The notes under the pieces: generated by a model
What the model saw: only the letters and a program-made list of their open reading frames with translations
Told to the model about the DNA's origin: nothing
Database searches by the model: none
Translations under genes and position numbers: made by a program
Source of the DNA: a virus
Lineage: Duplodnaviria > Caudoviricetes
DNA: 64,000 bases
IMG/VR virus record: IMGVR_UViG_3300035661_000005
Strand: one strand, 5' to 3'
Part shown: positions 1-64,000 of the stretch, one piece after another
Layout of the letters: the number at the start of each line of letters is the position of its first letter
Numbering within the stretch: the stretch's first letter is position 1

Positions 1-60
1 CAGCACGAGGTTCAGGGCGGCTGAGGGATCGGCCGGAACCCCACAGGAAGGAACGAAGAC

Positions 61-387
61 ATGTCGCATCGCGTGACCACGAAGACCGAGATCAAGGACA
101 AGGCGCTCGCCGTGCAGGCGTGCAAGCAGATGGGGGTGACGTACGTGGAGCGCGGGGACACCCTCGACTTCACGTCCGGCGCGCTCCGCGGCGCGTCCCT
201 CAACCTCAAGACCGGCGACGTCACCGGGGACACCGACTTCGGTCATACCCATGACAAGCTCGGCGCGCTCCGTCAGGCGTACGGCGAGGCGAAGTACCGC
301 TACGAGTGCAACCGCCAGGGGATCATGATCGAGTCGCGCACGGTCAACAAGGCCGGCGAGATCGAGCTGATCTGCGCGGTCGGCTGA
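61..387 (+). CDS. DUF1257/Ycf35-like small protein
   Basis: MSHRVTTKTEIKDKALAVQAC start and Q.YGE.K pattern resemble DUF1257 proteins, which usually accompany Ycf46-type AAA ATPases; SD-like GAAGGA upstream. Confidence 0.65.
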   Translation: MSHRVTTKTEIKDKALAVQACKQMGVTYVERGDTLDFTSGALRGASLNLKTGDVTGDTDFGHTHDKLGALRQAYGEAKYRYECNRQGIMIESRTVNKAGEIELICAVG

Positions 388-488
388 CGGGTTCCTCCGA
401 TCCCAAGCCTTGAAGGGCTCACCCGCAACGGTGAGCCCTTCGACATTTCTAGGTCCAGGTTCCCAGCGTCCGGTGTAAGAGAAGACCA

Positions 489-3443
489 ATGGCAACGCCC
501 GAGCTGACGTTCTACCTGCGCAGTCTGACGCGCTTCATTTACTTCGTGACGGACGAGGAGGACCGTTTCCTCGTGCGCCTTCACCAGACGCTCAGGGACT
601 TCGCGCGGCGGACCTGGGTCTACAACGCGGCCTTCGGCCTCGTCCCCATCGAGTCCCTCATGAAGGACTGGACGGAGCGGACGCACACGGAGGACCCCGA
701 GACGCTCAACATCCACGGGGCGCTCGTCAAGATGTACAAGGACGATCCGAAGAAGGAGCAGAACTTCTACATCGTCACGGACCCCGAGCGCTGGCTCGCG
801 GACGCTCACGTGCAGCGGCGGTTCCTCAACCTCGCGCACCAGGTCCACCAGGACAACCGGGTCATCAAGATCGTCATCTTCGTCGGGACGCGCAAGTACG
901 TCCCCGAGAAGCTCGCCCGCTACGTGGAGGTCGTCCACGACAAGGGGCTGACGGACGAAGAGATCCTCGGGCTCGTGGAGGACGCGGCCAAGCACCTCAA
1001 GACGCCGGTTCCGGAGAACGCGCAGAAGCTCTTCAAGGGGCTGACGGCGTACGAGATCAAGATGGCCATCGGCCAGTCGATCATCGCAACGAAGAAGGAC
1101 CAGGTGAACCCGCGTCGGATCGACCCGACGATCGTGGCGGACTTCCGCCGCAAGCAGCTCCGCAAGTCCGACCTCGTGCAGTACATCGACACGGATAACA
1201 TGAGCTTCGACCAGGTCGGTGGCGCGGACCGCTTCAAGGAGTGGGCGAGGAAGGCGCGGGCCACGTGGTCGGATCGCGGCCAGAAGTTCGGGCTTCGTCC
1301 GCCGAAGGGTGTCCTGTGCGTCGGCGTCTGGGGGTGCGGTAAGTCCCTCTCGGTCAAGGCGCTCGGCGCGGCCTGGGGGCTCCCCGTGGTCCAGCTGGAG
1401 ATGGGACGTCTGCGTTCGAGCGGCGTCGGTGACTCGGAGGCCAACGTCTACCGCGCCTGCCGCATCATCGAGGCGGCTGCCCCGTGCGTCACGGGGGAGA
1501 CGGAGGTCACGCTGGCCGATGGGACGACGAAGCCCATCGAAAGCTTGTGGCAAACGTACGTGGCCGGCTCTACGGAACCCCTCCGCGTCCAGTGCTGGAA
1601 CGAGAAGTCGTTCCGGGTCGAGACGACGGGCGTCCGTGCGATCACGCGACGAGAGGCGGAGGCGTTCCGGGTCGAGGCCGCCCACGGCTTCTACCTCAAT
1701 GCCACCGCGAACCACCAACACTATGTCATGCGCGGTGGGATGCCCGAGTGGGTCCGTACGGACGAACTTCAGCCCGGGGACATGATGGCGGTTCCGACCG
1801 CACAGCGGGCGAGTGCTCAAGACGAAGGTGTCGACCCGGACGCGGTACTCCTTCAGTGCCACCCCTCTGGGATGCGTACCTACGGGCCCACCAACGAGCT
1901 TCGTCGGGGTGGTGGGGGCTACAGGGATGCGGTCGTCCCGAAGCTGCCTGTGAAGTGGACGTGGGATCTCGGGCGGCTCCTCGGTCTCATCGAAGGGGAT
2001 GGGTTCATCGGGGAGAAGGACGGGATCGGATTCACGAACACCTCGCCAACGCTCCTCAGTCGCTTCGAGGGCTTCATGGAGGGCCTGTTCGGCTTGAAGC
2101 CGTCGCGCAACGAACACAAACAGGGCAAGATCCCCAACCTGCCGGGGTTGAGCGACGATCCCCAGTTCAAGCCGTGCTGGACGAGCGTGGTGCAGAACCA
2201 GCTCGCAGCCGAGTTCCTCCGCAACGCCCGTAGGGCGATTCTCTCCGCACCCGTGGGAGTGCGGGCAGCGTTTCTCGCCGGATGGATCGACGCGGATGGG
2301 TGTATCGGACCCAACAAGGTCACCCTCACGGTCAAGCATCCGAAGATGTGGGCGGAACGGCAGCTCCTCGCCCGCCAGGTCATCCAGTCGTTGGGGGTCG
2401 TCCCGTCGAAGTTCGGCTACCCCAACCTAGAGATCACGGGGTCTCGGGCGGTCCGTCTCGCCTCTCTCATCGGGGAGTTCCTCATGGAGAAGAGTGCCAA
2501 GGCGGCCCTCGTCTCCTCGTCGGAGATCGGGTTCGATCGGAACATGGGTTATGCCTGTGGGCAGGTGCTCGCCCAGGCACGGGCCGCCTCCGGTCTCACG
2601 CTCGCGCAGATCGGGATGTCGCCGAGTACGGTGTGGAACCACGAGAACGGCAGGGTTCCGATCAGCAGGCGGCACCTGTACGCCTACATGGAAAAGCTCG
2701 GCGATGCGGGCCAGGATCTCAGGCGCCTGAGTCGCGCCGAGTGTGAGTGGATCAAGGTCATGAGCGTCGAGCCCATCGGCGTGCAGACCGTCTATGACTT
2801 GGCCTGTGAGGGCGAGGATACGCACTCGTTCATCGCAAACGGGCTCGTCACGCACAACTGCATCGTCTGGATCGATGAAGCTGAGAAGAGCCTTTCGGGC
2901 GCGGCTTCGTCCGCGCAGTCGGACGCGGGCACGACCAACCGCACGATCGGCATCCTCTCGACGTGGCTCCAGGAGACGGACGCGCAGGTCTGCCTCGCCA
3001 TGACGGCGAACAGCCTCAAGACCCTCCCGGTCGAATTCGTCAACCGCATGGACGAGCGCTTCTTCTTCGACATCCCGGACGAGGAGGGGCGCATCGAGAT
3101 CCTGAAGATCCACCTGCGGAAAGCGGGTCAGGATCCGGACCAGTACGACCTCGCCACGCTCGCCGACAAGGCTCAGGGTATGGTCGGACGCGAGATCGAA
3201 CAGGCGATCGGTGCGGCCATGATCGAGTCGTTCGCCCAGGACAAGCCGGCCCTCGACACGGACATCCTGACCGAGGAGCTGGCGCACAAGCCGCGCATCA
3301 TCAAGACCATGGCCGACGAGGTGAAGGAGATCGTCGAGTGGGTCGGGTACGATCCGGATGCGAACGACGGCATCCGTGCCCGGTTCGCTTCGAAGCCCGA
3401 TCGCAAGTCCGGCGGCCTCAAGCTCGTCTCGCCCCATGAGTGA
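489..3443 (+). CDS. Ycf46-like AAA+ ATPase precursor containing an intein
   Basis: Walker A GVWGCGKS, Walker B IVWIDEAEK, sensor MTAN, R-finger NRMDERFFFDIP; SFDQVGGADRFKEW typical of Ycf46 family. Confidence 0.9.
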   Translation: MATPELTFYLRSLTRFIYFVTDEEDRFLVRLHQTLRDFARRTWVYNAAFGLVPIESLMKDWTERTHTEDPETLNIHGALVKMYKDDPKKEQNFYIVTDPERWLADAHVQRRFLNLAHQVHQDNRVIKIVIFVGTRKYVPEKLARYVEVVHDKGLTDEEILGLVEDAAKHLKTPVPENAQKLFKGLTAYEIKMAIGQSIIATKKDQVNPRRIDPTIVADFRRKQLRKSDLVQYIDTDNMSFDQVGGADRFKEWARKARATWSDRGQKFGLRPPKGVLCVGVWGCGKSLSVKALGAAWGLPVVQLEMGRLRSSGVGDSEANVYRACRIIEAAAPCVTGETEVTLADGTTKPIESLWQTYVAGSTEPLRVQCWNEKSFRVETTGVRAITRREAEAFRVEAAHGFYLNATANHQHYVMRGGMPEWVRTDELQPGDMMAVPTAQRASAQDEGVDPDAVLLQCHPSGMRTYGPTNELRRGGGGYRDAVVPKLPVKWTWDLGRLLGLIEGDGFIGEKDGIGFTNTSPTLLSRFEGFMEGLFGLKPSRNEHKQGKIPNLPGLSDDPQFKPCWTSVVQNQLAAEFLRNARRAILSAPVGVRAAFLAGWIDADGCIGPNKVTLTVKHPKMWAERQLLARQVIQSLGVVPSKFGYPNLEITGSRAVRLASLIGEFLMEKSAKAALVSSSEIGFDRNMGYACGQVLAQARAASGLTLAQIGMSPSTVWNHENGRVPISRRHLYAYMEKLGDAGQDLRRLSRAECEWIKVMSVEPIGVQTVYDLACEGEDTHSFIANGLVTHNCIVWIDEAEKSLSGAASSAQSDAGTTNRTIGILSTWLQETDAQVCLAMTANSLKTLPVEFVNRMDERFFFDIPDEEGRIEILKIHLRKAGQDPDQYDLATLADKAQGMVGREIEQAIGAAMIESFAQDKPALDTDILTEELAHKPRIIKTMADEVKEIVEWVGYDPDANDGIRARFASKPDRKSGGLKLVSPHE
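1485..2858 (+). mobile_element. Intein (458 aa) with LAGLIDADG homing endonuclease and XRE-like HTH
   Basis: Starts CVTGETEVTLADG, block B NATANH, LGLIEGDG and FLAGWIDADG motifs, ends VYDL...HSFIANGLVTHN followed by Cys+1. Confidence 0.95.
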
Positions 3444-4584
3444 TCTTGCTCGACTGTCCCCGGAGGTCCGGACGCTCGCCCGTCCGGCCACCGTGGATCT
3501 CCTTGCGGTCCGTTTCGAGGTCCAGCGCAACGGCGCCCTCCAGGCGCTGTTCGTCCAGGCGAGGAAGGAGGGTTGGTCCACCACGCAGCTGGTGGACGCG
3601 GCCCTTCCGCTTCTGGAGGCCAAGCTGTCAGCCTCAACGGAGGAGCTGCGGCAAGCGGCAACCTACCTCGCCGACGAGTACTTCCAGATCGGGGACGCCA
3701 TGCTCCTGATCGACCGGCGGACGGGGAAGGCCCTGGTCAAGATCACGGAGGAGGACATCTGGCAAGGACCGGAGGTCCGCCGGGAAAGCGGCGCTCTCGC
3801 CAAGCCGCTGCCCCGTCTACGGCCCGAGCTGGAGGGGATGCTGGTCCAATGGGTCTTCGACCGGGAACGCGACAGCGGGGTCGAGGCAGCCCTGGCGGCA
3901 CGTCCGGGCCAGACGGCCTTCCTCGCCGAGGAAGGTAACCCCCGGCTCCGGGCCGCAACCCAGGAGGGGCGGCAGGCCATTGTCAGGGACGTTCGGGAGG
4001 CGGCGGACACGATCCTCCAAGGGCTCCGGGGCCTTCCCCTGGATTTCCTGAACGCTTTCGACGTTCGGACGGAGGATGGGGCCTACCCGGGCTCGTTCGT
4101 GACGCGGGAGGTGGCTTTCGCCCGGACGCGGACCAACGTCGCTGACCAGCGAACGGTGAACCTTCGCTTCGACCTCCTTGCATACCAGCGGGGCGCCATC
4201 GGGCACAGCTGGGTACGGGAGATCGTTCGGTCCCTGGCGCAGGCATACCCGCTCCCCCGCAAGGTGGACTACGGCGATCTGACGGTTGCGGACCTGGGGG
4301 GTGCCCCCATGTGGGCGACGAACGGCCACGCGATGTCAGCGTTGACCCGTACCTCGGGGGTCTCCGTGCTCGTCATCGAATCGGACGTGGCCATCGGTCT
4401 CAGGCCCGGGAAGGTCGGGACGCTTGTCCTGCACCCTGGGACCTACGATGTCCGCAGCCGGGAGGTCCACGATCGGTGGGAGGTGGCGGCGTCCGTTAAC
4501 TACTCCCTCTGGGTGGACTGGAGCCGTATCGTGGGGCTCCAGATCGTGAATGTGCCGGTACAGGCTGTGGTGGTAGGGCTTTGA
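3436..4584 (+). CDS. Hypothetical protein (382 aa)
   Basis: Start at ATG 3436 overlapping the ATPase stop; strong GC3 codon bias; the longer ORF-track start is likely spurious. Confidence 0.8.
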   Translation: MSDLARLSPEVRTLARPATVDLLAVRFEVQRNGALQALFVQARKEGWSTTQLVDAALPLLEAKLSASTEELRQAATYLADEYFQIGDAMLLIDRRTGKALVKITEEDIWQGPEVRRESGALAKPLPRLRPELEGMLVQWVFDRERDSGVEAALAARPGQTAFLAEEGNPRLRAATQEGRQAIVRDVREAADTILQGLRGLPLDFLNAFDVRTEDGAYPGSFVTREVAFARTRTNVADQRTVNLRFDLLAYQRGAIGHSWVREIVRSLAQAYPLPRKVDYGDLTVADLGGAPMWATNGHAMSALTRTSGVSVLVIESDVAIGLRPGKVGTLVLHPGTYDVRSREVHDRWEVAASVNYSLWVDWSRIVGLQIVNVPVQAVVVGL

Positions 4585-4602
4585 TGCCATCTCTTCTGTA
4601 GA

Positions 4603-5190
4603 ATGAGCGGCATCCCTACGATTTCGTCCCTCCGGTCAGCTGTGGCGCCTCCCTTCCAGATGGGCACGCCGGTGATCGTCATTGGGTCTGGCTTCGGAAC
4701 GAGCGGCTCGTGCTACCAGTTCCAGGATGGCTACCCGTTCCCGCTCGTTCTGAGCGGCTACTCGGACACGATCATCAGGTTCACCCTCTCGAACAAAGGG
4801 GGTCGAATGGATGCCCTGACCGGCTTCACGTTCCGCGTCCTGGTCGTGCCGAACGGGGAGATCGTCGGGGTCATGTCGGACACCTACACGGCGGTCCCAG
4901 CAGTCCCAGCAGTCCCCACCGACCTCAAACAAGAGGGTGCCTTCGTCACCCTTCGACCGAACCCTGATCGCTATCTCCCGGACCCCCTCCTGAAGGTCCC
5001 ATGCGGCTGGATCACGCAGGTTGTGCAAAAGAATGGCACGTACGTAATCTCGATGCGTCCTTCGTTCGACGACAAGCTGCGGCTAGGTGAGGTCGTCGTG
5101 GTCGCCGCCGACATCGAGAGGGTCTACTCGACCTCCGAGACGGCGCGCATGCTGAGCCTCGGCTACATTTGGCCCCTCTCCGGTGTCTGA
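4603..5190 (+). CDS. Hypothetical protein with IPT/TIG-like N-terminus
   Basis: PTISSL...G..VIVIGSGFG resembles the start of an IPT/TIG Ig-like domain. Confidence 0.65.
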   Translation: MSGIPTISSLRSAVAPPFQMGTPVIVIGSGFGTSGSCYQFQDGYPFPLVLSGYSDTIIRFTLSNKGGRMDALTGFTFRVLVVPNGEIVGVMSDTYTAVPAVPAVPTDLKQEGAFVTLRPNPDRYLPDPLLKVPCGWITQVVQKNGTYVISMRPSFDDKLRLGEVVVVAADIERVYSTSETARMLSLGYIWPLSGV

Positions 5191-5193
5191 ACC

Positions 5194-5406
5194 ATGCCCC
5201 GCTTCTACTCGTTCGTCGTCGTTGCTTCAGCCGAGTGCTCGTTTCAAGAGCACCTGCTGATGCTTGACCCGGGGGTCAACACGTTCAACCTTTCTCTGGA
5301 TGACGTGGAGGCATTCAAGGCGAATCTGGAAGAGCACGGGGTCGAGATTCGGCAGTGCAACGACCTCAGCGAGCCTGGGGACGATCCGAGGCTGCTGGAG
5401 CCATGA
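5194..5406 (+). CDS. Hypothetical protein
   Basis: Operon packing, codon bias. Confidence 0.65.
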   Translation: MPRFYSFVVVASAECSFQEHLLMLDPGVNTFNLSLDDVEAFKANLEEHGVEIRQCNDLSEPGDDPRLLEP

Positions 5407-5627
5407 GGGGGCGTGAGACTGTCAAGGCCCGGGTCGTGGAGTACTGCCGCAGGCGCAAGGCTCCGATCCTGATCGGAATGGTCCACATGGAGGCCCGGGT
5501 GGTAGGCACTCTCGATGAGGTGGAGGGCCTCCTGGATGAGCTGGTCGAGGACGGCGTCCTTCAGAAGTTCAACGGAAGTGAGGCGCAGCGGCGATTCGGT
5601 GTCCACTGTGCCTACGCTCTGGTGTAA
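5403..5627 (+). CDS. Small winged-helix-like protein
   Basis: ATGA overlap with the previous stop; EVEGLLDELVEDGVLQK is a wHTH-like signature. Confidence 0.6.
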   Translation: MRGRETVKARVVEYCRRRKAPILIGMVHMEARVVGTLDEVEGLLDELVEDGVLQKFNGSEAQRRFGVHCAYALV

Positions 5628-5636
5628 TACGAGGGC

Positions 5637-5966
5637 GTGGGGATCCGGCAGCGCAAGAACCTCCTGATCACGACGCTCAAGGCCCGAGCGTTGGCTTCAA
5701 AGCTAGCCCCCGACGTCGTGGCGGCCTTCGAGCTGATGTACCGGCGGGCGCGGACGGCGGGCGAACAAGATCAGGTGACGGTTGCCCTGGCGGCGCAGAC
5801 GGACGGCTGGAAGACGGACGACGACTCCTACTCACGGCTCTTGCGGAACGCTCTGGACATGGACGACGGCCCGTTCGCCGAGGAGGACGACGACCGGCTG
5901 CCCCCGCACATGGAAGAGGCCATCGCTCGTGCGCGGGTGGATGTTTCCCGGCGCCGTTCGGTGTAA
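5637..5966 (+). CDS. Hypothetical protein
   Basis: GAGG SD before GTG, codon bias. Confidence 0.65.
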   Translation: MGIRQRKNLLITTLKARALASKLAPDVVAAFELMYRRARTAGEQDQVTVALAAQTDGWKTDDDSYSRLLRNALDMDDGPFAEEDDDRLPPHMEEAIARARVDVSRRRSV

Positions 5967-5975
5967 GCCCCCCGC

Positions 5976-6578
5976 ATGAAGCCGAGAGTGCTGGTGGACG
6001 TCGATGGGGTCTTGGCTGACTTCCTGACGCCCGCGCTCAAGATCATCGAGAGACTCACGGGCCGTGCCTACCGGCCCGAGGAGATCCTGCGCTGGGACTT
6101 GTTCGAGACGATCGGCAAGGAGTGGGAGCAGCCCTTCCTCGCCCTCTGCAACGAGCCTGGCTTCGCGGCCTCGTGTCCGGTCCTGCCGGGCGCCCAAGAG
6201 GGTCTACGGGCGCTCCAGGAGGTCGCCACGGTCTACATCGTGACCTCGCCCCTGAACCACAACCCGACGTGGACGCACGAACGGGAGCTGTGGCTTCACG
6301 ACCACTTCGGCATCCACCACAAGCAGATCGTCCACACCTCGGCGAAGTACCTCTGCCTTGGCGACGTAATCATCGACGACCGGCCGAAGAACATCACGGA
6401 CTGGGAGGCGGAGCACCCGGACGGTCTCGGTCTGCTCTGGGATGCCCCTTGGAACCGGCTCGACGACGTGCGGTTCCGGGCACGGTCATGGGAAGAGGTC
6501 GTGACCCGCATCGCGGGCACGACCTTCCCTCCTCGCTTCCGGTACGCGAACCCCTCGACGGGGGACTTCAACCCGTGA
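5976..6578 (+). CDS. 5'(3')-deoxyribonucleotidase, HAD superfamily
   Basis: VLVDVDGVLADF (DxD motif I), IVTSP (motif II), IIDDRPKN (motif IV). Confidence 0.9.
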   Translation: MKPRVLVDVDGVLADFLTPALKIIERLTGRAYRPEEILRWDLFETIGKEWEQPFLALCNEPGFAASCPVLPGAQEGLRALQEVATVYIVTSPLNHNPTWTHERELWLHDHFGIHHKQIVHTSAKYLCLGDVIIDDRPKNITDWEAEHPDGLGLLWDAPWNRLDDVRFRARSWEEVVTRIAGTTFPPRFRYANPSTGDFNP

Positions 6579-6620
6579 CGGACCTATAGCCTCAAGACCT
6601 GCCCTCACGAAAGATCAAAG

Positions 6621-7454
6621 ATGAAACAGTACACGGACATGCTCCAGCACATCCTCGCCAAGGGGGTTCTCAAACCGACCCGAGCCGTCCTCCAGTCGAC
6701 GGGCGAGCGCGTCCACGCCTACAGCGTGTTCGGCTACCAGAACCGCTACGACCTCGCCGAGGGCTTCCCCGCTGTGACTACGAAGAAGCTCGCCTTCAAG
6801 GCGATCGTCGCGGAGCTGCTCTGGTTCCTGGCGGGGGACACGAACGTCAAGACGCTTCAAGCGCAAGGCGTTCACATCTGGGATCAGTGGGCGAACGCGG
6901 AGGGGGATGTCGGCCCCGTCTACGGTAGGCAATGGCGTTCGTGGGTCGGTCCCCAGGGCCAGGTGGTCGATCAGATCCGCGACGTGGTTCAAGGGATCAC
7001 GGACGTCAAGAACACCCCGCACGCATCCGTTGGCCGTAGGCTCATCGTCTCGGCTTGGAATCCAGTGGACGTGCCTGCGATGGCTCTCCCGGCTTGCCAC
7101 GCCTTCTTCCAGTTCTCCGTGACGGACGGGAAGCTCTCGTGTCAGCTCTATCAAAGAAGCGCTGACGCATTCCTGGGCGTACCCTTCAACATCGCCAGCT
7201 ACGCCTTGTTGACCCACCTCATCGCCCTCAAGACGGGTCTCCAGGTGGGTGACTTCATCCACACCTTCGGCGACCTTCACATCTACGCGAACCACGTTGA
7301 TCAGGTGCGTGAGCAGATCGCTCGCGACCCCTTCCCTCTGCCTCGTCTGCTGCTCCCTTCGGAGCTGCCGTCCCTGGAGAGCATCGATCCCGCACTGATC
7401 CGGTTGGATGGCTACCAGAGCCATCCGGCTCTGCGTGGGGAAGTTGCTGTCTGA
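6621..7454 (+). CDS. thyA: Thymidylate synthase
   Basis: ELLWFL, GPVYGRQWR, RRLIVSAWNP, ALPACH catalytic Cys, YQRSAD, GVPFNIASY, HIYANH. Confidence 0.98.
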   Translation: MKQYTDMLQHILAKGVLKPTRAVLQSTGERVHAYSVFGYQNRYDLAEGFPAVTTKKLAFKAIVAELLWFLAGDTNVKTLQAQGVHIWDQWANAEGDVGPVYGRQWRSWVGPQGQVVDQIRDVVQGITDVKNTPHASVGRRLIVSAWNPVDVPAMALPACHAFFQFSVTDGKLSCQLYQRSADAFLGVPFNIASYALLTHLIALKTGLQVGDFIHTFGDLHIYANHVDQVREQIARDPFPLPRLLLPSELPSLESIDPALIRLDGYQSHPALRGEVAV

Positions 7455-7552
7455 TCCCGAAAGGATCATGTCCAAGAAGTCCAAGACCCAGCTCATCGGC
7501 GCCGTTTCTACACGTTCTCAACGCGGTTCGGGAGCCCAGCGATGTGATCGGC

Positions 7553-7580
7553 TTGACAGGCCCGAACGAGCGGGTACTGT
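7553..7580 (+). promoter_or_regulatory. Sigma70-type promoter TTGACA-N16-TACTGT
   Basis: Perfect -35 and TAnnnT -10 in intergenic DNA. Confidence 0.7.
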
Positions 7581-7586
7581 TTGAAC

Positions 7587-7668
7587 TAGAACCTGTTCAC
7601 GGCCGAATTGGCTTACCGCCAGGCGGCAAGTCCTGCGGGTCATCTTCGGGTGGCCCGCAGTTGTTTTT
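7587..7668 (+). ncRNA. Candidate ~80-nt small RNA
   Basis: Lies between a consensus promoter and an intrinsic terminator, contains no ORF, internal hairpin CTTACCGC/GCGGCAAG. Confidence 0.5.
7633..7668 (+). terminator. Intrinsic terminator
   Basis: 12-bp stem CTGCGGGTCATC/GGTGGCCCGCAG, C(UUCG)G tetraloop, TTGTTTTT tail. Confidence 0.85.
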
Positions 7669-7979
7669 GGGGCGCGCAATGTTCGTCCGGTACGTGGATG
7701 AGGCTCTGACCTCCTGACACGCCAGATTCGGCGAGTGACCGATGCGGTCCCCGACATGCTGCGAGGGCCTGCAAGGTTCCCGCATCGCAACTGGTATCGA
7801 CCGGCCCGGTCGATCAAGAAACCCGCACAATTTCGCGAGCGCAGACGGCGCAACTGTCACACGTTTTGGAGCAGCCCAGACCCGAAAACGGCATGATTTG
7901 CAGGTGTTTTGGCCGAGGTGTCAGGATGTCAGCGCCTGATGCCGGGGCAATAGCCTTTCGATAGGCTAGACTGGATAGC

Positions 7980-9668
7980 ATGTTCTACATCCACGCCGCT
8001 ACGGATGACCTTGGCCTGAGCGCCAGCCCGGACGACCTGCCGGAGATCGAGAGCGCGCTCGAAGACCTCAACGACGACCCGAACATGGGGTCGTTCGGTT
8101 CGGGTCCGTACTGGCCGAAGATCCGCGAGCGTCTCCTGGGAGCTTCCTCGTCGCAGGACGTGAAGGAGGCCATCAAGGAGTGGCGCTACATCCGCATGTG
8201 GATCGGTCGCGGGCAGTGTGAGCTGTGCGACCACCAGCCGATCGTCTACCACTTCCAGATCGAGAACCGGATCAACAAGAACCGGCTGATCCTCGGTTCG
8301 GAGTGCATCAACAACTACCTCCAAATCGAGGGGGTGCCCTCCAAGGAGGTGCTACGCAAGCGCCTCAACCAGCTCCGGGCCATGGCGAAGGCCCAGGAGA
8401 AGGGCGAAGTCGGCGAGGACGCCATGCAGGCCATCGAGGCCCTGCAGAACCTGGAGCGTGAGGTCAACATCCTCATCGGCAAGGTGTCCCGCCCGGACCC
8501 CGACATCAACGTCAGCGACTACCTCCAGAGCCTGAACGTGCCCTACTACCGGCTCAACATGCTCGGTGGTTCCTCGATGGCGAACAAGACCGCCGCCGAG
8601 ATCGTGTTCAAGGCCCGGGAACTGGAGACGTTCCTGAAGTCGCTACAGAAGCGATCGAGCCTCTATAAGACCACGACGATGCTCCCGGCGGTCGAGGCCA
8701 TCATGCGCTTCCGGGACATGGGGGAACGTAGGGCCAAGCTCGAACAGCTCCGCAAGCACATCAACGAGACCTTCAAGCTGGGCGCCGCGGAAGAAGCGAT
8801 CGAGCTGATCTGGGCCGAGGTCCGGACGGCCAAGAAGGCGATCCTCGCCAAGTACCTGGAGAAGGTCGAGACGCTCAAGACGGACATCCAGAAGCGGTAC
8901 CAGCGGGAGATCGACCAGCTCAAACCCTACCCGCATCTCGCCTTCATGATCCAGGCGGGCGTCAATGCCCTCAAGGAGATGGCGGACGCCGATGCCGCCA
9001 AGATCGTCGAGTCGGTCAACTCAATCGAGAGTACCAACACGGTCAACAGGATGGTCCTCGGCAGTTGGACGCTCAAGGGGCCGAGCCTCAACGACTACGG
9101 TTTCTCCAACAAGAAGGACAGGAGCACCCTGGTCGCTGGAGCGGACGATGCGCAGCGGATCTACTCCCTCGCCACGGGTCATGCCTTCAACTACGCGGCC
9201 GAGTTGATGGTGATGTATCAGCTGCCCAAGGTCCAGGATGTGGCGGGTGTCACGCACGCCATCCTCTCAGCGGCCGACGATGGGGAGATCGACGGCGACA
9301 GCCGCACCTGGTTGAGCAACCCCAAGCTCATCGCGCGGTTCGAGGAAGAGGTCGACGAGATCAAGAGCCACCTCAAGGAAGCGCAGGGCCAGAAGGTCTT
9401 CGAGGCCATGGGCGCCGACCTCAAGTTCGACGTGCAGAAGTTCTACAAGTGCGTCGAGATGTCGAACGAATGGCTCGTCGGCTTCGGCAAGAGCATCTTC
9501 GTCCAGTGGAAGCGGGGGGTGCAGAAGGGCCTGTCGTTCAAGCAGCGGCAGGTCATCGAGCGTGAGATCGGCAAGGGGAAAACCCCCGGCCGGTCCCTCT
9601 GGGACGAGATGGAGTCGGAATTCAACAAGCGGAACCAGGCGAAATTCGCCTACAGCTACGCCCGCTAG
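7980..9668 (+). CDS. Hypothetical 562-aa protein with N-terminal Zn-binding domain
   Basis: GQCELCDH...LILGSECI Cys/His cluster, then helical; C-terminal LSFKQ module. Confidence 0.85.
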   Translation: MFYIHAATDDLGLSASPDDLPEIESALEDLNDDPNMGSFGSGPYWPKIRERLLGASSSQDVKEAIKEWRYIRMWIGRGQCELCDHQPIVYHFQIENRINKNRLILGSECINNYLQIEGVPSKEVLRKRLNQLRAMAKAQEKGEVGEDAMQAIEALQNLEREVNILIGKVSRPDPDINVSDYLQSLNVPYYRLNMLGGSSMANKTAAEIVFKARELETFLKSLQKRSSLYKTTTMLPAVEAIMRFRDMGERRAKLEQLRKHINETFKLGAAEEAIELIWAEVRTAKKAILAKYLEKVETLKTDIQKRYQREIDQLKPYPHLAFMIQAGVNALKEMADADAAKIVESVNSIESTNTVNRMVLGSWTLKGPSLNDYGFSNKKDRSTLVAGADDAQRIYSLATGHAFNYAAELMVMYQLPKVQDVAGVTHAILSAADDGEIDGDSRTWLSNPKLIARFEEEVDEIKSHLKEAQGQKVFEAMGADLKFDVQKFYKCVEMSNEWLVGFGKSIFVQWKRGVQKGLSFKQRQVIEREIGKGKTPGRSLWDEMESEFNKRNQAKFAYSYAR

Positions 9669-9677
9669 GGGAACGGT

Positions 9678-9968
9678 ATGACCAAGGCTCAGTTCGTCGA
9701 AGCACTCGCCACCAACCTCGGGATCCCCAAGCCGGAAGCGGCCAATATCGTCGAGTCGTACACCGCCCTCGCCCTCGCCACGCTCAAAGCGGAGGGCGAG
9801 ATCACCCTACCGGGGCTCGTGAAGATCGTCCTCAAGGACAAGCCGGCGCAGCCCGAGAAGCAGAAGATGAACCCGTTCACCAAGACCATGGTGACGGTCA
9901 AGGCGAAGCCGGCCTCGAAGAAGGTCGTCGCCCGTCCGGTCGGCCCGCTCAAGAAGGCCATCGCCTGA
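9678..9968 (+). CDS. hup: HU-family histone-like DNA-binding protein
   Basis: MTKAQFVEALA, GEITLPGLVKI, MNPFTK arm motif. Confidence 0.92.
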   Translation: MTKAQFVEALATNLGIPKPEAANIVESYTALALATLKAEGEITLPGLVKIVLKDKPAQPEKQKMNPFTKTMVTVKAKPASKKVVARPVGPLKKAIA

Positions 9969-10000
9969 TCGGTAGCCTACTGATACGGTGCCGATCAGGT

Positions 10001-10522
10001 ATGTCCGTCGGACTCATCGTAGCTGCTGACCCCAACTGGCTGATTGGGGTCGATGGGAAGCTCCCGTGGCGATATCCCGCCGACCTTCGACGCTTTCGGG
10101 CGTTGACGATCGGCGGGACGCTCATTCTGGGCTCCAAGACCTTCTACTCGCTGCCCAAGCCCTTGGAGGGGCGGACGACGATCATTTTGTCGCGTGGGAG
10201 GGGGCCAGCGGTCTGGAAGCACCGGCCAGATGTGCTAGTAGACAGCCTTGGGGCAGCTTTGGACAAGGCCAAGGATCTGGGGCGCCCTGTGTGGATCGCT
10301 GGTGGTGCGGAGATCTACCGCGCTGCTTTGGCCATGGACGTGGTGGACTTCATCGATCTGACGATCGTGCCGATTTTTGAGATCACACCACAACCGTACG
10401 AGCAGACGTTCACGTACTTTCCCCACAGCCACCTCGATCGTTTTCGGAGAGTGCAGGTCGAACGCAATGTCGATGACGACCGGCTCACCCATCAACGCTA
10501 CGAGCGCAGCCGGTACTCATGA
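10001..10522 (+). CDS. folA: Dihydrofolate reductase
   Basis: LIGVDGKLPWRYPADLRRFRALT, ILGSKTF, PLEGR, WIAGGAEIY. Confidence 0.93.
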   Translation: MSVGLIVAADPNWLIGVDGKLPWRYPADLRRFRALTIGGTLILGSKTFYSLPKPLEGRTTIILSRGRGPAVWKHRPDVLVDSLGAALDKAKDLGRPVWIAGGAEIYRAALAMDVVDFIDLTIVPIFEITPQPYEQTFTYFPHSHLDRFRRVQVERNVDDDRLTHQRYERSRYS

Positions 10523-10998
10523 GCAACGAGCAGAAACGCGCCTCGGTCTTCATCGCGGTCGAGAAGTCCAAGTACGAGACTCCCTACGATGTGGCCAAGG
10601 CGGTCATCCGTGCGGGTCAGGAGAAGCGTCGGCTCTTCAAGGAGCTGGAGCTACTCGACGTGATGTCCTACGGGGGGCGGCAGTTCGTCCGCTTCCGGTG
10701 TGACACCAAGGCCCCGCGGACGATCCTACGGCACCTCTTCACCAGTGAGAGGCGCAACGTAGTCATGCCCGCCAAGGATGGCATGACGTTCGAGGTGTGG
10801 ATCGGGACTCGGCGTGGATCGGTCTCCAGCTACCAGATGCACGAAGCCGCGAAGGATGGTTACGGCCGCATCCTCCGGGGACCGTACTTCAAGGACTGGA
10901 CGAGCCAGTTCAAGCCGAAAGTCTCTTTATCGCACCCGCATCAGCAGGGACATGATCAAGGTCGCCGCGGTTCAGTTTTCGCCCAAGTTCAAGGCTAA
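10519..10998 (+). CDS. Hypothetical protein
   Basis: ATGA overlap with folA; 3' end overlaps the nitrilase gene. Confidence 0.65.
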   Translation: MSNEQKRASVFIAVEKSKYETPYDVAKAVIRAGQEKRRLFKELELLDVMSYGGRQFVRFRCDTKAPRTILRHLFTSERRNVVMPAKDGMTFEVWIGTRRGSVSSYQMHEAAKDGYGRILRGPYFKDWTSQFKPKVSLSHPHQQGHDQGRRGSVFAQVQG

Positions 10999-11698
10999 GG
11001 AGGAGAACCTCCGCCGGCTCGTCGAATTCGTCTACGAGGCATCCAAGGCCGGGGCGAAGCTCGTCGTGTTGCCGGAGCTGGCGACCACGGGCTACTCCTT
11101 CATGAGTGCCGAGGAGGCGGAGGAGTTTGCCGAGAACGTCGACGTGGATGGGCGGACCTTCCGGGTCATGTCCCGTCTCTCGGCACGCTTGGGTGTTCAC
11201 ATCGTGTGGGGGATGGTCGAGTCCGAGCTGGGCTCCCATCAGCTCTACAATTCCCAGGTCATCGTGGCGCCAGATGGCAAGTGGGCCAAATACGCCAAGG
11301 TCAACCTCTGGGGGAACGACTGGCTCTGGGCCACGGAGGGGCGTGCGAATCCGTCCATCCTGGAGTGCGACTTTGGCGGAGATACGCGCAAGGTCGGCCT
11401 GCTCATCTGCCGGGATGTGCGGGACAAGAAAGATGACACCTGGGCCTCCTTCTACGAGAAGGGGGACGCCGACATCGTTTGCCTGTCTGCCAACTGGGGC
11501 GATGGCGGGTTCCCGGCGATCACGTGGATCGACTTCGCCCGGGACAACAAGACCACCCTGGTCGTTTCGAACCGCTGGGGCAAAGAGGTTCCCAACGACT
11601 TCGGTGAGGGTGGCGTCTGCGTCATCGAGCCTACGGCCAAGGTCCACTGCAAGGGGCTCATCTGGAGCCAGGACTGCATCGTCTACGCTGAGGTATAA
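10952..11698 (+). CDS. Carbon-nitrogen hydrolase (nitrilase family)
   Basis: MIKVAAVQF start; E-K-C triad LPELATTGY, YAKVNL, LICRD. Confidence 0.92.
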   Translation: MIKVAAVQFSPKFKAKEENLRRLVEFVYEASKAGAKLVVLPELATTGYSFMSAEEAEEFAENVDVDGRTFRVMSRLSARLGVHIVWGMVESELGSHQLYNSQVIVAPDGKWAKYAKVNLWGNDWLWATEGRANPSILECDFGGDTRKVGLLICRDVRDKKDDTWASFYEKGDADIVCLSANWGDGGFPAITWIDFARDNKTTLVVSNRWGKEVPNDFGEGGVCVIEPTAKVHCKGLIWSQDCIVYAEV

Positions 11699-11701
11699 AC
11701 C

Positions 11702-12772
11702 ATGATCGCCGCCAACGTCGTACGTCGTTTCCTCGCCTCAGGCATCCCGGACCTGCAGGGCATCCAAGACAACCTGGAAGCGCTCAAGGAGCTGGATGCG
11801 AACCTCACTGGCATCGAGGATGCGTTCGATAACCACTTCGATCTGACGGCGGCGAGCGCCCTGGAGCCTGTGGTCGACTCCCAGATCAAGAGCATCTTGA
11901 AGGCAAAGGAGGGCCTCAAGGCAGCCCAGGAGATGGTCAAGCAGACGGACATCATCCTGAACGCCTTCCCGGACGAGAAGGGGGCGCTCAAGACCAAGGC
12001 GGAAGCCGTCAAGATGGTCGAGCGCTTCACCAAGCACATGGAGGCGGCGCGGAAGATCGTCCGGACCATCTCGAAGAAGGCTCAGCCGGACGCCCTCAAG
12101 AAGGAAACGGCCATCGCGGAGAAGCTCATCTCGGCGCGGCTGGTGAACCCGGCGGCCCTCGACGTGATCCACTGGCAGACGCTGGAGCGAGGCTACATCC
12201 CCGGGGCCTACGGCCGTGACCAGAACGTCAAATGCGTGACCATGCTCTCGATCTTCCGGATCGAGGGCTCGCCCTGGAAGCGCAACGAGGGGGAGCCGAC
12301 CCTCCGGGAGTCCACGGACGCCCGCCTCCCTGGCGTTCACTGGACCATCGGCTACGAGCGGTCCGCCGGACCGTCGAGCGGCAAGGACTTCGCCGAGGCG
12401 GTCTTCAAGGCGCTCCGTGGGTGGCCTGGCCTCAAGGGTGAGGCCGAGGCTACCCAAGCGCGAGCGGGCACGGCGGCAGCCATCGCGAAGAAGCTCGACT
12501 CGGTCGCCCAAAGGCTCACTCGGCTCGACCACGACCGCGTCGAGATCTCGGACGACAAGACGGAGATCTCCACGTCGTACCGCTCGAACCTCCCGAAGGA
12601 GGGTGCGTACGATGTGGGTTCGTCCCGTTACGAGGAGATGGTCTCGGCCGAGATCAATAGGTGTCGGAGGACGTTGGATCCGGAGATCGCCAACTGGAAG
12701 GACGCCATCAAGAGCGTCGACGTCCACGACGGCGAGAAGGGCTGGATCTACATCACGGTCCGGCTGAAGTAG
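11702..12772 (+). CDS. Hypothetical protein with N-terminal NVVRRFL tag
   Basis: Strong codon bias; MIAANVVRRFLAS start. Confidence 0.85.
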   Translation: MIAANVVRRFLASGIPDLQGIQDNLEALKELDANLTGIEDAFDNHFDLTAASALEPVVDSQIKSILKAKEGLKAAQEMVKQTDIILNAFPDEKGALKTKAEAVKMVERFTKHMEAARKIVRTISKKAQPDALKKETAIAEKLISARLVNPAALDVIHWQTLERGYIPGAYGRDQNVKCVTMLSIFRIEGSPWKRNEGEPTLRESTDARLPGVHWTIGYERSAGPSSGKDFAEAVFKALRGWPGLKGEAEATQARAGTAAAIAKKLDSVAQRLTRLDHDRVEISDDKTEISTSYRSNLPKEGAYDVGSSRYEEMVSAEINRCRRTLDPEIANWKDAIKSVDVHDGEKGWIYITVRLK

Positions 12773-12774
12773 GG

Positions 12775-12802
12775 TTGATCGGGGGCGTGTAGGCCCTGTA
12801 GA
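12775..12802 (+). promoter_or_regulatory. TTGATC-N16-TGTAGA promoter, ATG 6 nt downstream
   Basis: Exact motif and spacing seen at many intergenic sites. Confidence 0.8.
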
Positions 12803-12808
12803 TGGATC

Positions 12809-13057
12809 ATGGCAAAGCTCACGAAGTTCTGGGTGGTCCGGGACCCGAGCCCCGTCTCCGAGATCAACGACATCCTCTTCGAATCCGATCCGGTCAAGTA
12901 CGCGGCCTACTGCGTCGGGGCCGGGTACCGCAATGTCAAGGACGAGCACACCGCGGTATACACGACCGAGGGCGAGGCCAAGAAGGACGCCCTGGCGCGG
13001 CTCCAGGCGGAGAAGAAGCCCGTCTCGCCGTACCGTGCCCCGCCTCCCGAGGGGTAA
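12809..13057 (+). CDS. Hypothetical protein
   Basis: Leaderless promoter upstream, codon bias. Confidence 0.75.
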   Translation: MAKLTKFWVVRDPSPVSEINDILFESDPVKYAAYCVGAGYRNVKDEHTAVYTTEGEAKKDALARLQAEKKPVSPYRAPPPEG

Positions 13058-13098
13058 CAAGTACGGACTAACCCCTCCCGGTGTAAAGAGAGGGTGCC

Positions 13099-15357
13099 AT
13101 GTCGAGGACGTCCACCCCACACTGCTCGTTCTGCAACAAGCCTCGGAACGAGGTGAAGGCCCTCATCGGCAACGACGAGGGTCCGTACATCTGCAACCGT
13201 TGCCTGGAGAACGGCTTCCGGGCGCTCTCGAACGCCCGGAAGGCCGCCGCGCAGACGTCCGCCAAGGACGAGCCCCTCCGCAAGCCGCGGGAGATCAAGG
13301 CGACGCTCGACCAGCACGTCATCGCCCAGGACCGGGCCAAGATGGACATCGCGGTCGCCGTCTACAACCACTACAAGCGGCGCGAGGCGCTCAAAGCGGG
13401 CACCGACCTCGGCGGGGTCGAGATCGCCAAATCGAATATCCTCTTGATGGGGCCCTCCGGCTGCCATCGGCGGGGCCAACGCATCCTCATGTACGACGGA
13501 TCGCTTAAAGCGGTCGAAGACGTGCGGGTGGGGGACTGTGTGATGGGGCCTGACAGCACCCCTCGCAACGTCCTGGAGCTGCACACCGGCACGGAAGAGA
13601 TGGTCGAGATCACCCCGACCAAGGGGGCCCCCTGGGTCGTCAACAAGGGGCACATCTTGACGGTCTTCGAGTACGACAAGGGTCTCGTGGACGTGTCCCT
13701 TCGGGAGTGGTTGGGCTGGTCGGAGAAGCGTCGCACGGAGTCGAAACTCGTGCGCGTGGGCGTGGACTTCCCCCTCTCCGGGAAGACTCTTCCTATCGAG
13801 CCCTACTTTCTCGGGGTTCTGCTCGGAGACGGGTCGTTGGCCCCCCATGTTCGAGTGACCTCGGCGGACTCTGAGATCGTGGCGGCTGTTCGTGCCTGCG
13901 CCCAGGACTTCGGGCTCCAGGTCAACTCTTACGCAAAGGCCACCACTTCGGCCCGTGACTACGTTCTGGCTGGAACGAAGGGCAAACGGAACCCGGTGGC
14001 CGAAGCCCTCGACTCGTTGGGCTTGTGGGGCAGCCGTAGCGAGAACAAGTTCGTCCCTCAGTCGTACCTCACGGCATCGCGTGAAGATCGCTTGGCTCTT
14101 CTCGCTGGTCTGATCGACACCGATGGCTGTTACCGGGACAAGCCCCCTTGCTTCGATTTCACCAGCAAGTCGGAGAAGCTCGCCCAAGATGTCGCCTTCC
14201 TGGCCCGCAGCCTGGGCTTTGCGGCGTATCCCCGGCCGTTCATGAAAGACGGTACGGCGTACTTCCAGATGAGTATCTCGGGGGACATCGACACGATTCC
14301 GGTCAAGGTGGAGCGGAAGAAGGCTCGGGCTCGTCACGAAAATGGGCGGGACGTTCTGCGGGTCGGATTCACGACTCGCGACCTCCCGGCTGAGGAGTAC
14401 TTCGGCTTCGTCCTCGACGGCGACCATCGGTACCTGCTTGACGACTTCACCGTGACCCACAACACCGGCAAGACGGAGATCGCCCGCACGATCTCGAGGA
14501 TGCTCCGGGTGCCTTTCTTCGTCGGTGACGCCTCCCGACTGACCCAGGCGGGCTACGTCGGCGACGACGTGGAGTCCCTCCTCCAGGGGCTCGTGCAGGA
14601 TGCCGACGGAGACGTGGAACGCGCCCAGTGGGGGATCGTCTTCATCGACGAATTCGACAAGCTGGCCCGCAAGTCGGGCCGCGGTGCCACGGGCTACCGT
14701 GACGTCTCTGGGGAGGGTGTGCAGCAGGCCCTCCTCAAGATCCTCGAAGGCTCGAAGATCGTCGTCCCCCGCGGCATGGGGCGGGTCGCGATGGGGTCCG
14801 GTAGCGGGGACGTGTTCGACACCTCCAACGTGCTCTTCATCTGCGCGGGTTCGTTCGCGGGGATCGAGGAGGTCATCGAGAAGCGTGTGAACAACCGGGC
14901 GAGCCTCGGGTTCGGCGCCGCGGAGCGGAAGAAGCTCACCAAGACGGACATCTACCTCCATGTGACCGAGGATGACGTCCTGGAATTCGGCCTCATCCCG
15001 GAGCTGATGGGGCGTCTGCCGGTCTTGACGACGGTCGTGGATCTGACCGAGGATGAGATGGTGCGCATCCTGACGGAGCCGCGGAACGCGATCATCAAGC
15101 AGTTTCAGGCGCTTTTCTCAATCGACGGTATCGACCTCCAGTTCGACGAGGCAGCGCTCCGGGCCATCGCCCGGGAGGCCAAGATGCGGCCCACGGGCGC
15201 CCGTGCCTTGCGCTCCATCGTGGAGAAGGTGCTCCAACCCTACTGCTTCGACGCCCCGAGCGACCCGACCATCAAAGCGCTCCGGGTGACGGAGGAGACG
15301 GTGAACGGGACGGGCAAGGCGATCGTCGTGACCCGTGAGGCTGCCGCCACGGGTTGA
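13099..15357 (+). CDS. clpX: ClpX ATP-dependent unfoldase precursor containing an intein
   Basis: C4 zinc-binding domain CSFC..CNRC, V(I)AQDRAK, GPSG/TGKT Walker A, LTQAGYVGDDV, FIDEFDK, RDVSGEGVQQALLK, GAR.LRSIVE. Confidence 0.97.
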   Translation: MSRTSTPHCSFCNKPRNEVKALIGNDEGPYICNRCLENGFRALSNARKAAAQTSAKDEPLRKPREIKATLDQHVIAQDRAKMDIAVAVYNHYKRREALKAGTDLGGVEIAKSNILLMGPSGCHRRGQRILMYDGSLKAVEDVRVGDCVMGPDSTPRNVLELHTGTEEMVEITPTKGAPWVVNKGHILTVFEYDKGLVDVSLREWLGWSEKRRTESKLVRVGVDFPLSGKTLPIEPYFLGVLLGDGSLAPHVRVTSADSEIVAAVRACAQDFGLQVNSYAKATTSARDYVLAGTKGKRNPVAEALDSLGLWGSRSENKFVPQSYLTASREDRLALLAGLIDTDGCYRDKPPCFDFTSKSEKLAQDVAFLARSLGFAAYPRPFMKDGTAYFQMSISGDIDTIPVKVERKKARARHENGRDVLRVGFTTRDLPAEEYFGFVLDGDHRYLLDDFTVTHNTGKTEIARTISRMLRVPFFVGDASRLTQAGYVGDDVESLLQGLVQDADGDVERAQWGIVFIDEFDKLARKSGRGATGYRDVSGEGVQQALLKILEGSKIVVPRGMGRVAMGSGSGDVFDTSNVLFICAGSFAGIEEVIEKRVNNRASLGFGAAERKKLTKTDIYLHVTEDDVLEFGLIPELMGRLPVLTTVVDLTEDEMVRILTEPRNAIIKQFQALFSIDGIDLQFDEAALRAIAREAKMRPTGARALRSIVEKVLQPYCFDAPSDPTIKALRVTEETVNGTGKAIVVTREAAATG
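13462..14463 (+). mobile_element. Intein (334 aa) with LAGLIDADG endonuclease in the ClpX P-loop
   Basis: GPSG|CHRRGQRILMYDG ... LGVLLGDG, LLAGLIDTDG ... YLLDDFTVTHN|TGKT. Confidence 0.95.
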
Positions 15358-15381
15358 TCGGCGCCGAGCTGCCCCTGTAGA
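15354..15381 (+). promoter_or_regulatory. TTGATC-N16-TGTAGA promoter, ATG 6 nt downstream
   Basis: Exact motif overlapping the clpX stop. Confidence 0.8.
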
Positions 15382-15387
15382 TAGGGC

Positions 15388-15672
15388 ATGACCGACAGCG
15401 TCTCCCTCCGCGTCGACTACATGGTCCCGGTCCTGACGAAGTCGAACAAGCCGAAGACCTACGAGCTTCGGCGGTTCGTCCTGGCGAATCGGATCGGCGT
15501 GGACGACTACGCGACGCTCAAGAGCGACGCGAACAAGCTCTGGGGTATCTTCCGGGCGGGCTTCGAGGCCAAGCTGGCGGAGCCGCTCAAGGGGTGGCCG
15601 ATCCACTTCCGCGTTCCGAGGATCGTAGCAAGGCCAAGGCGAACAAATGAGCAAGTCCCGCCGATATTTTGA
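15388..15672 (+). CDS. Hypothetical protein
   Basis: Leaderless promoter, codon bias. Confidence 0.7.
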   Translation: MTDSVSLRVDYMVPVLTKSNKPKTYELRRFVLANRIGVDDYATLKSDANKLWGIFRAGFEAKLAEPLKGWPIHFRVPRIVARPRRTNEQVPPIF

Positions 15673-16573
15673 GGTCACGGATGCCACGTCGCTGATCGGC
15701 GAAGTGCTGACGCTCGACTACTTCCATCCGGCGAAGAACGGCGCCATCCCGATCCCTGCGCACTTCGTCCGCGGTCCGGCGGAGACCCCGCTCGTCCTCG
15801 TGGTCGGTGAGAACGCGTCGGGCAAGTCGTTCATCCGTCGTCTGGTGACGGCAGTCTGCCGCGAGGTTTCCATCGAGTGTATCCACACCTCGATGGAGGG
15901 CCGCGGGGGCTCTTACGGTGGACTGCGGGGGTTCATCTACGGGGACGAGTCGTGGAAGTCGACGGGGGTGAACTCCGTGGGCACTGTTAGCATGGGGATC
16001 CGTACGTGCCTGGCCCGTGAGAAGTCGCACGTGGTCTTCTGGGACGAGCCTGATCTCGGCCTCTCGGAGAACGGGGCGGCCGGCGTGGGTCAGGCGATCG
16101 CGAGCTACGCGATGAGCCCGAACCCGAAGACGGTTGCGGCCGTCGTCGTGACGCACTCGAAGCCGCTCGTGCAGGAGATCCTGCATCAGTTGACCCCGCA
16201 CTACCTCCACCTCGGTGTGGGTCCTCTCAAGGCGCCCGCGACGCTCGCCGACTGGATCAAGATGCCGGTCGTCCCTCGATCGATCGAAGACATCGAGAAG
16301 GAGGGCCTTCGTCGCTTCAAGTTGATCCAGGCGATCCTGAACAAAAAAGAAAGACTCGTGACTCGCCATCGTGCAGCCAGCTCGTACGGGCACCTCATCC
16401 TGCATCTGGGGGCGGGGAGCTTCCGCATCTCGTGGACGGTGGATCGCTACTACGCGGGTAGCCGTCTTCGATATCCGCGCGGCTTCGAGCGCGTCACGGA
16501 TCTGGCGGGCGCGCGGCGGTTCGCGCGCAAGCACGGTCTCCCGGCCCCTGACTCCAAGGAACATGCGTTATGA
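15647..16573 (+). CDS. ABC/AAA-type P-loop ATPase, possibly fused to a small downstream ORF
   Basis: VVGENASGKS Walker A, VFWDEPDLGL Walker B/D-loop, VVTHS H-loop. Confidence 0.8.
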   Translation: MSKSRRYFEVTDATSLIGEVLTLDYFHPAKNGAIPIPAHFVRGPAETPLVLVVGENASGKSFIRRLVTAVCREVSIECIHTSMEGRGGSYGGLRGFIYGDESWKSTGVNSVGTVSMGIRTCLAREKSHVVFWDEPDLGLSENGAAGVGQAIASYAMSPNPKTVAAVVVTHSKPLVQEILHQLTPHYLHLGVGPLKAPATLADWIKMPVVPRSIEDIEKEGLRRFKLIQAILNKKERLVTRHRAASSYGHLILHLGAGSFRISWTVDRYYAGSRLRYPRGFERVTDLAGARRFARKHGLPAPDSKEHAL

Positions 16574-18768
16574 CCGACAAGCTGGCGCGCCCCAGGATGG
16601 CGGACGAGGTTCTCCGTGGGGACGAACCGGAGATCGGCCGTTGGTACTGGGTCCGTGACGATGCGGACGATGAGCCGTGTCTCGCGTGCGTTGTCACGAT
16701 GGGCTCGAACTTCATCGGCCTTGAGGGGGTTGGTTGCGCCACGCGTATCCACAACGACGACTTCTGGTCCCGTTGTACCTACGAGCCCAACGCCGAGCAG
16801 GTCATCCAGGGGAAGATTCGCGGCTACCAGGAGAACACGAAGCTCCTGGTGCGTAAGGTGCAGGAGATCACGTCGCGTCTCGCGATCACGCCGGGGCTCG
16901 CGCTCTCGGACGGTCAGCCCGAGAAGACGGAGACCGCACTTGTCGCGATGCGTGGGGAGATGCGTCCGGCGAGCGAGTACAAGGCGGCGCTCATCAAAGC
17001 GAAGAAAGAGGATCTCCCGCAGCTCTTCCAAGAGATCGAGAGCAACAACACGGCGATGGGCAGGTGGATGAAGGCCACGCTCATCCCGCTTCGGGCGCAG
17101 GCGGAGGGCCTGAAGTCCACCATTGGAGCGATCGAAGAGCGCATCTTCTCGGTCGAGCTGTACGCAGGTCTCGTTGAGACGGTCACGCAGTTCGCGGACG
17201 GCGCGCCCGCACCGACCCACGAGAAGATCCATCTCTTCCAGCGCCGGCACTACATGGACGAAGAGTGCCTCGTCAACTACGAGACGGGTGGGATGGAGTT
17301 CGCGAACCTCGGCGAGTTCGATCAGTGGCTCGCGCGCCCCGTGAACCGTGATCGCATCCTGCCGTACCCGCGCACCATCGCGGCTTTTCAGGTCCGGCGA
17401 AACCGGAAGGGACGTGACACGCTTAGCCTCAGTGACTTCATCAGTGTCATGGAGTTGGACAAGGCTGACAAGGCGACCTTCCTCTACATCCGCAACGGCG
17501 AGCAGCTCTTCCGCCTGGGCACGGAGATCGACTTCGGGGAGAGACTCTTCCTCGATCTCGATCAGCAGCTCGTCGACCGCGGGACGATCTGGGTCAAGAT
17601 GTCCTGCGGGAAAGTGAAGCGGATGATCTCCGATCACGAGTACCAGGCGATGCTCGAAGAAGAGCGTCGTATTGACGCGGAGTGGGAAAAAGCACCCGAG
17701 ACAGAGAGGTGGCGGCACTCGCACTTTCACGAGACGAGCGAGTACCAGCCCTTCGATCGCTCGAACGTCTACTACGACGAGATCGTGAAGCACCTCGCGG
17801 ATGAGGCCGCGCGCCACAACCGGCTCGTGCTCGTTCTCCAGGGGCTCCTCGATCGATCCCCGGTCATGCACCCGCACCCTGCGTGGTCGCTGTGGACGCC
17901 GGAAGGCTTCACGGCGGGCCTGACGCTCGTCTACGACGATTCTCGTGCTCTGGTCGCGGGGGAGCGCCCGGACTTCGAGGCCTATCGTGCGCGACTGAAT
18001 GCCTCGTTGAAGGCGGGGTCCATCACGGTCGGGCAGGACGACGCCTGGGCCCGTGCGGAAGCCGACAAGGAGTACGAGCGCGAGAGCGCGCGGGGACACG
18101 GGAGTTACCGCCCGACGCACCACCGGCCCTACGGCAACCCCGGCCCCGGGATGCTGGCTCGTGTGGTGCGGTACGCGCCGCGTGCGAAGACCTGCACCTA
18201 CGAATGGGAGCGGCAGCGTCGGACCTACGACGAGGACTACTACAAGGGTCGCCGCACGGTCCCCGTGTCGTTCACGACGGAGACCTCGAACATCTTGAAC
18301 GTCGACGCCTACCGGCCCGGCGACTTCAAGATGTTCTTCAACGACCCGCGCACGCGTGCGGACTACCTGGAGTGGGCGCCGCTGCTCTTGGAGGCCGAGG
18401 AGTACCACGCGGGCAACCGCAAGGTGCAGGAGCCCCCGGTCCCGACCGTCCGCAAGAAGTCCGAAGAGGGTTCCTGGGAGTACGAGAAGCGCAAGTGTCG
18501 TCGAGCCTTGCGAGGGAAGGCGGTGCGCCTTACCCGCGCCGTCACGACGCGGGGCGGGACCAAGTACGAGGTCGGCTCCCTCTGGCGCGTGACGGGCAGT
18601 CACGGCGATCTTTGTACGATCACGGGCATCACGCCGGACGGCAAGACTGAGATGAACGACGCAGGTTGCGTCGCGCGTCTTGTTTGCAACGTCGACTCCT
18701 ACTCGTTCGACGTGGACGAGACGATCCCGAAGGCACCGAAGGCACCGAAGCACGACGACGAGTCGTAG
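16570..18768 (+). CDS. Large hypothetical protein with coiled-coil N-terminal half
   Basis: 732-aa ORF, ATGA coupling, codon bias. Confidence 0.85.
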   Translation: MTDKLARPRMADEVLRGDEPEIGRWYWVRDDADDEPCLACVVTMGSNFIGLEGVGCATRIHNDDFWSRCTYEPNAEQVIQGKIRGYQENTKLLVRKVQEITSRLAITPGLALSDGQPEKTETALVAMRGEMRPASEYKAALIKAKKEDLPQLFQEIESNNTAMGRWMKATLIPLRAQAEGLKSTIGAIEERIFSVELYAGLVETVTQFADGAPAPTHEKIHLFQRRHYMDEECLVNYETGGMEFANLGEFDQWLARPVNRDRILPYPRTIAAFQVRRNRKGRDTLSLSDFISVMELDKADKATFLYIRNGEQLFRLGTEIDFGERLFLDLDQQLVDRGTIWVKMSCGKVKRMISDHEYQAMLEEERRIDAEWEKAPETERWRHSHFHETSEYQPFDRSNVYYDEIVKHLADEAARHNRLVLVLQGLLDRSPVMHPHPAWSLWTPEGFTAGLTLVYDDSRALVAGERPDFEAYRARLNASLKAGSITVGQDDAWARAEADKEYERESARGHGSYRPTHHRPYGNPGPGMLARVVRYAPRAKTCTYEWERQRRTYDEDYYKGRRTVPVSFTTETSNILNVDAYRPGDFKMFFNDPRTRADYLEWAPLLLEAEEYHAGNRKVQEPPVPTVRKKSEEGSWEYEKRKCRRALRGKAVRLTRAVTTRGGTKYEVGSLWRVTGSHGDLCTITGITPDGKTEMNDAGCVARLVCNVDSYSFDVDETIPKAPKAPKHDDES

Positions 18769-18786
18769 CTGGTGTACGTGAGCGGT

Positions 18787-18993
18787 ATGACGACTCGTCC
18801 TACCCCCACCCTCGCGGAACTGCGCGCGCTCTGTAAAGTCGTCTCGACCTGGGTTGACGAGAACCACGTCTACGACGCGGAGACTCTCTACCGGCGTACC
18901 CTGGAGCGAGGGAAACACCGGGTGCTGGCGAGAGAGCTGGGATCAAGTTTTACTGCCGATCTTGTGACAGGATTTCGCACGCGGACGTGGTAG
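18787..18993 (+). CDS. Hypothetical protein
   Basis: GGTGTACG element upstream; weaker codon bias at the 3' end. Confidence 0.45.
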   Translation: MTTRPTPTLAELRALCKVVSTWVDENHVYDAETLYRRTLERGKHRVLARELGSSFTADLVTGFRTRTW

Positions 18994-18994
18994 G

Positions 18995-19197
18995 AGGGAT
19001 CAACTTGCTCGGACGTTCCGAGGACAAACAAGTCGGTCCTGATGATCACCCGTCTGTAGTGAAAGCCATCTTGAGAGAGCGATACCGGATTCGCCGGGAC
19101 AGTTCCTCAAGGGGTAATTTCGCGCTCGTACCGTCGAGCCGGAGGCTTACTACCGAGGGATCTCTTTCGAGAGATATCGGCACAGCTTCAAATCAGG
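18995..19197 (+). ncRNA. Candidate multi-stem structured RNA
   Basis: At least seven nested helices, e.g. CTCGGA/TCCGAG, GTAGT-AAGCC/GGCTT-ACTAC, CTTGAG/CTCAAG, TCTCT-TTCG-AGAGA; strand uncertain. Confidence 0.55.
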
Positions 19198-19262
19198 TGG
19201 CAGCTCATGCATAAGTTTGAGTAACTTCCCGAGTACGGTCCCTGCACTACGACCCTACCCCC

Positions 19263-19373
19263 ATGACGATCGATCTCTCCGGGGACGTGCTCGACTTCCG
19301 ACTCTACGACCGGGACAACGGAGTGGGGGCTGGGGAGAGCGCCGTGCTCGACGCCCTCACGCGCCCATCCTAA
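19263..19373 (+). CDS. 36-aa small ORF (MTIDLSGDVLDFRLYDRDNG...)
   Basis: Codon bias; sits between the two structured RNA candidates. Confidence 0.4.
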   Translation: MTIDLSGDVLDFRLYDRDNGVGAGESAVLDALTRPS

Positions 19374-19513
19374 CGACTTCTCTTATCGGAGGCCCTGGAT
19401 AAGACCACCGCCTCGAAAGTCGTTCAGCGGGCGTTGGGGATCGGTAAGCTGGTTCGGCCCAACTTCCAGCAGATCGCCAGGTTCAGCGTGGGCCTCCCGA
19501 CAGAAACGCTGAG
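19374..19513 (+). ncRNA. Candidate double-pseudoknot RNA
   Basis: Stems CGACTT/AAGTCG, TCTTATC/GATAAGA, GCTGG/CCAGC, TCAGCGT/ACGCTGA; loop GGAGGCCC complementary to loop GGGCCTCC; GTTGGG complementary to loop CCCAAC. Confidence 0.65.
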
Positions 19514-19557
19514 TACGGTTTCCGGCAGGTCTTCCTCTATTCCATCTAGGCACGATC

Positions 19558-20352
19558 ATGGACCCCAAGGCACCCAAGGTTATGGCCCGGTTCGCAGCGG
19601 CGGTCCTGCCGTTCAAGCCGAAGCCGAAAGTCCCAACCACGACGATTCGCGGGGACAAGTACGTCCTCTCGACCTTCGGTGGGATGCTCGGTGACCGGGA
19701 GGATGACGAGGCCAGCATGTTCGGCGGGCGTCTCATCGGACCGCCCCCGGGTGCGAACAAGTGGTGCTACCTCTGGGTCTACGATACCGAGCGCCAGGTC
19801 GTGGCCATGTGGCGGGCTTCGGACGGGGACGAGAAGTACCACGGGTCCCCCCGTTCCGCGACGAGCTACATCGTCATGCTGGACAAGCGGGGGCAGCTCA
19901 ACCGCGTCACCAACGCCGAATTCCGGGTCATCGAGTCCGAGATGCGGCAGCGGGAGGACGCGGCCATCAAGAGCATGCAGCAGACACTCGAAGAGGCCAA
20001 GAGCGAGGCCGAGCGTTCGCTCGACGACTACATTCGGACCTTCTTCGAGAAGTTCGTCCTGCCGAAGCTCCTTCGGGGCCTCTCGGACGTGAAGTCTGGG
20101 GCGACGCCGATCGGGTTCCGGCCGTTCGGACCGGCGGCGGAGGGTGATGCGGCTTGGCTCCTTCGGCAGAAGTCCAGTTACGTCCTCGGGGAGGTGTTCA
20201 AGCGCGAGATGGACCCAGAGAAGGTCGTCATGTGGCTCGAAGGACAGGGCTTCAACGTCGGCATCGTCCACAACCAGGCGATCGATTGGGCGATCGGGGA
20301 CGTGCGGGACGAGGCTGCGGAGAGGTACTTGCCCAAGGCGCCGTACGTTTGA
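19558..20352 (+). CDS. Hypothetical protein with N-terminal KVMARF tag
   Basis: Codon bias; MDPKAPKVMARFAAA. Confidence 0.8.
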   Translation: MDPKAPKVMARFAAAVLPFKPKPKVPTTTIRGDKYVLSTFGGMLGDREDDEASMFGGRLIGPPPGANKWCYLWVYDTERQVVAMWRASDGDEKYHGSPRSATSYIVMLDKRGQLNRVTNAEFRVIESEMRQREDAAIKSMQQTLEEAKSEAERSLDDYIRTFFEKFVLPKLLRGLSDVKSGATPIGFRPFGPAAEGDAAWLLRQKSSYVLGEVFKREMDPEKVVMWLEGQGFNVGIVHNQAIDWAIGDVRDEAAERYLPKAPYV

Positions 20353-20376
20353 TCGGGCACGCTCCTGGGCTGTAGA
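20349..20376 (+). promoter_or_regulatory. TTGATC-N16-TGTAGA promoter
   Basis: Exact motif; leadered transcript with AAGGAG SD. Confidence 0.8.
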
Positions 20377-20416
20377 GGGGCTGTCAGATCCTCCACCCCG
20401 CGGGCGTCTAAGGAGC

Positions 20417-20995
20417 ATGCAGAACATCCGCCTCGCCCACGCCAACATCGTCTCCGCGTTCGACCACGTTACCGTGGGCTCGAAGGTGATCGACCACGAC
20501 GGCTTCCTCCTGGCCGCGTGCGAGGCGATCCGAGCGTTCGACTTCGTCAGCCAGAAGGTCCCCGGGCAGGGGTTCATCATGTGCCCGGCCGCGGTCCCCT
20601 TCGTCTTGGCCGGCGCCGGCAAGAGGACCAAGGACCCGAACGACTTCGTTCTCCGTGTGTACCGGGGGGAGGTCCAGCCCTTCCTCCGCCGGGAGAAGGC
20701 GGCGCCGGTCGAGGGCTGCGCCCTGGTGATCTACACCAAGGAGGCGTACCTCGCGGCCCCAGATGTCGCTAGGGAGCCCGAGGAGGTCGCCCGCATCCAG
20801 GCGGAGGACCCGACCCACGTGGTCGTGGCGGTCCTGGCGTTCGCCGGCCCGAAGCCCCCGCTGACGCCCTACCGGCTCGTCCACAACCTCGCCGGGGGCA
20901 ACAAGGAGGCCCTCGTGTGGACGGCGGACGAGATCCGCGAGAAGGCGGTCGAGTCCCTCGCGTACGACCGCGAGTGGGCGACCGTGGCCGACTGA
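20417..20995 (+). CDS. Hypothetical protein, possibly DUF3228-like
   Basis: AAGGAG SD; LVIYTKEAY..., VVVAVLA..., P.TPYRLVHNLAGG pattern recalled from DUF3228 (uncertain). Confidence 0.75.
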   Translation: MQNIRLAHANIVSAFDHVTVGSKVIDHDGFLLAACEAIRAFDFVSQKVPGQGFIMCPAAVPFVLAGAGKRTKDPNDFVLRVYRGEVQPFLRREKAAPVEGCALVIYTKEAYLAAPDVAREPEEVARIQAEDPTHVVVAVLAFAGPKPPLTPYRLVHNLAGGNKEALVWTADEIREKAVESLAYDREWATVAD

Positions 20996-21041
20996 CGGGC
21001 GGTTCTACTTGTGAGGGAGGCTTCCGGTAGGAGCATCCCTC

Positions 21042-21251
21042 ATGCCGTCTCCGGTCGATCGTTACCACGACGAGGTCAAGAAGAACAACCCGGACTACTC
21101 CGAAGAGCAAGCCTGGGCGACCGCGTGGAGCATCTACTGCAAGCACAAGAACCCGGGTTCGGACTCGTGCAAGAAGCCGACGTCCGAGTATCTGAAGGGC
21201 AAGGAGGCTTCCCTTGCCCTTCGCGTCGTCGCCCGGTTCACCAGCCGCTAG
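21042..21251 (+). CDS. Small protein with C-terminal RVVARF tag
   Basis: KNNPDYSEEQAWATAWSIYC; ends KEASLALRVVARFTSR. Confidence 0.8.
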   Translation: MPSPVDRYHDEVKKNNPDYSEEQAWATAWSIYCKHKNPGSDSCKKPTSEYLKGKEASLALRVVARFTSR

Positions 21252-21340
21252 CGGTCCAGCAGCCACTCGGGGACCGACCCACCCTGCGCCCCGTACTCGG
21301 CGCGCTTCTGCGCCCCGTAGGCGGCTGCCGCGACCCTCTT

Positions 21341-21370
21341 CGGCTTTCGCCTCGGCGGCTTTCGCCTCGG
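21341..21370. repeat. Perfect tandem duplication, 15 bp x2
   Basis: CGGCTTTCGCCTCGG twice. Confidence 0.95.
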
Positions 21371-21394
21371 CGGTCCGCCAGTCGGGAGCGGGCG

Positions 21395-21422
21395 TTGATC
21401 AACCGGCCCTCGTCATTGTAGG
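21395..21422 (+). promoter_or_regulatory. TTGATC-N16-TGTAGG promoter
   Basis: Exact spacing; -35 lies inside the palindrome GTTGATCAAC. Confidence 0.65.
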
Positions 21423-21455
21423 TGTCTACGTGGTTGATCCCGAATGGTGTAAGAG

Positions 21456-22292
21456 ATGAGTGTGCGATCCGGCCGCCTTCTCCGTATGCCGTACTCTCTT
21501 TCCCGGTGGACAGACGTCCCTGCGGCGAAGTGGGAATGGTTCAAGGATCGGCTGGCCGAGGGCCACATGCTCGCCTTCAACCCCCAGGACGCGATCCCGT
21601 CCCGGTGGAGCTTGAAGCCCGCCGAGACGCTCGGACTGGTCTTCTGGACCAAGGATCCCTCGAACCTGATCGCGGACGCGGCGATCCTCCAAGACTTCCT
21701 CGTAAAGATCCACGTCACCGTGACCGGCTGGGGGGAGGTCGAGAAGGGTGCGCCGAGCCTTGCGCAAGGAGCACAATTGCTCTGCGAGGCGGCGCGGACG
21801 TTCGGAGCCGGGAACGTCACGTGGCGCTTTTCCCCTGTGCCCCTCGTCCCGGACGTGGTCGATCGGTTCCAGCGGATCGCTGCGATGGCCGAGGACGCGG
21901 GTGTGCAGAGCGTCTACCTGAGCTTCTTGCAGACGAACGACCGCATGGCAGAGACGCGAACCGCCGAGGAGCGTTTCGTCATCCTCCAGGAGATCGCCAA
22001 GAGCGCGGGGGGCCGGGGGATCAATGTGCGCCTGTGCAACGAGGACGGCCTGCTCCGTGGACGGGTGGACCTGTCCCCGAACCTGACCACGGGAATCTGC
22101 GCACCCCCCGAGGATTTTGCGTTATCGGGTTCGGCCAAGGCACCCGCGGAAGGCTGCGGGTGCGTCTTGATGGTGGACCCCTTCACCGTGAACGAGACTT
22201 GTTCTATCGGATGCCAATACTGCTACGCTGCGGACGAGACGCTTTCACCTCGGAAGCGGAACACGACTCGCAGCCTGCCCGTAGTACCATGA
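21456..22292 (+). CDS. DUF1848 family protein (radical-SAM/SP-lyase-like)
   Basis: SLSRWTDVPA, VFWTKDP, VTWRFSP, C-terminal GCGC...TC.IGCQYCYA. Confidence 0.85.
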   Translation: MSVRSGRLLRMPYSLSRWTDVPAAKWEWFKDRLAEGHMLAFNPQDAIPSRWSLKPAETLGLVFWTKDPSNLIADAAILQDFLVKIHVTVTGWGEVEKGAPSLAQGAQLLCEAARTFGAGNVTWRFSPVPLVPDVVDRFQRIAAMAEDAGVQSVYLSFLQTNDRMAETRTAEERFVILQEIAKSAGGRGINVRLCNEDGLLRGRVDLSPNLTTGICAPPEDFALSGSAKAPAEGCGCVLMVDPFTVNETCSIGCQYCYAADETLSPRKRNTTRSLPVVP

Positions 22293-22543
22293 CCGAAGAG
22301 GACTCCCCCGACCTATCGGACTCGGACATCGCAACCGCCCTCCCGTGCGCAAGTGCATTGGAGCTGGCCTCGAAGATCCACACGCTCGTTTGCTCGACGT
22401 GCCAGGCGAAGGTGGCCGTCACGGCTCACGCTCGTCGAGTCCGGCTCCCGCACACGTACTGGCGGGTTGCCCTCGTGTGTCGGAACGGGCACCATGAGAA
22501 TCGACACTTCCAAGCGGACTGGGTGAACGGAGTCGCTGGATGA
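22289..22543 (+). CDS. Small Zn-ribbon protein
   Basis: CSTC ... CRNGH; ATGA coupling. Confidence 0.65.
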   Translation: MTEEDSPDLSDSDIATALPCASALELASKIHTLVCSTCQAKVAVTAHARRVRLPHTYWRVALVCRNGHHENRHFQADWVNGVAG

Positions 22544-22557
22544 ACGGAGTCGCTGGA
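22524..22557. repeat. Perfect tandem duplication, 17 bp x2, at a gene junction
   Basis: TGAACGGAGTCGCTGGA twice. Confidence 0.95.
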
Positions 22558-22991
22558 TGAGCTGCCCCAACTGTCACAAGACCCCCTGCGGCTGCTTCCA
22601 GAACGTCCGGCCGGGGAAGGATCCCGTCCCGGCGCCGACCGTCTGCGACCCATACCCGACGCCGCTCTCCAAGTGCATGCCGCTGAAGGAGCCGAACGTC
22701 TGGATCGAGCGGGGGGACAACTCGGGGAGCGAGAACGCCCCCGGCATCTGCCTCCTCGACACGATGTCCGAGGAGCAGGTCATCTTCGTCCTCGAACGGG
22801 ACCAGAAGGCCCGGGTGGACCTCCTCAAGGTGACGAACGACCCCCGGCTCCTGGAGCTGGCGCGGACGGTCGAGCCTCTCCCGACGCAAGAGGAGATGGA
22901 CATGCACCAGAAGTGGTTCAACCGTTCCGATTCCCCGACCTCGATCCCCTTCTACGCCATCTTCCGGGGTCAGCCCCCGTTCGCTCAGTAG
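22557..22991 (+). CDS. Hypothetical protein with Cys-rich N-terminus
   Basis: CPNCHKTPCGC; codon bias. Confidence 0.75.
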   Translation: MSCPNCHKTPCGCFQNVRPGKDPVPAPTVCDPYPTPLSKCMPLKEPNVWIERGDNSGSENAPGICLLDTMSEEQVIFVLERDQKARVDLLKVTNDPRLLELARTVEPLPTQEEMDMHQKWFNRSDSPTSIPFYAIFRGQPPFAQ

Positions 22992-22994
22992 CCC

Positions 22995-23285
22995 ATGTCC
23001 ATCGCCCGCAAGATCGCCCGGGAGCAAGCCTTTCGGGCTTCCAAGGTCGACGTAGCCAAGCTCCTGTCGGCCCTCCAAGGGCTTCCGCCGCAGCTTGAGG
23101 GGGTAGGGGAGGCCATTGCAGCCATGCAGGGCTTGCAGGGGATCCTTGGGGAGATGACGACCGGCGTGTCGGCCCTCAAGGCCCGCCTGGATGAGCTGGA
23201 ATTCATCGTGTCCACGGCCCTCGGGCCGGACAACATGGCAGAGCTGCGCGCAGCCCATGCAAAGCAGAAGGGCGATGTCGGATGA
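22995..23285 (+). CDS. Hypothetical coiled-coil protein
   Basis: Operon packing. Confidence 0.7.
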   Translation: MSIARKIAREQAFRASKVDVAKLLSALQGLPPQLEGVGEAIAAMQGLQGILGEMTTGVSALKARLDELEFIVSTALGPDNMAELRAAHAKQKGDVG

Positions 23286-23509
23286 GCCGGGTACGCACGC
23301 TGACGGGGGCGAAGAGGCCGCGCGGTCCGGTGGACCCGCAGGGGTGGAACCAGCTCATGCTGCAGGTGATCGCCCGGTGCGAGAAGCTGGGGGCCCCGGA
23401 CCTACCCGGACTTCGGGCAGCCCTGAGCCAGGGGAAGGCCGAGCAACTGCTTCGCCGCCTGGGCATCATCAGCCAAGCGGACATCGATCGGGAGTTTCCG
23501 CACAGGTAG
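23282..23509 (+). CDS. Hypothetical protein
   Basis: ATGA coupling. Confidence 0.65.
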   Translation: MSRVRTLTGAKRPRGPVDPQGWNQLMLQVIARCEKLGAPDLPGLRAALSQGKAEQLLRRLGIISQADIDREFPHR

Positions 23510-23802
23510 ACCCGGGGGACCTTCTCCGGTCATTCGAGACGGGCGACCCGGCGATCGTCTACCGGGAGGCTCAGCGTCTGGCTCGGGCATACCACGAGCT
23601 GACCATCGAGGCCGCGCGGCTTCGATTCAGGCTGAATTTCAGTACCCCCATTTGTGAAAATTGCGACGGGCTCAAGGCGGGTCCCGGTGTGGTGGCGACC
23701 TGTTACCAGATCCGGCAGTGCCACTTCCGGAACGTGAGGGAGGGGGACGAGTCGGAGAGGCAGAGACGAATTCTGGCGTCCATTACCCAGAAAGTCTCTT
23801 GA
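23506..23802 (+). CDS. Hypothetical Cys-containing protein (start codon unclear)
   Basis: CENC...C...C; coding-like from about 23506 but no ATG/GTG at the expected position. Confidence 0.5.
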   Translation, partial: VDPGDLLRSFETGDPAIVYREAQRLARAYHELTIEAARLRFRLNFSTPICENCDGLKAGPGVVATCYQIRQCHFRNVREGDESERQRRILASITQKVS

Positions 23803-23931
23803 CGATCCCATTTCCATGTGTTTCTACTAGAAACCTAGACGGGGATCAGATCACCTCGGAGCCGACCGCACCTGGTCTGCAGAGCCACCGGCGATCAGAT
23901 CAACACCCAGATCAAGAAAGAGCAGGATTCC

Positions 23932-24552
23932 ATGTCGACTCTCAAGGACGCGCGTACGCAGATCTCGGTTCGCATCACGGAGCAGACGGCCACGATCAAG
24001 GGGGCGGAAGCCTCGAAGGCGGTCTACGAGAAGGCGCTCGCGGACATCGACAAGCAGATCGCCCGTTCGGACGCGGCCGAGGCCAAGGCGACTGCGAAGG
24101 CGGCCAAGGCGACTGCGAAGGCCGAGGCGAAGGCCGTCAAGGCGGAGGCGAAGCCCGCCAAGGAGCCCAAGGCGCCGAAGGCCGAGAAGAAGGCGCCCGA
24201 GAAGAAGGCGGCCAAGGCGGCCGAGAAGAAGGCGGTCGGCGAGAAGCTCCCCCCGATGAAGGAGCGCATCAAGAAGGTGCTCGGGTCGAAGTCGATGGAC
24301 TGCCCGGCGATCATGGACGCGCTCAAGATCAAAAACTGGCTGCCGGACGCGAAGGACCCGAAGGCGTACGTGAGTTTCCTCCTCTCGGGGAACCCGAACG
24401 ACTTCAAGCGCGTCAGCCGCGGCGTCTACTGTGTCAACACGGACAAGGCCGAGGAGCCGAAGGTCGAGGCGAAGAACTCGAAGTCGTCGAAGTCGTCGGA
24501 CGAGATCCTCGCGGATGCCGGCGTCCTCGGTGGCCCGGCGTTCGGCAGCTGA
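23932..24552 (+). CDS. Histone H1-like Ala/Lys/Pro-rich protein with C-terminal winged helix
   Basis: KATAKAAK/KAPEKKAAK repeats, then MKERIKKVLG...FKRVSRGVY wHTH. Confidence 0.85.
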   Translation: MSTLKDARTQISVRITEQTATIKGAEASKAVYEKALADIDKQIARSDAAEAKATAKAAKATAKAEAKAVKAEAKPAKEPKAPKAEKKAPEKKAAKAAEKKAVGEKLPPMKERIKKVLGSKSMDCPAIMDALKIKNWLPDAKDPKAYVSFLLSGNPNDFKRVSRGVYCVNTDKAEEPKVEAKNSKSSKSSDEILADAGVLGGPAFGS

Positions 24553-24625
24553 TCGTGCCCCAGGCTGTCAGACCGAGGCATGTTCGAGCGTCCTCGGTCT
24601 GACGCCTCCGGTGTAAGGGCATTAC

Positions 24626-25000
24626 GTGACCCTTACCGAAGCGCAAGACAACGCCCTGTGTGTAAGCACCCGCAGGGTCCTGCTCAGCCACTTGATGGGC
24701 TTCATCTACGCCGAGAAGGTAAAGGTCGACCCTCGGTACGAAGCGTCTCTGCGAACGCAGAACGCTTTCTACGATGCAGCCCGGCACGAGTGGCTGAAGG
24801 TCGTCCGTGACCTCGGCAACATCTTCGAGCACAGGTGGCGGACCCACGTGTACGAGACGCTCCTGGGGCTTCGTGCGGGGGCCCTTCTCAAGGCTCGGCA
24901 GATGTTGATCGAGCTGGGGGTGGACGGGGAGACGGAGATCGCGCGGTACATCGAGACGATCGACCTGGGGGACCTCTTGCCCACCGCGGAGTGCCCGTGA
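24626..25000 (+). CDS. Hypothetical protein
   Basis: CGGTGTAAG element upstream. Confidence 0.7.
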   Translation: MTLTEAQDNALCVSTRRVLLSHLMGFIYAEKVKVDPRYEASLRTQNAFYDAARHEWLKVVRDLGNIFEHRWRTHVYETLLGLRAGALLKARQMLIELGVDGETEIARYIETIDLGDLLPTAECP

Positions 25001-25506
25001 AGCTCGGCGACCTGGTTCGGTTCGAGGATCAATACTGGGTGGTCCGTCGGTACGATCCGAAGCGGACCCGGACGGCGCTCCTCTTGGACAAGGACGGGCG
25101 GACGCGGGAGATTCCGTTCGACCACCCGGTTCAGGTCATCGTGAACCCGGGCGAGGCGTGGCCCTTCATCACGGTGAAGGACAACCCGGCTGGACAGCGC
25201 ATCGAAGGCATCGCCCGAGCCGTGGACATGGAGCCGGTACCACTGCGCCTCTACGAGGACTGGGTGCCTTCCGACCCTGCTCGGCCAGGCGGTCCGATTT
25301 TTCTGAACCCAGCCATGGGGCTGCGTACGGCAGAGACGCTGATCGTCACTTGGCGGCGTGGCCGATCCTCGACGGTGACGGTTCCAGCGGGCCTGGCAAC
25401 GGTCGGTGCCCGCGTAGCACGTGCAGAGGCGGCCCGCGTTCGGCCGGAGCAGGAGACGAGCTACAACGCCCTCCTGATGGACGCCCTGGGGGACGATGAG
25501 ACGTAG
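24997..25506 (+). CDS. Hypothetical protein
   Basis: GTGA coupling; acidic tail TSYNALLMDALGDDET. Confidence 0.7.
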   Translation: MKLGDLVRFEDQYWVVRRYDPKRTRTALLLDKDGRTREIPFDHPVQVIVNPGEAWPFITVKDNPAGQRIEGIARAVDMEPVPLRLYEDWVPSDPARPGGPIFLNPAMGLRTAETLIVTWRRGRSSTVTVPAGLATVGARVARAEAARVRPEQETSYNALLMDALGDDET

Positions 25507-26110
25507 GCTACCCGTCTACCTGGAGCACTCCATCGGCGCGGTCACGATGGAGGCGACCCGACTCGCCCTGGAATTCCACCGGGAGATCGAGAAGAAGGCG
25601 AAGACGACGTGTACGACAGGCTGTTCGGCCTGTTGCTCGTTCCCCCTCGACGTCAGCTTCTTCGAGGGGGTCTCGATCTACCGGGCGCTCATCGCCGCAG
25701 GTCGGTGGACCCCAGCTCTCAAGGTGAGTCTCCAGACGCACGCCAAGGCGACGGGCCTCCTGCCGGCGCACATCTGGATGCTGAGCCGTATTCCCTGCCC
25801 GCTCCTCGACAGGTCCGAGTGCATGGTGTACGCGTCCCGTCCGTTCGCGTGTCGGACGACCTTCTCCAAGGGTGACCCCTATCACTGCGACCCCCACCGC
25901 TTCGGTCCGCAGACGGGGCTGTTCCCCAAGGAGGCGGTCATCGCTCGGTTCGCCGAATTCGAGACGAGGCAAGCTCGGTTGGCCAAGATCCCGAGCTACA
26001 GGCTGCCAGTCAGCAAGGCGCTCCTCCTCGTCGACCAGGTCGTCCACGGGGAGATCGACGTCGACAACCTGTTCGCAGCCTTCTACGCAAGCTACCAAGA
26101 GGCCCGCTGA
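25496..26110 (+). CDS. YkgJ-family Cys-cluster (Zn/Fe-chelating) protein
   Basis: CTTGCSACC, CPLLD, CMVYASRPFACR. Confidence 0.85.
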   Translation: MRRRLPVYLEHSIGAVTMEATRLALEFHREIEKKAKTTCTTGCSACCSFPLDVSFFEGVSIYRALIAAGRWTPALKVSLQTHAKATGLLPAHIWMLSRIPCPLLDRSECMVYASRPFACRTTFSKGDPYHCDPHRFGPQTGLFPKEAVIARFAEFETRQARLAKIPSYRLPVSKALLLVDQVVHGEIDVDNLFAAFYASYQEAR

Positions 26111-26397
26111 TGCTCTGCGCCCTCTGTACCAGGCCGTGGCCGGACGACAAGTGCGTCGTCGTCGACCTGACACCGGAGGAGACGGCCCATCTGGCGGCGC
26201 TCGGTCAGATGGGGACGACGCAGCTCGTCTACTGTGGCCCGTGTCATCGAGTCCTCGCTGACCCGGTGCGTGGTGCGCAGCTAATCAAGGGGACGCTGAT
26301 GCTGCAGCTGCGAGCCATGGGCATCCCGAATGCCGAACAGGTCGCGGACAACTTCGCGAAGAAGCTCTTGGCACTCGCAACGAAGAAGAGGTCGTGA
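26110..26397 (+). CDS. Small Zn-finger protein
   Basis: CALC...C...CGPC. Confidence 0.7.
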   Translation: MLCALCTRPWPDDKCVVVDLTPEETAHLAALGQMGTTQLVYCGPCHRVLADPVRGAQLIKGTLMLQLRAMGIPNAEQVADNFAKKLLALATKKRS

Positions 26398-26855
26398 TGG
26401 ATCAGGCGTTCATGCAGGCGCTTCAGCAGCAGATGCCGGCGCTCAAAAGCCAGGCGCAGTTCAACGCATTCATGGCCAGCTTCGAGGCCCTTAGGGGGCT
26501 CATGAACGGGGTCTTCGCGCAAAACAAGGAAGCGGAGGCCCTGTACCGGGACGCCCTCGACAAGGCGATCGACGCGGGCCACAAGGTCACGGAGATCACG
26601 GTCAAGCTCGAAGATGTGCCGGAGGCGGCGACGTCGCGCGAGGCCGAACAATTCAAGCAGGCGCCGGTGCAATTCACGGAGTACGACACGCAGCGGGCCT
26701 TGTTGACCGAGCTGGAGGGCATCAAGACGGTGGCGGCTCTCATCGACTGGTGGACTGCCAATCGGGCCCGGATCGATCAGGTCCGGAGTGCCGGTCTGCG
26801 CAACCCGCTCCTCGACCTCGTGCGGGAGAAGAGAGCCCTCTTGGCTCGGGGGTAG
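26394..26855 (+). CDS. Hypothetical protein
   Basis: GTGA coupling, codon bias. Confidence 0.75.
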   Translation: MMDQAFMQALQQQMPALKSQAQFNAFMASFEALRGLMNGVFAQNKEAEALYRDALDKAIDAGHKVTEITVKLEDVPEAATSREAEQFKQAPVQFTEYDTQRALLTELEGIKTVAALIDWWTANRARIDQVRSAGLRNPLLDLVREKRALLARG

Positions 26856-26956
26856 ACATGCCTCTCGAAGAGTCCGCACAAGAGAAGAGTACGACTCGGT
26901 GATGTGTGCAACGCGGCGGACCCAACTGGCTGGCCCGCCTCATGGAGGCCAAAGGC

Positions 26957-27337
26957 ATGAAGGTTCTTGTGTGCGGTTCACGGGATTGGGCCGATAAGAA
27001 AGCGATTGAGCGGGAACTCAAGAAGCTCCCCCCAGGAAGCACCATCATTCATGGTGCTTGCCCTACCGGGGCGGATGCCTTGGCGGATGCCATCGCGATG
27101 AAGCTCGGCCTGAAGATCAAGAGGTACCCGGCCGACTGGGACGACCCGACGCTGCCGAACAAGAAGGCAGCGGGTCCGATCCGCAACGCCAAGATGATCC
27201 GGGAAGAGCACAAGCCGGGCGATCCGATCGCCATGGGGCTGGCCTTCACCGAGGATCTCACCCGTTCGCGTGGGGCCAAGGACTGCGTCGACCGCGCACG
27301 GAGGGTCGGCATCAAGGTCGATGTTCACGCTCAATGA
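26957..27337 (+). CDS. SLOG-superfamily (YspA/DUF2493-like) protein
   Basis: MKVLVCGSRDW, IIHGACPTGADALA, AAGPIRNAKM. Confidence 0.88.
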   Translation: MKVLVCGSRDWADKKAIERELKKLPPGSTIIHGACPTGADALADAIAMKLGLKIKRYPADWDDPTLPNKKAAGPIRNAKMIREEHKPGDPIAMGLAFTEDLTRSRGAKDCVDRARRVGIKVDVHAQ

Positions 27338-27519
27338 CGGGCCGTCAGATGGCCCACACGTTCTTCGGGGCGGTGCTCCCCGCCGCCCGCTACCCAACGT
27401 GGGCCGCTGCCTGGGTGGGCAAGAACGACGTGTCCTGCGTCGAGGCCATCTACCAAACCGATCGGGTGCGGGAAGAGCTGCCGGATCTTGCCGAGAAGGT
27501 CTGCAAGGTCGTACCGTGA
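27334..27519 (+). CDS. Small hypothetical protein
   Basis: ATGA coupling. Confidence 0.55.
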   Translation: MTGRQMAHTFFGAVLPAARYPTWAAAWVGKNDVSCVEAIYQTDRVREELPDLAEKVCKVVP

Positions 27520-27971
27520 GGGATCACCGCTGGTCCGGGTGGCCTGGAGCCTTCTGCCTCGACTGTGGGGCCGAGGACCAGCGGGAGATCTGTGTAGGAG
27601 AGCACGACGTCGGGATCTCGTGCATCCACGGTCACGTCCAGTGTATGGACCCCACACACCCGCCGCAGAAGTGCTCCGAGCACGTCAACACCGAGTGTCC
27701 TGGGAGGCCCATGCCTACGTTCGATCCGGATGCGACGATCGCGCACTTGCGCAAGCTCCTCACGAAGTACGACCAGGGCCAGCTGACCGCGGCCGAGGTC
27801 GACAGCATGCTCTACACCCAGCAGGTGGTTCCAGTACTCGAAGCGGTCGAGCGGGGTGAACGCTACTTGACCAGCTCATCCTGCTGCTGTTCGGCGCACC
27901 CGCCCGACCGCTCCTTCACATGCCGTGTGACGATCCACCCGCACGGACACGAGATCACGCGGATCGACTAG
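27516..27971 (+). CDS. Cys/His-rich hypothetical protein (possibly two fused ORFs)
   Basis: HRWSGWPGAFCLDCG..., internal ATG at MPTFDPD. Confidence 0.6.
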   Translation: MRDHRWSGWPGAFCLDCGAEDQREICVGEHDVGISCIHGHVQCMDPTHPPQKCSEHVNTECPGRPMPTFDPDATIAHLRKLLTKYDQGQLTAAEVDSMLYTQQVVPVLEAVERGERYLTSSSCCCSAHPPDRSFTCRVTIHPHGHEITRID

Positions 27972-28099
27972 CGGGGGCAGGGGCGTCCGGACGACTCCAT
28001 CCGGGCCATGTGCTCCTCGTACGCCTGCTGCTCTTCATCGGGGGAGAGCTTGCCGTCGAACATGCTCTTCATCAGGTCGGGGATGGACGTGTCCATCAT
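27968..28099 (-). CDS. 43-aa hypothetical protein (MMDTSIPDLMKSMFDG...)
   Basis: Translated manually; strong codon bias; overlaps the upstream stop. Confidence 0.55.
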   Translation of the reverse strand: MMDTSIPDLMKSMFDGKLSPDEEQQAYEEHMARMESSGRPCPR

Positions 28100-28157
28100 G
28101 TCAGGAGCTTGATCGCGTCAGGGAGAAGCTCCTTGACTCGCTGCACCTGGTTCTTGC

Positions 28158-28183
28158 AGAGCTTCTTGGCAGAGCTTCTTGGC
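28158..28183. repeat. Perfect tandem duplication, 13 bp x2, inside a small minus-strand gene
   Basis: AGAGCTTCTTGGC twice. Confidence 0.95.
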
Positions 28184-28305
28184 CTCGGCCAAGTGCGGCT
28201 CCATCTTCTCCACGATGAACTCCCCGAACTCGCTGTAGCGGGGATGGGCTTCATGCTCTCTACAAAAAGCGACCCGGCGGACTTGTTTCGGTGTAAGAGG
28301 GGTCC

Positions 28306-29268
28306 ATGCCCTTCAGCCCCGAACAGCTTGCCAACATCAAGATCGTCGTCACTCACGAGAACTGCCAGGACGGGATGGCCTCGGCCCTCCTTCTGAAGGA
28401 TGCCTTGCGGGACCGGCCGGTCGACATCCGGTTCGTGCAGCACGGAACGGTGGCCCTTGCGGAGCTGAAGGCGGAGCCCGGGATGCTCTTCTGCGACTTC
28501 GCGCCCCCGGCGGAGCGGGCCCAGGAGTTCCTGGAGGCGGGGGCCCTCATCCTCGACCACCACCGGACCGCCAGGGCCGTCGTGGAGTCCTTCGGGGCCA
28601 ACGGCATCTTCGCGGACGAGAAGGCGAACCCGGGCGTCTGTGGGGCCGTCCTGGCCTACGAGCACGTCTGGAAGCCGCTCAACCCGGAGCCCGTATCGCA
28701 CGAAGCGGCGTGGATCGAGAACTTCGCCCGTCTCGCGGGCATCCGGGACACCTGGCAGCGGCAGAGCCCGGACTGGGAGAAGGCGTGTGCCCAGGCGGAG
28801 CTGCTCTTCTTCATGGGCCCCGATCGGCTCCTCGCGGGCACGCTGTCCGGGCTGGCGGCCAAGTGGGCGACGGACTTCACCTGGATCGGCGACGTGCTCA
28901 TGGAGCGCAACGCCCGGTCGGTCCAGAAGGGGATCAAGGGGGCCTTCCGGTTCAAGACCGGCAATGGGCTCCGGGTCATCATGTTCGAGGGTGTCAGCAA
29001 GTCGAGCGACACCGCCGAGGCCGTGGGGTCGGAGTTCGACCTCGTGATCGGCTTCGGCTACGTGTGCGACGACCCGGCCCGGCCCCCGAAGCTCATCCTC
29101 TCAACCCGCTCCCACACGGACTTCGACTGCGCGGCGTTCGTCAGCCGGTTCGGCGGGGGCGGGCACACCAAGGCGGCCGGCTGCACCATCGAGGCGGAGC
29201 CCCTGGAGGCGACCCCGAACCCCTACAAGCTCGTGATGGACCTCCTCGACCTCCATGAGCGAGGCTGA
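28306..29268 (+). CDS. DHH/DHHA1 phosphoesterase (NrnB/oligoribonuclease-like)
   Basis: VTHENCQDG, CDFA, ILDHHRT, GGGGHTKAAG. Confidence 0.9.
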   Translation: MPFSPEQLANIKIVVTHENCQDGMASALLLKDALRDRPVDIRFVQHGTVALAELKAEPGMLFCDFAPPAERAQEFLEAGALILDHHRTARAVVESFGANGIFADEKANPGVCGAVLAYEHVWKPLNPEPVSHEAAWIENFARLAGIRDTWQRQSPDWEKACAQAELLFFMGPDRLLAGTLSGLAAKWATDFTWIGDVLMERNARSVQKGIKGAFRFKTGNGLRVIMFEGVSKSSDTAEAVGSEFDLVIGFGYVCDDPARPPKLILSTRSHTDFDCAAFVSRFGGGGHTKAAGCTIEAEPLEATPNPYKLVMDLLDLHERG

Positions 29269-29425
29269 CCGCTACACGATCCTCCGGCCGAACCGGCCTC
29301 CCCTGTCCTTCGTGGACCCGCGGGAGGCCGTTCGGTACCTGATCCGGACGACCGGCCCCGCCAAGATGCTCGACCGGCGCGGGAGGGTCCTGATGCCCTG
29401 CGTGCTGGTCGAACAGATCGGCTGA
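29255..29425 (+). CDS. 56-aa hypothetical protein
   Basis: Translated manually (MSEADRYTILRPNR...); codon bias. Confidence 0.55.
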   Translation: MSEADRYTILRPNRPPLSFVDPREAVRYLIRTTGPAKMLDRRGRVLMPCVLVEQIG

Positions 29426-29438
29426 CGCGACGGTCCGC

Positions 29439-31094
29439 CTACTTCGCTTGCAGATAGCGAGCGACGACGCGGGCCTGCATCGAGGAGAGGACAGAGCGGA
29501 ACGACTCAAGCTGGTCCCGCGTCATCTCTTTCTCGGTCACGTAGTAAGAAAAGGCCTCCGCGAACGCTTCGCTTTCGTTGCTCGCCCCGTAGGTCGAGAC
29601 CGGAAGCACAGGACGCCGATCCTCGGGGGAGACCTGTCGCTTCATCGCGTTCTCGACTTGATCGAGGAACATGAGCGCGTGCGTCAGATACCCCGCCTGA
29701 AGTTCCCAGGCGACGTCGATCCAGTGGTAGACCCGCCGCAGATTGTCTCGCGCGGTGAGAGGCTCGTACTGCCCGACCCCCGGGATGTCCTTGAGCGCCT
29801 CCAGGTGCGCGGTGAGCTTCTGCTGCGCCGTAACTGCATCCTCGTAGGCGTTCTTCGGCAGCCCACCGAGAAGCCCGGGCGACGAGAACTCGACGAGGTT
29901 CGGCGGCTCCACGTACTGCATCGAATCCGTGAGCGTCGCGTGCTGGAGCGCGTCGGCGATCATCTCGTCCGGGGTGACCTGTGCATCCGGGGGCGTCACG
30001 AACTTGTCGGCCTTCGAGAGATCCTCTTTGAGACGCTTGAGGGCGCTCGGAAGATAGTCGATGAACGTCCCCAGCTCTTTGCGGGCGGCCTGGGTTTTTG
30101 ACTCCCATCGTCGCGGATCGACCACGGGGTCCGTCTTCACGCGGAGCAGTGACTCGAACTTCCGTCGCTGTCCCTCGTGCATGAACTTGAACCAGTAGCG
30201 GTGCCCCAGCTCGTGCGCGAGCAGTTCCACAACGCCATGACTGGGACGCTGGTAGATGTTCACGACGTCGGGGCCGTAGGGGTAGTCGCCGCCGACACCG
30301 TACTCCGAGCCGTTCGGGTTGACCCCCCCACACTCGTCGCACTTCACGAAGATCGTCCCGTACCAGACGCGATCGAGCTTCTTCGCCTTGAGCATGTGGT
30401 ACGTCTCGTCGAAGAGCCGGACGTACTTCTTGGCGAGGTTCGAGTTCACGGTGCGGTCGTCGATGACGACCTTCATCCCGTAGAGATCGAACTGCGACTC
30501 GGCGCTCTGACCCCAGTCCTTCTCGATCCGCTCCGGGTTGACCTTGCGGGCTTCTTCGATCTCTGCGGCCTCGGCTCGAAGAAGCCCCAACACGTCGTCG
30601 AAGAGTTCGGTGAGGTGCCCATTTCGGGTCTTGTTCCAACGCCCCTTGGACGGGTCCGGGCGGGTCTGGACCTGAACTTCCAGCATCTCGTGGAACTTCG
30701 TCCGGTATAGCTCGAACATCCGTTCGGCATCTTCCGGCGTGAACGTCCCTAGGGGCATCCTGGTCGTGTGCGTCGCAACGCGCATCCAGTGCTGGGCCTT
30801 GCCCCGGAGGTCCAGCACCTGATCCCGAAGCTTCTTGAGCGCGACCCGCAGCTTGTTGGGCCGTTCCTTCGACTCGGAGTTCACCATCGAGGGGGACAGG
30901 CGGACGAGTCGGATCTGCTCCTCTAGCTTGTCGACGAACGCCACGAGCTTGTCGAAGGCTCGAAGCACGTCGTGCCAATCCGAGATCGTAGGATGCAGAA
31001 GCGAGAGCCACCCACGACGCACGGCCATGAGCCAAGACTTCGTGAGCATCTCGGCCTGGAACTGACGGGCCACACGTTCTTGCACGGAGATCAT
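29439..31094 (-). CDS. Zinc metallopeptidase, anthrax lethal factor-like (paralog 1)
   Basis: AHELGHRYW plus downstream YGASNESEAFAEAF, the LF-type Tyr and third-ligand Glu arrangement; RVARQF and RVVARYL tags. Confidence 0.8.
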   Translation of the reverse strand: MISVQERVARQFQAEMLTKSWLMAVRRGWLSLLHPTISDWHDVLRAFDKLVAFVDKLEEQIRLVRLSPSMVNSESKERPNKLRVALKKLRDQVLDLRGKAQHWMRVATHTTRMPLGTFTPEDAERMFELYRTKFHEMLEVQVQTRPDPSKGRWNKTRNGHLTELFDDVLGLLRAEAAEIEEARKVNPERIEKDWGQSAESQFDLYGMKVVIDDRTVNSNLAKKYVRLFDETYHMLKAKKLDRVWYGTIFVKCDECGGVNPNGSEYGVGGDYPYGPDVVNIYQRPSHGVVELLAHELGHRYWFKFMHEGQRRKFESLLRVKTDPVVDPRRWESKTQAARKELGTFIDYLPSALKRLKEDLSKADKFVTPPDAQVTPDEMIADALQHATLTDSMQYVEPPNLVEFSSPGLLGGLPKNAYEDAVTAQQKLTAHLEALKDIPGVGQYEPLTARDNLRRVYHWIDVAWELQAGYLTHALMFLDQVENAMKRQVSPEDRRPVLPVSTYGASNESEAFAEAFSYYVTEKEMTRDQLESFRSVLSSMQARVVARYLQAK

Positions 31095-32605
31095 TGCGCG
31101 CCCTCATCGGTAAGCGATGGGATACCCATTTCTTTGAGGAACCGGGCCACCACCTTAGAAGACATCGAGGAGATCACGGACCGGAACGATTCGAGCTGAT
31201 CTCGGGTGATCTCCCGCTCCATGACGTAGTGCATGAAGACCTCGGCGAAGGCCTCGCGAATGTTCGATTCGCCGTAGTCAGAGACAGGCGCCACACGCGA
31301 TTCGTCCCTCGGGTCGAACTTCTGGGCTTCGTTCGCGATACGGCGAGCGTATGCCTCGACCGCCTCCGCCCAGCCCTTGAAGGCCTCGTCCCAGGGTTTG
31401 TGTGTCTTCTTGATGGTCGCCTCGAAGCGCGTCCACGAGTTCGCGATCTCCGCGAGCTTCTCGGAGTCCTCGGCAAGCGGTCGGATGCCCGCTTCCGACG
31501 TGTACTTGCTGAGCGTCGTCACGAGCGTCTGGATGTTCCTCACGTAGCCCGCCACAAGGTCGTTGAAGTCTCGCTTCACGTCGCTCGGGAGCAGGTCCCG
31601 ACGCTGATAGCCCATCGCAGCGTCGACCAGTTGCTTGCACGCCCAGTAGATTTTCTGGATCGGGTTCGCCATCGGCACCTTCGGCCGATGCTTGTTCCGA
31701 TCCGGCGCGCGAACCAAGTCCTCGAACTTGGCGCGCTGGCCCGAGTCCATGCTCTTGAACCAGTAGCGGTGCCCCAGCTCGTGAAGCACGAGTTCGATGA
31801 CGAAACGTGCGGGCCGCGTGAAGATGCGCACGACGTCTTCGCGGGACGTGTAGTTTCCGCCGACGCCTCTCGACGTGTTCGGATTCTCGCCGCCGCAGCT
31901 CTCGCACTCGATCAAGACGGTCCCGTACCACGCCTTGTGGAGCTTCTTCGCGCGCAGGAGCGCGTACGCCTCGTCGAGAAGCCGAATGTAGTCGCGAATC
32001 TGCTTCGCGGTGACCGTCTTGTCGTTGACGACGATCTTCATCCCGTAGAGGTCGAACTCCTTGAAGCTCGGCTGCCCCCACGTGCTCTCGGTGCCCTCGG
32101 GGTCTACGTCGAGAGACTTGTCGATCTTCCTCGCGTCGGAACGAAGATCCGCGAAGAGCTTGTCGATCAGCTCGGTGATCTCACCCTCGCGCGTGCCGCT
32201 TGGTGCCTTCGGTGCCTTGAAACGAGTCGTCAGGAGCTGCGGAAACTTTGTCCGGTACAGCTCGAACATCTTCTCACCTTCGGCTGGGTCCGCCCAGTCT
32301 CGGATCCCAGTGGCGACCTCGTGCCAATGCCTCGCGCTGTATCGGTTGTCCTTGATCGCGGCCTCGATGCGATCAAACTGTACGTCGAGAGCCGTCTCCA
32401 AGGACTTGGGCGCGCGGCGAACGAAGTTCACCTGCGCTCGAAGGTTCTTGATGTACGCGAGCAGGCCGTCGAACGCCTTGAAAACGTCCTGCCACGTCTC
32501 GATGTGCGGGTTCGTCAGGTGCTCCCATGCGCGCTGGACGCCCGCGAGCCAATCCTTCGTCAGAAGCTCCGCCTCGAATGTGCGTGAGATTCGATCAAGG
32601 CTCAT
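31091..32605 (-). CDS. Zinc metallopeptidase, lethal factor-like (paralog 2)
   Basis: LHELGHRYW, YGESNIREAFAEVF; colinear with paralog 1; true start MSLDRISRTF at 32605. Confidence 0.8.
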   Translation of the reverse strand: MSLDRISRTFEAELLTKDWLAGVQRAWEHLTNPHIETWQDVFKAFDGLLAYIKNLRAQVNFVRRAPKSLETALDVQFDRIEAAIKDNRYSARHWHEVATGIRDWADPAEGEKMFELYRTKFPQLLTTRFKAPKAPSGTREGEITELIDKLFADLRSDARKIDKSLDVDPEGTESTWGQPSFKEFDLYGMKIVVNDKTVTAKQIRDYIRLLDEAYALLRAKKLHKAWYGTVLIECESCGGENPNTSRGVGGNYTSREDVVRIFTRPARFVIELVLHELGHRYWFKSMDSGQRAKFEDLVRAPDRNKHRPKVPMANPIQKIYWACKQLVDAAMGYQRRDLLPSDVKRDFNDLVAGYVRNIQTLVTTLSKYTSEAGIRPLAEDSEKLAEIANSWTRFEATIKKTHKPWDEAFKGWAEAVEAYARRIANEAQKFDPRDESRVAPVSDYGESNIREAFAEVFMHYVMEREITRDQLESFRSVISSMSSKVVARFLKEMGIPSLTDEGAQ

Positions 32606-32609
32606 CGTC

Positions 32610-33884
32610 CTACTCCGTCGACAGAAACCGCGTGACCACCCGGGCGGAGAGCTTGCTCTGCCACAGTGCGCCCGAAAGGCTCTGCCACTTACGCTCCGTG
32701 AACGACTCGCCTCGATCGAGCTTGTCGACCCCGCTCGCGATCTTGAACTGCCTGAAGCCGCGTTCGAGGACAACTTTCTGCTTGTCTGAGAGCGTCTCCC
32801 AGGTCTTGCCGCGACCCATCTGGCGGGCGATGGAGTCCGCGAAGTCCATCATGAACTTGTTGCCCGCAGCCGTCGCCGCTTCCCCGAGGCGGCGCACTTT
32901 GTCGAGCATCTCGTTGCCCGCCCCGGCCGGGGGATGCGAGACGGGTTTGGGGGCGGGATCCGGCGGAGCAGCCTTCGCCTTCTCCGCCTGCTTGTCCTTC
33001 TCGATGACCCTGTGCGCGGTGTTCTTGGCGGCCTCCAAGTCCTTGAAGATGGAGGGGCCGCGGTAGATACTCTCGCCGTTCTTCTGAACGTACAGCGTCC
33101 ACCCTTCGATGTTGTCGTACTGGGTCAACCGCACGTAGAGACTGGCCTCGTACGGCGGCTCCTGGTAGGTCCACTTGCCAGGTCCGGCGAAGAACCCGTC
33201 GCTGGGCACCCAGCCCTCGCGTCGGAACTCACGGCCAAGCGCCTCAAGCTCGTGGACCTCCTCTTTCCTGCGGCGCTCCTCTTCCTCTTTCTTGTGGCGC
33301 TCGGCCTCTTGCTCCGCCTGTGCCTTGCGGCGCAGCTCTTCGATCATGGGCAGCTTCGGCGCGTACCTCGAATGGAGCGCATTGAGGTACTGCTCCTGCT
33401 TGGGGGACAGGGCGTACCCACGACCGAGCTTCCCGGCCATGTCCCGTAGGAAGGCGGCGCCCTTGGCGTCGCCCAGCAGGTGCGCGACCTCCGACAACTG
33501 CTCGGTCGGACGATCCGTCCGAGACTCGTAGCGCGGGGTGCTCTTGGGCAGGATCGCGCGAGGAAGACGTCCGCCTGCGAAGGTCTCGCCAGCGTACTCC
33601 CTGCCGACGTACCAACTGTTACCCTCGTTGTCGTGGGCGTACCCATCGGCGTCGACGTAGACCTCAGACGCCTGCTTCATCATCGCGAGTCGGACGAGAG
33701 CGCGGTACATGGCCGTCTTCCCCATGCTGAGCGGAAACGTGACCTCGATCCCATCGTTTTCGGAGTTGCCGCCCCAGAGAACCACATCGCCGACTCCCCA
33801 CTCGATGGGCGGGAACGACAACCCTTCAACCACCTTAAGGAGACGAGCCATCTCCAACGGGACTCGGATTCCGATCACCGCCAT
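32610..33884 (-). CDS. Mosaic hypothetical protein with C-terminal RVVTRFL tag
   Basis: N-terminal ~70 aa resembles a collapsed 2H-phosphoesterase; two LSxKQ modules; coiled coil. Confidence 0.8.
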   Translation of the reverse strand: MAVIGIRVPLEMARLLKVVEGLSFPPIEWGVGDVVLWGGNSENDGIEVTFPLSMGKTAMYRALVRLAMMKQASEVYVDADGYAHDNEGNSWYVGREYAGETFAGGRLPRAILPKSTPRYESRTDRPTEQLSEVAHLLGDAKGAAFLRDMAGKLGRGYALSPKQEQYLNALHSRYAPKLPMIEELRRKAQAEQEAERHKKEEEERRRKEEVHELEALGREFRREGWVPSDGFFAGPGKWTYQEPPYEASLYVRLTQYDNIEGWTLYVQKNGESIYRGPSIFKDLEAAKNTAHRVIEKDKQAEKAKAAPPDPAPKPVSHPPAGAGNEMLDKVRRLGEAATAAGNKFMMDFADSIARQMGRGKTWETLSDKQKVVLERGFRQFKIASGVDKLDRGESFTERKWQSLSGALWQSKLSARVVTRFLSTE

Positions 33885-33909
33885 GTCGTAAGGGCTACCT
33901 GAAAAGAAG

Positions 33910-33938
33910 TTGTTTCATGAGGTAAGTGAGAGTATAAT
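33910..33938 (+). promoter_or_regulatory. Sigma70-type promoter TTGTTT-N17-TATAAT
   Basis: Consensus -10 in an AT-richer patch at the start of the endonuclease gene. Confidence 0.55.
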
Positions 33939-34581
33939 GAGGGTGTCGACTTACATCCTGATAGACCCTAAAACAGAGGAGATCTGCTACGTCGGGTGGA
34001 CCACCTACCCGCTACAACAGCGGCTACGATGGCACCTCCGTGAACGAAAGCGCTCCCATCGAACGCACTGGCTTCAAGGTCTAGTGCGGCAAGGGCTCGC
34101 CCCTCGCATCCAACACATACAAGAGGTCCCCATCGGAAGTTGGGAGCAAGCGGAACGGTATTGGATCTCGTTTTTCCGCAGCATTGGATGCCCGCTCGTG
34201 AACGGCACCGATGGTGGGGAGGGGATGCGTGGGCACGTCGTAACAGAGGAAACGAGAGCCAAACTTCGACGTGCCGCGTTGCGACAGTTTCAAGATCCGA
34301 AGGCACGTACCGCAGTGGGTCGGATCCACAAGGGGAAGAGGATCTCCGACGAACACAAGCAACGTATTGCCGAGGGCACGAAGAGGCGGTGGGCCGAGTG
34401 GCGGGCCTCTGGGAAGAGCGTGTCTGAAGAGACCTGTGCGAAGATCAGCGCCTCCAGAAAAGGACAGCGGCTCACCGAGGAGCACAAGGCCAAAATCAGT
34501 ACCACCACGAAAGGAAGGCCCAAGTCCGAGGAGCACAAGGCCAAGATCGCAGCGGCACTGCGGAATCGGAAGGCGTACTAA
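33937..34581 (+). mobile_element. Free-standing GIY-YIG homing endonuclease with NUMOD3-like repeats
   Basis: TYILID...CYVGWT, R..H, EQAERYWI, LVNGTDGGEG, repeated SEE(T/H)KAKIS motifs; lower GC than neighbours. Confidence 0.9.
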
Positions 34582-34605
34582 AGATTTTAACGTCGCCTCT
34601 GGGGT

Positions 34606-35090
34606 ATGCCCCTGGATCTCCCCGCCCGCGCCGGTTCCGAACGTGATCTCGCCATCCTCCACCGGGTCGCCGAAGGTCGCCACGACCCGATCGAATGGGC
34701 GTCCATCACCTCGACGTACGAAGGCCACACGGCCGGGGTGCGGATCAAATGTGTCCGCCTCGCTCCAGCAGCAGATCGCGGATCTTCTCGACTGCGTGCT
34801 GCTCACGCCGAAGCTCGCGGACCTCATCTGGCTCCAGCGACAGGTGACGCTCCCGCCGTTCCCCCGATGGAACACGAACAGGATGGACACCACCCAGGCG
34901 ATGATCGATCACTCGAAGAAGATCGACGACGCGCTGGCGGCCCTCGGCAACCCCACCGGCCTCATTTCGACGATCGGTAAGCACTGGCTCATCGACAACG
35001 ACAATGACGGCCACCTGATCTACGGCGTCCCGTGTGCGGAGAACTACGGCTGGCACTTCGACGGACCCAGCTACCAAGGGTGCTACGGGC
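34606..35090 (+). pseudogene. Frameshifted, truncated phage gene
   Basis: Coding-like frame MPLDLP...GVRI continues in another frame as NVSASLQQQIADLL...ENYGWHF after an extra A at ATCAAATGT; no clean 3' end. Confidence 0.6.
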
Positions 35091-35195
35091 CGCCAGGCTC
35101 GCTCCCCGCGTGCCCCTTGCGGGGGCCGGTGTTGTCTGTAGTTACACCGGACGGGGGCCGGCGACCGATAATCTATTTTTCAGTCCACCGTGGGC

Positions 35196-35459
35196 ATGAC
35201 CTACGATCGTCGAATGAAGGTGGCTGGTGGACACGACGCCAAGGGTACGTACGACTGGCTGGAGAAGGCCCGGGAGAACATGGCCGGCATCGGTGCCGAC
35301 GCCTACGTGGCCCTCGAACAGGTCGCTCGCTTCTCGGACGTTCCCGAGGCCGCCAGGTTCGCCAAGGCGCTCAGGGACCGGCTCGTGGAGATGGAGAAGC
35401 TCATCGAGATCTACCTCCACAACAACCGCGATCTGACCCGTCCGCCCCCGCGCGTCTGA
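35196..35459 (+). CDS. Hypothetical protein
   Basis: Codon bias; MTYDRRMKVAGG. Confidence 0.75.
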   Translation: MTYDRRMKVAGGHDAKGTYDWLEKARENMAGIGADAYVALEQVARFSDVPEAARFAKALRDRLVEMEKLIEIYLHNNRDLTRPPPRV

Positions 35460-35486
35460 GGCTTCCGCCCCCGCGCGTCTGAGGCT
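35441..35486. repeat. Perfect tandem duplication, 23 bp x2, spanning a stop codon
   Basis: TCCGCCCCCGCGCGTCTGAGGCT twice. Confidence 0.95.
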
Positions 35487-35489
35487 TCC

Positions 35490-35984
35490 GTGATCGACCG
35501 TTTTCGCGTTGTCGCCCGTTTCCTAGAGGCTCGGCCCACGGGTCCGGCCAAGGGCTGGGAACGTCGCAAGGAGAACGACAGCCTGGCGGAAAACAGCATC
35601 CCGCCGGAGCATCTTCTCTTCTGGCGGAAGATCAAGAACCACTTCAAGGGCACGCCAGATCAGCGAGCCGAGCAGTTCATGGAGTACCTCGACCTCCATC
35701 CCGGTGAGAGCGACGAGTGGCTCTTCGAACATGCCGATAAGGAGTTGGGGAAGGCGACCCGGAAGCACGAGCGCGAGCAGATGGTGAACCACAAGCTGGA
35801 GCAGAACTGCGACAAGGCCCAGACCAAGTACGAGGACGCCTGGTACAAGGAGCAGGAGCGTCAGACGCAGGAGAAGGCCAAGCTCAAGGCGCTCCAGGAG
35901 CGGGCCAATTCGACCTGCCGGGCGTGCCCAACCTGCGAACAGGTTGGCGACAACAAGCCCTACGACGACGTGGTTCCGTTCTGA
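35490..35984 (+). CDS. Hypothetical protein with N-terminal RVVARFL tag and DDVVPF tail
   Basis: Codon bias; CRACPTC near the C-terminus. Confidence 0.8.
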   Translation: MIDRFRVVARFLEARPTGPAKGWERRKENDSLAENSIPPEHLLFWRKIKNHFKGTPDQRAEQFMEYLDLHPGESDEWLFEHADKELGKATRKHEREQMVNHKLEQNCDKAQTKYEDAWYKEQERQTQEKAKLKALQERANSTCRACPTCEQVGDNKPYDDVVPF

Positions 35985-36277
35985 GCAGTGCTTGCAGGTC
36001 ACCTTGGACTCGTCCTCGGTGATGTTCTTCGGCGTGGCGGTGCGACACGGCGCACCGCCACGCGTAGACGTTGCCCTTGACGTGCATCGCCGGGAAGCCC
36101 TCCTTCTTGACGGGCGGTGACATCATCGATGACCCGCTCCAGGATGTGCGTCTCGGAGAGCTTGGCCCAACGATGAACGTGGGGTCGATCCCGGGCGGGC
36201 AGGAGACGTCATCGGCGGTCACCCCCGGTTCAGGCGCTTGACGGGGGCTTCATTCCTCCTCTTATACATCTGGCAAG

Positions 36278-37126
36278 GTGATGGCTTCGGAGAGAAGCAT
36301 GTCCCAGATGACCGAACGGGTGGCGGCCCGCTACAAGTCGAAGAAGCGGATCAAGACGCAGGACGGCGACACGATGACGGTCTACGAGTACTCGGACCGT
36401 CAGATCGCGAACCGCCACAAGCAGAAGGCGGAACGCTACGAGAAGCTCAAGGGCAAAATCAGCGACCTCCAGGCAAAGGTCAAGAAAGACCTGAAGTCCG
36501 ACGACCCGGAGAAGAAGCTGACGGCCCTCGCCGTGGCCCTGATAGACCACACGTACGAGCGCGTCGGCAACGACGAGTCGGCCCAGGACGGGCACTTCGG
36601 CGTGACAGGATGGCAGCGCAAACACCTGAGCTTCGGCCGGGACGTTTCCCTGAATTACGTTGGGAAGTCGGGCGTCAAGCACAAGAAGAAGGTTACGGAC
36701 GCGGCCATCAAAAAGGCCCTGCGGGACGCCTACGAGGCCCACGAGGAGGAGGATGCCTGCCTCTTCGAGTGGGAGGGTGGCAAGGTCTCCGCGGAGCATG
36801 TGAACACCTACCTGAAGGACTTCGGTGTGACGGCGAAGGACCTCCGTGGCTTCCACGCGAATCGCGAGATGGTCGACCGACTCAAGGCGGTCCGGAAGGG
36901 CAAGCTCCCCGAGGACAAGAAGGAACGGGAGAAGCAGCTCAAGGACGAATTCAAGACCGCCTTGGAGGAGACGGCTGAGATCGTCGGTCACGAGCCGGCC
37001 ACGCTGAGGTCGCAGTACCTCGTGCCGAACCTCGAAGACTCCTATGTGAAGGACGGGACGATCATCTCCTCTTACACGAAGAGCGCGTCCGAGCGGATCG
37101 TCGAGCGTTACCTGGCGGTCCGATGA
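36278..37126 (+). CDS. DNA topoisomerase IB, catalytic-domain-only form
   Basis: Pentad R (YERVGN), K (VGKSG), R (TAKDLRG), H (IVGHE), Y (RSQYL). Confidence 0.88.
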   Translation: MMASERSMSQMTERVAARYKSKKRIKTQDGDTMTVYEYSDRQIANRHKQKAERYEKLKGKISDLQAKVKKDLKSDDPEKKLTALAVALIDHTYERVGNDESAQDGHFGVTGWQRKHLSFGRDVSLNYVGKSGVKHKKKVTDAAIKKALRDAYEAHEEEDACLFEWEGGKVSAEHVNTYLKDFGVTAKDLRGFHANREMVDRLKAVRKGKLPEDKKEREKQLKDEFKTALEETAEIVGHEPATLRSQYLVPNLEDSYVKDGTIISSYTKSASERIVERYLAVR

Positions 37127-37170
37127 GCCTTGCCTCGCGGGTCCTCAGCCGGTTAGTAGATCCGTCCTAG
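37123..37170 (+). pseudogene. 15-codon tag-only stub MSLASRVLSRLVDPS
   Basis: ATGA-coupled to topoisomerase; encodes only the tag before running into an oppositely oriented remnant. Confidence 0.5.
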
Positions 37171-37430
37171 AGGGCGTCGGCCAGCACGGTGCGGAAGGAC
37201 TCGATCTGGTCCTGATCCATGTCCCTATCGTACACGTAGTGGAGGAACGCCTCGGCAAACGCCTCCTCGATGCTGCTCTTGCCGTAGTTGGACACTGGCG
37301 CGACGGGCTTCTTCCAACCTTCCAGATCGACGGGCCCACTCGGGAAGTCCCGGACCTTGACGGAGCTGTTCGTCCGCACGAGGTCATTGAATCGCGCACG
37401 GTTGGCGGGCGTCATGAACTTGAACCAATA
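37167..37430 (-). pseudogene. C-terminal remnant of a fourth LF-like metallopeptidase
   Basis: YWFKFM...VSNYGKSSIEEAFAEAF...QIESFRTVL matches paralogs 1 and 2, but HELGH and everything upstream is missing. Confidence 0.8.
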
Positions 37431-37462
37431 GGACTGTGCGCCACGACGAAGGCCGCCCCCGG

Positions 37463-37490
37463 TTGATCGCGCAAACCTCGCCGATGTAGA
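37463..37490 (+). promoter_or_regulatory. TTGATC-N16-TGTAGA promoter
   Basis: Exact motif; GGAGG SD before 37517. Confidence 0.8.
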
Positions 37491-37516
37491 GCGGGAAGCC
37501 GTTCCGGAGGGACTTC

Positions 37517-38380
37517 ATGCTCGACCTGCGCACCGTTCAGCTGACCTCGACCACCTACCCCGTCGTCCTCCAGCAGCTCATTGACGAGGTGGGTGAGATG
37601 GACGCGCACGAGGCGCATCTCGACCTCGACCTGCGGGGGATGGTCGGGCTGATGGGGAAGTACCCCCACAACAACGACGCCTACCACAACGGCGAGACGG
37701 TCCTCGTTCACGTCGGCTGGGTCATCGACGACGTCCACAAGACCACCGAGGGCTTCGACCCCGAGCGGCGCCAGGCGCTGCTTCTTGCGGGCCTCTTCCA
37801 CGACCTCGGGAAGGCTTACACCTACGCCTACAACGAAGAGAAGCAGAGGCACACCTTCTACGACCACCCGAAGGTCTCGGTATCGATCGCCGAGGTGCTC
37901 CTCGAACGCCACAAGGAGGCCTTGGGCGGGCTCTACCAGCGGGTCCTCGACCTGACCCGGCTCCACGACGTCCTCTTCGCCCTGGCGGCCAACAAGCCGA
38001 AGGGTGGGGGCTCGGTCAAGTACGTCGAGCTGCTCTTCAAGGAAGCCCTCCGTGTAGAGGGCTTCCTTGAAGACCTCCTGGCGTTCGCGAAGGCGGACTC
38101 GCACCGTGCCCGTTGCTACCAGGAGAAGCTCGCGGACATCGAGGGGATCCTCGTGGACCTGGAGCGCTTCAAGGGCGAAGCGGCGGCCAAGAAGGCGGAG
38201 AAGGCCCTCCTGGAGACCAACGCCAAGACCAAGCTGCCCGAGATTCAGGCGCTCCTCGTGGCGGAGGGGCTGCCAGCGGCGGCCGAGGAGCCGGACCTCA
38301 AGGCGATCCGGACCTACCTCGGGCGGGCGAAACGCTTCGAGCTAATCAAGCGGATCGAGGCGATTGTGACGGCTCCTTGA
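37517..38380 (+). CDS. HD-domain phosphohydrolase
   Basis: HN...GETVLVH, LAGLFHDLGK, HPKVS, RLHD, AKAD. Confidence 0.85.
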   Translation: MLDLRTVQLTSTTYPVVLQQLIDEVGEMDAHEAHLDLDLRGMVGLMGKYPHNNDAYHNGETVLVHVGWVIDDVHKTTEGFDPERRQALLLAGLFHDLGKAYTYAYNEEKQRHTFYDHPKVSVSIAEVLLERHKEALGGLYQRVLDLTRLHDVLFALAANKPKGGGSVKYVELLFKEALRVEGFLEDLLAFAKADSHRARCYQEKLADIEGILVDLERFKGEAAAKKAEKALLETNAKTKLPEIQALLVAEGLPAAAEEPDLKAIRTYLGRAKRFELIKRIEAIVTAP

Positions 38381-38516
38381 GAGGTCGGCCACACTTGCAG
38401 GCGTGCTCGGCGCAGAGGCTGCCGTGCTTCGGACATACGCGGGTCGCGGGCTCCTTGCAGATGCGGAGTCCGGCGACCCGCGTGTGGTCTTCTGCTAGGA
38501 ATTCGCAGACCGTCAT
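38346..38516 (-). CDS. 56-aa Cys/His-rich protein
   Basis: Translated manually (MTVCEF...CKEPATRVCPKHGSLCAEHACKC); coupled to the upstream stop. Confidence 0.55.
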   Translation of the reverse strand: MTVCEFLAEDHTRVAGLRICKEPATRVCPKHGSLCAEHACKCGRPLKEPSQSPRSA

Positions 38517-38713
38517 GCGCCCACCCAGTGTACGTCCATGATGGAACGGAAAATGGCGCTTGCCGCCACGGGGCTGACCGTACCGCCCGTGGCCCTCATG
38601 ACATCGCCGACGAAGAAGCCGCGCATGGACTTTCCATGCCGATAGGCGTCGGCCTGTCGCGGGTGACCGTTCACGATCCGGCGGCAGAGGGCTTCAAAGT
38701 CGTTCGGACTCAT
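38513..38713 (-). CDS. Stand-alone GatB/YqeY C-terminal-like mini-domain
   Basis: HPRQADAYRHGK..RGFFVGDVMRATGG..SP matches the GatB tail pattern NP..V..YK.GK..GFLVGQVMK.T.G.A.P. Confidence 0.65.
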   Translation of the reverse strand: MSPNDFEALCRRIVNGHPRQADAYRHGKSMRGFFVGDVMRATGGTVSPVAASAIFRSIMDVHWVGA

Positions 38714-39645
38714 GGGACGCTCGGCGGGATGCTCGGGGGCGGGGACTCGATCTGAATCGGCGTGGCTTCGAGGTAGCGTTGCGGCGCTCGGCGTCCAACG
38801 ATGATCAGCTCGCCTACGGGTCCGCGCTTCTCGGCCTTCGAGTTGATGTTCCGCCGAGCTTGGACTTCGCAGATCTCGTAGCCAGCGTACAGCTCGCGGA
38901 CCTCGGGCGTGTCCGAATTCGAGAGGACGACAGGGATGCCCCGTTTCGCGAGCCGCTTGAAGGCTTCGGCCACGCGCCGCTGGTCGTCCATCGTGAACCC
39001 ATCCCGCGTGTAGCTCGTGAATTTCGCCGTGGCGTTCACGGGGACGTAGGGCGGATCGAAGTAGACCAGGTCACCCTCTTGGACGTCGGACAGGACGGCG
39101 TCGAAGTCGATGCTGTGTATGCGCACGAAGCCGTTGAGCAGCTCGGATGCCCTCCGGATGTTCGCCTCGTCGAAGGTCCGGATCGTCGCCCTCTTGCCCC
39201 AAGGGACGTTGTACTCGCCCTTTCGGTTGACCCGATAGAGGCCGTTGAAGCCGGCCTTGTTCAGGAAGATGAAGCGACCGGCGCGTTCGATCGGTCCCCA
39301 TAGGGCCGCCTGGAGGAGCTTGTCCGGCTTACGATAGGCGTCGTAGATCGCCTTGGGTGCGTTCTCGTAGGACACCTCCCGTTCCCGGAGCCACTTCATC
39401 AGCTCATCGGGGAAGTCCCGGATCACACGGTAGGCGTTAATCAGCTCCTTGTTGACATCGTTCAGGACGAACCGTTTGCAGCGGCCCTGGTCCTGGGACA
39501 GCGCGAAGAAGACCGCTCCGGCGCCGGTGAAGGGCTCGTAGTAGGTCCGGATCCGCCGCGGGAAGATGTCGAGGAGCGCCCGGCTCAGACTCGACTTCCC
39601 ACCAGCCCATTTGACGAACGGACGTGCCACGACCGGCTGGGTCAT
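38710..39645 (-). CDS. dam: DNA adenine methyltransferase, Dam/D12 class
   Basis: RPFVKWAGGKS, YYEPFTGAGAVFF, GFNGLYRVNRKGEYNVPWG, VYFDPPY, LSNSD. Confidence 0.93.
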   Translation of the reverse strand: MTQPVVARPFVKWAGGKSSLSRALLDIFPRRIRTYYEPFTGAGAVFFALSQDQGRCKRFVLNDVNKELINAYRVIRDFPDELMKWLREREVSYENAPKAIYDAYRKPDKLLQAALWGPIERAGRFIFLNKAGFNGLYRVNRKGEYNVPWGKRATIRTFDEANIRRASELLNGFVRIHSIDFDAVLSDVQEGDLVYFDPPYVPVNATAKFTSYTRDGFTMDDQRRVAEAFKRLAKRGIPVVLSNSDTPEVRELYAGYEICEVQARRNINSKAEKRGPVGELIIVGRRAPQRYLEATPIQIESPPPSIPPSVP

Positions 39646-39688
39646 GCTCTGCACCCTACACCGGGGGGCACGCAGCCGGGTAGGCTTT

Positions 39689-40345
39689 TCACTCCTGCGG
39701 CAGCTCGCAGAGGAGGTCGAGGAGGTCGGTTGCCGGCGGCGCCTTGGCTGCAAGGCGGGCGATCGGTCCGTAGCTCCGTCGGTGGACGGGGCAGATCCCG
39801 TGGGCGGCCAGGGCCTCCTCGTGGGCCTTCGTGCCGTACCCCTTGTGGTGCTCGAACCCGTACGCCGGGAATTGCTTCGAGAGGGCGATCATGGTGCGGT
39901 CGCGGGTCACCTTGGCGATGATGCTCGCGGCAGAGACGGTGGGGACGAACGTGTCGGCCTTGGGGATCGACTGGATGTTGAAGCCAAGAGCGAGGCTACC
40001 GTCCGCGATGCGAAGGACCCGCTGGCTCGACGGTACCTTGGCGGTCAGGTCCCGGTGCAGGGTCTCGTGGCTGTGGAGCAGCCGCGTGTGGACGTTGTGC
40101 GCGTCGATGACTGCCGGGGGTGATACCTGGACGGCCCAGAGAAGCGACGGATCTGTCGTCAGCTCGGTGTAGAGCCGTTCGCGGTCCGCCTCCTTGACCT
40201 GTTTGGAGTCCCCGAGGCCGTGCGGGGGCTTCCAGCCTACGGGAGCTAGGACAGCAGCGACGAGCAGATCGCCTGCCCAAGCTCCAAGTCCGGCTTCGTC
40301 TGACCCACAGACGGCGTCGTACCCGGTGGGATCGTAGGTGTGCAT
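39689..40345 (-). CDS. rnhB: Ribonuclease HII
   Basis: GSDEAGLG, IADG, PKAD..V..VSAASIIAKVTRD, HKGYGT..H, HRRSY. Confidence 0.93.
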   Translation of the reverse strand: MHTYDPTGYDAVCGSDEAGLGAWAGDLLVAAVLAPVGWKPPHGLGDSKQVKEADRERLYTELTTDPSLLWAVQVSPPAVIDAHNVHTRLLHSHETLHRDLTAKVPSSQRVLRIADGSLALGFNIQSIPKADTFVPTVSAASIIAKVTRDRTMIALSKQFPAYGFEHHKGYGTKAHEEALAAHGICPVHRRSYGPIARLAAKAPPATDLLDLLCELPQE

Positions 40346-40523
40346 TGAACCTTCAGCTTCCCTTCGGGGAAGATGCCCTTGAAGATGTAGCGGACGGACG
40401 CGACGAGAGCGCCGACCTCGGAAAGAAGGGCGTCATCGGGGATGGCAAGTTCGAAGGTGATCTTCATGCTTGCTAGTCTCGCAGATCCTCGGCGTCCGGT
40501 GCAAGACTTCTACACCGAAAACC

Positions 40524-40823
40524 ATGGACCGCTTCGAAACCGCTCAGCGTCGTCGCAGAATCCTAGAGAAAGCCGTCGCCCACAAAGGGGGCCGGTGTGA
40601 GATCTGCGGCTACGACAAGTGCCTCGCCGCCCTCGATTTTCACCACTTCGACCCAATGGGGAAGGACTTCAACATCTCCTCACGGTTGACCAGCTTCAAG
40701 GCCGTCGAGCGGGAGCTGGCGAAGACCATTCTCCTCTGCGCGAATTGCCACCGTGAAGTACACGATGGGCTGCACCCAGGCTACATCGAGAACCCGGACG
40801 CAGCCCGCGGTCAGTACGATTAG
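40524..40823 (+). CDS. HNH endonuclease-like protein
   Basis: KGGRCEICGY, LDFHH, LLCANCHREVH. Confidence 0.85.
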   Translation: MDRFETAQRRRRILEKAVAHKGGRCEICGYDKCLAALDFHHFDPMGKDFNISSRLTSFKAVERELAKTILLCANCHREVHDGLHPGYIENPDAARGQYD

Positions 40824-40943
40824 TGGTGGTTGACGATCCTCTCGCCGTCCCACACGAGGGTTTCCCGCAGGACCCGGGTAGCATCCTGTATGGTGTTGCA
40901 GCCGAGGATCGAGTACTCGGCGCAGACCGGAAACGGACCCCGA

Positions 40944-41591
40944 TCAACCCATGGTCAGGTTGACGTTCAGGATCAGGCGGCCGTTGCGGTGGTCCGACTC
41001 CACGTCGACCCCGACCCCGTGCGCGGCAGCCTGACGGGCGGCCTGCTCCGTAGCCTCTTCGAGGTCGATCCAGAACTGGTCGTCCTGATCGGGGATCCCG
41101 TCGGCCGTGATCTGGAAGCCGTCTTCGTCGCGGGTCGACTTGAGGTGGACGGGACCGTAGGCCCGGGAGATGTAGGTCGAGGCCGCCTTCTCGGCCGCCT
41201 CGATGATCTTGTCCATGTCGGAGGCCACGTTGACGATCTTGGCGTCGTCGAAGGCCCTCTGCATCTGTCTGGCCAGCTGCTCCTCGATACCCATCGACCA
41301 CGCGCTGAGCATCGGGAGGGTGATGAACCACCAGCCGGGGTTCGACTCGTAGCGGTCCGGGGCCGAAATCGAGAAGCCGAGCTTCGCGGCATCCTTCAGG
41401 AAGTTCTCCCAGAGGGTGTCGATTTGCGCCTTGGCGCGGCCCGTCCCCGAGTGCGCGACGTCCTCGGCCAGCTGCATCGCGTTGTGGATGAGCTTCTGGA
41501 TGAGGGGTTCGAGCATTCCGCCGGTCTTGCCGCTGGCGGTCTTCCACTGGAGGCTCGTCTCGGGCACGCCATCGCTTAGAACGCGGTTCAT
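40944..41591 (-). CDS. Hypothetical protein
   Basis: Codon bias; N-terminal WKTASG. Confidence 0.8.
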   Translation of the reverse strand: MNRVLSDGVPETSLQWKTASGKTGGMLEPLIQKLIHNAMQLAEDVAHSGTGRAKAQIDTLWENFLKDAAKLGFSISAPDRYESNPGWWFITLPMLSAWSMGIEEQLARQMQRAFDDAKIVNVASDMDKIIEAAEKAASTYISRAYGPVHLKSTRDEDGFQITADGIPDQDDQFWIDLEEATEQAARQAAAHGVGVDVESDHRNGRLILNVNLTMG

Positions 41592-41690
41592 GCCTTAGTC
41601 TCCCGGATAGAAGGATCTGCCTTGTGGGCTGCGGCGACGGGGGCCTGAGCCCCCACTTGTCGTAGTAGCGGACCTTGACCGCTAGTACCC

Positions 41691-41722
41691 CCAGGGCCGC
41701 GGGCCTCCAGGGCCGCGGGCCT
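41691..41722. repeat. Perfect tandem duplication, 16 bp x2
   Basis: CCAGGGCCGCGGGCCT twice. Confidence 0.95.
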
Positions 41723-41759
41723 CCAGGTGCGGCTCCAGGAGGCCCCCAAGGCTCCCTCG

Positions 41760-41849
41760 ATGAGCGAGCGGGTCGCCGCTCGGGCCGCACACGCCCGCAA
41801 GATGCTCGTCCAGAAGTGGCGGGTAGTCTTGTTAGCCCTGCAAGGATGA
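41760..41849 (+). CDS. 29-aa tag-bearing micro-ORF MSERVAARAAHARKML...
   Basis: Stop overlaps the next ATG (ATGA); homologous copy on the minus strand at 43731. Confidence 0.5.
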   Translation: MSERVAARAAHARKMLVQKWRVVLLALQG

Positions 41850-43174
41850 TGGCCTCCCTGGCAGAGCGTGTGGCGACCCGGTTCCTTCAGGCGGACGCCA
41901 TCGGGGATCCGAAGGAGCTGGTTCAGCCCTTTGCGAGCCTGGTCGACAGGCTTGCTGTGCATCGAACCGAGGCGGAGACGGCGCTCCCCTTCCTGCGACG
42001 GCTGCCCGACAACCTCCTGAGCAGTCTGAGCTTCTCGGATCGGCTCAGGGTCCGAGAAAGCGTCCCGGGGCTCGCGGAAGCCCTGAAGGTGGCCCATGAG
42101 GCATTCGGGGCCCTGACTTACCTGATCCCGAAGTTCGCGTACCCGGGCAGCCAACTCTTCCTCTCGATCATTCAGACGTACGCGCTGCCGGCGTCTCTGC
42201 GGAAGAAGATCGAGATGGCCTCCCGGACCTACATGAAGACGACCCGGCTGCGTTGGCCGAACGCCGAAGGTCTCTCGGGTGAGATCGCCCGCATCGAGGC
42301 GTACCTGAAGTACCTCGCCCTCTACGAGTCGCACCTCAACTACGCGAAGGAAGCCATCGCAAAGGGGAAGGGGCACACGGAAGAGGGCGCGGAGGCGACG
42401 AAGGTCCGCGTCGGCAGCTTCACGCTGGTCAACACGGGCGGCTTCTCGGCGGAGGTCATGGGCAACGTCGCGGAGGCCATGAAGAAGGCCGAGGCGCTGC
42501 TCAAGTCCAGCGGGTTCGGCATCGTCTGCTACGGCGACGTGCAGGTCACCAACACGATCTCGAAGGGGAACGTGCTGGCTTTCTACCTGCCCAGCAAGGA
42601 CGAACTGTTCATCCGGGCCAACTTGAAGCCGACGTCGGACAGCATCCACATCATCCTGCACGAGCTGGGGCACCGTTTCGAGGCGAAGAAGTTGTCCAGC
42701 CGAGCGGGTGACCTCCGACGCCTCTACAGCCTCATCAATGGGCAGGAGTACACCCGCAAGAAGGAGATGCGAGCCAAGAAGCCCCCGATCGGTGACAAGC
42801 TGGTCGACAAAGGCAAGACCTACGAGGTGGCGGGCTACGACGTCGGCCGCAACGGGCTCATGGTCGTGCTGAAGCAGGAGGGCGACCCTCGGATCCAAGC
42901 CAAGGTCTCGCTGGAGGGCTACCTCAGCCGGAAGGGCGAGGGGGGCGCCCGCAACGTCGACGAGACGCCGGACTTCAAGGGCTTCGTCACGGAGTACGCG
43001 AAGAAGACCCCCTCCGAGAACTTCGCCGAGATGTTCGCCTACTACTGCATGGGGCGCCTGCCGGTGCTCCAGAGCGTGGCGTTCGAGGAGCTGTGTTTCG
43101 GTTCGTCCGACCCGCCGGGTGAGAGCATCTTCACGGCCCGGCGGGTCGTGGCCCGCTGGATCATTCAGATGTAG
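41846..43174 (+). CDS. Zinc metallopeptidase, lethal factor-like (paralog 3, divergent)
   Basis: IILHELGHRF, YAKKTPSENFAEMF; tags ERVATRFL and RRVVARW; true start 41846. Confidence 0.8.
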   Translation: MMASLAERVATRFLQADAIGDPKELVQPFASLVDRLAVHRTEAETALPFLRRLPDNLLSSLSFSDRLRVRESVPGLAEALKVAHEAFGALTYLIPKFAYPGSQLFLSIIQTYALPASLRKKIEMASRTYMKTTRLRWPNAEGLSGEIARIEAYLKYLALYESHLNYAKEAIAKGKGHTEEGAEATKVRVGSFTLVNTGGFSAEVMGNVAEAMKKAEALLKSSGFGIVCYGDVQVTNTISKGNVLAFYLPSKDELFIRANLKPTSDSIHIILHELGHRFEAKKLSSRAGDLRRLYSLINGQEYTRKKEMRAKKPPIGDKLVDKGKTYEVAGYDVGRNGLMVVLKQEGDPRIQAKVSLEGYLSRKGEGGARNVDETPDFKGFVTEYAKKTPSENFAEMFAYYCMGRLPVLQSVAFEELCFGSSDPPGESIFTARRVVARWIIQM

Positions 43175-43443
43175 ATCGGCTCGCAGCCGCAGTGGTCGCA
43201 CTCCTCCCAGATTTGGGTGGTGCGGGTGGCGGTGCGACAGCACCGGGAGCAGCCCTGGCGGGCCGGCTTCGGCACGATGGAACAGATCCAGACGCCGTTG
43301 CCGGACCAGATGATCGTCTTGATCGTCTCGACCTTGGTATCACCGGACTTCTTGATCACGGTGACGACTTGGCCGGGCCGGACCTCTTCAGTCGATCGAA
43401 CGCCCCAGGAACCGTCACGCAACTTGGTGTAGGTGTTGGTCAT
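43165..43443 (-). CDS. Small phage protein with C-terminal Zn finger
   Basis: TYTKLRDGSWGVR..., CSRC...CDHCG; leaderless promoter. Confidence 0.8.
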   Translation of the reverse strand: MTNTYTKLRDGSWGVRSTEEVRPGQVVTVIKKSGDTKVETIKTIIWSGNGVWICSIVPKPARQGCSRCCRTATRTTQIWEECDHCGCEPIYI

Positions 43444-43449
43444 GGTGCT

Positions 43450-43477
43450 TCTACAGGGAAGGGAGGGTTTCGATCAA
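43450..43477 (-). promoter_or_regulatory. TTGATC-N16-TGTAGA promoter, ATG 6 nt downstream
   Basis: Exact motif. Confidence 0.8.
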
Positions 43478-43517
43478 CCGCCCACCGTGAGGGCGGGCGG
43501 TTTGACTCGGGGTGGGC

Positions 43518-43731
43518 TCAGCCCGTCATCGCGAGGGCCATCGTCAGGGCCCGCTGGTTGAGGCGAGCCGAGTCGCCGAACCACATCGAGTCGAGGCGGT
43601 TCTCGTCGCGGCCCCGCTCGTATTGGAGGTACTCGTTGACCGCGTTGTAGGCGGCCCAGAGGGTGCCCTTGACGCCGGGGGTCGAGCATCTTGCGGGCGT
43701 GCGCTTCCCTGGCGGCGACGCGGTCGGCCAT
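43518..43731 (-). pseudogene. Chimeric remnant: tag-bearing start joined out of frame to a DUF932 C-terminus
   Basis: MADRVAAREAHARKMLD, then in another frame PGVKGTLWAAYNAVNEYL...RLDSMWFGDSARLNQRAL, homologous to the end of 44578-45567. Confidence 0.7.
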
Positions 43732-43741
43732 TGTCGGGCCT

Positions 43742-43963
43742 CTAGCGGGCTCCTCGGGGGCGACGCTGAGTCCGGCGGCTCTCGTCCGGGACGTCCTCGT
43801 GGTAGACGGCGTGCCCGCCGTCTACGGCCCACCCGGAGTACCGCTTGGTGCTCCACCGGCTGCCGTCCGCCCGCTGGTGCAAGATGTTGTGGGAGTAGAC
43901 GAACCGTACGACGGCGCTCTTCGGCGGAGTGAACTCGTCGTGTTTGAGGACGGCGCGGAGCAC
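43742..43963 (-). CDS. Hypothetical protein or fragment
   Basis: Codon-biased frame, ragged 3' end. Confidence 0.4.
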   Translation of the reverse strand: MLRAVLKHDEFTPPKSAVVRFVYSHNILHQRADGSRWSTKRYSGWAVDGGHAVYHEDVPDESRRTQRRPRGAR

Positions 43964-44007
43964 CCGGCGAAGGTCCCGGGTGCTCTAAGCGGTGCGGTTG
44001 TCTATCC

Positions 44008-44400
44008 TTACAGGGTCACCCGGATCTTGGTGTTGGGGTTGCCGTCCCACTCGATCCCCAGGCCCTCGGCGCGGAGCGCCTCGGTGACCAGCTTGCCGCA
44101 CTCGGCGGCCGGGAGGCCGAAGTCGCCCTGCTCGTGGACGCTGATCGGGCCGTACGCGATATAGAGTACCGGGCGGTCCTTGTTCCATCGGCGGCGCATC
44201 TGGGCGTCCACGTCCCGGGCGTCCTGGCGGGTGTAGAAGACGCACCCCTTGATCTTGGCGCGCCGCGACTCGGGCATCTTGCCTACGTCCGTCGCGATCT
44301 CGTACCCGGCGCACGAGCTGCAGCAGCTGAAGCTCTGGCGGGCGATGAAGCCCTGGGCGCGGAGGATCTTGAAGGCGGCGGTGAGCTTGGTGGTTTCCAT
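44008..44400 (-). CDS. DUF6891-like protein
   Basis: LTAAF..LRAQGFIARQSFSCCSSC, LVTEALRAEGL.IEWDG. Confidence 0.7.
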   Translation of the reverse strand: METTKLTAAFKILRAQGFIARQSFSCCSSCAGYEIATDVGKMPESRRAKIKGCVFYTRQDARDVDAQMRRRWNKDRPVLYIAYGPISVHEQGDFGLPAAECGKLVTEALRAEGLGIEWDGNPNTKIRVTL

Positions 44401-44406
44401 GCCGGG

Positions 44407-44434
44407 TCTACAAGGCGATGGGGTTGCCGATCAA
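44407..44434 (-). promoter_or_regulatory. TTGATC-N16-TGTAGA promoter, ATG 6 nt downstream
   Basis: Exact motif. Confidence 0.8.
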
Positions 44435-44577
44435 CCGAGAGCCTCAGACTTCGTTCTGCTGAGGCGCCAGAAGCTCGTTGACATCACCGCCGGGTTACGG
44501 GTGCCTTCCTTGGAGGGCGCTTTCGACGCCCGTCCCGCTAGTTGACAGTGCCTACTCGGTCGCACCCCTCTCCGGGC

Positions 44578-45567
44578 CTACGCGGCCATCAGGAGGGCCG
44601 TCTGGAGGGCTCGCGCGTTGACCCGGAGGGAGTCCCCGAACCAGAGGGAGTTGAGCCGGTTGTCCTCCGATGACCCCCGCTCGTGGGTCAGAAAATCCGT
44701 GGCAGCGTTGTAGAGGCCCCAGGCCGTGCCTCGCACGCCGGGGAGGTTGTTGCCCGCACCCTCCTCGAAGAGGCGGATGATCTTCGGCATGAGGCGCTCG
44801 CAGGAGTCCGTCTCCTCGGCGTTGGCGCCGCCCTCGATGACCTTCGGGTTGAAGACCCGGCGGACGAACTTCTCGATGTCGGCCTTGACGACGCCGCAGC
44901 GGGAGAGGGCACGGTACTGCTCGATCGTGGCGTTGAACTCGCCGGTGAGGTGCCCCATCGTCTCCTGGATGACCGCGAGGGCTTCCGTGGACTTCGCCGT
45001 GTGGCGGATGCGGAAGAGCTTCGAGCCGGCGTCCTTGTGCGCCATCGCGAGGGTGTTCGCGCACACGACCCTCGTGTTCGTCATGCCAGCCCGGATGGCC
45101 ATCGTTCCATCGTGCCCATTGGAGAGCAGGATGTAGCTGAGCACCGGGTCACCCGGAACGACATCAGCTTCCAGGCCCTTGATCTTGGCGAGCACCCAGA
45201 CGCGCCGCCCCTGGCGGAGGCTGCCGGCCGCTTCGAGGCTCGCGGCGCCCATGTCGAGGAACGGTTGAAACCAGTTGAACGCGTCGGCGTTCTGGAGGGG
45301 CTTGTAGGTCGGGCCGACCACGCCGAGGACCGAGCGGTCGGTCTCGCGCACCGTGGCGTAACCGGGGACCGGCAGATCCTCGCCGTCGTAGCTCATGTGG
45401 AGCGGCTGAAGCCGCACCTTCCAGTCGAGCCCGGCCGCCACGATCGCGTCCGGGATCGTCAGCTCGGTTCCCTCGGGGAACACCTTGCCGAGGCGGTGCC
45501 AGGCGGGCTCCCCGACGAAGAAAGCGTTGGCGGTCCCGTTGAGGTTCGTCTCGATTTCGTGGGCCAT
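44578..45567 (-). CDS. DUF932 family protein
   Basis: PAWHRLG, AAGLDWKV, LGVVG..Y.PLQN.DAF, AGSLRQGRRVW, NGHDGT, RVVCANTL, RHT, GTAWGLYNA. Confidence 0.88.
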   Translation of the reverse strand: MAHEIETNLNGTANAFFVGEPAWHRLGKVFPEGTELTIPDAIVAAGLDWKVRLQPLHMSYDGEDLPVPGYATVRETDRSVLGVVGPTYKPLQNADAFNWFQPFLDMGAASLEAAGSLRQGRRVWVLAKIKGLEADVVPGDPVLSYILLSNGHDGTMAIRAGMTNTRVVCANTLAMAHKDAGSKLFRIRHTAKSTEALAVIQETMGHLTGEFNATIEQYRALSRCGVVKADIEKFVRRVFNPKVIEGGANAEETDSCERLMPKIIRLFEEGAGNNLPGVRGTAWGLYNAATDFLTHERGSSEDNRLNSLWFGDSLRVNARALQTALLMAA

Positions 45568-45613
45568 GTTCGTGCTCCTCTGCTCTGATCTGGGTCCGTG
45601 TTCCTACGGTGTC

Positions 45614-45641
45614 TCTACACCGGGCTACCCTGAAGGATCAA
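45614..45641 (-). promoter_or_regulatory. TTGATC-N16-TGTAGA promoter
   Basis: Exact motif; leadered with AGAGGAG SD to the DUF932 gene. Confidence 0.8.
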
Positions 45642-45674
45642 CGGATTCGTACCGTTGTTATTCGCCGTGGTGCG

Positions 45675-45944
45675 TCACTCGAAGTCCGGCTCGTTGAAGT
45701 CGCAGGGATCGTCGTAGTCGCGGGGGTCGTTGTCGCCCGCGAAGTCCTCGTTCTCCCGCAGCTCCGAGGGCTGGCCGTCATCCATGTCCTCGTCCGTGTC
45801 CTCGTCCGTGTCGGACTCTTCGTCCTGGTTCACGGGGGCCACGCCGTCGACGTACGTGCAGCCGCAGAGCTGACAACGGGACTCGCCGGTCTCCTCGTTG
45901 AGGGTGACGTCCTTGGAATCGCAGGCGGGGCAGCGGGGGTCCAT
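45675..45944 (-). CDS. Zn-ribbon protein with highly acidic tail
   Basis: CPACDS...CQLCG then D/E-rich. Confidence 0.75.
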   Translation of the reverse strand: MDPRCPACDSKDVTLNEETGESRCQLCGCTYVDGVAPVNQDEESDTDEDTDEDMDDGQPSELRENEDFAGDNDPRDYDDPCDFNEPDFE

Positions 45945-46001
45945 GCCCTACGTACCGGCCAGCCATTCTCAGATCAACCGAAACCTGAAGATTCGTTCTC
46001 G

Positions 46002-46029
46002 TTGATCATCCCGGATCTCGATTTGTAGG
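46002..46029 (+). promoter_or_regulatory. TTGATC-N16-TGTAGG promoter, ATG 6 nt downstream
   Basis: Exact motif. Confidence 0.75.
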
Positions 46030-46035
46030 GGGAGC

Positions 46036-46269
46036 ATGGCCCTATCCTGCATCTACTGCGAATGCGGCTGCCAAGGGCACGGTTGCGAACTGGCGCCAGG
46101 CATCAGCTTCTGGATCTACGCCGACGGCCGGGGGCGGTTCACGCTGCACCGAGGCCACAGGTACAACCTGCCCAAAAGCAACGACTTCAAGACCTTCGAG
46201 ATGCGAGGACCGGACGCGACCAGACCTACTGCGGGCACTGGAAACGTTCGGTTCTCGCATCTGAGATGA
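46036..46269 (+). CDS. Small Cys-rich protein
   Basis: CIYCECGC.GHGC; leaderless promoter. Confidence 0.6.
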   Translation: MALSCIYCECGCQGHGCELAPGISFWIYADGRGRFTLHRGHRYNLPKSNDFKTFEMRGPDATRPTAGTGNVRFSHLR

Positions 46270-46390
46270 CCTCCGTGGTGATCGTCATTGAGTCCGGTGT
46301 GGGTGGGGTACGGGGAAGCCGAAATCCGGTGGGTCGCCCACTACCGAGCCCTCGTGGGGAAACGCCTGACGAATCTCACGGAGGGTCATC
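46205..46390 (+). pseudogene. Degenerate GIY-YIG endonuclease fragment
   Basis: RDQTYCGHWKRSVLASEMTSVVIVIE then, frameshifted, GEAEIRWVAHYRALVGKRLTNLTEG; aligns by eye with 33937-34581. Confidence 0.55.
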
Positions 46391-46411
46391 CAGGTGGTGT
46401 AGACCCCGACC

Positions 46412-46978
46412 ATGAAACTGACTAAGCAGATCGACATCGCGGAGGGGCTAGCGCGGGCATGGATGCCCAGCTTCCGCCAAGTCCCTCCAGGGCAGCCTCC
46501 ACGTCCCGCCTGGGAGCATCCAGCGGACCTGGTGCGCCTCCTCTCCGAGCGACGGGGGGACTACTCCGAGGCGGAGCAGCTGATGGCCGTGGCGATGGCC
46601 TGGACGCACGACCTCATCGAGGACGGCGTCAAGCCCGATGGGTCCCGCGTCACGGCGGGCGACCTCCGGGCTCACCCTTTCGACGTCCGGATCATCCAGG
46701 GAGTCATCCAGCTGACGAACCCACACGGCGTCTCGAAGACCCGCTACTACGAGACGCTCAAGAACATTGACTACCTCGCGAAGCTCGTGAAGTGCGTAGA
46801 CCACATCTGCAACCTCCGGGAAGGGAAGGACATCTTCGAGCCCGCCAGGTGGAAGCAGTACGTCGAGGAGACCCGCACGTACATCCGACCGCTGGCTCAG
46901 ACGCTCCGGGACGAGACGCGGGACTGGCTCTGGCTGGAGATGGATCGGGCCATGGCAGCCCGCCCGGTGAACGCATGA
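46412..46978 (+). CDS. HD-domain protein, (p)ppGpp-hydrolase/Mesh1-like
   Basis: EHP..LV, AWTHDLIED, F...I...VIQLT, LVKCVDHICNL. Confidence 0.75.
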   Translation: MKLTKQIDIAEGLARAWMPSFRQVPPGQPPRPAWEHPADLVRLLSERRGDYSEAEQLMAVAMAWTHDLIEDGVKPDGSRVTAGDLRAHPFDVRIIQGVIQLTNPHGVSKTRYYETLKNIDYLAKLVKCVDHICNLREGKDIFEPARWKQYVEETRTYIRPLAQTLRDETRDWLWLEMDRAMAARPVNA

Positions 46979-48660
46979 GACGCGCAAGCATCATCCTCGG
47001 CATCCTGCTCCTCGGCCTGGGTGTGGCGATCCTGCCCCTCTACCTGAGGGCCAAGGTGCGCTCGAAGCTCCCGCAAGGGGTGACCGCCAGCGAGATCAGC
47101 CTCGGTGTCTCCGGGGTCACCCTCAAGGGGATCACCGTCGACAAGGGCTGGATCAAAGGCGCCGTCGCCGAGATGTGGATCAGCCGGGACGAGCATACGA
47201 TCCGCGTCACCGGGGGAGACCTGGTCGTCGACCTCGACAAGCGCCCCAAGGAGGGCGCGGAGGACGCCAAGAAGCGCGACGTGAAGGCTTCCGGGCTCAA
47301 CGTCTATGTGAACCGGGGGAGGGGCTACGCCACCCTCAAGAACGTCACGTGGGACGGCGTACCCTACGTCTCCTTCGACTCGGCGGACTTCGGCTATGCG
47401 TACGGAACGACCCTCGTGAAGGGGACCGTGACCAAGGGATACGCGGGGAAGGAAGGCTCCTACATCGTCCGGGCGGACAAGGTGACGGCACACCTCGACG
47501 GGGATCTCCCCGGACCCGCGAAGAAGCTCGACATTCGAGACGTAGAGGTCGAGGGCCTGGACACGATCTACGGCGAGGACCAGTGGACCTTCAACGCGTC
47601 CAAGGTGACGGCGGGGCCGTTCGTAGCAACGACCATCCGGGCCACGGATGACGACGTCGGCCTGAACGCGACCGTAGAGGGCGTCCGCCTGGACTTCCCG
47701 TGGCTCGACGTGAAGCCTGCGACGTTCCCGAAGGCCACCCTTTGGGCGAACCTCTGGCCGAAGCGCCCATTCGAGAAGCCGTCCGGGTTCGTCACGCTCT
47801 CCAAGGGGACGACCTCGGCCACGATCAACTTCAACCTCGACGACCAGCGGCTCGAAGGGGCTGCCTCCTGCGCCGAATGGGCAAGCGTGCTTCCGGACAC
47901 GACGCCGGACGTGCTCAAAAACCTCCGCTTCACGGGGGACCTGGCCTTCTCGGTGTCCGTGAAGCCCACGCCGCACTTCGGGCTCGACGCCCGATGTAAG
48001 GCCGTGTGCGCCAGCCTTCCGAACCTGCGGAGGCAGTTCACGTACACGGCGTATCGGGCCGATGGCACCCCCTTCCAGCGGCTCTCCGGACCGAACCTGA
48101 CCGGGTGGCTCTATTATGACTTTGCGGGCCGGATGCCGATGGCGGTCATCAACATGGAGGACTCGGCGTTCCCCTACCACAAGGGCTACCTCACCGAGGC
48201 GTTCCAGAATTCCCTCGTCGACAATCTCGCGAAGGGCAAGTTTGCCCGCGGTGGTTCGACCATCACGCAGCAGACGGCCAAGAACCTCTGGCTTGGCCGC
48301 CAGAAGACCATTCTTCGGAAGGTCGACGAGCTGTTCCTCGCGCAAGCGCTCGAAAGCTGCCTGACGAAGGATCAGATCCTGGAGACCTACCTCAACATCG
48401 TCGAATTCGGCCCGGACATCTACGGGGTCCAGGAGGGTGCCCGGCATTGGTTCGGCAAGTCACCGGACGCCCTGGAGCCGAACGAGGCCTTCTGGCTCGC
48501 GAGCATCCTCCCGGCGCCGAAGCGGGCCACGGCACCGACTGACGAGGATCTGAAGCGGGTCGGGCGGATCATGGCTTCCCTGGCGGCACAGGGGAAGATC
48601 CCGGACTTCGGCACGGATATCGACGTGTCGGACGTTCCCGAGTGGGAAGCCCCCCACTGA
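46975..48660 (+). CDS. Membrane-anchored GT51 peptidoglycan transglycosylase (MtgA-like, no transpeptidase)
   Basis: N-terminal TM helix; GT51 motifs EDSAFPYHKG, RGGSTITQQTAKNL, RKVDE, KDQILETYLN, FGK. Confidence 0.9.
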   Translation: MRRASIILGILLLGLGVAILPLYLRAKVRSKLPQGVTASEISLGVSGVTLKGITVDKGWIKGAVAEMWISRDEHTIRVTGGDLVVDLDKRPKEGAEDAKKRDVKASGLNVYVNRGRGYATLKNVTWDGVPYVSFDSADFGYAYGTTLVKGTVTKGYAGKEGSYIVRADKVTAHLDGDLPGPAKKLDIRDVEVEGLDTIYGEDQWTFNASKVTAGPFVATTIRATDDDVGLNATVEGVRLDFPWLDVKPATFPKATLWANLWPKRPFEKPSGFVTLSKGTTSATINFNLDDQRLEGAASCAEWASVLPDTTPDVLKNLRFTGDLAFSVSVKPTPHFGLDARCKAVCASLPNLRRQFTYTAYRADGTPFQRLSGPNLTGWLYYDFAGRMPMAVINMEDSAFPYHKGYLTEAFQNSLVDNLAKGKFARGGSTITQQTAKNLWLGRQKTILRKVDELFLAQALESCLTKDQILETYLNIVEFGPDIYGVQEGARHWFGKSPDALEPNEAFWLASILPAPKRATAPTDEDLKRVGRIMASLAAQGKIPDFGTDIDVSDVPEWEAPH

Positions 48661-48675
48661 ACTAGTGGGGAAGTC

Positions 48676-48960
48676 ATGCCCACGGAACCGAAGCTCACAG
48701 ACGAAGAGGCCCAGGCGATGTTGGCGCGGCTGCCAGCTCACGGGCTGGTTCCCCGAGCCAGAGGACGGCGGCAAGCCGCTTCCGGGCGTCCAGGCGGTCA
48801 GGCTCATGCCTGCTGGAGAGGGTGAGACGACCATGGTCCGGGACGTGGACGGGGCGCCGTACAAGCGCGATGGTTGGTTCGCAACTACGACCGCGAGACG
48901 ACGTGCAGCGGAGCTTTGTCGAAAATCCGGCAGCGCAGCGAGATCAAGGACGGAGGCCAC
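48676..48960 (+). pseudogene. Doubly frameshifted small gene
   Basis: Coding-like segments in three successive frames (MPTEPKL.../QLTGWFPEP.../VRNYDRETTC...). Confidence 0.4.
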
Positions 48961-49311
48961 ATGAGCGAAGACTACGAATCGGACATCATCGTCACCGGGA
49001 GACACCTGCCATTCGTGCAGGTCGGCATGATCGTGCATCCAGACGACTGCCTGAACTGCGAACGAGACGGCAGTCCTCTGTGGTGCTCTGCGCTGGTCTG
49101 CGACATTCACGACGACGAGACTGCTGGGTCCGGCATGACGGCGACGCTGCTCTTTCGCAACGGCGAACGCCGCGAGGAGCCGTGCATCGAGTTGCGGCGG
49201 ATCTGGCGCCTGGCGCGCGATTTCGACCAGACCCGAGTCTACACCGGGCGATGGGGAGCTATCCCGCGGGGGTCGGTCTGGCCAGTGGCGGAAGTCAACG
49301 AGGACGCATGA
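48961..49311 (+). CDS. Hypothetical protein
   Basis: GGAGG SD before ATG 48961. Confidence 0.65.
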   Translation: MSEDYESDIIVTGRHLPFVQVGMIVHPDDCLNCERDGSPLWCSALVCDIHDDETAGSGMTATLLFRNGERREEPCIELRRIWRLARDFDQTRVYTGRWGAIPRGSVWPVAEVNEDA

Positions 49312-49426
49312 GTTCAGGCGGGGCAGGCGGGGATCCCCGATCGAGATTTCGACTACGTGCTCAACAACGTGCCCACGTTTGGAAGATCTCCGAAGGCTCG
49401 CGCTGGTCTTGGTGTAAGAGGAAACC

Positions 49427-49639
49427 ATGGCGAACGAACCGACTCAGGAAGTGGGGCCCAAGAAGCGGCGTGGTTTCGCGGCGATGTCTGCGGAGAAGCA
49501 GAGGGAGATCGCGAGTCGCGGCGGGAAGGCTGCCCACGCGAAGGGCACGGCGCACGTGTTCGATTCCGAAGAGGCCAGGGAGGCCGGTCGGAAGGGCGGC
49601 GTGGCGGCGCAGAAGGCCCGAGCCTCCAAGCCTACGTGA
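49427..49639 (+). CDS. KGG-motif general stress protein
   Basis: RRGFAAMSAEKQREIASRGGKAAH...EEAREAGRKGG. Confidence 0.93.
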   Translation: MANEPTQEVGPKKRRGFAAMSAEKQREIASRGGKAAHAKGTAHVFDSEEAREAGRKGGVAAQKARASKPT

Positions 49640-49664
49640 AGGCTTCTATCACAGCCGGGTAGGT

Positions 49665-50588
49665 ATGACCCTACTCGGCTGTGACGTCTCCAAATGGCAG
49701 GGCGTGGTCGACTACAAGGCCGTCGCGGCTGCCGGTGTGAAGTTTTGCTTCGCGAAGGCCGTCCACGGCACGACGCTCGACCCCCGGTTCGTCCTCAACT
49801 GGACGAACATGAACGGGGTGCTCTACCGCGGCGCGTACGGGTGGTACATCCCTGAGCAGGACGCCACGGAGCAGGCGGACGCCCTCGTGGACGCTATGCG
49901 GGATTTCTCGATGAACGACTTGCCCCCGGCGGTCGACTTCGAGCAGCCGACCAAGGTCCCCGCAGCGACGCTCCTGGCCAACATCACGACCTACGTGAAG
50001 CGGCTGCGTGAGCGAACGGGCCGCAAGCCCTTGCTTTATACGGGCAAGTGGTACTGGGCGGAATACGTCAAGGACTCCGACTGCCCGGAGCTGATCCAGC
50101 TCTGCGACCTGTGGCACGCGGAGTATCCGAACACGGGCCGGACGGGGGTCGACTACGAGGGTGCTCTGAGCGCCCTGGGGTCTCCGCACCCGCCGTCGCC
50201 ATGGGCCAAGCGGGGCATCGCGCCGAGGCTCTGGCAGTTCGACGGGGACAAGGGGCTGACCCTCCCCGGAGGCCAGGACGCCGACTTCAACCGCTTCGAC
50301 GGGAGCGACGAGGAGTTCGCCGCGTGGAATGCAGCCTCGATCCTCGTGGAGGGTTCGGCGACCGTCATCGTGGCGCCCCCGTTCAATTCGATCCGCGAGG
50401 TCCAGATCGAGCTGCTTGCCCTCGGCTACGACCTGGGCATCTCGGGCGCGGACAACCTGATCGGGCCGAAGACCACGACGGCGATCAAGGCGTTCCAGAC
50501 GGCCGCAGGGCTGACCTCGACCGGCATCGTGGGACCGGATACGAGGGCAGCCCTGCAGGCAGCGTGGCTACGGCAGAACGGGGGCTAG
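49665..50588 (+). CDS. GH25 muramidase (endolysin) with C-terminal peptidoglycan-binding domain
   Basis: GCDVSKWQG, FAKA, RGAY, PPAVDFE, LWQF; VREVQ..L..LGY...ADNLIGPKT..AIKAFQ...GL..TGIVGPDT. Confidence 0.93.
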   Translation: MTLLGCDVSKWQGVVDYKAVAAAGVKFCFAKAVHGTTLDPRFVLNWTNMNGVLYRGAYGWYIPEQDATEQADALVDAMRDFSMNDLPPAVDFEQPTKVPAATLLANITTYVKRLRERTGRKPLLYTGKWYWAEYVKDSDCPELIQLCDLWHAEYPNTGRTGVDYEGALSALGSPHPPSPWAKRGIAPRLWQFDGDKGLTLPGGQDADFNRFDGSDEEFAAWNAASILVEGSATVIVAPPFNSIREVQIELLALGYDLGISGADNLIGPKTTTAIKAFQTAAGLTSTGIVGPDTRAALQAAWLRQNGG

Positions 50589-50944
50589 GAGGCCTTCTTG
50601 GGCTCCGCGGCGGGTTCCGGAGCCACCACGGAGGCGACAGCAGGCTCGGGGGCAGGCTCCGGAGCCTTCTCGGGTTCCGGAGTGGCTGCCTTGGCCTTCT
50701 TCCCGCTCTTGGACTCCGGGGCCTTGACCAGCTCGGGGAGCTTCTCCGGGGCCTTGGGGGCCAGGGTCGGCTTGCCGGCGTTCGCGATCAGGTGGAGCAC
50801 ATGTTCCGGCGAATTCGCCGCCACGCCGTCCGGAGGCGCACCCCCACCGAGCTGCTTCACGTAGTCCTCTGCGTAGGCCAGCGAGAAGCCGTGGGTCTGG
50901 GCTGCTAGGACGCGCTTCCTAAGTGCTTCGAGGTCGAGATCCAT
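50585..50944 (-). CDS. Small protein with Pro/Ala/Lys/Glu-rich tail
   Basis: Codon bias. Confidence 0.75.
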   Translation of the reverse strand: MDLDLEALRKRVLAAQTHGFSLAYAEDYVKQLGGGAPPDGVAANSPEHVLHLIANAGKPTLAPKAPEKLPELVKAPESKSGKKAKAATPEPEKAPEPAPEPAVASVVAPEPAAEPKKAS

Positions 50945-50996
50945 GCTTTCACCGGGGTTGAGGGGTTCTACTCACCTCGGGGGCATAAGAGGAAAC

Positions 50997-51698
50997 CTAC
51001 TTCTTCACGGCGAGCACAGGGCTCTGCGGCGCGGTCACGACGACCGGAACCGGGGTGGGCGGGAAGAGGGTCGCGTAGATCGTGTCATCGAACGTGGGCT
51101 TGTTGTTCGAGTACCACTTCACCGCGAAGTTCATCCGGTTGGCCGAGGCATTACCCCCGCCGTCGCAGTTCCCGCTCGTGTAGACCCGGAGCCAGTCCTT
51201 CTGAGAGAGGCCCTTGGCCGAGCAGGTCGCGATCGACCAGCGGAGGAGACGGACACCGGCCCGGATGCACTTCTTCCGATCTGCGTAGATCTCCTGGGCG
51301 TTCCAGCCATCGACCACGTCGGCCTTCGGGTCCGAGTCGTACGCCGGACGATCGAGGACCGTGTTCCAGCGGGACGTGCGACCGCCGCCGATGTTGAGCT
51401 GCATGAGGCAGACGGAGTTGCCGTTGTCGCCCCTCGACGCCGGGCCTTTGCCCAGATCGATGTCCTTACGGAAACCAGCCTCGAAGTGCATGATGCTCTG
51501 GACGAGGATCATCGACTTCAGCTTGCCGTCGCTCCCGTTGAACATCGACTTCTCGGTCTTGAAGACCTCGACGATGTCGTCCGCGATCGACTCGTAGCGC
51601 GCCTCGGCTTCGGGCCTCGTCTCCGGCATGAAGGACGGCCGACCGGGGGGCGCGTAGGTGACCATGAACGACATGAGCCAGGTGGTGAGCGCATTCAC
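50997..51698 (-). CDS. Secreted lysozyme/SLT-like transglycosylase
   Basis: Hydrophobic N-terminus; HFEAGFR...GD.G.SVCLMQ resembles the SLT catalytic E and GLMQ motif. Confidence 0.6.
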   Translation of the reverse strand: MNALTTWLMSFMVTYAPPGRPSFMPETRPEAEARYESIADDIVEVFKTEKSMFNGSDGKLKSMILVQSIMHFEAGFRKDIDLGKGPASRGDNGNSVCLMQLNIGGGRTSRWNTVLDRPAYDSDPKADVVDGWNAQEIYADRKKCIRAGVRLLRWSIATCSAKGLSQKDWLRVYTSGNCDGGGNASANRMNFAVKWYSNNKPTFDDTIYATLFPPTPVPVVVTAPQSPVLAVKK

Positions 51699-51749
51699 GT
51701 TGAAAACCTCCGAGATGACGATTCCAAGCTAAGGGGTCGATGTAAGTAT

Positions 51750-51772
51750 GAGGCCGAACAATAGTCGGCCTC
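51750..51772. terminator. Hairpin, probable terminator
   Basis: GAGGCCGA/TCGGCCTC 8-bp stem in intergenic DNA. Confidence 0.5.
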
Positions 51773-51833
51773 TTGAGAATGGCAACCCAAGACTACAATC
51801 TGAATCCGCCGATCTAGAATCTGAGGTGCGTCT

Positions 51834-52358
51834 CTACGGACACACTTCCTGGAAGGACCAGATTCTGAGATCGCTCGTGAGCGCGGCTTTTTCTTCGCCC
51901 GTCGGTGCCCTTGGCACGGAAAGCTCCGACCCCGTGATGATCAGAGTGTTCCTCTTGTGCGGCATGTGAACGAGCAACTCACGGTGAGTCATGACGTGAA
52001 AGAGCGCTGCGGATCCGCAGGCCGTGCCATCCGTGTTGCACCCGAGGTAGATCAGCGTCTTGGCCGCTCGCGCGTGGTTTATCACCGCGAGGTCCGGAAC
52101 GTTGACAGGCCACGAGAGGAAGAGGGTGTCGACCCCGAGCGGGATGTCTCGGAAGTACCCGCGTTGGAAGGTCAACCCCGGGATGGGTGGAGGACGCCCC
52201 CAGTCCTCCTTGTCGATCGCGAGGACGCTCTTGGCGCCCAGGGCCATCAGCTGAACGGACAGAGAGAAGTCCCCGCACCCGAAGTCATGGGCGTCCCTGC
52301 CCTCGATGTAGGGGCGGAGTGCTTTGAGCTGCTCGGGGAAGAGGTGGCCGTAGGGCAT
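51834..52358 (-). CDS. Class I SAM-dependent methyltransferase-like protein
   Basis: AHDFGCGD motif I, VLAIDK motif II. Confidence 0.7.
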   Translation of the reverse strand: MPYGHLFPEQLKALRPYIEGRDAHDFGCGDFSLSVQLMALGAKSVLAIDKEDWGRPPPIPGLTFQRGYFRDIPLGVDTLFLSWPVNVPDLAVINHARAAKTLIYLGCNTDGTACGSAALFHVMTHRELLVHMPHKRNTLIITGSELSVPRAPTGEEKAALTSDLRIWSFQEVCP

Positions 52359-52528
52359 CAGCAGTCGACGCCAGCCTTGCGCACGGGCTCCGGCTGGTAG
52401 AAATCGGCGAGCTGGTCGACGGTCTGGCTCAGGAGCCATTCGCGGATGGCACGGAGCAGCTGATCGGCGAATTCGATGGCCAGCCCATCCAGGGCGTTCT
52501 TCAGACTCTGCTTCTTCGGCATGCGCAT
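52358..52528 (-). CDS. 56-aa hypothetical protein
   Basis: Translated manually (MRMPKKQSLKNALDG...); CGGTGTAAG upstream; coupled stop/start. Confidence 0.6.
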   Translation of the reverse strand: MRMPKKQSLKNALDGLAIEFADQLLRAIREWLLSQTVDQLADFYQPEPVRKAGVDC

Positions 52529-52550
52529 CGCTTACACCGAAGGGACGGCT

Positions 52551-53126
52551 CTAGGCCACGCCATCACACGCTCGAACCAGGAAGATCATCGCAACGATGA
52601 TCACAATCGCGATGAAGCCCGTCCGGAGCATGAGGATCTGAATCGACTGGCTCACGGGAGGACTCGCACGCGGCTCTTCGAGGGGATACTCGGGAGCACC
52701 TTGAGGGGGGATTGGGTGCCGCTTGTGGATCGCGACTTCGTATTCGACCACCTTGTCGTGGCGGCGCTTGTCGAAGATGCACACCTGCCCGAGGGCGATC
52801 TCGTTCGGCTTCGGCCATACGAGGGGGTGGCCCAACGGCGAAAGCCTGCCGTGGAGGGCGAGCGTCTCCTCATCGAAGGCGCGCTCAACCTTGGGTCGGT
52901 AGTCCAGCAGCCGCTCCGCGAATGCCTGCGCCGCTTCGAGCGTCGGAAATTGGATGGGTCGCCCGGTCAGGCTGACCTGACTCGACGCATCCCATGCGTC
53001 GAGTTGGAACAGATCCGGCGCCTTCTCCGTGATCACGCAGCTGGCTTCGTCCGTCCGAGCGTATAGCGTCCGTACGGGGTCCTTTTGCCTCTTGGGGGCG
53101 ACGCTGCGCAGCGACCATGTGAGCAT
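52551..53126 (-). CDS. Hypothetical protein with C-terminal TM anchor
   Basis: GFIAIVIIVAMIFLV; CGGTGTAGA upstream. Confidence 0.7.
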   Translation of the reverse strand: MLTWSLRSVAPKRQKDPVRTLYARTDEASCVITEKAPDLFQLDAWDASSQVSLTGRPIQFPTLEAAQAFAERLLDYRPKVERAFDEETLALHGRLSPLGHPLVWPKPNEIALGQVCIFDKRRHDKVVEYEVAIHKRHPIPPQGAPEYPLEEPRASPPVSQSIQILMLRTGFIAIVIIVAMIFLVRACDGVA

Positions 53127-53297
53127 CCTCACCTCTCTACACCGCGGCTTCGAGATCCGCGACCTCGAAAGGCACATCTCCGTTCTCGTCGATGATCCGC
53201 TGGGCGTTCGCGATCCATTTGAGACGCTGGGAGATGTCGTGTTCGCTGCGTTCGATGTCCGCTTGAGCGATCTTGCGAAATCTCACCTGCTTACCGC

Positions 53298-54164
53298 TCA
53301 GGGCTTGACGCAGTAAGTCCAGCAATAGAGCCCGCTGCCGGGGTTCGCCTCCCACTTGCCCGTCGCGAGGTTCAGCTGCCACCACTTGCCGAACGAGTCC
53401 GTCGAGACGGAGTTGATGCAGTCGGCCGGGCCAGGCGTCAGGGCCGGGTACTCGAAGGTCGATCCGAGCGCCCACCCGCATGTGTTCGGCAGACCCGACA
53501 TCGTGTCGTAGTGGTAGGGCAAGAGGCTGTCGATCTGAGCCTTCGTCGCCGGCTGCCACCCCGACCCGACCCAGCTCGTACACATCGCCGCCGCGTTGCT
53601 GGCCGGCTTGGTCATCGGACTGAGGGCCGGCTTGGCCGTCCAGTTGATGCCGAGCTTGGCGTCGTGGATGGCCGCGATGGCGGTGGAGGGACCGCTCGGG
53701 TTCGGGATGGTCACCGACGAGAACCTGGTCGGTGCCGTACAGGCGCAGGTCAGGGTGCCGCTGGTGGCGTTGCAGGAGAGCCCACAGGGGTCGGCCACGG
53801 CATCCCAGGCAGAGCCCGTCGTGTTGCACTTCTCCGGGACGAGTCCGTTGCAGCGGACCTCACCCGCCATGCAGGCCGGAGGCGGCTCCGTGTCGACCGT
53901 CCCGGTGTCTTTGGCGTCCGGGTCGCTGGTGTCCAGAAGGCCCGTGTCGGGCGTCTGCGTGTCCGGTTGCTGGGTGTCCGTCCCCGAATCGGCCTGGGGG
54001 GCCGTGTCGGTGGAGGTGTCGGTGGAGCCGTCGCTGGTCTCCGCGGGGCTATCGCTGGTCTCCGCGGGGTCGGCGTCGTTGGGGTTTTGCTGGGGGAACT
54101 CGAAGTTGGCGCCGGAGCACCCGACCATCAGGACGGTCAGCAGGGGGAGGCTGGAGTACTTCAT
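53298..54164 (-). CDS. Lipoprotein with D/T/P-rich linker, Cys-rich repeat and DUF1566/Lcl-like domain
   Basis: Lipobox LMVGC; C.AG..RC.G...C; IHDAKLGINW...AMC...W. Confidence 0.8.
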   Translation of the reverse strand: MKYSSLPLLTVLMVGCSGANFEFPQQNPNDADPAETSDSPAETSDGSTDTSTDTAPQADSGTDTQQPDTQTPDTGLLDTSDPDAKDTGTVDTEPPPACMAGEVRCNGLVPEKCNTTGSAWDAVADPCGLSCNATSGTLTCACTAPTRFSSVTIPNPSGPSTAIAAIHDAKLGINWTAKPALSPMTKPASNAAAMCTSWVGSGWQPATKAQIDSLLPYHYDTMSGLPNTCGWALGSTFEYPALTPGPADCINSVSTDSFGKWWQLNLATGKWEANPGSGLYCWTYCVKP

Positions 54165-54170
54165 GGCCTC

Positions 54171-54198
54171 CTTACAAGGTCAGAGTATGTCCGATCAA
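54171..54198 (-). promoter_or_regulatory. TTGATC-N16-TGTAAG promoter, ATG 6 nt downstream
   Basis: Exact spacing. Confidence 0.75.
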
Positions 54199-54236
54199 CC
54201 TGAAAATGTCCGCCTGCTTCTCCGCTGGCTGGTGTA

Positions 54237-54353
54237 GTGCCCTTTCAACCCGGCTGAAGGCCCTCGACCGGGTGTCGCAGGTAAGGAGGCAGCAACCCTC
54301 CGGGCTCGCTTCGCAAGCGTGGAGCTTCCCACCAGTGAGAAACCTAGGGGCAC
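54237..54353 (+). ncRNA. Candidate multi-branch structured RNA
   Basis: Closing stem GTGCCC/GGGCAC; inner stems CCCGG/CCGGG, AGGT/ACCT, GGAGG/CCTCC, GCTC-GCTT/AAGC-GAGC. Confidence 0.4.
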
Positions 54354-54368
54354 CATGTAGGTAAGATA

Positions 54369-55361
54369 ATGTCGAATGTGGTCACCAGTTGGGACGAGTC
54401 CGTGGACAGCACCGCCGGTCTACACACGCGGGCGACCCAGATCATGCTCCGCGCCTTCGCGGAGGAGTGCGGCCCCGAGGCGACCGCTCGGGTCTGGAAC
54501 AAGGTCCTCATCGAGTCGGCGAGGGAGGCGGCCCAGGCGGCGACGCCCTCGGCTCGCAAGCGGCTCCTGAACAACGACACCCGGGCTCGCGGGGCGCTCC
54601 GGACGGCGATCCCCGAGATGTGGGGCAGCTTCGAGATCGTCGATGGCGGGTGCCTCAAGGCCAAGGCCGCCCTGAGCAGCAAGGTGGCCGATCCGCCGAA
54701 GCCCACGGCGCCGAAGCTCACGCCGATGGAACAGAGCCTCCTCCTGGCCGCGGTCAAGGCGGGTGGCTTCACCTCCGACGCGGTCAATACGGTCAGCCTC
54801 GACGCCAACGACGCCGACCTCCTCCGCAAGGCGGCCGAGGAGTCCGAACAGGAGGCCCGGCACGACGCGGACTTCACCCGGTCGATGTGCCGCAAGGCGG
54901 ACGAGATGCTCGCCGAGTACAGCAAGCTCGTCGGCGACGCCCTCTGGTCCAAGCCGATCATCGTCGAGACCGTCACCGGCCCGGACAACAAGGTCCGCCG
55001 GATCATCTTCGTCCGCTCGGCGACGGCGCCGCTGTTCCGGACGCACGGCCCGATCGTCAAGCACGACTTCCGCGCCAACGGTAAGCCGGTCAACATCAAC
55101 CACGAGAGCGCCTACCCGCAGCTCGACGGCCTCAAGCTGATCCGGTCGAGCGTCCACGTGAAGAAGACCCATGAGTACTACGTGAAAGGTCTCAAGTACC
55201 AGGACGGCATGTACTTCAAGGGCTACTTCGTGGTCGACGGCCAGGAGATGGAGCATCTCGCCCGTTACTACCAGGTCCGGGGCAACATGGTCTTCGCGAT
55301 CACCCAGCAGGAGTACCAGGATCTGGTGAACCGCGTGGCCGGGGGCTACGACAAGACCTGA
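54369..55361 (+). CDS. Hypothetical protein
   Basis: Very strong codon bias. Confidence 0.85.
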   Translation: MSNVVTSWDESVDSTAGLHTRATQIMLRAFAEECGPEATARVWNKVLIESAREAAQAATPSARKRLLNNDTRARGALRTAIPEMWGSFEIVDGGCLKAKAALSSKVADPPKPTAPKLTPMEQSLLLAAVKAGGFTSDAVNTVSLDANDADLLRKAAEESEQEARHDADFTRSMCRKADEMLAEYSKLVGDALWSKPIIVETVTGPDNKVRRIIFVRSATAPLFRTHGPIVKHDFRANGKPVNINHESAYPQLDGLKLIRSSVHVKKTHEYYVKGLKYQDGMYFKGYFVVDGQEMEHLARYYQVRGNMVFAITQQEYQDLVNRVAGGYDKT

Positions 55362-55380
55362 TCCGGTGTACTGGGTCGAG

Positions 55381-55485
55381 GTGAACACCCTCGACCATCA
55401 GCTCGTTCGAGCTACCCGCAAACAGAAGCGGAAGCCTGCGGACACGTGGGAACGCCTCCTGGCTGACGACCTGGGGAGCCTGTAA
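55381..55485 (+). CDS. 34-aa peptide ending DTWERLLADDLGSL
   Basis: Translated manually; CGGTGTAC element and GAG SD upstream; carries the acidic tag. Confidence 0.6.
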   Translation: MNTLDHQLVRATRKQKRKPADTWERLLADDLGSL

Positions 55486-55625
55486 GACGCCCCCGTGCGG
55501 GCAGAAGTACCGGACGGCCCGGTGCCATTCATCCGGGAGGGCCGGATCGAATTCCTGGACGACTCTGAGCACAAGCTAGCGGATCAGACGGTCGATCTGC
55601 CCGAGGTCGGTGTAGAATCGAGGGC

Positions 55626-55889
55626 TTGAGCGTCAAGCCCTGGCCCCGTGAGCCCCGCACCGTCGACTGCTTCTCGGGGGCGACCTACCCGCCCGGGGAG
55701 CCTCTGCGGGACACGCCGGGCACCTTATCCAACGTCCGAACGTACGAGAACCCATGGCCGAGTCCACCGGCCCTCTGCAAGCACGGGGAGGGCTCGTGTG
55801 AGGCTTGCGGTACGACGGTCCGCCGGGACACCCTGCACACGACTGAGGGCGGCCGTGGGGCCGTTGGGCGGATCCTCAAGCGGAAGTGA
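55626..55889 (+). CDS. Small Cys-containing protein
   Basis: CKHG.GSCEACG; CGGTGTAGA upstream. Confidence 0.55.
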   Translation: MSVKPWPREPRTVDCFSGATYPPGEPLRDTPGTLSNVRTYENPWPSPPALCKHGEGSCEACGTTVRRDTLHTTEGGRGAVGRILKRK

Positions 55890-55929
55890 CCCGCGAGGAC
55901 GAAGGCTTCGATAAGTAGCGAGGTGTAGG

Positions 55930-56097
55930 ATGAAGATCGAGCCCGGTCAGATGTGCATGAACTGCTCGGATAGGCCCGCCACGGTGGCGCAGGGCACGGT
56001 CCCCCTCTGTGCCGAGTGCGCGGGGGTGGCGGACGGGCGGGGGGTCAAACTCCGGAAGACGAAGCATCCGAAGCCTGACCTCGTGAAGTGCGACTAG
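55930..56097 (+). CDS. 55-aa Zn-finger protein
   Basis: Translated manually: CMNC...LCAECA. Confidence 0.6.
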   Translation: MKIEPGQMCMNCSDRPATVAQGTVPLCAECAGVADGRGVKLRKTKHPKPDLVKCD

Positions 56098-56288
56098 GCG
56101 GTGCTTGCCACTGCCGCCAGGATCCGCTTCGGCAGCTCGCGCATGAAGGCGCGACGGGCGGCCGAGAGGAACTGACGGTTCCTCTTCGAGTAGCCGCGCT
56201 CGTTCAGGTTGTCCGGGATCCAGCCGCAGAGACCACACGTCTCGGTCGCCGTCGTCTGTCCGCAACAGGGGCAAATGGGCATGCTCAT
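56094..56288 (-). CDS. Zn-ribbon protein
   Basis: CPCCG...CGLCG; GGAGG SD. Confidence 0.65.
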   Translation of the reverse strand: MSMPICPCCGQTTATETCGLCGWIPDNLNERGYSKRNRQFLSAARRAFMRELPKRILAAVASTA

Positions 56289-56324
56289 CCGACGTTCCCT
56301 CCTGACAAAGGACGACGGTTCGGA

Positions 56325-56717
56325 TCAACCGTCGTCCTTCGTGAGTCGTTCGAAGTCCGTCTGCGGGGGAGGTTCCGCCTCCGGAGCCGGTGGGGCGGTC
56401 TTCTCGATGACCTTGAAGTGGGGTATGGGAGTGGGCTGGAAGGTCAGCCCGACCGTCTCCTGCAACATCCTCTCTGCAACCTGTCGCTGTACCGCGTGCG
56501 CATCTCGAATCGCCTGGACGGCGTTCATGAGCGAACGGTTGAGGTCGAGCTGGTTCCGCACCGCCAGCTCAAGCCGCTCGACCCGGTTCGCGAGCTGCGT
56601 CACCCGGTTCGGCATGTGATCTGGCATCACGGCGCGGCTACGCCACACCCAGTACGAAATGAGACCGTAACAGGCGAGCAGGGTGGCGTTGATGATCACC
56701 GAGGCGGTGGGGCTCAC
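56325..56717 (-). CDS. Membrane-anchored coiled-coil protein with acidic tag
   Basis: N-terminal TM; ends TDFERLTKDDG. Confidence 0.7.
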   Translation of the reverse strand: MSPTASVIINATLLACYGLISYWVWRSRAVMPDHMPNRVTQLANRVERLELAVRNQLDLNRSLMNAVQAIRDAHAVQRQVAERMLQETVGLTFQPTPIPHFKVIEKTAPPAPEAEPPPQTDFERLTKDDG

Positions 56718-56820
56718 GGTTCCCTTCTACACCGTTGATCGCCGGTCTGGTGCCTTGTAGAAAGGGCATGGGCGTCTACCTCTAGAGCTGGATCCGCTTG
56801 CGCTGGTGTAAGGGACAGGC

Positions 56821-57402
56821 GTGCTGATCGACCTTTCACGCAAGCCGATTCTCGTCATTCCGCACGAAAGCCCAGGACATCTCGTGGTTCGGACCATCGG
56901 GAACGCCGAGGTCACGGGCCTTGTCTCCAGGCTCTACGAAGCGGACAGCCGCTGGACCAAGGCCCTGATGCAGGTGGTCGATCCCGGGGGCACCTTCAAC
57001 CGGGGCGCGCTCACCTGCTACGAGACCCGCGTCCCTTGCGAGGTCCCCTTCAACCGGGACGCCGCCAGCAGCGCCGAGCAACCGATCCTCCCGAACCCCT
57101 ACGAGGTGGCTACTGTTTTCGTAGACGCGGTCACCAAGTTTCATGGCCTGTGGCGGATCGCGATCCAGATGGAGCCGTGCCGCAACAAGAACGGGCACAT
57201 CTACGAGTGGGTCTGTACTTGCACCCATATCGGGGCGCAGGTGGGGACACCGCTCGTGTCCTGCGTCTTGAGGGACCTGGAGACGCTCGGCTTCAGGGAG
57301 ACGCCGAAGAAGGAAATCTTCCCTATCAACCGGCATCTCAAGCAGACGGCAGAGGGCGGTCAACCCGAGACGGACTGGGATCGTCTCAAGAGCGACGAGT
57401 GA
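56821..57402 (+). CDS. Hypothetical protein with acidic tag
   Basis: Ends ETDWDRLKSDE. Confidence 0.8.
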   Translation: MLIDLSRKPILVIPHESPGHLVVRTIGNAEVTGLVSRLYEADSRWTKALMQVVDPGGTFNRGALTCYETRVPCEVPFNRDAASSAEQPILPNPYEVATVFVDAVTKFHGLWRIAIQMEPCRNKNGHIYEWVCTCTHIGAQVGTPLVSCVLRDLETLGFRETPKKEIFPINRHLKQTAEGGQPETDWDRLKSDE

Positions 57403-57439
57403 AGCGCGTGATCCTGACTTCGAAAAACTCCCGAAGAAC

Positions 57440-57691
57440 ATGACCCCCGAAACGCTCAAGCTGATGATCGAGCGCACGGAGGCCAGTCGGACGTACAAGG
57501 AGGCGATGCGGACCGCGTACTACACGAGCGTGATCAGCTTGATCTGGCTGTGGTTCGGTACGACGACGGGCCAGATCGTCATCGCTATCGTGGGGTCTCT
57601 TGTTCTGCAGGCGGCGGGCTGGCGGTACTGGCGTCTGAATCGCCATCTGACGGAGCTGACGGGCGAGACTGACGAACCAGGTCGCTGGTGA
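57440..57691 (+). CDS. Small two-TM membrane protein
   Basis: Two hydrophobic segments. Confidence 0.6.
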   Translation: MTPETLKLMIERTEASRTYKEAMRTAYYTSVISLIWLWFGTTTGQIVIAIVGSLVLQAAGWRYWRLNRHLTELTGETDEPGRW

Positions 57692-58277
57692 CCTGATCGA
57701 GAACGCGCTGGCTCGACTCAGCCAAGGGGGTCGGGCTTGCCAGCTCGGAGGCGAGCCGGTCGATCATCGCCTGGGTCGGCGCGACCTTGTCGGCGTCATC
57801 CACGTAAGGCGGGAGGGGGAACGGCGTGCCACCCGTTTTGAGGACGTGGATGCGGAGGACGCGGGAGCCCTTCTCGTTGTGCGGGGGGAAGACGAGGGAG
57901 GCGGTGAGGCCAATGCGCTCCATGAGCACGCGGAGGCCCTTCGCCTCTTTCGGGTCACCGTCCGGCCAGCCTTTGTCTCTGGGCCACACGCGGCCATCCC
58001 AGCCGAGCGAAGCGAGAACGGTCAGGGCATCGCCCATGGTCCGCTCGTTGAGCGGGATGGCCCAGTCCATCGATCCCGAGTGCTCGTCCACGTAGGACTT
58101 GAGCAGGATCCCCTGGATGAAGAGCTTGCCCTGGATGATGTACCCGAGGAGGGGCAGGAGGCGGTAGATGCTCGCCTGCATCACGGCCTTCCCGATCACG
58201 GTCCCGTAGGCGCGATCGGACTCCGGGGTGTTCCGTTGGTAGTCCTTGATCGCCTTCTCGATCTTCTTCGTGATCAT
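57585..58277 (-). CDS. Hypothetical protein
   Basis: Codon bias; 3' end overlaps the convergent gene. Confidence 0.75.
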   Translation of the reverse strand: MITKKIEKAIKDYQRNTPESDRAYGTVIGKAVMQASIYRLLPLLGYIIQGKLFIQGILLKSYVDEHSGSMDWAIPLNERTMGDALTVLASLGWDGRVWPRDKGWPDGDPKEAKGLRVLMERIGLTASLVFPPHNEKGSRVLRIHVLKTGGTPFPLPPYVDDADKVAPTQAMIDRLASELASPTPLAESSQRVLDQVTSDLVRQSRPSAPSDGDSDASTASPPPAEQETPR

Positions 58278-58280
58278 CTT

Positions 58281-58562
58281 TCATCTCCTTGCGCGGCGTA
58301 CGGCTTCGTCGAATCGAGAGTCCTTCTCGCGGCGCCGTATCAGCCGCACCTCTCGCTGGTCGTAGAATTCCTCATCTTCGTCCTCGATGTCCACGACGAC
58401 CGGCGGAGGGTCGTACCTCTCCGAGGCGGGGTCACCATCGAACGGGGACCACCCGAGAAGGCGGTCGAAAGCAGACGGGATCCGCTTCCGTCCCAGCTCC
58501 TTCTTCTTGGCCTTTTCCATCGCCTTGCGCTCGATGACCCGGTGGTCCGTGTTGTCGATCAC
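58281..58562 (-). CDS. Hypothetical charged protein
   Basis: Internal PSAFDRLLG; GGAG SD to the next gene. Confidence 0.7.
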   Translation of the reverse strand: MIDNTDHRVIERKAMEKAKKKELGRKRIPSAFDRLLGWSPFDGDPASERYDPPPVVVDIEDEDEEFYDQREVRLIRRREKDSRFDEAVRRARR

Positions 58563-59032
58563 GGTGGCGTACTGCCAGTACTCGCCCCCTCAAGGCATTT
58601 AGGGCAGGTGACCTTCCCGCCAGCCTGCAGCCGATCCAGGAAGAAGTCATCCCTGCATGGGGAGTAGGCGCTGGCCCCCTCGACCCCATTGACGACGTGA
58701 ACCAGGCCGTCCTTGATGGCGGTGGCGATGGGCTTGTCGACCCGCTCCAGGATGAGGACCCCCTGTCCGGCCTTGGCGCGGTCCAGCGTCACGAGGGGGT
58801 AGACGTAGGTCTCGTAGCGGGGGCGCTCGCCGAAAGACCACATCTCGTACCCCAGCTCGTAGACGGGGACCTTGTCGGGAATGTGTGGGGAACCCGAGCC
58901 CGAGGTCAGTCGTATGTAGTCTGGCGGGCCGTACCGACCGGGGAGCAACGCCGCAACCCGGGACGACCGCTCGAAAACCGTCGATGTCCCCTCCAGGCGG
59001 AGCACTATCTGGTAGAGGGGTCGATTGCGCAT
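58559..59032 (-). CDS. Hypothetical protein
   Basis: C-terminal VTCPKC; TGGTGTAAA upstream. Confidence 0.6.
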   Translation of the reverse strand: MRNRPLYQIVLRLEGTSTVFERSSRVAALLPGRYGPPDYIRLTSGSGSPHIPDKVPVYELGYEMWSFGERPRYETYVYPLVTLDRAKAGQGVLILERVDKPIATAIKDGLVHVVNGVEGASAYSPCRDDFFLDRLQAGGKVTCPKCLEGASTGSTPP

Positions 59033-59062
59033 GGAACCAATGGGGCTTTACACCAAGCCCGG

Positions 59063-59090
59063 TTGATCTGGGAGCCCCCCGACCTGTAGA
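59063..59090 (+). promoter_or_regulatory. TTGATC-N16-TGTAGA promoter, ATG 6 nt downstream
   Basis: Exact motif. Confidence 0.8.
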
Positions 59091-59096
59091 GAAGCT

Positions 59097-59264
59097 ATGA
59101 CGACCGAGCGCCCCTACGTCAGCAGTGACGAGCAGATCGGTGCCGAGATCGAGGCCGAGATCCAGGAGATGGCGGCCGAGGTCCGCGCCCAGGAGGCGTA
59201 CGAGGCCGCGAAGGCTGCCGAGCAGGAGCGCATGGCCGCCGAAGCGAACACCGCCCTCAAATAA
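59097..59264 (+). CDS. 55-aa acidic helical protein
   Basis: Translated manually (MTTERPYVSSDEQIGAEIEAEIQE...); leaderless promoter. Confidence 0.75.
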   Translation: MTTERPYVSSDEQIGAEIEAEIQEMAAEVRAQEAYEAAKAAEQERMAAEANTALK

Positions 59265-59559
59265 CCGGCTTGCGGGGCGGGGGCTTAAGAGGCTCGGGTT
59301 TGCCGAGGAAGTCTTGCCCCATGAGGCTACGATCCTTGATGGCGACCGGCTTGGCGGCCGGTCGCTCCTTGTCGAGGTCGTGTTTGTCGTAGATTTGGTC
59401 AGCCCAGGTCCGCTGCTTCGGCGAGAGTCCGGCGACGTTGCCCGAGGCGACCCGATCGTACATCGCCTGGAAGCTGGACCTCTCCGAAGGCGTGAGCATC
59501 CCGTCGGGGAGGCTCAACAAGGCCCGGAGCACTTGGAGGTCGGTCTTCTTCTTGGGCAT
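59257..59559 (-). CDS. Small protein with LSPKQ module
   Basis: SFQAMYDRVASG...LSPKQRTWADQIY. Confidence 0.7.
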   Translation of the reverse strand: MPKKKTDLQVLRALLSLPDGMLTPSERSSFQAMYDRVASGNVAGLSPKQRTWADQIYDKHDLDKERPAAKPVAIKDRSLMGQDFLGKPEPLKPPPRKPVI

Positions 59560-59684
59560 CACATCACCGGAAGGACAGGTTGAGGTTCGTTCGGATCGTT
59601 TCGCTGCGCAGGATCTCATGCAGCCCTGAATCGGTCACGCGATCGTCTACACCGGAGGGGCTGCCCTCGGTGTAAGAGATCTCT

Positions 59685-60941
59685 GTGGGCTACCTAAACC
59701 CCCCGCTGAGCCCGACCAGCTTCCTGCTCTGGCTCGGGGACACCAGGATCAAGTCTTGGACATGGAAGCACACCCATGTCAACCGAACGGAGGAACCCGT
59801 GACCCAACCCGTGACGCCAATGCCGGTGAAAGAGCCGGAAGTACCAAACCTCCTGCTGGAGGCGTTCAACCGCAAGATCGAAGAGGATGTTCGGCCGACG
59901 CTGACCCTCCTGGAGACAATTCGAGATCAGCTCGCGACCTATGAGGCCAAGGTCAAAGAGGATGCGAAGCAGAAGGCCCTCGGAGCGATGCTCGCGGCCA
60001 TCGGCCAGCCGATCAAGACGGCGGCTCCGTCCACAGAGGTCGAGAAGGGCTTGCGGTCGAGCATCTTCTCGCTCCTCGAACAGCTGGGTGGTGCGCCCCC
60101 TCTCGTAGAGGCCGTCTCGGACAAGGCTGAGGCCGAGACGGTCCGTGCGGATGTCAGCCCGGAAGAGGATCAGAGGCAAGCCGACCCCGACCTTCTCAGC
60201 GAGGAGCTGGATGCCCAGCTGTACCTCGAAGAGATCGATCGGTTCGGTCAGGAGGCCCACCAGCTCGTCAAGGCGCGTGCCGAGTGTGAGCTGCAGTGGC
60301 TCGTGGCTTCGGTACGGTTGACGATGTGTCGGCTTCCCGTGCAGAACGAGTACTACGGCAAGCTCTCGAATGCGATCCCCATCCTGTCCGCCATCCGGCG
60401 CCAGATCGGGGTCACGGACTTCACGAAGGGGCTGGCTCAGGGGCAGACGTTCCCCTGGGAGCAGATCATCCGTGATAGCGCCCAGGCGATGGCCAAGTTC
60501 GACGCCATCGCCGAACTTGGCCACGAGCCGAAGCCGAAACCGAAGACGCAGGGCACCCAGGGACAAGCGGAACCCACGAGCTACGCGTGGCCGAAGCTCC
60601 CCTCGCTCCGCTCCAAGCTGCAGGGTAAGACGTTCGCCATTGTCGGGGGCATCGCGGTCAACGAGAAGACCGCGCTCATCAAGAAGCGCTTCGGCTTCGA
60701 CGTGGAGTGGCTGGAGATCGACCAGGGGGCCGCCCGGCAGACCGACGCCATCTCACGGAAGATCCGCAGCGGCACGGTCGGGGCCGTGATTCTGCTGGAG
60801 TCCTTCATGCCGCACAAGGCCACGTCGGCCGTCTCCGACGCGTGCAACGCGGCCCACGTGCCCTGGGTTTACGGTGGTCGTTGCGGCGTCGGAGCGATCG
60901 AGGGTGCGCTCAACAGCCTGGAGGACAAGCTGGCGAGCTAG
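59685..60941 (+). CDS. Protein with C-terminal DUF2325-like domain (start uncertain)
   Basis: FAIVGG, VILLESFMPHK, ACNAAHVPWV..GRCG. Confidence 0.75.
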   Translation: MGYLNPPLSPTSFLLWLGDTRIKSWTWKHTHVNRTEEPVTQPVTPMPVKEPEVPNLLLEAFNRKIEEDVRPTLTLLETIRDQLATYEAKVKEDAKQKALGAMLAAIGQPIKTAAPSTEVEKGLRSSIFSLLEQLGGAPPLVEAVSDKAEAETVRADVSPEEDQRQADPDLLSEELDAQLYLEEIDRFGQEAHQLVKARAECELQWLVASVRLTMCRLPVQNEYYGKLSNAIPILSAIRRQIGVTDFTKGLAQGQTFPWEQIIRDSAQAMAKFDAIAELGHEPKPKPKTQGTQGQAEPTSYAWPKLPSLRSKLQGKTFAIVGGIAVNEKTALIKKRFGFDVEWLEIDQGAARQTDAISRKIRSGTVGAVILLESFMPHKATSAVSDACNAAHVPWVYGGRCGVGAIEGALNSLEDKLAS

Positions 60942-61630
60942 TCGTCCAATGCGAAGCCTCGGGTGAGGATGCGCATCGACTTCACCGAGGGGGCCTTTTT
61001 GCGGCGATCCTTGAGGAGCGGCGCCGGCCATCGGCCTGGGACCGCCTCCTCGAAGAGTGACGGGGGCTGTTTCAAGTTGGCTACCCCCTCCGTGAAGGCC
61101 ATTCGTGCCCACACGTCCCCATCAAGAACGGCGATCCCGGCCAGGTACTCCTGCTCCACCTTGATGGCGGCCTCGTGGATCGCCTCTGCCTCCTGGAGGG
61201 TTCGCTTGCGGAGGTGGATCTTGTTCCGCCCGCCGGGGATGACCCCAGAGAGGACGATGATCCGGTCGTAGACGGGACTCGTGTCGAGGCTGAAGATCGC
61301 CGGGTCCTGCTTGATATTGAATCGCTTGGCCGTGGTCAGGGTGGCCCCCACAGCCATCGCAGCGGCCCTCTGTGCGTCCCATGTCGTTTCGTCCACCCCT
61401 CGGGGCACCCGGGGAGTCCCATCCAACCTAGCGCCGACAGTGCCGTAGCAATTGTAGCGATCGCAGGCGTAGAAGCGGCCGAAGCGGCCCCTCTCCAGGT
61501 GCGTAGGGCCGCCACAGTCGGGGCACGCGACGACGCCTTGGTAGGTCACCGGCGTGTTGTTCATCTGCCGCCGGATGACGTTCCACCACTTCGTCGAGTA
61601 CTGCCGTTCTACTGTGACGGCTCCGGGCAT
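60938..61630 (-). CDS. Protein with topoisomerase-type C4 Zn finger (DUF3268-like)
   Basis: CPDCGG...GRFGRFYACDRYNC.GTVGA..DGTP. Confidence 0.7.
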   Translation of the reverse strand: MPGAVTVERQYSTKWWNVIRRQMNNTPVTYQGVVACPDCGGPTHLERGRFGRFYACDRYNCYGTVGARLDGTPRVPRGVDETTWDAQRAAAMAVGATLTTAKRFNIKQDPAIFSLDTSPVYDRIIVLSGVIPGGRNKIHLRKRTLQEAEAIHEAAIKVEQEYLAGIAVLDGDVWARMAFTEGVANLKQPPSLFEEAVPGRWPAPLLKDRRKKAPSVKSMRILTRGFALDD

Positions 61631-61750
61631 GGTTCCTCGACCCGGGTGATGGTCGGCAGGGGCGTTCCACTGATCTGCCGTGGATGACTCCGAGCACGGT
61701 CCTTATCCATGCCCCGTCTACAGGATGAGTCACGGCTGGATCGATAAGAC

Positions 61751-61776
61751 CAAAGCCCCGCGCGAGCGGGGCTTTG
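61751..61776. terminator. Bidirectional intrinsic terminator
   Basis: CAAAGCCCCG/CGGGGCTTTG 10-bp stem. Confidence 0.8.
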
Positions 61777-61796
61777 CATGCTGTCCGGCGACCCGG

Positions 61797-61904
61797 TCAG
61801 CTCTTCGCCGCCGACTTCTTGGCAGCGGTCTTCGCGGGAGCCTTCTTCGCAGCGGGAGCCTTCTTCGCAGCGGACTTCTTCGCGGGAGCCTTCTTCGTGG
61901 CCAT
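61797..61904 (-). CDS. 35-aa Ala/Lys histone-like miniprotein MATKKAPAKKSAAKK...
   Basis: Perfect SD AAAGGAGGTG, own promoter and terminator; below the ORF-track cutoff. Confidence 0.85.
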   Translation of the reverse strand: MATKKAPAKKSAAKKAPAAKKAPAKTAAKKSAAKS

Positions 61905-61932
61905 GTGGAATCACCTCCTTTCGATCTGGTTT

Positions 61933-61960
61933 TCTACACCGGGTGTGGAGAACCTGTAAA
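61933..61960 (-). promoter_or_regulatory. TTTACA-N16-TGTAGA promoter
   Basis: Same spacing and -10 as the TTGATC class, with a sigma70-like -35. Confidence 0.7.
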
Positions 61961-61964
61961 GCGT

Positions 61965-62387
61965 TTAGTCGTCAGCGAGGAGGCGATCCCAGGCGGTATC
62001 CGCCTCCCTGGGCTCCGGACTCGCCTCGATGGGGTACCACCTGTGGCCAGCCCTCCGAGCGTCGGCCCAGGCGGTGAACGAGACGACGTGGTAGTCGAGG
62101 CCCTCGGATGGCCAGTAGACTCGATCCGGGGGTCCACCGACCTCGTCCGGCTCGATGTCCGCGGCGTCGTAGAAGAAGATCCACGCGCCGTTGGTGATCC
62201 GGATGAAGACGGGGTTCGCCTCGGCGGGCTTGATGTTTGCCCTGCCAGCCGCGATCTCGATGAAGCCATCGGTAAACCGTTGGGCCAACTCCTCCGCGGC
62301 GATCGAGTTCTTGGTCAGGAACAGGATCGACCGGCCCAGGAGAAGATCGGCGACGGCTAGCTCGAACAGTTTGCGATCTAGGCGCAC
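61965..62387 (-). CDS. Hypothetical protein with acidic tag
   Basis: Ends DTAWDRLLADD; TGGTGTAGA upstream. Confidence 0.75.
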   Translation of the reverse strand: MRLDRKLFELAVADLLLGRSILFLTKNSIAAEELAQRFTDGFIEIAAGRANIKPAEANPVFIRITNGAWIFFYDAADIEPDEVGGPPDRVYWPSEGLDYHVVSFTAWADARRAGHRWYPIEASPEPREADTAWDRLLADD

Positions 62388-62396
62388 GATCCAGGT

Positions 62397-63008
62397 CTAC
62401 ACCAGGTTGTCGTCCCACCGATCGAGGAAGTCGCTGTTCGCCAGCCGTTCGAAGTCGGTTGGGATGGATCGACGCTCCAGGGCGTGGGGCACTTCCCTGT
62501 TCGCGCTGATACGGCTCGTCCGCGAGGGGTCCTCCGTGACCCGCATGTGAGGCTCGGGGATCTGCCTGCGAGGCTCCAGTGCTTGCCGCGCACGCTCGGC
62601 GGGGGTCATGTCCCGGAAGGCACGAACATTCCCCACGACCTGGCCGTCGCTCGGCCCCTCCAGGCGCTCCCGTCGGAACGTGCTCGGCGGCGGGCTCTCC
62701 CGATCGACTCGGAAGCGGCCACGGCGTTCGGCTGGGCCGGCTGCGACATCCAGCCGCAGGTCGTCCATGTCGAAGGAGATCTCGTCGGGCACGGGGGTAT
62801 CGGGCGGGAAGTTAGTGACGAGGTTGGATACCCAGGCGTCCTCGCTCATCGGTGGCACACGCCCAAGGTCTTCCCTGGCGGTCACAACTCGGATAGGGAC
62901 TCCAGGGGTGACGAGGCGCGACTGCTGCATGGCAGTCGCTGCCGCCAGCTCCCGTTGTGCGGAAGCCGACAGTAGCATCGCTGGATCCAGCGGAGGTAGC
63001 TTCGGCAT
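62397..63008 (-). CDS. Disordered Arg/Pro-rich protein with acidic tag
   Basis: Ends PTDFERLANSDFLDRWDDNLV; probable start MPKLPP at 63008. Confidence 0.65.
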   Translation of the reverse strand: MPKLPPLDPAMLLSASAQRELAAATAMQQSRLVTPGVPIRVVTAREDLGRVPPMSEDAWVSNLVTNFPPDTPVPDEISFDMDDLRLDVAAGPAERRGRFRVDRESPPPSTFRRERLEGPSDGQVVGNVRAFRDMTPAERARQALEPRRQIPEPHMRVTEDPSRTSRISANREVPHALERRSIPTDFERLANSDFLDRWDDNLV

Positions 63009-63145
63009 ACCCTTCGACCTACGGCACAGGCTGCGCGAAAGCAACACATAACCTGTGGAAATCGTACACGTTTTCAAGGGTCGGCGTGGAAGGGTGCGAG
63101 ATCGTTAGTGAAAGTTCTTGGATTCCTCTGGTATGGAGGTCCCCC

Positions 63146-63463
63146 GTGCGGCCACCGCCGAATCGGAAACCGAAGTCCTGTCACGGCAACGAGCACATAG
63201 GCTATCAGCACTGTGCGGGGTGCAGGAGAGGTCGGCCTCAATGCGCGGCCATGCGGAAGAAGAACCCCAAGCGAGCGCCATGCGGCTGCGACGCCTACCA
63301 CTTCCCGCACAGGAAGGGCTCGGGCCGCTGCGGGAACCTATTCCAGCAGACGATGGACGCCACGCCCGAGGACGAACGTGGGACGGTCCTAGAGCGGTTC
63401 GCGATCGAGTGTCCGGACATGATACCGCACACCCGCGACGAGTTTGCCGACGTCCCCTTCTGA
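63146..63463 (+). CDS. Cys/His Zn-binding protein with DEFADVPF tail
   Basis: GGAGGT SD before GTG 63146; HCAGC, CGCDAYHFPHRKGSGRC. Confidence 0.7.
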   Translation: MRPPPNRKPKSCHGNEHIGYQHCAGCRRGRPQCAAMRKKNPKRAPCGCDAYHFPHRKGSGRCGNLFQQTMDATPEDERGTVLERFAIECPDMIPHTRDEFADVPF

Positions 63464-63480
63464 TCGGTGTATAAGGCTTC

Positions 63481-63774
63481 GTGGTCAAGGACGACAAATC
63501 CCCGCCGGTCAGCGATCCCCGATGGGCCGAATGGTCCAAGCCGCTCCTGGAGTACCTAGCGGCCCCGCACACGTGGAAGGAGATGCGGGCGAGCGTCCGC
63601 ATGCCGGAGGACAAGCTCCGTAACTGCCTTATCTGGCTAGAGATCTACGGGCTCGTCGTGGACTACGAGATCGAGGGCGTGGCGACGTGGATCAAAACCG
63701 GGGGCTGGCGAATTCCAGGATCGCCCGGAGACGCAGCTGCCCAGCCCGGCCGAGAAAGCTCACGGGGGTCCTGA
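63481..63774 (+). CDS. Small winged-helix-like protein
   Basis: LRNCLIWLEIYGLV; CGGTGTAT upstream. Confidence 0.6.
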   Translation: MVKDDKSPPVSDPRWAEWSKPLLEYLAAPHTWKEMRASVRMPEDKLRNCLIWLEIYGLVVDYEIEGVATWIKTGGWRIPGSPGDAAAQPGRESSRGS

Positions 63775-63893
63775 CCGCCCAGCCGAGGTCCAGGAGGTGC
63801 GCCTCCTTGTCGCCGAGGCTTCGCCTCAGCGCCGCTGCCATGCCGGGGTACTAGCAGTTCTCGTGGAGCGCCCGTGTGCGTCAGAGGCAGTGG

Positions 63894-64000
63894 TCATCGT
63901 CTATGCCATCCAGCGATGCGGATCATGGCACGGAAGCTCGCCCCCTTGGTCTTCTTCGACCCGAGGCTGAGCGGGAACGTGACGGTGAGCTTGTCGTCGC
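63894..64000 (-). CDS. 3' end of a gene entering the window (putative 2H-phosphoesterase-like)
   Basis: DDKLTVTFPLSLGSKKTKGASFRAMIRIA is homologous to DGIEVTFPLSMGKTAMYRALVRLA in 32610-33884. Confidence 0.55.
   Translation of the reverse strand, partial: DDKLTVTFPLSLGSKKTKGASFRAMIRIAGWHRR

What the first reader, a model, noticed from the sequence alone, without database searches (positions are those of the whole stretch)
11702..43731. A shared terminal peptide tag (R-V-[VA]-x-R-[FY]-L) on 12 unrelated ORFs: candidate virion-packaging address system
Seen: about 16 instances, always near an N- or C-terminus. N-terminal: NVVRRFL (11702), KVMARFA (19558), ERVARQF (31094), DRISRTF (32605), RVVARFL (35490), ERVAARY (topoisomerase IB), SRVLSRL (37123), ERVAAR (41760), ERVATRFL (41846), DRVAAR (43731). 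C-terminal: RVVARFT (21251), RVVARYL (29439), KVVARFL (31091), RVVTRFL (32610), RIVERYL (37126), RVVARW (43174). Four proteins carry it at both ends. The carriers share no other domain (proteases, a topoisomerase, unknowns). None of the metabolic genes or genes with the leaderless promoter carries it. Inference: an amphipathic basic helix that docks onto a shared partner such as the scaffold or prohead core, sorting cargo into the head for injection with the DNA, analogous to the capsid-targeting sequence of T4 internal proteins. It would be a portable, engineerable packaging tag.
Basis: partly seen in the sequence, partly recalled or inferred. Interest (0 to 1): 0.92.

Follow-up and report, generated by a model that had tools for sequence, protein, structure and literature searches.

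The report
Shared terminal address peptide, huge phages
Seven unrelated protein families of an uncultured jumbo phage, and many more in its distant relatives, begin or end with the same short peptide (…R-V-V/A-x-R-F/Y-L…), which behaves like a portable address label for enzymes aimed at the host; what reads the label is unknown.

Summary
The strict pattern [RK][VI][VA]xR[FYW] hits 10 times in six frames. Nine hits are in frame in real genes, all within 15 residues of a protein end (0.29 expected). Codons vary synonymously, so selection acts on the peptide.

Corrections: 9 ORFs in 7 independent families carry it, not 12 unrelated ORFs. Four carriers are zincin paralogs. Two N-terminal copies are decayed and three claimed instances are doubtful.

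The tag is widespread in uncultured huge phages (38-65% GC): 13 and 20 strict hits in two relatives against about 2 expected. It is gained and lost among close topoisomerase IB orthologs, and sits at module junctions in giant polyvalent proteins. Carriers are effector-type enzymes.

Tagged genes lack the early leaderless promoter and score high for a structural-gene promoter motif.

A rival I rank slightly higher is docking to the zinc-finger N-domain of the phage's own ClpX. The tag resembles the SspB tail (ALRVVK), tagged genes of at least 10 families flank clpX in nine genomes, and the two co-occur. An AlphaFold ClpX-tag chain showed no docking.

The scan noted this stretch twice, and other shared tags in other phages, but not this motif on other DNA.

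The parts
11714..11734 (+). N-terminal tag NVVRRFL of protein A (gene 11702-12772, 356 aa, unknown function), two genes upstream of clpX
   Evidence: its ortholog in G006 sits at the same place next to clpX
19576..19596 (+). Weaker N-terminal tag KVMARFA of protein B (gene 19558-20352, unknown function)
   Evidence: late-type motif 17 nt upstream
21222..21242 (+). C-terminal tag RVVARFT of small protein C (gene 21042-21251, 69 aa)
   Evidence: its homolog in G031 also carries RVVARY
29451..29471 (-). C-terminal tag RVVARYL of zincin D (gene 29439-31094, HExxH with a downstream Glu, weak anthrax-lethal-factor-like Pfam match)
   Evidence: AF2 places it at the end of the last helix
31059..31076 (-). 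Decayed N-terminal tag RVARQF of zincin D
   Evidence: family consensus is LAxRVARRFxAELLTKxWL
31136..31156 (-). C-terminal tag KVVARFL of zincin E (gene 31091-32605), 14 residues before the stop
32576..32593 (-). Decayed N-terminal tag RISRTF of zincin E
32622..32642 (-). C-terminal tag RVVTRFL of protein F (gene 32610-33884, unknown function; first gene of the F-E-D operon)
35505..35525 (+). N-terminal tag RVVARFL of protein G (gene 35490-35984, unknown function)
36317..36337 (+). N-terminal tag RVAARYK of topoisomerase IB (gene 36278-37126). The AA[KR]YKxKK part is intrinsic to this topoisomerase family.
37094..37114 (+). C-terminal tag RIVERYL of topoisomerase IB; present in only about half of close orthologs
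41867..41887 (+). N-terminal tag RVATRFL of zincin J (gene 41846-43174, Peptidase_Mx1-like)
43142..43162 (+). C-terminal tag RVVARWI of zincin J
13099..15357 (+). Phage ClpX, the candidate reader: C4 zinc-finger N-domain, GYVG pore loop, LGF (IGF-like) ClpP-docking loop, no RKH loop, LAGLIDADG intein in the Walker A motif, early leaderless promoter
10814..22292 (+). Conserved block: CN-hydrolase, tagged gene, ClpX, tagged genes, DUF1848. It recurs in nine related genomes.

Best explanation
The motif is a portable short linear docking peptide. Its consensus is [L/I]-[A/S]-x-[R/K]-V-[A/V]-x-R-[F/Y/W]-[L], about three helical turns on a flexible end. It labels host-directed 'effector' modules of a large clade of uncultured huge phages: zincin proteases, topoisomerase IB, nucleotidyltransferase, 2H phosphoesterase, a J-domain protein and many unknowns. 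It hands them to one common phage-encoded reader.

Shown:
- Peptide-level conservation.
- Restriction to termini, or to module junctions in fused polyvalent proteins.
- Portability (gain, loss and tandem copies on orthologs).
- Absence from early and metabolic genes.

Inferred: I commit, at low confidence, to the zinc-finger N-domain of the phage's own ClpX. The tag would act like the SspB 'XB' tail (…ALRVVK) or the N-terminal tether of UmuD. It would leash tagged proteins by either end, multivalently when tandem or double-ended, to the three N-domain dimers of the ClpX hexamer. ClpX would then unfold or remodel them, or, with host ClpP docked through the LGF loop, degrade them in a timed way. 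What ClpX then does with them is not known. The confidence given (0.35) is for the ClpX reader specifically; that this is a shared docking or address peptide with one common reader I hold at about 0.8.
For: Tag is real and portable: window; relatives: 97 distinct N-terminal and 28 C-terminal instances.

Similarity to XB: E. coli SspB ends RGGRPALRVVK (read from NC_000913). That peptide binds the ClpX N-domain, and the same site serves the direct substrates UmuD, MuA, lambda O and FtsZ (PMC3983244, PMC9963277, PMC7226468). N-terminal tags have L at -1 in 34% of cases and [LI] at -3 in 69%, so many read A-L-R-V-A.

The phage ClpX has the zinc finger, GYVG and LGF loops but no RKH loop, so it is not built for ssrA-type recognition.

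Neighbourhood: in the window and in G001, G004, G005, G006, G008, G011, G013, G015 and G031, clpX is flanked by tagged genes, which belong to at least 10 unrelated families. In G001 the two genes directly downstream are tagged, against 13 of 392 genome-wide.

Co-occurrence: among complete genomes, 7 have both and 2 have neither (Fisher p=0.028). Over 44 contigs, 21 of 25 zinc-finger-positive against 5 of 19 negative contigs carry RVAAR[FY].

ClpX signals are known at either terminus (PMC12723719). Extra stand-alone zinc-finger proteins exist in G001, G004 and G013.
Against: - The shared core with XB is only 3-5 residues. The invariant R-[FYW]-L half has no counterpart in XB.
- The tag is predicted helical, whereas XB binds as a strand (my recollection of PDB 2DS8).
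- AlphaFold on a natural read-through ClpX-spacer-tag chain left the tag unstructured at pLDDT 32-45.
- Four tag-bearing contigs have no ClpX, though all four are incomplete and lack the whole block.
- Co-occurrence is confounded by clade and genome size. The clpX neighbourhood is part of a larger conserved region of 30-40 kb.
- ClpX has an early promoter while tagged genes look late.
- There is no clear reason why enzymes such as topoisomerase IB should be ClpX clients.
- Only 1 of 5 relatives encodes a ClpP-family protease.
Confidence: 0.35

Rival explanations
1. Capsid-targeting address. The tag docks late-made effector enzymes onto the scaffold or core of the prohead, so that they are packaged and injected with the DNA at the next infection, as with T4 internal proteins and Alt, or the P1 Dar proteins.
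For: - Carriers are the very modules that relatives fuse into giant polyvalent proteins (L011: nucleotidyltransferase + two zincins + topoisomerase IB, with tags at the junctions). That class is predicted to be packaged and injected (PMC5512222).
- Effector-type carriers occur elsewhere too: a 2H phosphoesterase (Acb1-like), a J-domain protein, zincins.
- None of the tagged genes has the early leaderless promoter.
- A weight matrix built from 14 sites reported upstream of this genome's structural genes ranks four tagged transcription units among the top six of 85 genes (p=0.013).
- Late synthesis of host-directed enzymes makes most sense if they are packaged.
- Other lineages put different tails on the same enzymes, as expected for lineage-specific addresses.
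Against: - No head protein is linked to the tag. The head module lies about 110 kb away (earlier notes).
- No protease cleavage site was recognised beside the tag.
- The tag works at N or C ends and in tandem, unlike the T4 sequence.
- Gene A (11702) starts 3 nt after a metabolic gene and has no promoter of its own.
- The promoter training set comes from unverified notes, and the 10-mer alone is not enriched.
- It does not explain why tagged genes crowd around clpX.
- There are no cultured relatives and no proteomics.
Confidence: 0.28
2. Junction or processing signal of the zincin proteases. The tag marks the boundaries at which the expanded zincin family recognises, and perhaps cuts, polyvalent proteins. 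In genomes where the modules are separate genes, the tag survives as the zincin's docking site on its clients.
For: - Tags lie at module junctions inside fused ORFs (L011, P0011, P0014, P0018, G033).
- Zincins are the commonest carriers and are tagged at both ends.
- Processing of polyvalent proteins by embedded zincin-like peptidases is the published hypothesis (PMC5512222).
Against: - In separate genes a cut would remove only 4-15 residues, yet the tag is strongly conserved there (97 N-terminal instances).
- Tandem copies and facultative C-terminal copies fit docking better than cleavage.
- The AF2 model does not place either tag in the zincin's own cleft as far as its output shows: both are terminal helices.
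- Genomes were sampled through zincin and topoisomerase queries, so co-occurrence with zincins is built in.
Confidence: 0.12
3. Self-association. The identical amphipathic helices on different modules pair with each other, re-assembling a 'split polyvalent protein' non-covalently, much as docking domains do in modular synthases.
For: - The same modules are fused in some lineages and split but tagged in others.
- Adjacent genes F-E-D carry a C-tag followed by an N-tag across each gene boundary.
- N and C tags share one consensus.
Against: - Fused proteins keep the tags although they would not need them.
- Short three-turn helices with two Arg are poor self-associating units.
- There is no heptad continuation.
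- Many carriers have a single tag.
Confidence: 0.07
4. Lipid- or membrane-targeting amphipathic helix (as in MinD, FtsA or MreB), sending the proteins to the cell membrane or to a phage-made vesicle.
For: A terminal, basic and amphipathic helix at either end is the classic anatomy of such sequences (my own knowledge). Tandem copies would add avidity.
Against: Sequence identity is far too specific for lipid binding: R 91%, V 98%, A 87%, R 100% and aromatic 100% at fixed positions across 38-65% GC genomes. Lipid-binding helices conserve the hydrophobic moment, not residues.
Confidence: 0.04

Closest known systems
SspB XB tail / ClpX-binding region (E. coli SspB ...RGGRPALRVVK; also RssB, UmuD)
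   Same: A short peptide at the extreme end of a flexible segment. It shares the core L-R-V-V/A. It can be N-terminal (UmuD) or C-terminal (SspB). Multivalency matters. A cognate ClpX with the C4 zinc finger is encoded in the genome and sits among the tagged genes.
   Different: The phage tag has an additional invariant R-[F/Y/W]-L. It is predicted helical. It is carried by 10-20 different proteins per genome, many of them enzymes rather than adaptors. Binding is untested, and the AlphaFold read-through chain showed no docking.
T4 capsid-targeting sequence of internal proteins (IPI-III), and the packaging signals of P1 Dar proteins
   Same: A short shared terminal peptide on otherwise unrelated host-directed proteins, which are apparently made with the structural genes. 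The same logic of one address for many cargos.
   Different: The T4 sequence is N-terminal only and is removed by the prohead protease. Here the tag is at either end, often at both or in tandem, with no recognisable cleavage site and no evidence of virion location.
Polyvalent proteins of phages and conjugative elements (Iyer et al. 2017, PMC5512222)
   Same: The same module repertoire (zincin-like metallopeptidase with nucleic-acid enzymes). Relatives encode true polyvalent ORFs of 1,000-3,100 aa that contain these modules.
   Different: In this genome the modules are separate genes. The recurrent boundary peptide is not part of the published description as far as I could find.
ClpX degron classes (N-motifs 1-3, C-motifs 1-2; Flynn 2003, PMC12723719)
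   Same: Terminal position at either end, with a hydrophobic-basic-hydrophobic character.
   Different: It matches none of the five consensus classes exactly. C-terminal copies end 3-5 residues (once 14) before the carboxyl end and do not end in LAA or RRKKAI.

Membership tests
SspB-type ClpX N-domain tether (XB) | Short peptide at the extreme terminus, on a flexible or disordered segment | tested here: met
   All 9 strict window instances lie within 15 aa of an end. They are flanked by S/A-rich linkers. AF2 confidence is low at the N-tag.
SspB-type ClpX N-domain tether (XB) | Sequence of the L-R-V-V-K type | tested here: inconclusive
   R-V-[VA] is invariant and L at -1 occurs in 34% of N-tags, compared with ALRVVK. 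The rest of the tag (x-R-[FYW]-L) has no XB counterpart.
SspB-type ClpX N-domain tether (XB) | A cognate ClpX with the C4 zinc-binding N-domain is available | tested here: met
   zf-C4_ClpX at residues 8-39 of the window ClpX. It matches the PDB 2DS5-2DS8 zinc-finger chains. It is present in 25 of 44 related contigs.
SspB-type ClpX N-domain tether (XB) | Physical binding of the peptide to the N-domain | tested here: inconclusive
   The only proxy available was AF2 on a natural read-through ClpX-spacer-tag chain, which left the tag as coil at pLDDT 32-45.
T4-type capsid-targeting sequence | N-terminal position only | tested here: not met
   Six strong C-terminal copies in the window and 28 distinct C-terminal instances overall.
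T4-type capsid-targeting sequence | Removed by the prohead protease at a consensus site next to the tag | tested here: inconclusive
   No conserved residue pattern suggesting a cleavage site flanks the tag. The protease specificity of this phage is unknown.
T4-type capsid-targeting sequence | Carriers are present in the virion | not testable with these tools
   No cultured relative in 50,697 phage records and no proteomics.
T4-type capsid-targeting sequence | Carriers are expressed late, with the structural genes | tested here: inconclusive
   No early promoter on tagged genes. The late-motif matrix favours tagged units (p=0.013), but the training sites come from unverified notes. No RNA data exist.
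Polyvalent proteins | Several unrelated enzymatic domains, including a zincin-like peptidase, in one polypeptide | tested here: not met
   In the window the modules are separate genes. The feature is met in relatives: L011 at 3,098 aa and others up to 2,813 aa.
Tat signal peptide | N-terminal S/T-R-R-x-F-L-K followed by a hydrophobic h-region | tested here: not met
   Half of the copies are C-terminal, and no hydrophobic stretch follows the N-terminal ones.
Membrane-targeting amphipathic helix | Amphipathicity conserved while sequence is free to vary | tested here: not met
   Residue identity is conserved at five positions across 125 terminal instances.

The most novel reading that the evidence does not exclude
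Both readings are true at once. The phage ClpX uses its zinc-finger domain to capture tagged effector enzymes, and it unfolds or holds them for loading into the prohead. That would be an unfoldase-coupled protein-packaging pathway, by analogy with the ATPase-chaperone step of type III secretion. It would explain late-class, injected-type cargo crowding around clpX. It would also solve how large enzymes become able to pass through the tail channel.
Probability: 0.07. Interest if true: 0.95.

Novelty: new variant of a known kind. Interest (0 to 1): 0.7.

Why it matters
Huge phages carry hundreds of genes of unknown role. A conserved address label singles out, from sequence alone, a set of 10-20 proteins per genome that share one fate, most of them host-directed enzymes.

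If it is the phage ClpX, it would be the first client code described for a virus-encoded ClpX, and a new tethering motif for that machine. Either way the finding links split effector genes to the giant polyvalent proteins of related phages.

Tried and rejected
- **DNA-level repeat or regulatory element at gene ends:** rejected. Codons differ synonymously, and the motif is in frame in 9 of 10 six-frame hits.
- **Chance:** rejected by shuffles and by reversed-pattern controls, which gave 0 hits in 44 contigs.
- **Tat signal, membrane-targeting helix, PP1-type RVxF docking motif:** considered and rejected on position, flanks or spacing (see the membership tests; RVxF from my own knowledge).
- **'TTCCTCTTAT' box as a 10-mer:** not enriched, 27 matches against 20 expected. 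Only the independently trained matrix gave a signal.
- **Inverted DNA repeat to explain the twin 'RVAAR-x-AHARKML' short ORFs flanking gene J:** not found.
- **Close relatives among 50,697 phage records:** none. One uncultured record only.
- **Whole genome of the window:** not held, so head genes could not be inspected.
- **RNA runs:** none.
- **Primary papers on N-domain peptide specificity (PMC263758, PMC1693814, PMC2865724):** not held.
- **Function of protein A via the ESM Atlas:** no usable hit.
- **AF2 read-through ClpX-tag chain:** no docking.
- **Phyletic test:** suggestive but confounded by clade, size and completeness. The four tag-positive, ClpX-negative contigs are all incomplete and lack the whole block, so they cannot be decided.


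Full report
**What the window is.** It is 64 kb at 64% GC. It comes from an uncultured phage contig of about 200 kb whose DNA occurs in microbial-mat and sediment metagenomes. It encodes:
- nucleotide-metabolism genes: thymidylate synthase, DHFR, a 5'-nucleotidase;
- a CN-hydrolase, DUF1848, Dam methylase, RNase HII, DUF932;
- a GH25 lysin with a peptidoglycan-binding domain, and a transglycosylase;
- an AAA+ protein and a ClpX, each split by a LAGLIDADG intein.

Earlier notes place the head and tail genes 70-120 kb upstream. The whole genome is not held, and no close relative exists among sequenced phages.

**Checking the observation.** I called genes by codon-position GC and scanned all six frames.
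- The strict pattern [RK][VI][VA].R[FYW] occurs 10 times. Nine hits are in frame in real genes, and all nine lie within 15 residues of a protein end.
- Shuffling each protein gives 0.29 expected hits. With 19% of residues lying near an end, nine out of nine terminal has p = 3e-7.
- Codons differ between copies at synonymous sites, so the constraint is on the peptide, not on the DNA.
- A slightly looser pattern adds NVVRRFL at 11714 and KVMARFA at 19576.
- The N-termini of the two zincin paralogs carry decayed copies (RVARQF, RISRTF). These are exactly where their homologs have RVARRF, followed by AELLTKxWL.
- Three claimed instances do not hold up. One is a 15-codon mini-ORF at 37135. The other two are short ORFs at 41766 and 43725 in frames with non-coding GC statistics.
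- The carriers are not all unrelated. D, E and the fragment 37167-37415 are paralogs, and J is a remote zincin relative. A, B, C, F, G and the topoisomerase share only the tag.
- The result is 9 carrier ORFs in 7 families. Two proteins are strictly tagged at both ends, and two more have a decayed N-copy.

**The tag beyond this genome.**
- Of 88 homologs of zincin D, most begin with …L-A-x-R-V-A-R-R-F… and many end with …R-V-V-x-R-F-L….
- In 33 related loci from huge-phage contigs (80-530 kb, GC 44-64%), strict hits again sit a few residues after a start codon or 4-13 residues before a stop, on varied ORFs.
- Two near-complete relatives give 13 hits (G001, 363 kb) and 20 hits (G004, 400 kb), against about 2 expected. 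The hits are spread over the genome and mostly N-terminal.
- The back-translated variant RVAAR[FY] occurs 58 times in 44 contigs, while the reversed control pattern occurs 0 times.
- From 125 distinct terminal instances, the N-terminal consensus is M-D-x-[L/I]-[A/S/T]-[L]-R-V-A-A-R-[Y/F]. The C-terminal consensus is [S/A]-[A/S]-x-R-V-[A/V]-x-R-[Y/F]-L plus 3-5 residues.

**Portability.**
- In the topoisomerase IB family (60-80% identity, 567 homologs) the copy before KSKKKVKT is nearly universal. Part of it, AA[KR]YKxKK, is intrinsic: it persists in degraded form when the domain lies inside giant ORFs.
- Some orthologs add a second copy in tandem.
- The C-terminal copy is present in only about half of close orthologs.
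- Other lineages end the same enzyme, and the zincins too, with quite different recurrent tails: …SWEKFLNGD…LLKTVVTxWGxMPGRK, …TAGYTYDRR, or Cys-rich tails.
- In L011 a 3,098-aa ORF fuses a PolyA-polymerase-like nucleotidyltransferase, two zincins and the topoisomerase. Five tag copies lie at the junctions. Similar fusions reach 2,813 aa.
- So the tag marks module boundaries whether the modules are split or fused.
- Other carriers in relatives include a 2H phosphoesterase (LigT/Acb1-like), a J-domain protein, a ferritin-like protein and a second topoisomerase-like protein. No structural protein was seen among the carriers.

**Structure.** AlphaFold2 with 60 homologs models zincin D well (mean pLDDT 86). 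The N-tag is a short helix (residues 4-10, pLDDT about 53) separated from the body by a coil. The C-tag is the far end of the last helix (pLDDT about 75). Hydrophobic residues fall at i, i+1, i+4, i+5 with Arg alongside, so each tag is an exposed amphipathic helix.

**Expression class.**
- Many untagged genes, including clpX, have TTGATC-N17-GGTGTAAGA ending 7-10 nt before the start codon. This looks like a sigma-70-type promoter giving leaderless or near-leaderless mRNA. The box is enriched, 18 matches against 5.8 expected.
- None of the tagged genes has this promoter.
- Earlier notes list 14 sites of a pyrimidine-rich motif (core AATCCTCTTRT) upstream of structural genes outside my window. 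A weight matrix built from those sites ranks the units headed by 21042, 36278, 35190 (leading to 35490) and 19558 among the six best of 85 genes (Mann-Whitney p = 0.013).
- The plain 10-mer is not enriched.
- This makes tagged genes probably 'late class', but it rests on unverified notes, and no RNA data exist.

**Who reads the tag? The ClpX lead.**
- The E. coli genome confirms that SspB ends in RGGRPALRVVK. That XB peptide binds the ClpX N-domain, a site also used by direct substrates (PMC3983244, PMC9963277, PMC7226468).
- The phage ClpX is genuine. It has the C4 zinc finger, the GYVG loop and an LGF loop in place of IGF. It lacks the RKH loop.
- Across nine related genomes the order is CN-hydrolase, then often a tagged gene, then ClpX, then one to three tagged genes, then DUF1848, as in the window at 10.8-22.3 kb. 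The flanking tagged genes belong to at least ten unrelated families.
- Among complete genomes, seven have both ClpX and tags and two have neither (p = 0.028). Over 44 contigs the split is 21 of 25 against 5 of 19.
- Caveats: the zinc-finger-negative contigs lack ClpX and the whole block. The four that still have tags are incomplete, so they cannot be decided. The association is also confounded by clade and genome size.
- Only one of five relatives encodes a ClpP-family protease.
- As a direct proxy I used a natural arrangement in G013, where clpX and the next tagged gene share a reading frame. I read the two intervening stops as glycine and folded the chain with 57 ClpX homologs. The zinc finger is well modelled, but the tag stays coil at pLDDT 32-45. 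That means no predicted docking, which I treat as an inconclusive negative.

**Weighing.** That this is a portable docking or address peptide with one common reader I hold at about 0.8.
- ClpX N-domain, 0.35: literal motif similarity, neighbourhood, co-occurrence, and use at either end or in tandem.
- Zincin docking or processing, 0.12.
- Self-association, 0.07.
- Lipid binding, 0.04.
- Something else, the remainder.

The two leading readings are not mutually exclusive.

**Novelty.** The motif strings do not occur in the searchable literature in any phage context, and the polyvalent-protein paper does not describe a boundary peptide. The scan's notebook holds this same stretch read twice, and analogous but different shared tags in other huge phages, but not this motif on other DNA.

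Noticed in passing
window 489-3443 and 13099-15357: Both the AAA+ ATPase and the ClpX are interrupted by LAGLIDADG inteins. The ClpX intein sits in the Walker A motif (GPSG|C…HN|TGKT). Some relatives have intein-free ClpX of about 420-430 aa, and others have ORFs of 777-795 aa.
   Followed up: partly
window, e.g. 472-480, 13070-13098, 21446-21454, 28290-28298, 59669-59677: Promoter class TTGATC-N17-GGTGTAAGA ends 7-10 nt before start codons, which implies leaderless or near-leaderless mRNAs. GGTGTAAGA with up to 1 mismatch occurs 18 times against 5.8 expected. It is on clpX and many small genes, and never on tagged genes.
   Followed up: partly
L081-L091, L101, L115, L117, L121 (topoisomerase C-termini); window 55381-63008 per earlier notes: The second, acidic tag of this genome (T-x-W-[DE]-R-L-x-x-D) also ends topoisomerase IB orthologs in other lineages (…GSWEKFLNGD…LLKTVVTxWGxMPGRK…). 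The same cargo families therefore swap between address types. In G008 a 71-aa protein ending …SAWERLGEEDL lies directly downstream of clpX.
   Followed up: partly
G001 67359-67715; G004 261646-262176; G013 about 167204: Small proteins (119-186 aa) end in a ClpX-type C4 zinc finger but have no AAA+ module. They could be extra readers, or competitors, for whatever binds that domain.
   Followed up: no
window 37135-37182 (+) and 37167-37415 (-): A 15-codon mini-ORF that is only an N-tag (MSLASRVLSRLVDPS) abuts an 82-aa ORF equal to the last 45 residues of the zincin family (…EAFAEAF…DQIESFRTVL). These are likely remnants of a decayed tagged zincin gene.
   Followed up: partly
window about 41757-41846 (+) and 43731-43680 (-): Two short ORFs on opposite strands flank zincin J and share M-x-[ED]-RVAAR-x-AHARKML. 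Their frames look non-coding and no DNA inverted repeat was detected. Unexplained.
   Followed up: partly
L132 (polyvalent ORF upstream of the topoisomerase domain): The element before the topoisomerase domain is expanded into a perfect repeat, AAKYAAAKYAAAKYAAAKYKEKKK, as if by slippage.
   Followed up: no
G001 65737-66432 and 66451-67362; G004 262303-262836: More shared tails: two adjacent G001 proteins both end …SLFDLAMSGELDD (clamp-binding-like SLFDL), and a G004 protein ends …DSDEIPF (SSB-like tail). These phages use several short terminal motifs.
   Followed up: no
window 34438-34539: Tandem direct repeat of 51 nt (2 copies, 71% identical) in the gene-poor stretch 33.9-35.2 kb, between the divergent tagged operons.
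   Followed up: no

Follow-up and report, generated by a model that had tools for sequence, protein, structure and literature searches.

We read GGTTGATC-N16-TGTAG(A/G), an element that recurs along the 64,000-nt stretch of phage DNA analysed here (the window), as a promoter for the host multisubunit RNA polymerase carrying a phage-encoded, ECF-like (group-4-like) sigma factor, which would drive a largely leaderless, autoregulated regulon (probability roughly 60%). The regulon is probably phage-sigma-dependent, delayed-early or middle in timing, largely leaderless and made up of accessory genes. The -35 box would occupy positions -34 to -29 and the -10 box positions -12 to -7, with transcription beginning at an A, the seventh nucleotide past the hexamer. 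At about two thirds of sites this A would itself open the start codon, and the mRNA would consequently lack a 5′ leader and a Shine-Dalgarno sequence and be translated leaderless; transcripts from the other sites would carry ordinary 20-40 nt leaders, in most cases including a Shine-Dalgarno-like stretch.

Two elements are distinguished below: class 1, TTGATC-N16-TGTARR, and class 2, GGTGTA-N10-(A/G)TG. The original prediction placed 11 class-1 sites in the window with exactly 16 nt between the boxes, and every one is present where it was claimed, against 0 exact matches across 100 dinucleotide-preserving shuffles. When the spacer is scanned from 12 to 21 nt, the window holds 11 sites at N16, a single extra one at N15 and none at other lengths; across the same range, N16 accounts for 67 of 69 sites in a related huge-phage contig, G002, and for 11 of 12 in the window, a rigidity typical of ECF promoters. 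Class-1 density is 170 per Mb. All 11 sites point towards a downstream gene, and none falls within a called gene despite a coding share of 86%, contrary to the prospect, raised with the prediction, that the motif might be equally common in coding regions. The putative promoters are:

12775-12802, + strand: class-1 promoter; ATG at 12809, 6 nt past the hexamer, 82-aa ORF 12809-13057
15354-15381, + strand: class-1 promoter; predicted leaderless ATG at 15388, 94-aa ORF, opening a gene run that reaches 18768
20349-20376, + strand: class-1 with leader; transcription predicted to begin at G 20383, leader containing AAGGAG, gene 20417-20995
21395-21422, + strand: class-1; 27-nt leader to a DUF1848 gene (ATG 21456), with a class-2 core at 21446 within the leader
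37463-37490, + strand: class-1; 20-nt leader with GGAGGG, HD-domain gene 37517-38380
43450-43477, - strand: class-1; predicted leaderless ATG at 43443, 92-aa ORF 43165-43443
44407-44434, - strand: class-1; predicted leaderless ATG at 44400, DUF6891 protein 44008-44400
45614-45641, - strand: class-1 with GGTG before TGTAGA; 40-nt leader with GAGGAG, DUF932 gene 44578-45567
46002-46029, + strand: class-1 (TGTAGG); predicted leaderless ATG at 46036, 77-aa Cys-rich ORF 46036-46269
54171-54198, - strand: class-1 (TGTAAG); predicted leaderless ATG at 54164, 288-aa ORF
59063-59090, + strand: class-1; predicted leaderless ATG at 59097, 55-aa ORF
61708-61744, - strand: one-mismatch class-1, TCGATC-N16-TGTAGA-N6-ATG, before a 33-codon ORF

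An ATG lies exactly 6 nt past TGTARR at 7 of the 11 class-1 sites, as had been claimed. Each of these coupled ATGs is the earliest start codon of its own ORF, and a codon-usage gene caller blind to the motif picked the identical ATG in 6 of the 7. Two proteins indicate that the coupled ATG is the true N-terminus: the first 16 residues of the 288-aa ORF from 54164 resemble a lipoprotein signal peptide with lipobox, running from residue 1, and the DUF6891 match of a second ORF begins already at residue 3. The gap of just 6 nt between hexamer and ATG holds no functional Shine-Dalgarno sequence. The base 7 nt past the hexamer is A at 8 of the 11 window sites; in the pool of 78 sites from the window and G002, 78% have A at the start position and 72% have C just before it, figures that include sites whose ATG follows 1-3 nt later, such as ACC-ATG. 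Behind the four non-leaderless sites (20349, 21395, 37463 and 45641), the called genes begin 20-57 nt past the predicted starts. For 21395 we take the ATG at 21456, 27 nt from the predicted transcription start, as the true start; the other three leaders contain a Shine-Dalgarno-like stretch. We infer the transcription start and the leaderless state purely from this geometry, and leaderless sites so defined make up 64% of class 1 in the window and 57% in G002. At the level of sequence, strong support for a promoter with leaderless geometry, as originally predicted, comes from the position and orientation of the sites, the C(-1)/A(+1) preference, ATGs that mark true N-termini, and the persistence of the pattern in relatives.

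Counted from the first base of the start codon as +1, TGTA occupies -12 to -9, placing its TA dinucleotide at -10/-9, and T(-12), G(-11), T(-10) and A(-9) are invariant over the 78 pooled sites, as in an ECF-type -10 core; some related lineages have CGTAG instead. A housekeeping -10 box would call for A(-11) and T(-7), whereas class-1 sites have G at -11 in 100% and G or A at -7. Position -13 is C in 58% of pooled sites. The window's -35 box lacks the AAC signature of ECF promoters, which is present in the CTGAAC box of a sister lineage, G015. It is similar to the housekeeping TTGACA, sharing TTGA but ending in TC instead of CA, and its spacer is fixed at 16 nt where housekeeping promoters have 17 ± 1 nt. 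The earlier description of the promoter as sigma70-like holds for the sigma70 superfamily, but the rigid spacer, TGTA at -12 to -9, G in place of A(-11) and the missing T(-7) refine the architecture to an ECF- or gp36-like one.

The window belongs to a huge, uncultured phage that was found in microbial-mat and sediment metagenomes. It is syntenic with G002, an IMG/VR huge-phage contig of 350 kb whose proteins are 35-70% identical to those of the window. Class-1 sites number 67 in G002, 46 in G001, 28 in G003 and 22 in G004, and a reversed-pattern control gives 0. Start-codon coupling is kept in G002, with an ATG at offset 6 in 38 of 67 sites. G015 has a single TTGATC-type site and 37 TGAAC-N14-17-CGTAG sites, nearly all N15, versus 4 in the control; in a 60-kb part of this genome the ATG stands 6 nt past CGTAGT in 14 of 25 sites. 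No bacterial genome proved enriched: an exact-motif scan of 185,579 species genomes returned 63 hits, single and scattered, and five genomes checked directly contain 0.2-1.2 class-1 sites per Mb. Judging from these scans, no bacterial genome appears to use the class-1 motif.

The relatives encode a divergent sigma-like family, found in G002, G015, G016 and G017. Its G002 member, P0121, matches TIGR02937 (E 6e-4), and 18 of 40 family members match Pfam Sigma70_r2. The protein has domains 2 and 4 only, domain 2 being enlarged by an insertion of ~80 residues; no accompanying anti-sigma was observed. The best structural matches of an AlphaFold2 model (pLDDT 83.5) are chiefly sigma factors, with many ECF members, including Mtb SigE, SigH, SigW, sigmaE region 2, AlgU and SigK, at Z 6-8, a middling value for helical proteins. 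The sigma gene is itself preceded by TTGATC-N16-TGTAG in G002, L149 and L170, by TTGATC-N16-CGTAG in L150 and L151, and by CTGAAC-N15-CGTAGT in G015. The motif variants track sigma phylogeny; joint divergence of the phages and their hosts could be another cause of this co-variation. Neither tested variant (TTGATC type, CGTAG type) was found in G016 and G017, though the sigma family is present there. L150, L151, G015, L170, L171, L172 and L173 also have a TTGAC(A/T/G)-N16-18-TAnnnn promoter ahead of the sigma gene, and the usual order is this canonical promoter followed by the lineage's own class-1 version.

Together, these features suggest that class 1 is read by a phage-encoded ECF-like sigma and not by the host housekeeping sigma. 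The search for a phage sigma gene outside the window, which the original prediction had called for, thus yielded a candidate family in relatives; no homologue was found within the window, and the phage's own copy would lie elsewhere in its genome. G002 encodes a second sigma-4-like protein, P0122, which could be the true reader. Host housekeeping sigma would first transcribe the phage sigma gene from the canonical promoter, the phage sigma would then boost its own gene through the class-1 copy, and it would turn on the mostly small, lineage-specific accessory genes. The timing had been given as early or middle; because the relatives indicate a phage-encoded sigma, middle or delayed early is likelier than immediate early.

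Class 1 might instead be an early promoter read by host housekeeping sigma, with TTGATC standing for TTGACA and TAG(A/G)NN as a -10 box at 18-nt spacing; the phage sigma would then merely be an early gene directing another class, such as GGTGTA. We regard this as rather unlikely. The TTGA of the -35 box agrees with the universal consensus, and the genes behind class-1 sites have a profile frequent among early genes: they are short, evolve quickly and are restricted to a lineage, with 0 of 9 finding a homologue in G002. A sigma gene behind a class-1 motif would also suit a classical early-to-middle cascade, and canonical sigma70-type promoters are nearly missing from the window and G002. However, the spacer is far stricter than in primary-sigma promoters, and the start-codon register leaves an invariant G at -11 and a non-T at -7. 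Taking TAG(A/G)NN as the -10 box puts the start-codon A just 5 nt beyond it, outside the usual range of start-site selection in E. coli. In the sister lineage the motif has changed to the classic ECF combination CTGAAC/CGTAG, next to canonical TTGACA boxes that are unchanged in those genomes, and the lack of enrichment in bacterial genomes also speaks against a host factor of this kind.

Quite improbable, in our judgement, is a reader from among the host's alternative (ECF or stress) sigmas, induced by infection and exploited by the phage, whose own sigma-like protein would have some other target. The class-1 architecture is ECF-like, and host ECF regulons are small, so that absence from an exact-match bacterial genome scan is uninformative here. 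Such a sigma would not explain, however, why six lineages have the motif ahead of the phage sigma gene or why the motif varies with sigma phylogeny, and each phage genome would entrust dozens of its sites to a normally inactive host factor. A non-promoter signal at start codons (operator, translational enhancer or Shine-Dalgarno substitute, bound by protein or acting in RNA) is barely credible: the G002 hexamer is often the Shine-Dalgarno-like TAGGAG, but the window hexamer is mainly TGTAGA, without a Shine-Dalgarno core, Shine-Dalgarno-like stretches, where found, end just 2-4 nt before the ATG, the boxes show no dyad symmetry and the spacer sequence is variable, and the -35/-10/start geometry, strict orientation and intergenic placement suit a promoter.

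A promoter read by a phage-encoded ECF-like sigma has several partial precedents. The middle/late promoters of phiEco32 gp36 carry AATGTA centred at -11.5 (PMC12276001). Like the clade sigma proposed here, gp36 is a two-domain sigma, highly divergent and encoded by the phage, that redirects the core polymerase of the host; its TGTA has the same -12 to -9 placement, and the clade sigma model matches its chain 9m7y_F structurally (Z 5.7). Unlike gp36, with which it has no detectable sequence similarity, the clade sigma would read a strong, rigid -35 box and mostly C, not A, before TGTA, its gene is apparently autoregulated and most of its transcripts are predicted to be leaderless. ECF (group 4) promoters, exemplified by B. 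subtilis sigmaW (TGAAAC-N16-CGTATA) and E. coli sigmaE, share with class 1 a bipartite form, a rigid 15-16 nt spacer and a (C/T)GTA -10 core, and ECF factors share with the clade sigma a two-domain build and an own promoter beside a housekeeping one; the G015 version, CTGAAC-N15-CGTAGT, is in essence that of sigmaW. The differences are the TTGATC box of the window, the phage-borne sigma with its domain 2 insertion and apparently no anti-sigma, and a regulon of dozens of promoters per genome tied to start codons.

The lambda cI mRNA from PRM is leaderless. Leaderless transcriptomes are described for Actinobacteria and Deinococcus (Cortes et al. 2013, as cited in PMC7403470). In these cases too, the -10 box stands at a fixed distance before the start codon, and a class-1 RNA would likewise start with AUG and have no Shine-Dalgarno sequence. 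Their -10 box, however, is TANNNT with T(-12)A(-11), read by primary sigma, whereas TGTAG lies 2 nt nearer the start codon, and leaderless starts would dominate one phage regulon conserved across a clade. In the sigma cascades of large phages (SPO1 gp28 and gp33/34, T4 gp55), a sigma made from an early gene turns host polymerase towards promoters of a phage-specific class, and a genome holds several promoter classes, here classes 1 and 2. The present sigma belongs to a different family, and its promoter is apparently autoregulatory and fused to the start codon.

More tentatively, the clade may hold co-evolving ECF-like sigma/promoter pairs in which a portable, RBS-free cassette of ~37 bp serves dozens of fast-turnover accessory genes through leaderless mRNAs, possibly bypassing Shine-Dalgarno initiation. 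That such a regulon could keep running through a shutdown of canonical initiation, as the original prediction proposed, is speculative. Should the phage-sigma reading hold, sequence alone would have revealed how an uncultured clade of huge phages (250-530 kb) organises its regulation, comprising sigma, autoregulatory loop and regulon. Leaderless initiation would be the main mode of a whole phage regulon, beyond occasional genes, with a bearing on how widespread efficient leaderless translation is in environmental bacteria. The naturally diverged pairs TTGATC/TGTAG, TTGATC/CGTAG and CTGAAC/CGTAG are candidate orthogonal expression parts, and in annotation the class-1 motif would show where many small ORFs, overlooked or given a wrong start by gene callers, really begin.

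The extended GGTGTA element of the original prediction is also present at all seven listed positions (472, 13080, 24608, 28289, 49411, 56803 and 59668), and is better written GGTGTA-N10-(A/G)TG, with 15 window sites versus 0.28 expected. Elements of this class include:

472-491, + strand: class-2 GGTGTAAG; ATG at 489 of an intein-bearing AAA+ gene, 9 nt past the hexamer
5960-5978, + strand: GGTGTA-N10-ATG, gene 5976-6578
13080-13101, + strand: class-2 before clpX; ATG at 13099, 11 nt past the hexamer
21446-21464, + strand: GGTGTA-N10-GTG; GTG at 21462 in frame, two codons into the DUF1848 ORF
24610-24628, + strand: GGTGTA-N10-GTG, ORF 24626-25000
28290-28308, + strand: GGTGTA-N10-ATG, gene 28306-29268, conserved in G002
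46396-46414, + strand: GGTGTA-N10-ATG, gene 46412-46978
49411-49429, + strand: GGTGTA-N10-ATG, gene 49427-49639
52520-52538, - strand: GGTGTA-N10-ATG
56715-56733, - strand: GGTGTA-N10-GTG, gene 56325-56717
56805-56823, + strand: GGTGTA-N10-GTG, ORF from 56821
59669-59687, + strand: GGTGTA-N10-GTG, gene 59685-60941
62385-62403, - strand: GGTGTA-N10-GTG, gene 61965-62387

The class-2 start codon lies 8 nt past TGTARR (9-11 nt at a few sites), not 6. Because the two registers relative to the start codon differ by 2 nt, class 1 and class 2 are separate classes and not one promoter with or without a -35 box.

The window holds all 11 of the originally predicted class 1 promoters, TTGATC-N16-TGTARR (+: 12775, 15354, 20349, 21395, 37463, 46002, 59063; −: 43477, 44434, 45641, 54198), against none in 100 dinucleotide-preserving shuffles. 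Spacing is rigid, and a scan of spacers from 12 to 21 nt recovers 11 sites at N16, one at N15 and none at any other length. Every site is directed at the adjacent gene. Copies inside coding regions, named in the original prediction as evidence against a promoter, are absent, with 0/11 motifs inside genes that make up 86% of the window and were called by a motif-blind program from codon usage only. The class 1 feature is real and strongly non-random.

The motif is also coupled to translation starts. At 7 of the 11 sites an ATG lies exactly 6 nt past the TGTARR hexamer, as had been claimed, placing the predicted transcription start on its A (leaderless). All seven are the earliest possible start of their ORFs in a mechanical ORF list, and the motif-blind caller chose the motif-linked ATG in six. 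By our own estimate, with ATG at ~1% of positions, the chance of 7 of 11 falling at one fixed offset is ~1e-11. Called genes at the remaining four sites start 20–57 nt past the predicted transcription start, and the leaders from three of these (20349, 37463 and 45641) hold a Shine-Dalgarno-like stretch. The hexamer as a Shine-Dalgarno sequence was considered and rejected. Individual starts and unusual sites are as follows.

54164 (−): start of a leaderless ORF, N-terminus backed by a lipoprotein-like signal peptide and lipobox.
44400 (−): start of a leaderless ORF, N-terminus backed by a DUF6891 match from residue 3.
21395-21464 (+): tandem promoters of the DUF1848 gene; the class 1 site gives a 27-nt leader to ATG 21456, taken as the true start, and a class 2 core (GGTGTA-N10-start codon) fits a leaderless GTG at 21462, with a protein two residues shorter.
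56733-56790 (+): the sole N15 class 1-like site, between divergent genes 56325-56717 (−) and 56821 (+); an ATG 6 nt past TGTAGA opens an ORF of 5 codons only.

We pooled 78 class 1 sites from the window and G002, a syntenic 350-kb IMG/VR contig, to derive a consensus. It reads G(−36) G(−35), TTGATC at −34 to −29, a weakly C-rich spacer, TGTAG(G/A) at −12 to −7, C(−1) in 72% and A(+1) in 78%. The pyrimidine(−1)/purine(+1) step, kept even where the ATG follows 1–3 nt later, has the look of a transcription start. In G002, an ATG sits at offset 6 in 38 of 67 sites and at offset 9 in 11 (mostly ACC-ATG), and 53 of the 67 have A as the 7th nucleotide past the hexamer. With A as +1, G is invariant at −11 and T is never preferred at −7 across the 78 sites, and this predicted register rules out the TAnnnT box of primary sigmas. 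ECF promoters, with their (C/T)GTA cores, match the −10 register instead, and TGTA also falls in register with AATGTA, centred at −11.5, the proposed box of the phiEco32 phage sigma gp36 (PMC12276001). UP-element-like AT-richness 5′ of the −35 box is absent in the window and weak in G002. GATC, a component of the −35 box, is over-represented 2.1–2.8 times and CTAG under-represented 5–10 times relative to base composition in the window and G002.

In IMG/VR, a scan for the class 1 motif followed by ATG picked out several huge contigs, each with many matches.

TTGATC-N16-TGTARR sites in four related huge-phage records (length; sites; reversed-pattern control)
G001: 235 kb; 46; 0
G002: 350 kb; 67; 0
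G003: 275 kb; 28; 0
G004: 128 kb; 22; 0

The window and G002 are collinear over ~50 kb at 35–70% protein identity, and nucleotide similarity between the window and the first-fetched relatives' loci is undetectable. Together, these site counts and this collinearity show that the motif is conserved across a deep phage clade; another member, GCA_902730345.1, carries GGTTGATC-N16-TGTAGT followed by ATG. The motif is absent from 12 distant relatives (L001–L012) found via a 732-aa protein. A megablast of 10 kb of the window found no close relative among GenBank phages, an exact 52-mer taken from it had no match in JGI metagenome contigs, and the literature searched held no description of the motif or the clade. 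The window itself (64% GC), whose DNA is found in microbial-mat and sediment metagenome runs, encodes a GT51 transglycosylase and two intein-bearing proteins, whose G002 orthologues are without inteins. Two run queries returned no RNA run.

489-3443 (+): AAA+ ATPase, intein with a LAGLIDADG homing-endonuclease domain.
13099-15357 (+): ClpX, intein with a LAGLIDADG homing-endonuclease domain.

The most likely reading of class 1 is a promoter that depends on a phage sigma and is fused to start codons, with a predicted start site and a candidate sigma known from relatives. Leaderless mRNAs, sigmas encoded by phages and autoregulation of ECF sigmas are each known already; what is new is that they are combined, on this scale, and conserved throughout a clade of huge phages. 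The suggested search for a phage sigma beyond the window did uncover a sigma-like family in relatives, and no member was seen in the window. Its G002 representative, P0121 (302 residues), is sigma-like by the general sigma70/ECF model TIGR02937 (E = 6e-4), and its start codon lies 6 nt past a perfect class 1 motif. Detection required this broader model, and a Pfam Sigma70_r2 search of G001–G004 gave no match; within the family, 18 of 40 aligned members match Sigma70_r2. Searching for related loci with P0121 alone retrieves only G001 and G002, its own contigs. The family comprises 190 clusters at 50% identity, and four large members of the clade carry it (G002, G015, G016 and G017). A family profile run against Protein Data Bank sequences has sigma factors as its best, but weak, matches. 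The alignment-based AlphaFold2 model reaches a pLDDT of 83.5 (a single-sequence fold of P0121, at pLDDT 40, was useless), and its top structural matches are mostly sigma factors, many of them ECF sigmas (Z 6–8), spanning the insertion-split domain 2 and the C-terminal domain. Foldseek with the same model gave no match at E ≤ 0.001.

The motif upstream of the sigma gene varies between lineages.

Motif upstream of the sigma gene in clade members and relatives' loci
G002, L149, L170: TTGATC-N16-TGTAG
L150, L151: TTGATC-N16-CGTAG
G015: CTGAAC-N15-CGTAGT

The TGTAG variant goes with sigmas P0121 and P0123 (56% identical) and the CGTAG variant with P0125 and P0128 (45% identical), to which the G015 sigma is nearest. 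Across the whole of G015 there are 37 TGAAC-N14-17-CGTAG sites (control, 4), with N15 in nearly all of them, and only one TTGATC-type site; in G002 and G003 the balance is the other way round. The start-codon coupling is the same, with an ATG 6 nt past CGTAGT at 14 of 25 sites in 60 kb of G015. On sequence comparison, the motif variants track the sigma tree. Such co-variation could also arise from phage and host diverging together. A TTGAC(A/T/G)-N16-18-TAnnnn box, which evidently shows the recognition sequence of the hosts' primary sigma, lies ~60–130 nt further upstream of the sigma gene in seven lineages, and co-divergence is less likely because these canonical TTGACA boxes stay constant next to the varying motif. 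Under the phage-sigma reading, the canonical box would supply the first expression needed by an autoregulated sigma. ECF sigma genes typically have this layout, in which a housekeeping promoter comes first and the sigma's own promoter second.

A bacterial reader was sought with GGTTGATC-N16-TGTAGR-N6-ATG in one genome per species across 185,579 bacterial and archaeal species. The 63 matches are scattered over unrelated taxa, below a rough chance estimate of ~100–140, at no more than one per contig except on a 3.7-kb MAG contig. The window has 170 class 1 sites per Mb, versus a background level of 0.2–1.2 per Mb in five bacterial genomes, namely three of Planctomycetota, one of Sorangium and a 'delta proteobacterium' MAG. 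The exceptional contig (CAIXWQ010000077.1, from a 10.7-Mb MAG so labelled) bears two back-to-back class 1 leaderless promoters and is probably a phage fragment, providing a weak host lead; elsewhere in that bin, a different contig has a similar site. The idea that the phage encodes a multisubunit RNA polymerase was dropped, as six-frame ORFs of the window and G002 hold no DFDGD-type catalytic motif, a search that a divergent polymerase could escape.

The second predicted element, [CT]GGTGTA[AG], is real, although its conserved part proves to be GGTGTA set exactly 10 nt ahead of a start codon. The window has 15 such class 2 sites against 0.28 expected. Genes behind class 2 elements include conserved ones, such as those for the AAA+ ATPase and ClpX, as well as others. 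The window and G002 together have 62 sites with the 10-nt spacing, 38 of them with C just before the start codon. Class 2 places TA at −12/−11 from the start codon, 2 nt upstream of the class 1 position, so that each class has a register of its own and probably a factor of its own. Class 2 is no commoner than background in single genomes of Actinomycetota, Acidobacteriota, Gemmatimonadota, Cyanobacteria and Verrucomicrobiota. The sigma-model search also found P0122 in G002 (235 residues; L069:12427-13131 (−), G002 212427-213131), in which region 4 of Sigma70 is clear and is joined by a second HTH-like repeat, while region 2 is undetectable; it is a candidate factor of another promoter class. 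One match in the window stands apart.

43426-43444 (+): GGTGTA-N10-ATG, on the strand opposite the beginning of leaderless gene 43165-43443; the ATG is simply that region's reverse complement, and the match may be due to chance.

None of the nine first genes behind class 1 sites has a G002 homologue, versus 37 of 86 other window genes, and their median length is 94 residues. They resemble fast-turnover accessory genes, and the products that can be recognised are a lipoprotein, an HD-domain protein and proteins with DUF6891, DUF932 and DUF1848. Scans of the window for tRNAs and Rfam families gave no match, including Rfam for one intergenic candidate.

7553-7675 (+): the only TTGAC[AT]-N16-19-TAnnnn match in the window (TTGACA-N16-TACTGT), in a 525-nt intergenic gap; a strong GC-rich hairpin and then a T-run lie ~50 nt 3′ of it, and the whole looks like a predicted ~85-nt RNA gene under the host sigma.

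Follow-up and report, generated by a model that had tools for sequence, protein, structure and literature searches.

A structured RNA in a huge phage is very probably the omegaRNA scaffold of an IS607-family TnpB element that has lost its nuclease gene

In TnpB systems, the scaffold of a structured RNA (omegaRNA or reRNA) binds the TnpB protein, and the sequence flanking the right end of the element guides cleavage of sites that lack the element, beside a target-adjacent motif, which favours retention and homing of the element (PMC8612924; PMC10055086; PMC11061315). In IS607 elements, each terminus as well as the target has a GG (PMC6188088), and gene-less derivatives of IS200/IS605 elements, the PATEs, encode omegaRNAs that are thought to be used by TnpB in trans (PMC10055086). 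Orphan and TnpB-linked omegaRNA elements are hence a known kind; in a limited, non-exhaustive literature search, we found no description of IS607 mini-elements with an omegaRNA in phages.

The locus described here resembles the omegaRNAs of ISDra2 TnpB (PMC8612924) and of the IS607 element ISFba1, whose TnpB uses a RAGATH-18-derived reRNA (PMC11061315), in that the RNA overlaps the 3' end of tnpB and reaches the right end of the element. As in other OMEGA systems, a variable flank takes the position of the guide, and the protein of its relatives combines a RuvC D-E-D triad with a zinc ribbon. The serine TnpA of some related copies and the GG termini are features of IS607. Unlike the RAGATH-18 reRNA, the RNA matches neither RAGATH-18 nor any other Rfam family; the proteins of the family have about 470-500 aa, compared to an average of 390 aa in RAGATH-18-linked IS607 TnpBs (PMC11061315); and the scaffold, with about 245-250 nt and 12 helices, is longer than those of known TnpB omegaRNAs. 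Differing from known TnpB systems, all copies come from phage or metagenome contigs and the copy under study has no nuclease gene. Like PATEs (Meers et al. 2023, PMC10055086), the protein-less derivatives in its relatives keep the ends and the scaffold, occur in several copies beside intact TnpB and presumably rely on TnpA and TnpB supplied in trans. In contrast to the IS200/IS605 parents of PATEs, the parent here is of the IS607 type (serine recombinase) and resides in huge phages, the deletion junctions lie 27-49 nt before the first helix, and the left end of the copy under study is only a candidate. CasPhi (Cas12j) also occurs in huge phages, and the family matches CasPhi-3 (7odf) by sequence; it differs from CasPhi in having no CRISPR array, a TnpB about 300 aa shorter and a guide taken from the transposon flank.

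The window, by which we mean the whole stretch of 64,000 nt (64 kb) that was analysed, is phage-like with 62-69% GC. The RNA region is neighboured by a plus-strand gene at 16570-18768 (732 aa, function not assigned), a 73-aa ORF at 18772-18993 and the next long gene at 19558. We conclude with high confidence that 18988-19238 on the plus strand is an omegaRNA scaffold that belongs to a non-autonomous TnpB element of the IS607 family, carried by a huge phage. The features are as follows, with the evidence in brackets; the helices were placed by mapping alignment columns to coordinates.

18772-18852, plus strand: 5' part of a small phage ORF (the 73-aa ORF), possible left flank of an insertion (ORF list, codon-like composition)
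18853-18938, plus strand: candidate left end of a mini-element, alternatively ordinary phage coding DNA (start motif, length)
18939-19214, plus strand: TnpB-like C-terminal remnant (tblastn, family HMM, DNA homology, GC3)
18954-18965, plus strand: second CxxC (frame of the TnpB remnant)
18978-18986, plus strand: RuvC-III His-Ala-Asp (frame of the TnpB remnant)
18988-19238, plus strand: omegaRNA scaffold, very probable (nhmmer, 21-copy alignment, RNAalifold, pair counts with controls, column map)
18996-98/19038-40, plus strand: helix H1
18999-19007/19029-37, plus strand: helix H2
19009-13/19017-21, plus strand: helix H3
From 19065-67, plus strand: helix H4
19071-80/19102-10, plus strand: helix H5
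19085-87/19095-97, plus strand: helix H6
19124-27/19136-39, plus strand: helix H8
19142-47/19184-89, plus strand: helix H9
19153-56/19177-80, plus strand: helix H10
19161-64/19171-74, plus strand: helix H11
19193-97/19228-32, plus strand: helix H12
19237-19238, plus strand: GG at the transposon right end, ...GAGTACGG/T (end of homology in all copies, IS607 GG rule)
19239-19258, plus strand: guide position, the flank that would be the 3' guide of the omegaRNA, length inferred (copy-specific sequence)
19239-19373, plus strand: gene-like frame holding a 36-aa ORF (19263-19373), possible 3' part of an interrupted gene (GC1/2/3)

The first-pass annotation had proposed a multi-helix RNA at 18995-19197, and the helices that it named are all present in the sequence at the positions given. 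On the plus strand, this segment folds with a minimum free energy of -76.3 kcal/mol (z = -2.84; one of 200 dinucleotide shuffles was as good), while the same test gave z = -1.38 for the minus strand. The full element (18988-19239, plus strand) reaches -92.5 kcal/mol and z = -2.94, so that the comparison with dinucleotide-shuffled controls suggested in that annotation came out in favour of structure at z about -2.9. The reported lack of GC3 bias was also borne out, as GC3 is 0.50-0.54 in the open frame over the RNA and 0.82-0.87 in the neighbouring genes. The search with Infernal against Rfam, likewise suggested there, returned zero families at gathering score for the whole window and zero families at E up to 10 for 18700-19700, with the RAGATH-18 model included. 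The spacer DNA had no blastn match among GenBank phages.

Homologues were found by other means. With the spacer as query, nhmmer was run on loci collected via the upstream gene and returned a single, unexpected hit at another place in a related contig, with conserved blocks and compensating changes. The pattern GCTTACTACC-N15-45-GGCACAGCTT was present at 13 places in IMG/VR contigs (several per contig) and in 82 metagenome stretches; ten further hits in GTDB genomes are not members of the family, scoring at most 14 bits with the covariance model. All copies found are located on phage or metagenome contigs. From these huge-phage and metagenome contigs we aligned 21 distinct copies of about 250 nt (alignment A3) and derived a consensus with RNAalifold, which comprises 56 pairs in 12 helices. 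Changes on both sides occur in 39 of the 56 pairs. Across the consensus, 93.0% of the cells are paired versus 76.3% in shuffles (none of 500 reached 93.0%) and at most 49% with the partners slid, and the covariation score of the consensus pairs is 0.566 versus 0.252. The window copy forms 52 of the 56 pairs. Since G-U pairs fix the strand, the conserved RNA was assigned to the plus strand.

Seven of the helices named in the annotation recur in the 21-copy consensus, namely GGGATC/GGTCCT (H1/H2), ACTTG/CAAGT (H2), CTCGGA/TCCGAG (H3), CTTGAG/CTCAAG (H5), CCGG/CCGG (H6), GCTCG/CGAGC (H8) and TCTCT-UUCG-AGAGA (H11). The eighth, GTAGT-AAGCC/GGCTT-ACTAC, was rejected: it is paired in 67.1% compared to a shuffle mean of 66.5%, a value reached by 160 of 500 shuffles, shows no covariation and competes with the supported helices H4, H9 and H10. 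A conserved multi-helix RNA on the plus strand is hence upheld by the covariation, but the proposed end falls 41 nt short of the element, which extends to 19238/19239 and includes H12, and the RNA is not an independent phage ncRNA but is embedded in the 3' end of a TnpB remnant. Searches of the 64-kb window with nhmmer and with R1, a covariance model of the 3' core, each gave this one copy (116 bits, E 2.6e-30 with R1).

In the relatives, the RNA lies within the last ~85 codons of a TnpB of 470-500 aa in every full-length homologue. The stop-to-stop frames at the RNA in four of them (L015, L021, L023, L024) span 480-553 aa, of which TnpB proper takes about 470-500 aa, and contain the motifs GVDVG, VVEDLD, CxxC...CxxC and HAD. 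Relatives' frames match Pfam PF07282 (Cas12f1-like_TNB) above its cutoff and NCBIfam guided_TnpB with E 5e-26 and 92 bits, which is below the curated cutoff of 100. The D-E-D residues and all four cysteines are invariant in 22 of 22 full-length proteins. An IS607 serine transposase (NF033518, E 1e-58, 195-199 bits versus a cutoff of 110) is encoded directly upstream of tnpB in L145 and L147, and most other relatives are TnpB-only units of ~1.5 kb. The best solved-structure match by sequence for the family TnpB (alignment A2) is CasPhi-3 (7odf, E 2e-11), ahead of Cas12f and TnpB, with the match limited to ~45 residues of the zinc-ribbon/RuvC-III region. An omegaRNA family outside Rfam, phage TnpBs of ~475 aa that are nearest to CasPhi-3 by sequence and convergent mini-element junctions (see below) are what is specific here.

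The window retains only the end of this gene. With full-length relatives as queries, tblastn matches in the 64-kb window are confined to 18891-19205, and the family TnpB HMM aligns solely with its positions 375-473 of 475 (E 5e-30), corresponding to about the last 100 codons. DNA homology with the closest intact copies (L156/L179) begins at ~18934-18939, and the tail starts at -49 from the first helix, as in the mini-element of the relative G005 (see below). The frame is open over 118 codons (18858-19214), yet a start codon, GTG, does not appear in it until 18987, downstream of the zinc-ribbon half. The second CxxC and the RuvC-III motif are present; the first CxxC, RuvC-I and RuvC-II are absent from the remnant, a serine-recombinase TnpA is absent upstream of it in the window, and neither tblastn nor the family HMM detected another TnpB of the family within the 64 kb. 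The cognate TnpB is not encoded in cis, and the window copy is therefore an orphan scaffold and not a complete system.

At the right end, homology among all copies stops after ...ACGG(T), i.e. at 19238/19239, and the sequence beyond differs in every copy. The right end reads ...ACGG in nearly all copies, and left ends start with (G)GGT; the flanks before the left ends of the relatives have only a G, mostly RG, in common before GGT. No second site in the window matches the 16-mer at 19240-19255, which lies in the guide position, better than chance would give.

In several relatives, tail-plus-omegaRNA units without the rest of the gene are found beside intact TnpBs. Whole-record searches revealed three intact TnpBs and at least four such units in G003, two intact copies and one unit in G005, and three intact copies and two units in G004. 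Three G003 units have only a common segment of 355 nt at 88-90% identity, with unrelated flanks, which marks them as mobile. Their left end, starting with GGGTACTTGACAG, is joined 27-31 nt before the RNA, while the G005 unit has its own left end joined at -49; for the G004 units, only a left-end-like start motif was seen upstream. In the gene-less derivatives of G003, G005 and G004 (loci L262-L268) and in the metagenome copies L222, L187 and L200, the ribosome-binding site, the start codon and ~1.15 kb of tnpB are deleted. Alignment places the fusion of the left end 27-49 nt before helix 1 in G003, G005 and L222/L187/L200, and the left end of the copies sampled (G003a, L222/L187/L200) contains a promoter-like motif, TTGACA-17-TAAAGT. 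Similar junctions in at least three subfamilies, independently formed, suggest selection for a minimal promoter-plus-omegaRNA unit. Other remnants are cut elsewhere: L022 keeps HMM positions 253-438 and L229 positions 346-462, and the truncation lies inside the RNA itself in L013, L231, L012, L016 and L017. G001 (complete, 529 kb) has one copy, next to a truncated TnpB, and lacks any intact TnpB of the family, which shows that remnants of this kind can be plain relics.

The tail frames of the G003 units at G003:C1:185671-185937, 120829-121098 and 168327-168593 are open over 98-101 codons although their sequences diverge by 10-12%. Candidate causes are a constraint on the RNA, gene conversion by the intact copies or translation into a peptide.

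Whether the window copy is itself such a mini-element depends on its left side. At 18851-18859, GGGTTGACG is similar to the sequences with which the left ends of three subfamilies begin (GGGGTACTTGACAG, GGGGTTGCGAACTGTTGACG, GGGTTGTCAACAG) and provides a candidate left GG at 18851-18853; the resulting left end of 86 nt is in the size range of the relatives' left ends fused to the omegaRNA. We detected no wider similarity of 18650-18960 to any left end and no sigma-70 promoter or terminator consensus in 18500-19700. The codon-like periodicity of 18853-18933 in the frame of the 73-aa ORF (0.74/0.37/0.78) speaks against a left end. If 18772-18852 is joined to 19239-19373 over one GG, a single open frame of 71 aa results, which continues into the frame of the 36-aa ORF with its high GC3; the alternative GG register is out of frame, and as only one of the two registers works, we do not count this restoration as proof of the left end. 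Were the join true, 18853-19238 would be a complete mini-element of 386 nt inside a small phage gene. The 73-aa ORF and the frame at 19239-19370 had no homologues except the window's own 36-aa product, which is on record on five contigs, the longest of 200,835 bases. No empty site was found via the upstream 732-aa gene, as 12 relatives have only that gene in common. On balance, we give a plain 5'-truncated relic about an even chance, and a complete gene-less mini-element, with a left end at 18853-18938 fused to the tail, is a serious but somewhat less probable option.

The relatives suggest how such a cassette could work. Intact units of ~1.5 kb consist of a left end with a predicted promoter, a gene for a TnpB of 470-500 aa and an RNA of ~250 nt within its last ~85 codons, and the DNA directly beyond the right end would be transcribed as the guide. 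With everything upstream of the last ~100 tnpB codons missing, the window copy amounts to a guide-RNA cassette without a nuclease. We infer that it may be transcribed, bound by TnpB in trans and put to use with its flank as guide. The transcript could start in its own left end or result from read-through from the upstream plus-strand genes, which is possible because there is no terminator between the upstream gene and the RNA. If transcribed, the scaffold could be bound by a TnpB made elsewhere in the phage genome, which would then be led to insertion sites that lack the element (target-adjacent motif followed by the sequence from 19239 onward), with homing and retention as the outcome. A block of 9.4 kb located ~68-78 kb upstream of the window in the same genome has 29 of 132 short words in common with 18940-19239 in a word index, and possibly represents an intact element of this TnpB family.

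It may further be speculated that the cassette is maintained as a spare guide, a complete 386-nt IS607 mini-element that supplies its omegaRNA to a TnpB encoded at another site of this ~200-kb phage, so that the nuclease cuts co-infecting relatives without the insertion in the small gene. We consider this unlikely. If it were true, it would amount to RNA-guided homing or competition between phages, and the junctions 27-49 nt before helix 1 would mark the minimal functional omegaRNA unit.

The alternatives to an omegaRNA scaffold differ widely in how well they fit these data. A free-standing regulatory ncRNA or leader of the phage, unrelated to transposons and possibly part of a larger locus with downstream elements, would agree with the significant folding, the intergenic-looking place between plus-strand genes and the low GC3. 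It is nevertheless scarcely credible, given that the full-length homologues are without exception 3' ends of TnpB genes, that homology ends at 19238/19239 and that Rfam is empty even at E up to 10. The annotation had envisaged such a larger locus, an RNA of ~520 nt together with the 36-aa ORF and a pseudoknotted element. This is not supported because the homology stops at 19238/19239, which matches the layout of an omegaRNA, with downstream DNA that differs per copy; moreover, 19239-19373 has a gene-like codon composition (GC1/2/3 = 0.69/0.44/0.84; GC3 of the 36-aa ORF 0.84). Conservation at the level of a small protein, a C-terminal TnpB peptide encoded by the open frame (18858/18987-19214), could draw on the 118 open codons, on the three open mini-element tails of G003 and on the motifs RRLTT and GTASN, which are conserved as amino acids. 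Against this stand the GC3, far from that of the phage genes, the position of the first start codon after the zinc-ribbon half and the stop in the tail frame of the G005 mini copy; paired columns also change on both sides while keeping the base pairs, which a protein constraint does not predict. We therefore regard a conserved peptide as very improbable.

More weight has to be given to the possibility that the omegaRNA scaffold is inert, a decaying right-end fragment of an IS607/TnpB element left after a deletion, with a fold that is inherited but unused. The window contains no TnpB, a single copy of the RNA and no recognisable left end or promoter; the relatives form a continuum of truncations (L022 and L229, as well as the five copies cut into the RNA), and the complete G001 has a truncated copy only. 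However, the scaffold is preserved as well as the scaffolds that adjoin working genes, with 52 of 56 pairs formed and an nhmmer score of 230 compared to 144-218 for copies adjoining full genes. In addition, its 5' boundary at -49 falls in the same narrow zone as in the independently formed mobile mini-elements, and a related stretch seemingly exists elsewhere in the same genome, in the block with 29 of 132 short words. Taken together, we rate inertness at slightly below even odds.

The identification of 18988-19238 as an omegaRNA scaffold accounts for a structured RNA of a huge phage that had looked like an orphan, and supplies a model, backed by covariation, of an omegaRNA family that Rfam does not contain. 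It also shows that elements of the IS607 type in huge phages give rise to derivatives with a guide RNA but no gene, whose strikingly similar deletion junctions could mark the smallest scaffold that these nucleases require. In genome annotation, 'intergenic structured RNAs' of phages may turn out to be TnpB tails where short open frames poor in GC3 lie next to them.

Some additional observations concern the relatives and the surroundings of the locus. A shorter core variant (GCTTACTACC...GGCACAGCTT, model positions ~130-215) is located at the ends of the contigs L205, L232, L239, L025 and ~15 others. L205, L232 and L239 are peat-bog metagenome contigs. Three contigs of 2-4.6 kb carry the variant at both ends in inverted orientation, and it could be a high-copy repeat at which assemblies break off, or else a separate element that ends in terminal inverted repeats. 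The complete G001 encodes an 806-aa ORF with a TNB-like domain (G001:C1:502092-502283), possibly a CasPhi-like protein. In the window, the last ~110 residues of the 732-aa protein (18430-18768) are unmatched in 12 of 12 huge-phage homologues, which align to residues 1 to ~620 only, and this tail ends 3 nt before the 73-aa ORF. Further upstream, a ClpX-like AAA+ gene at 13099-15357 (PF06689, PF07724) is interrupted by a Hint/LAGLIDADG intein (PF05203, PF14528, PF05204).
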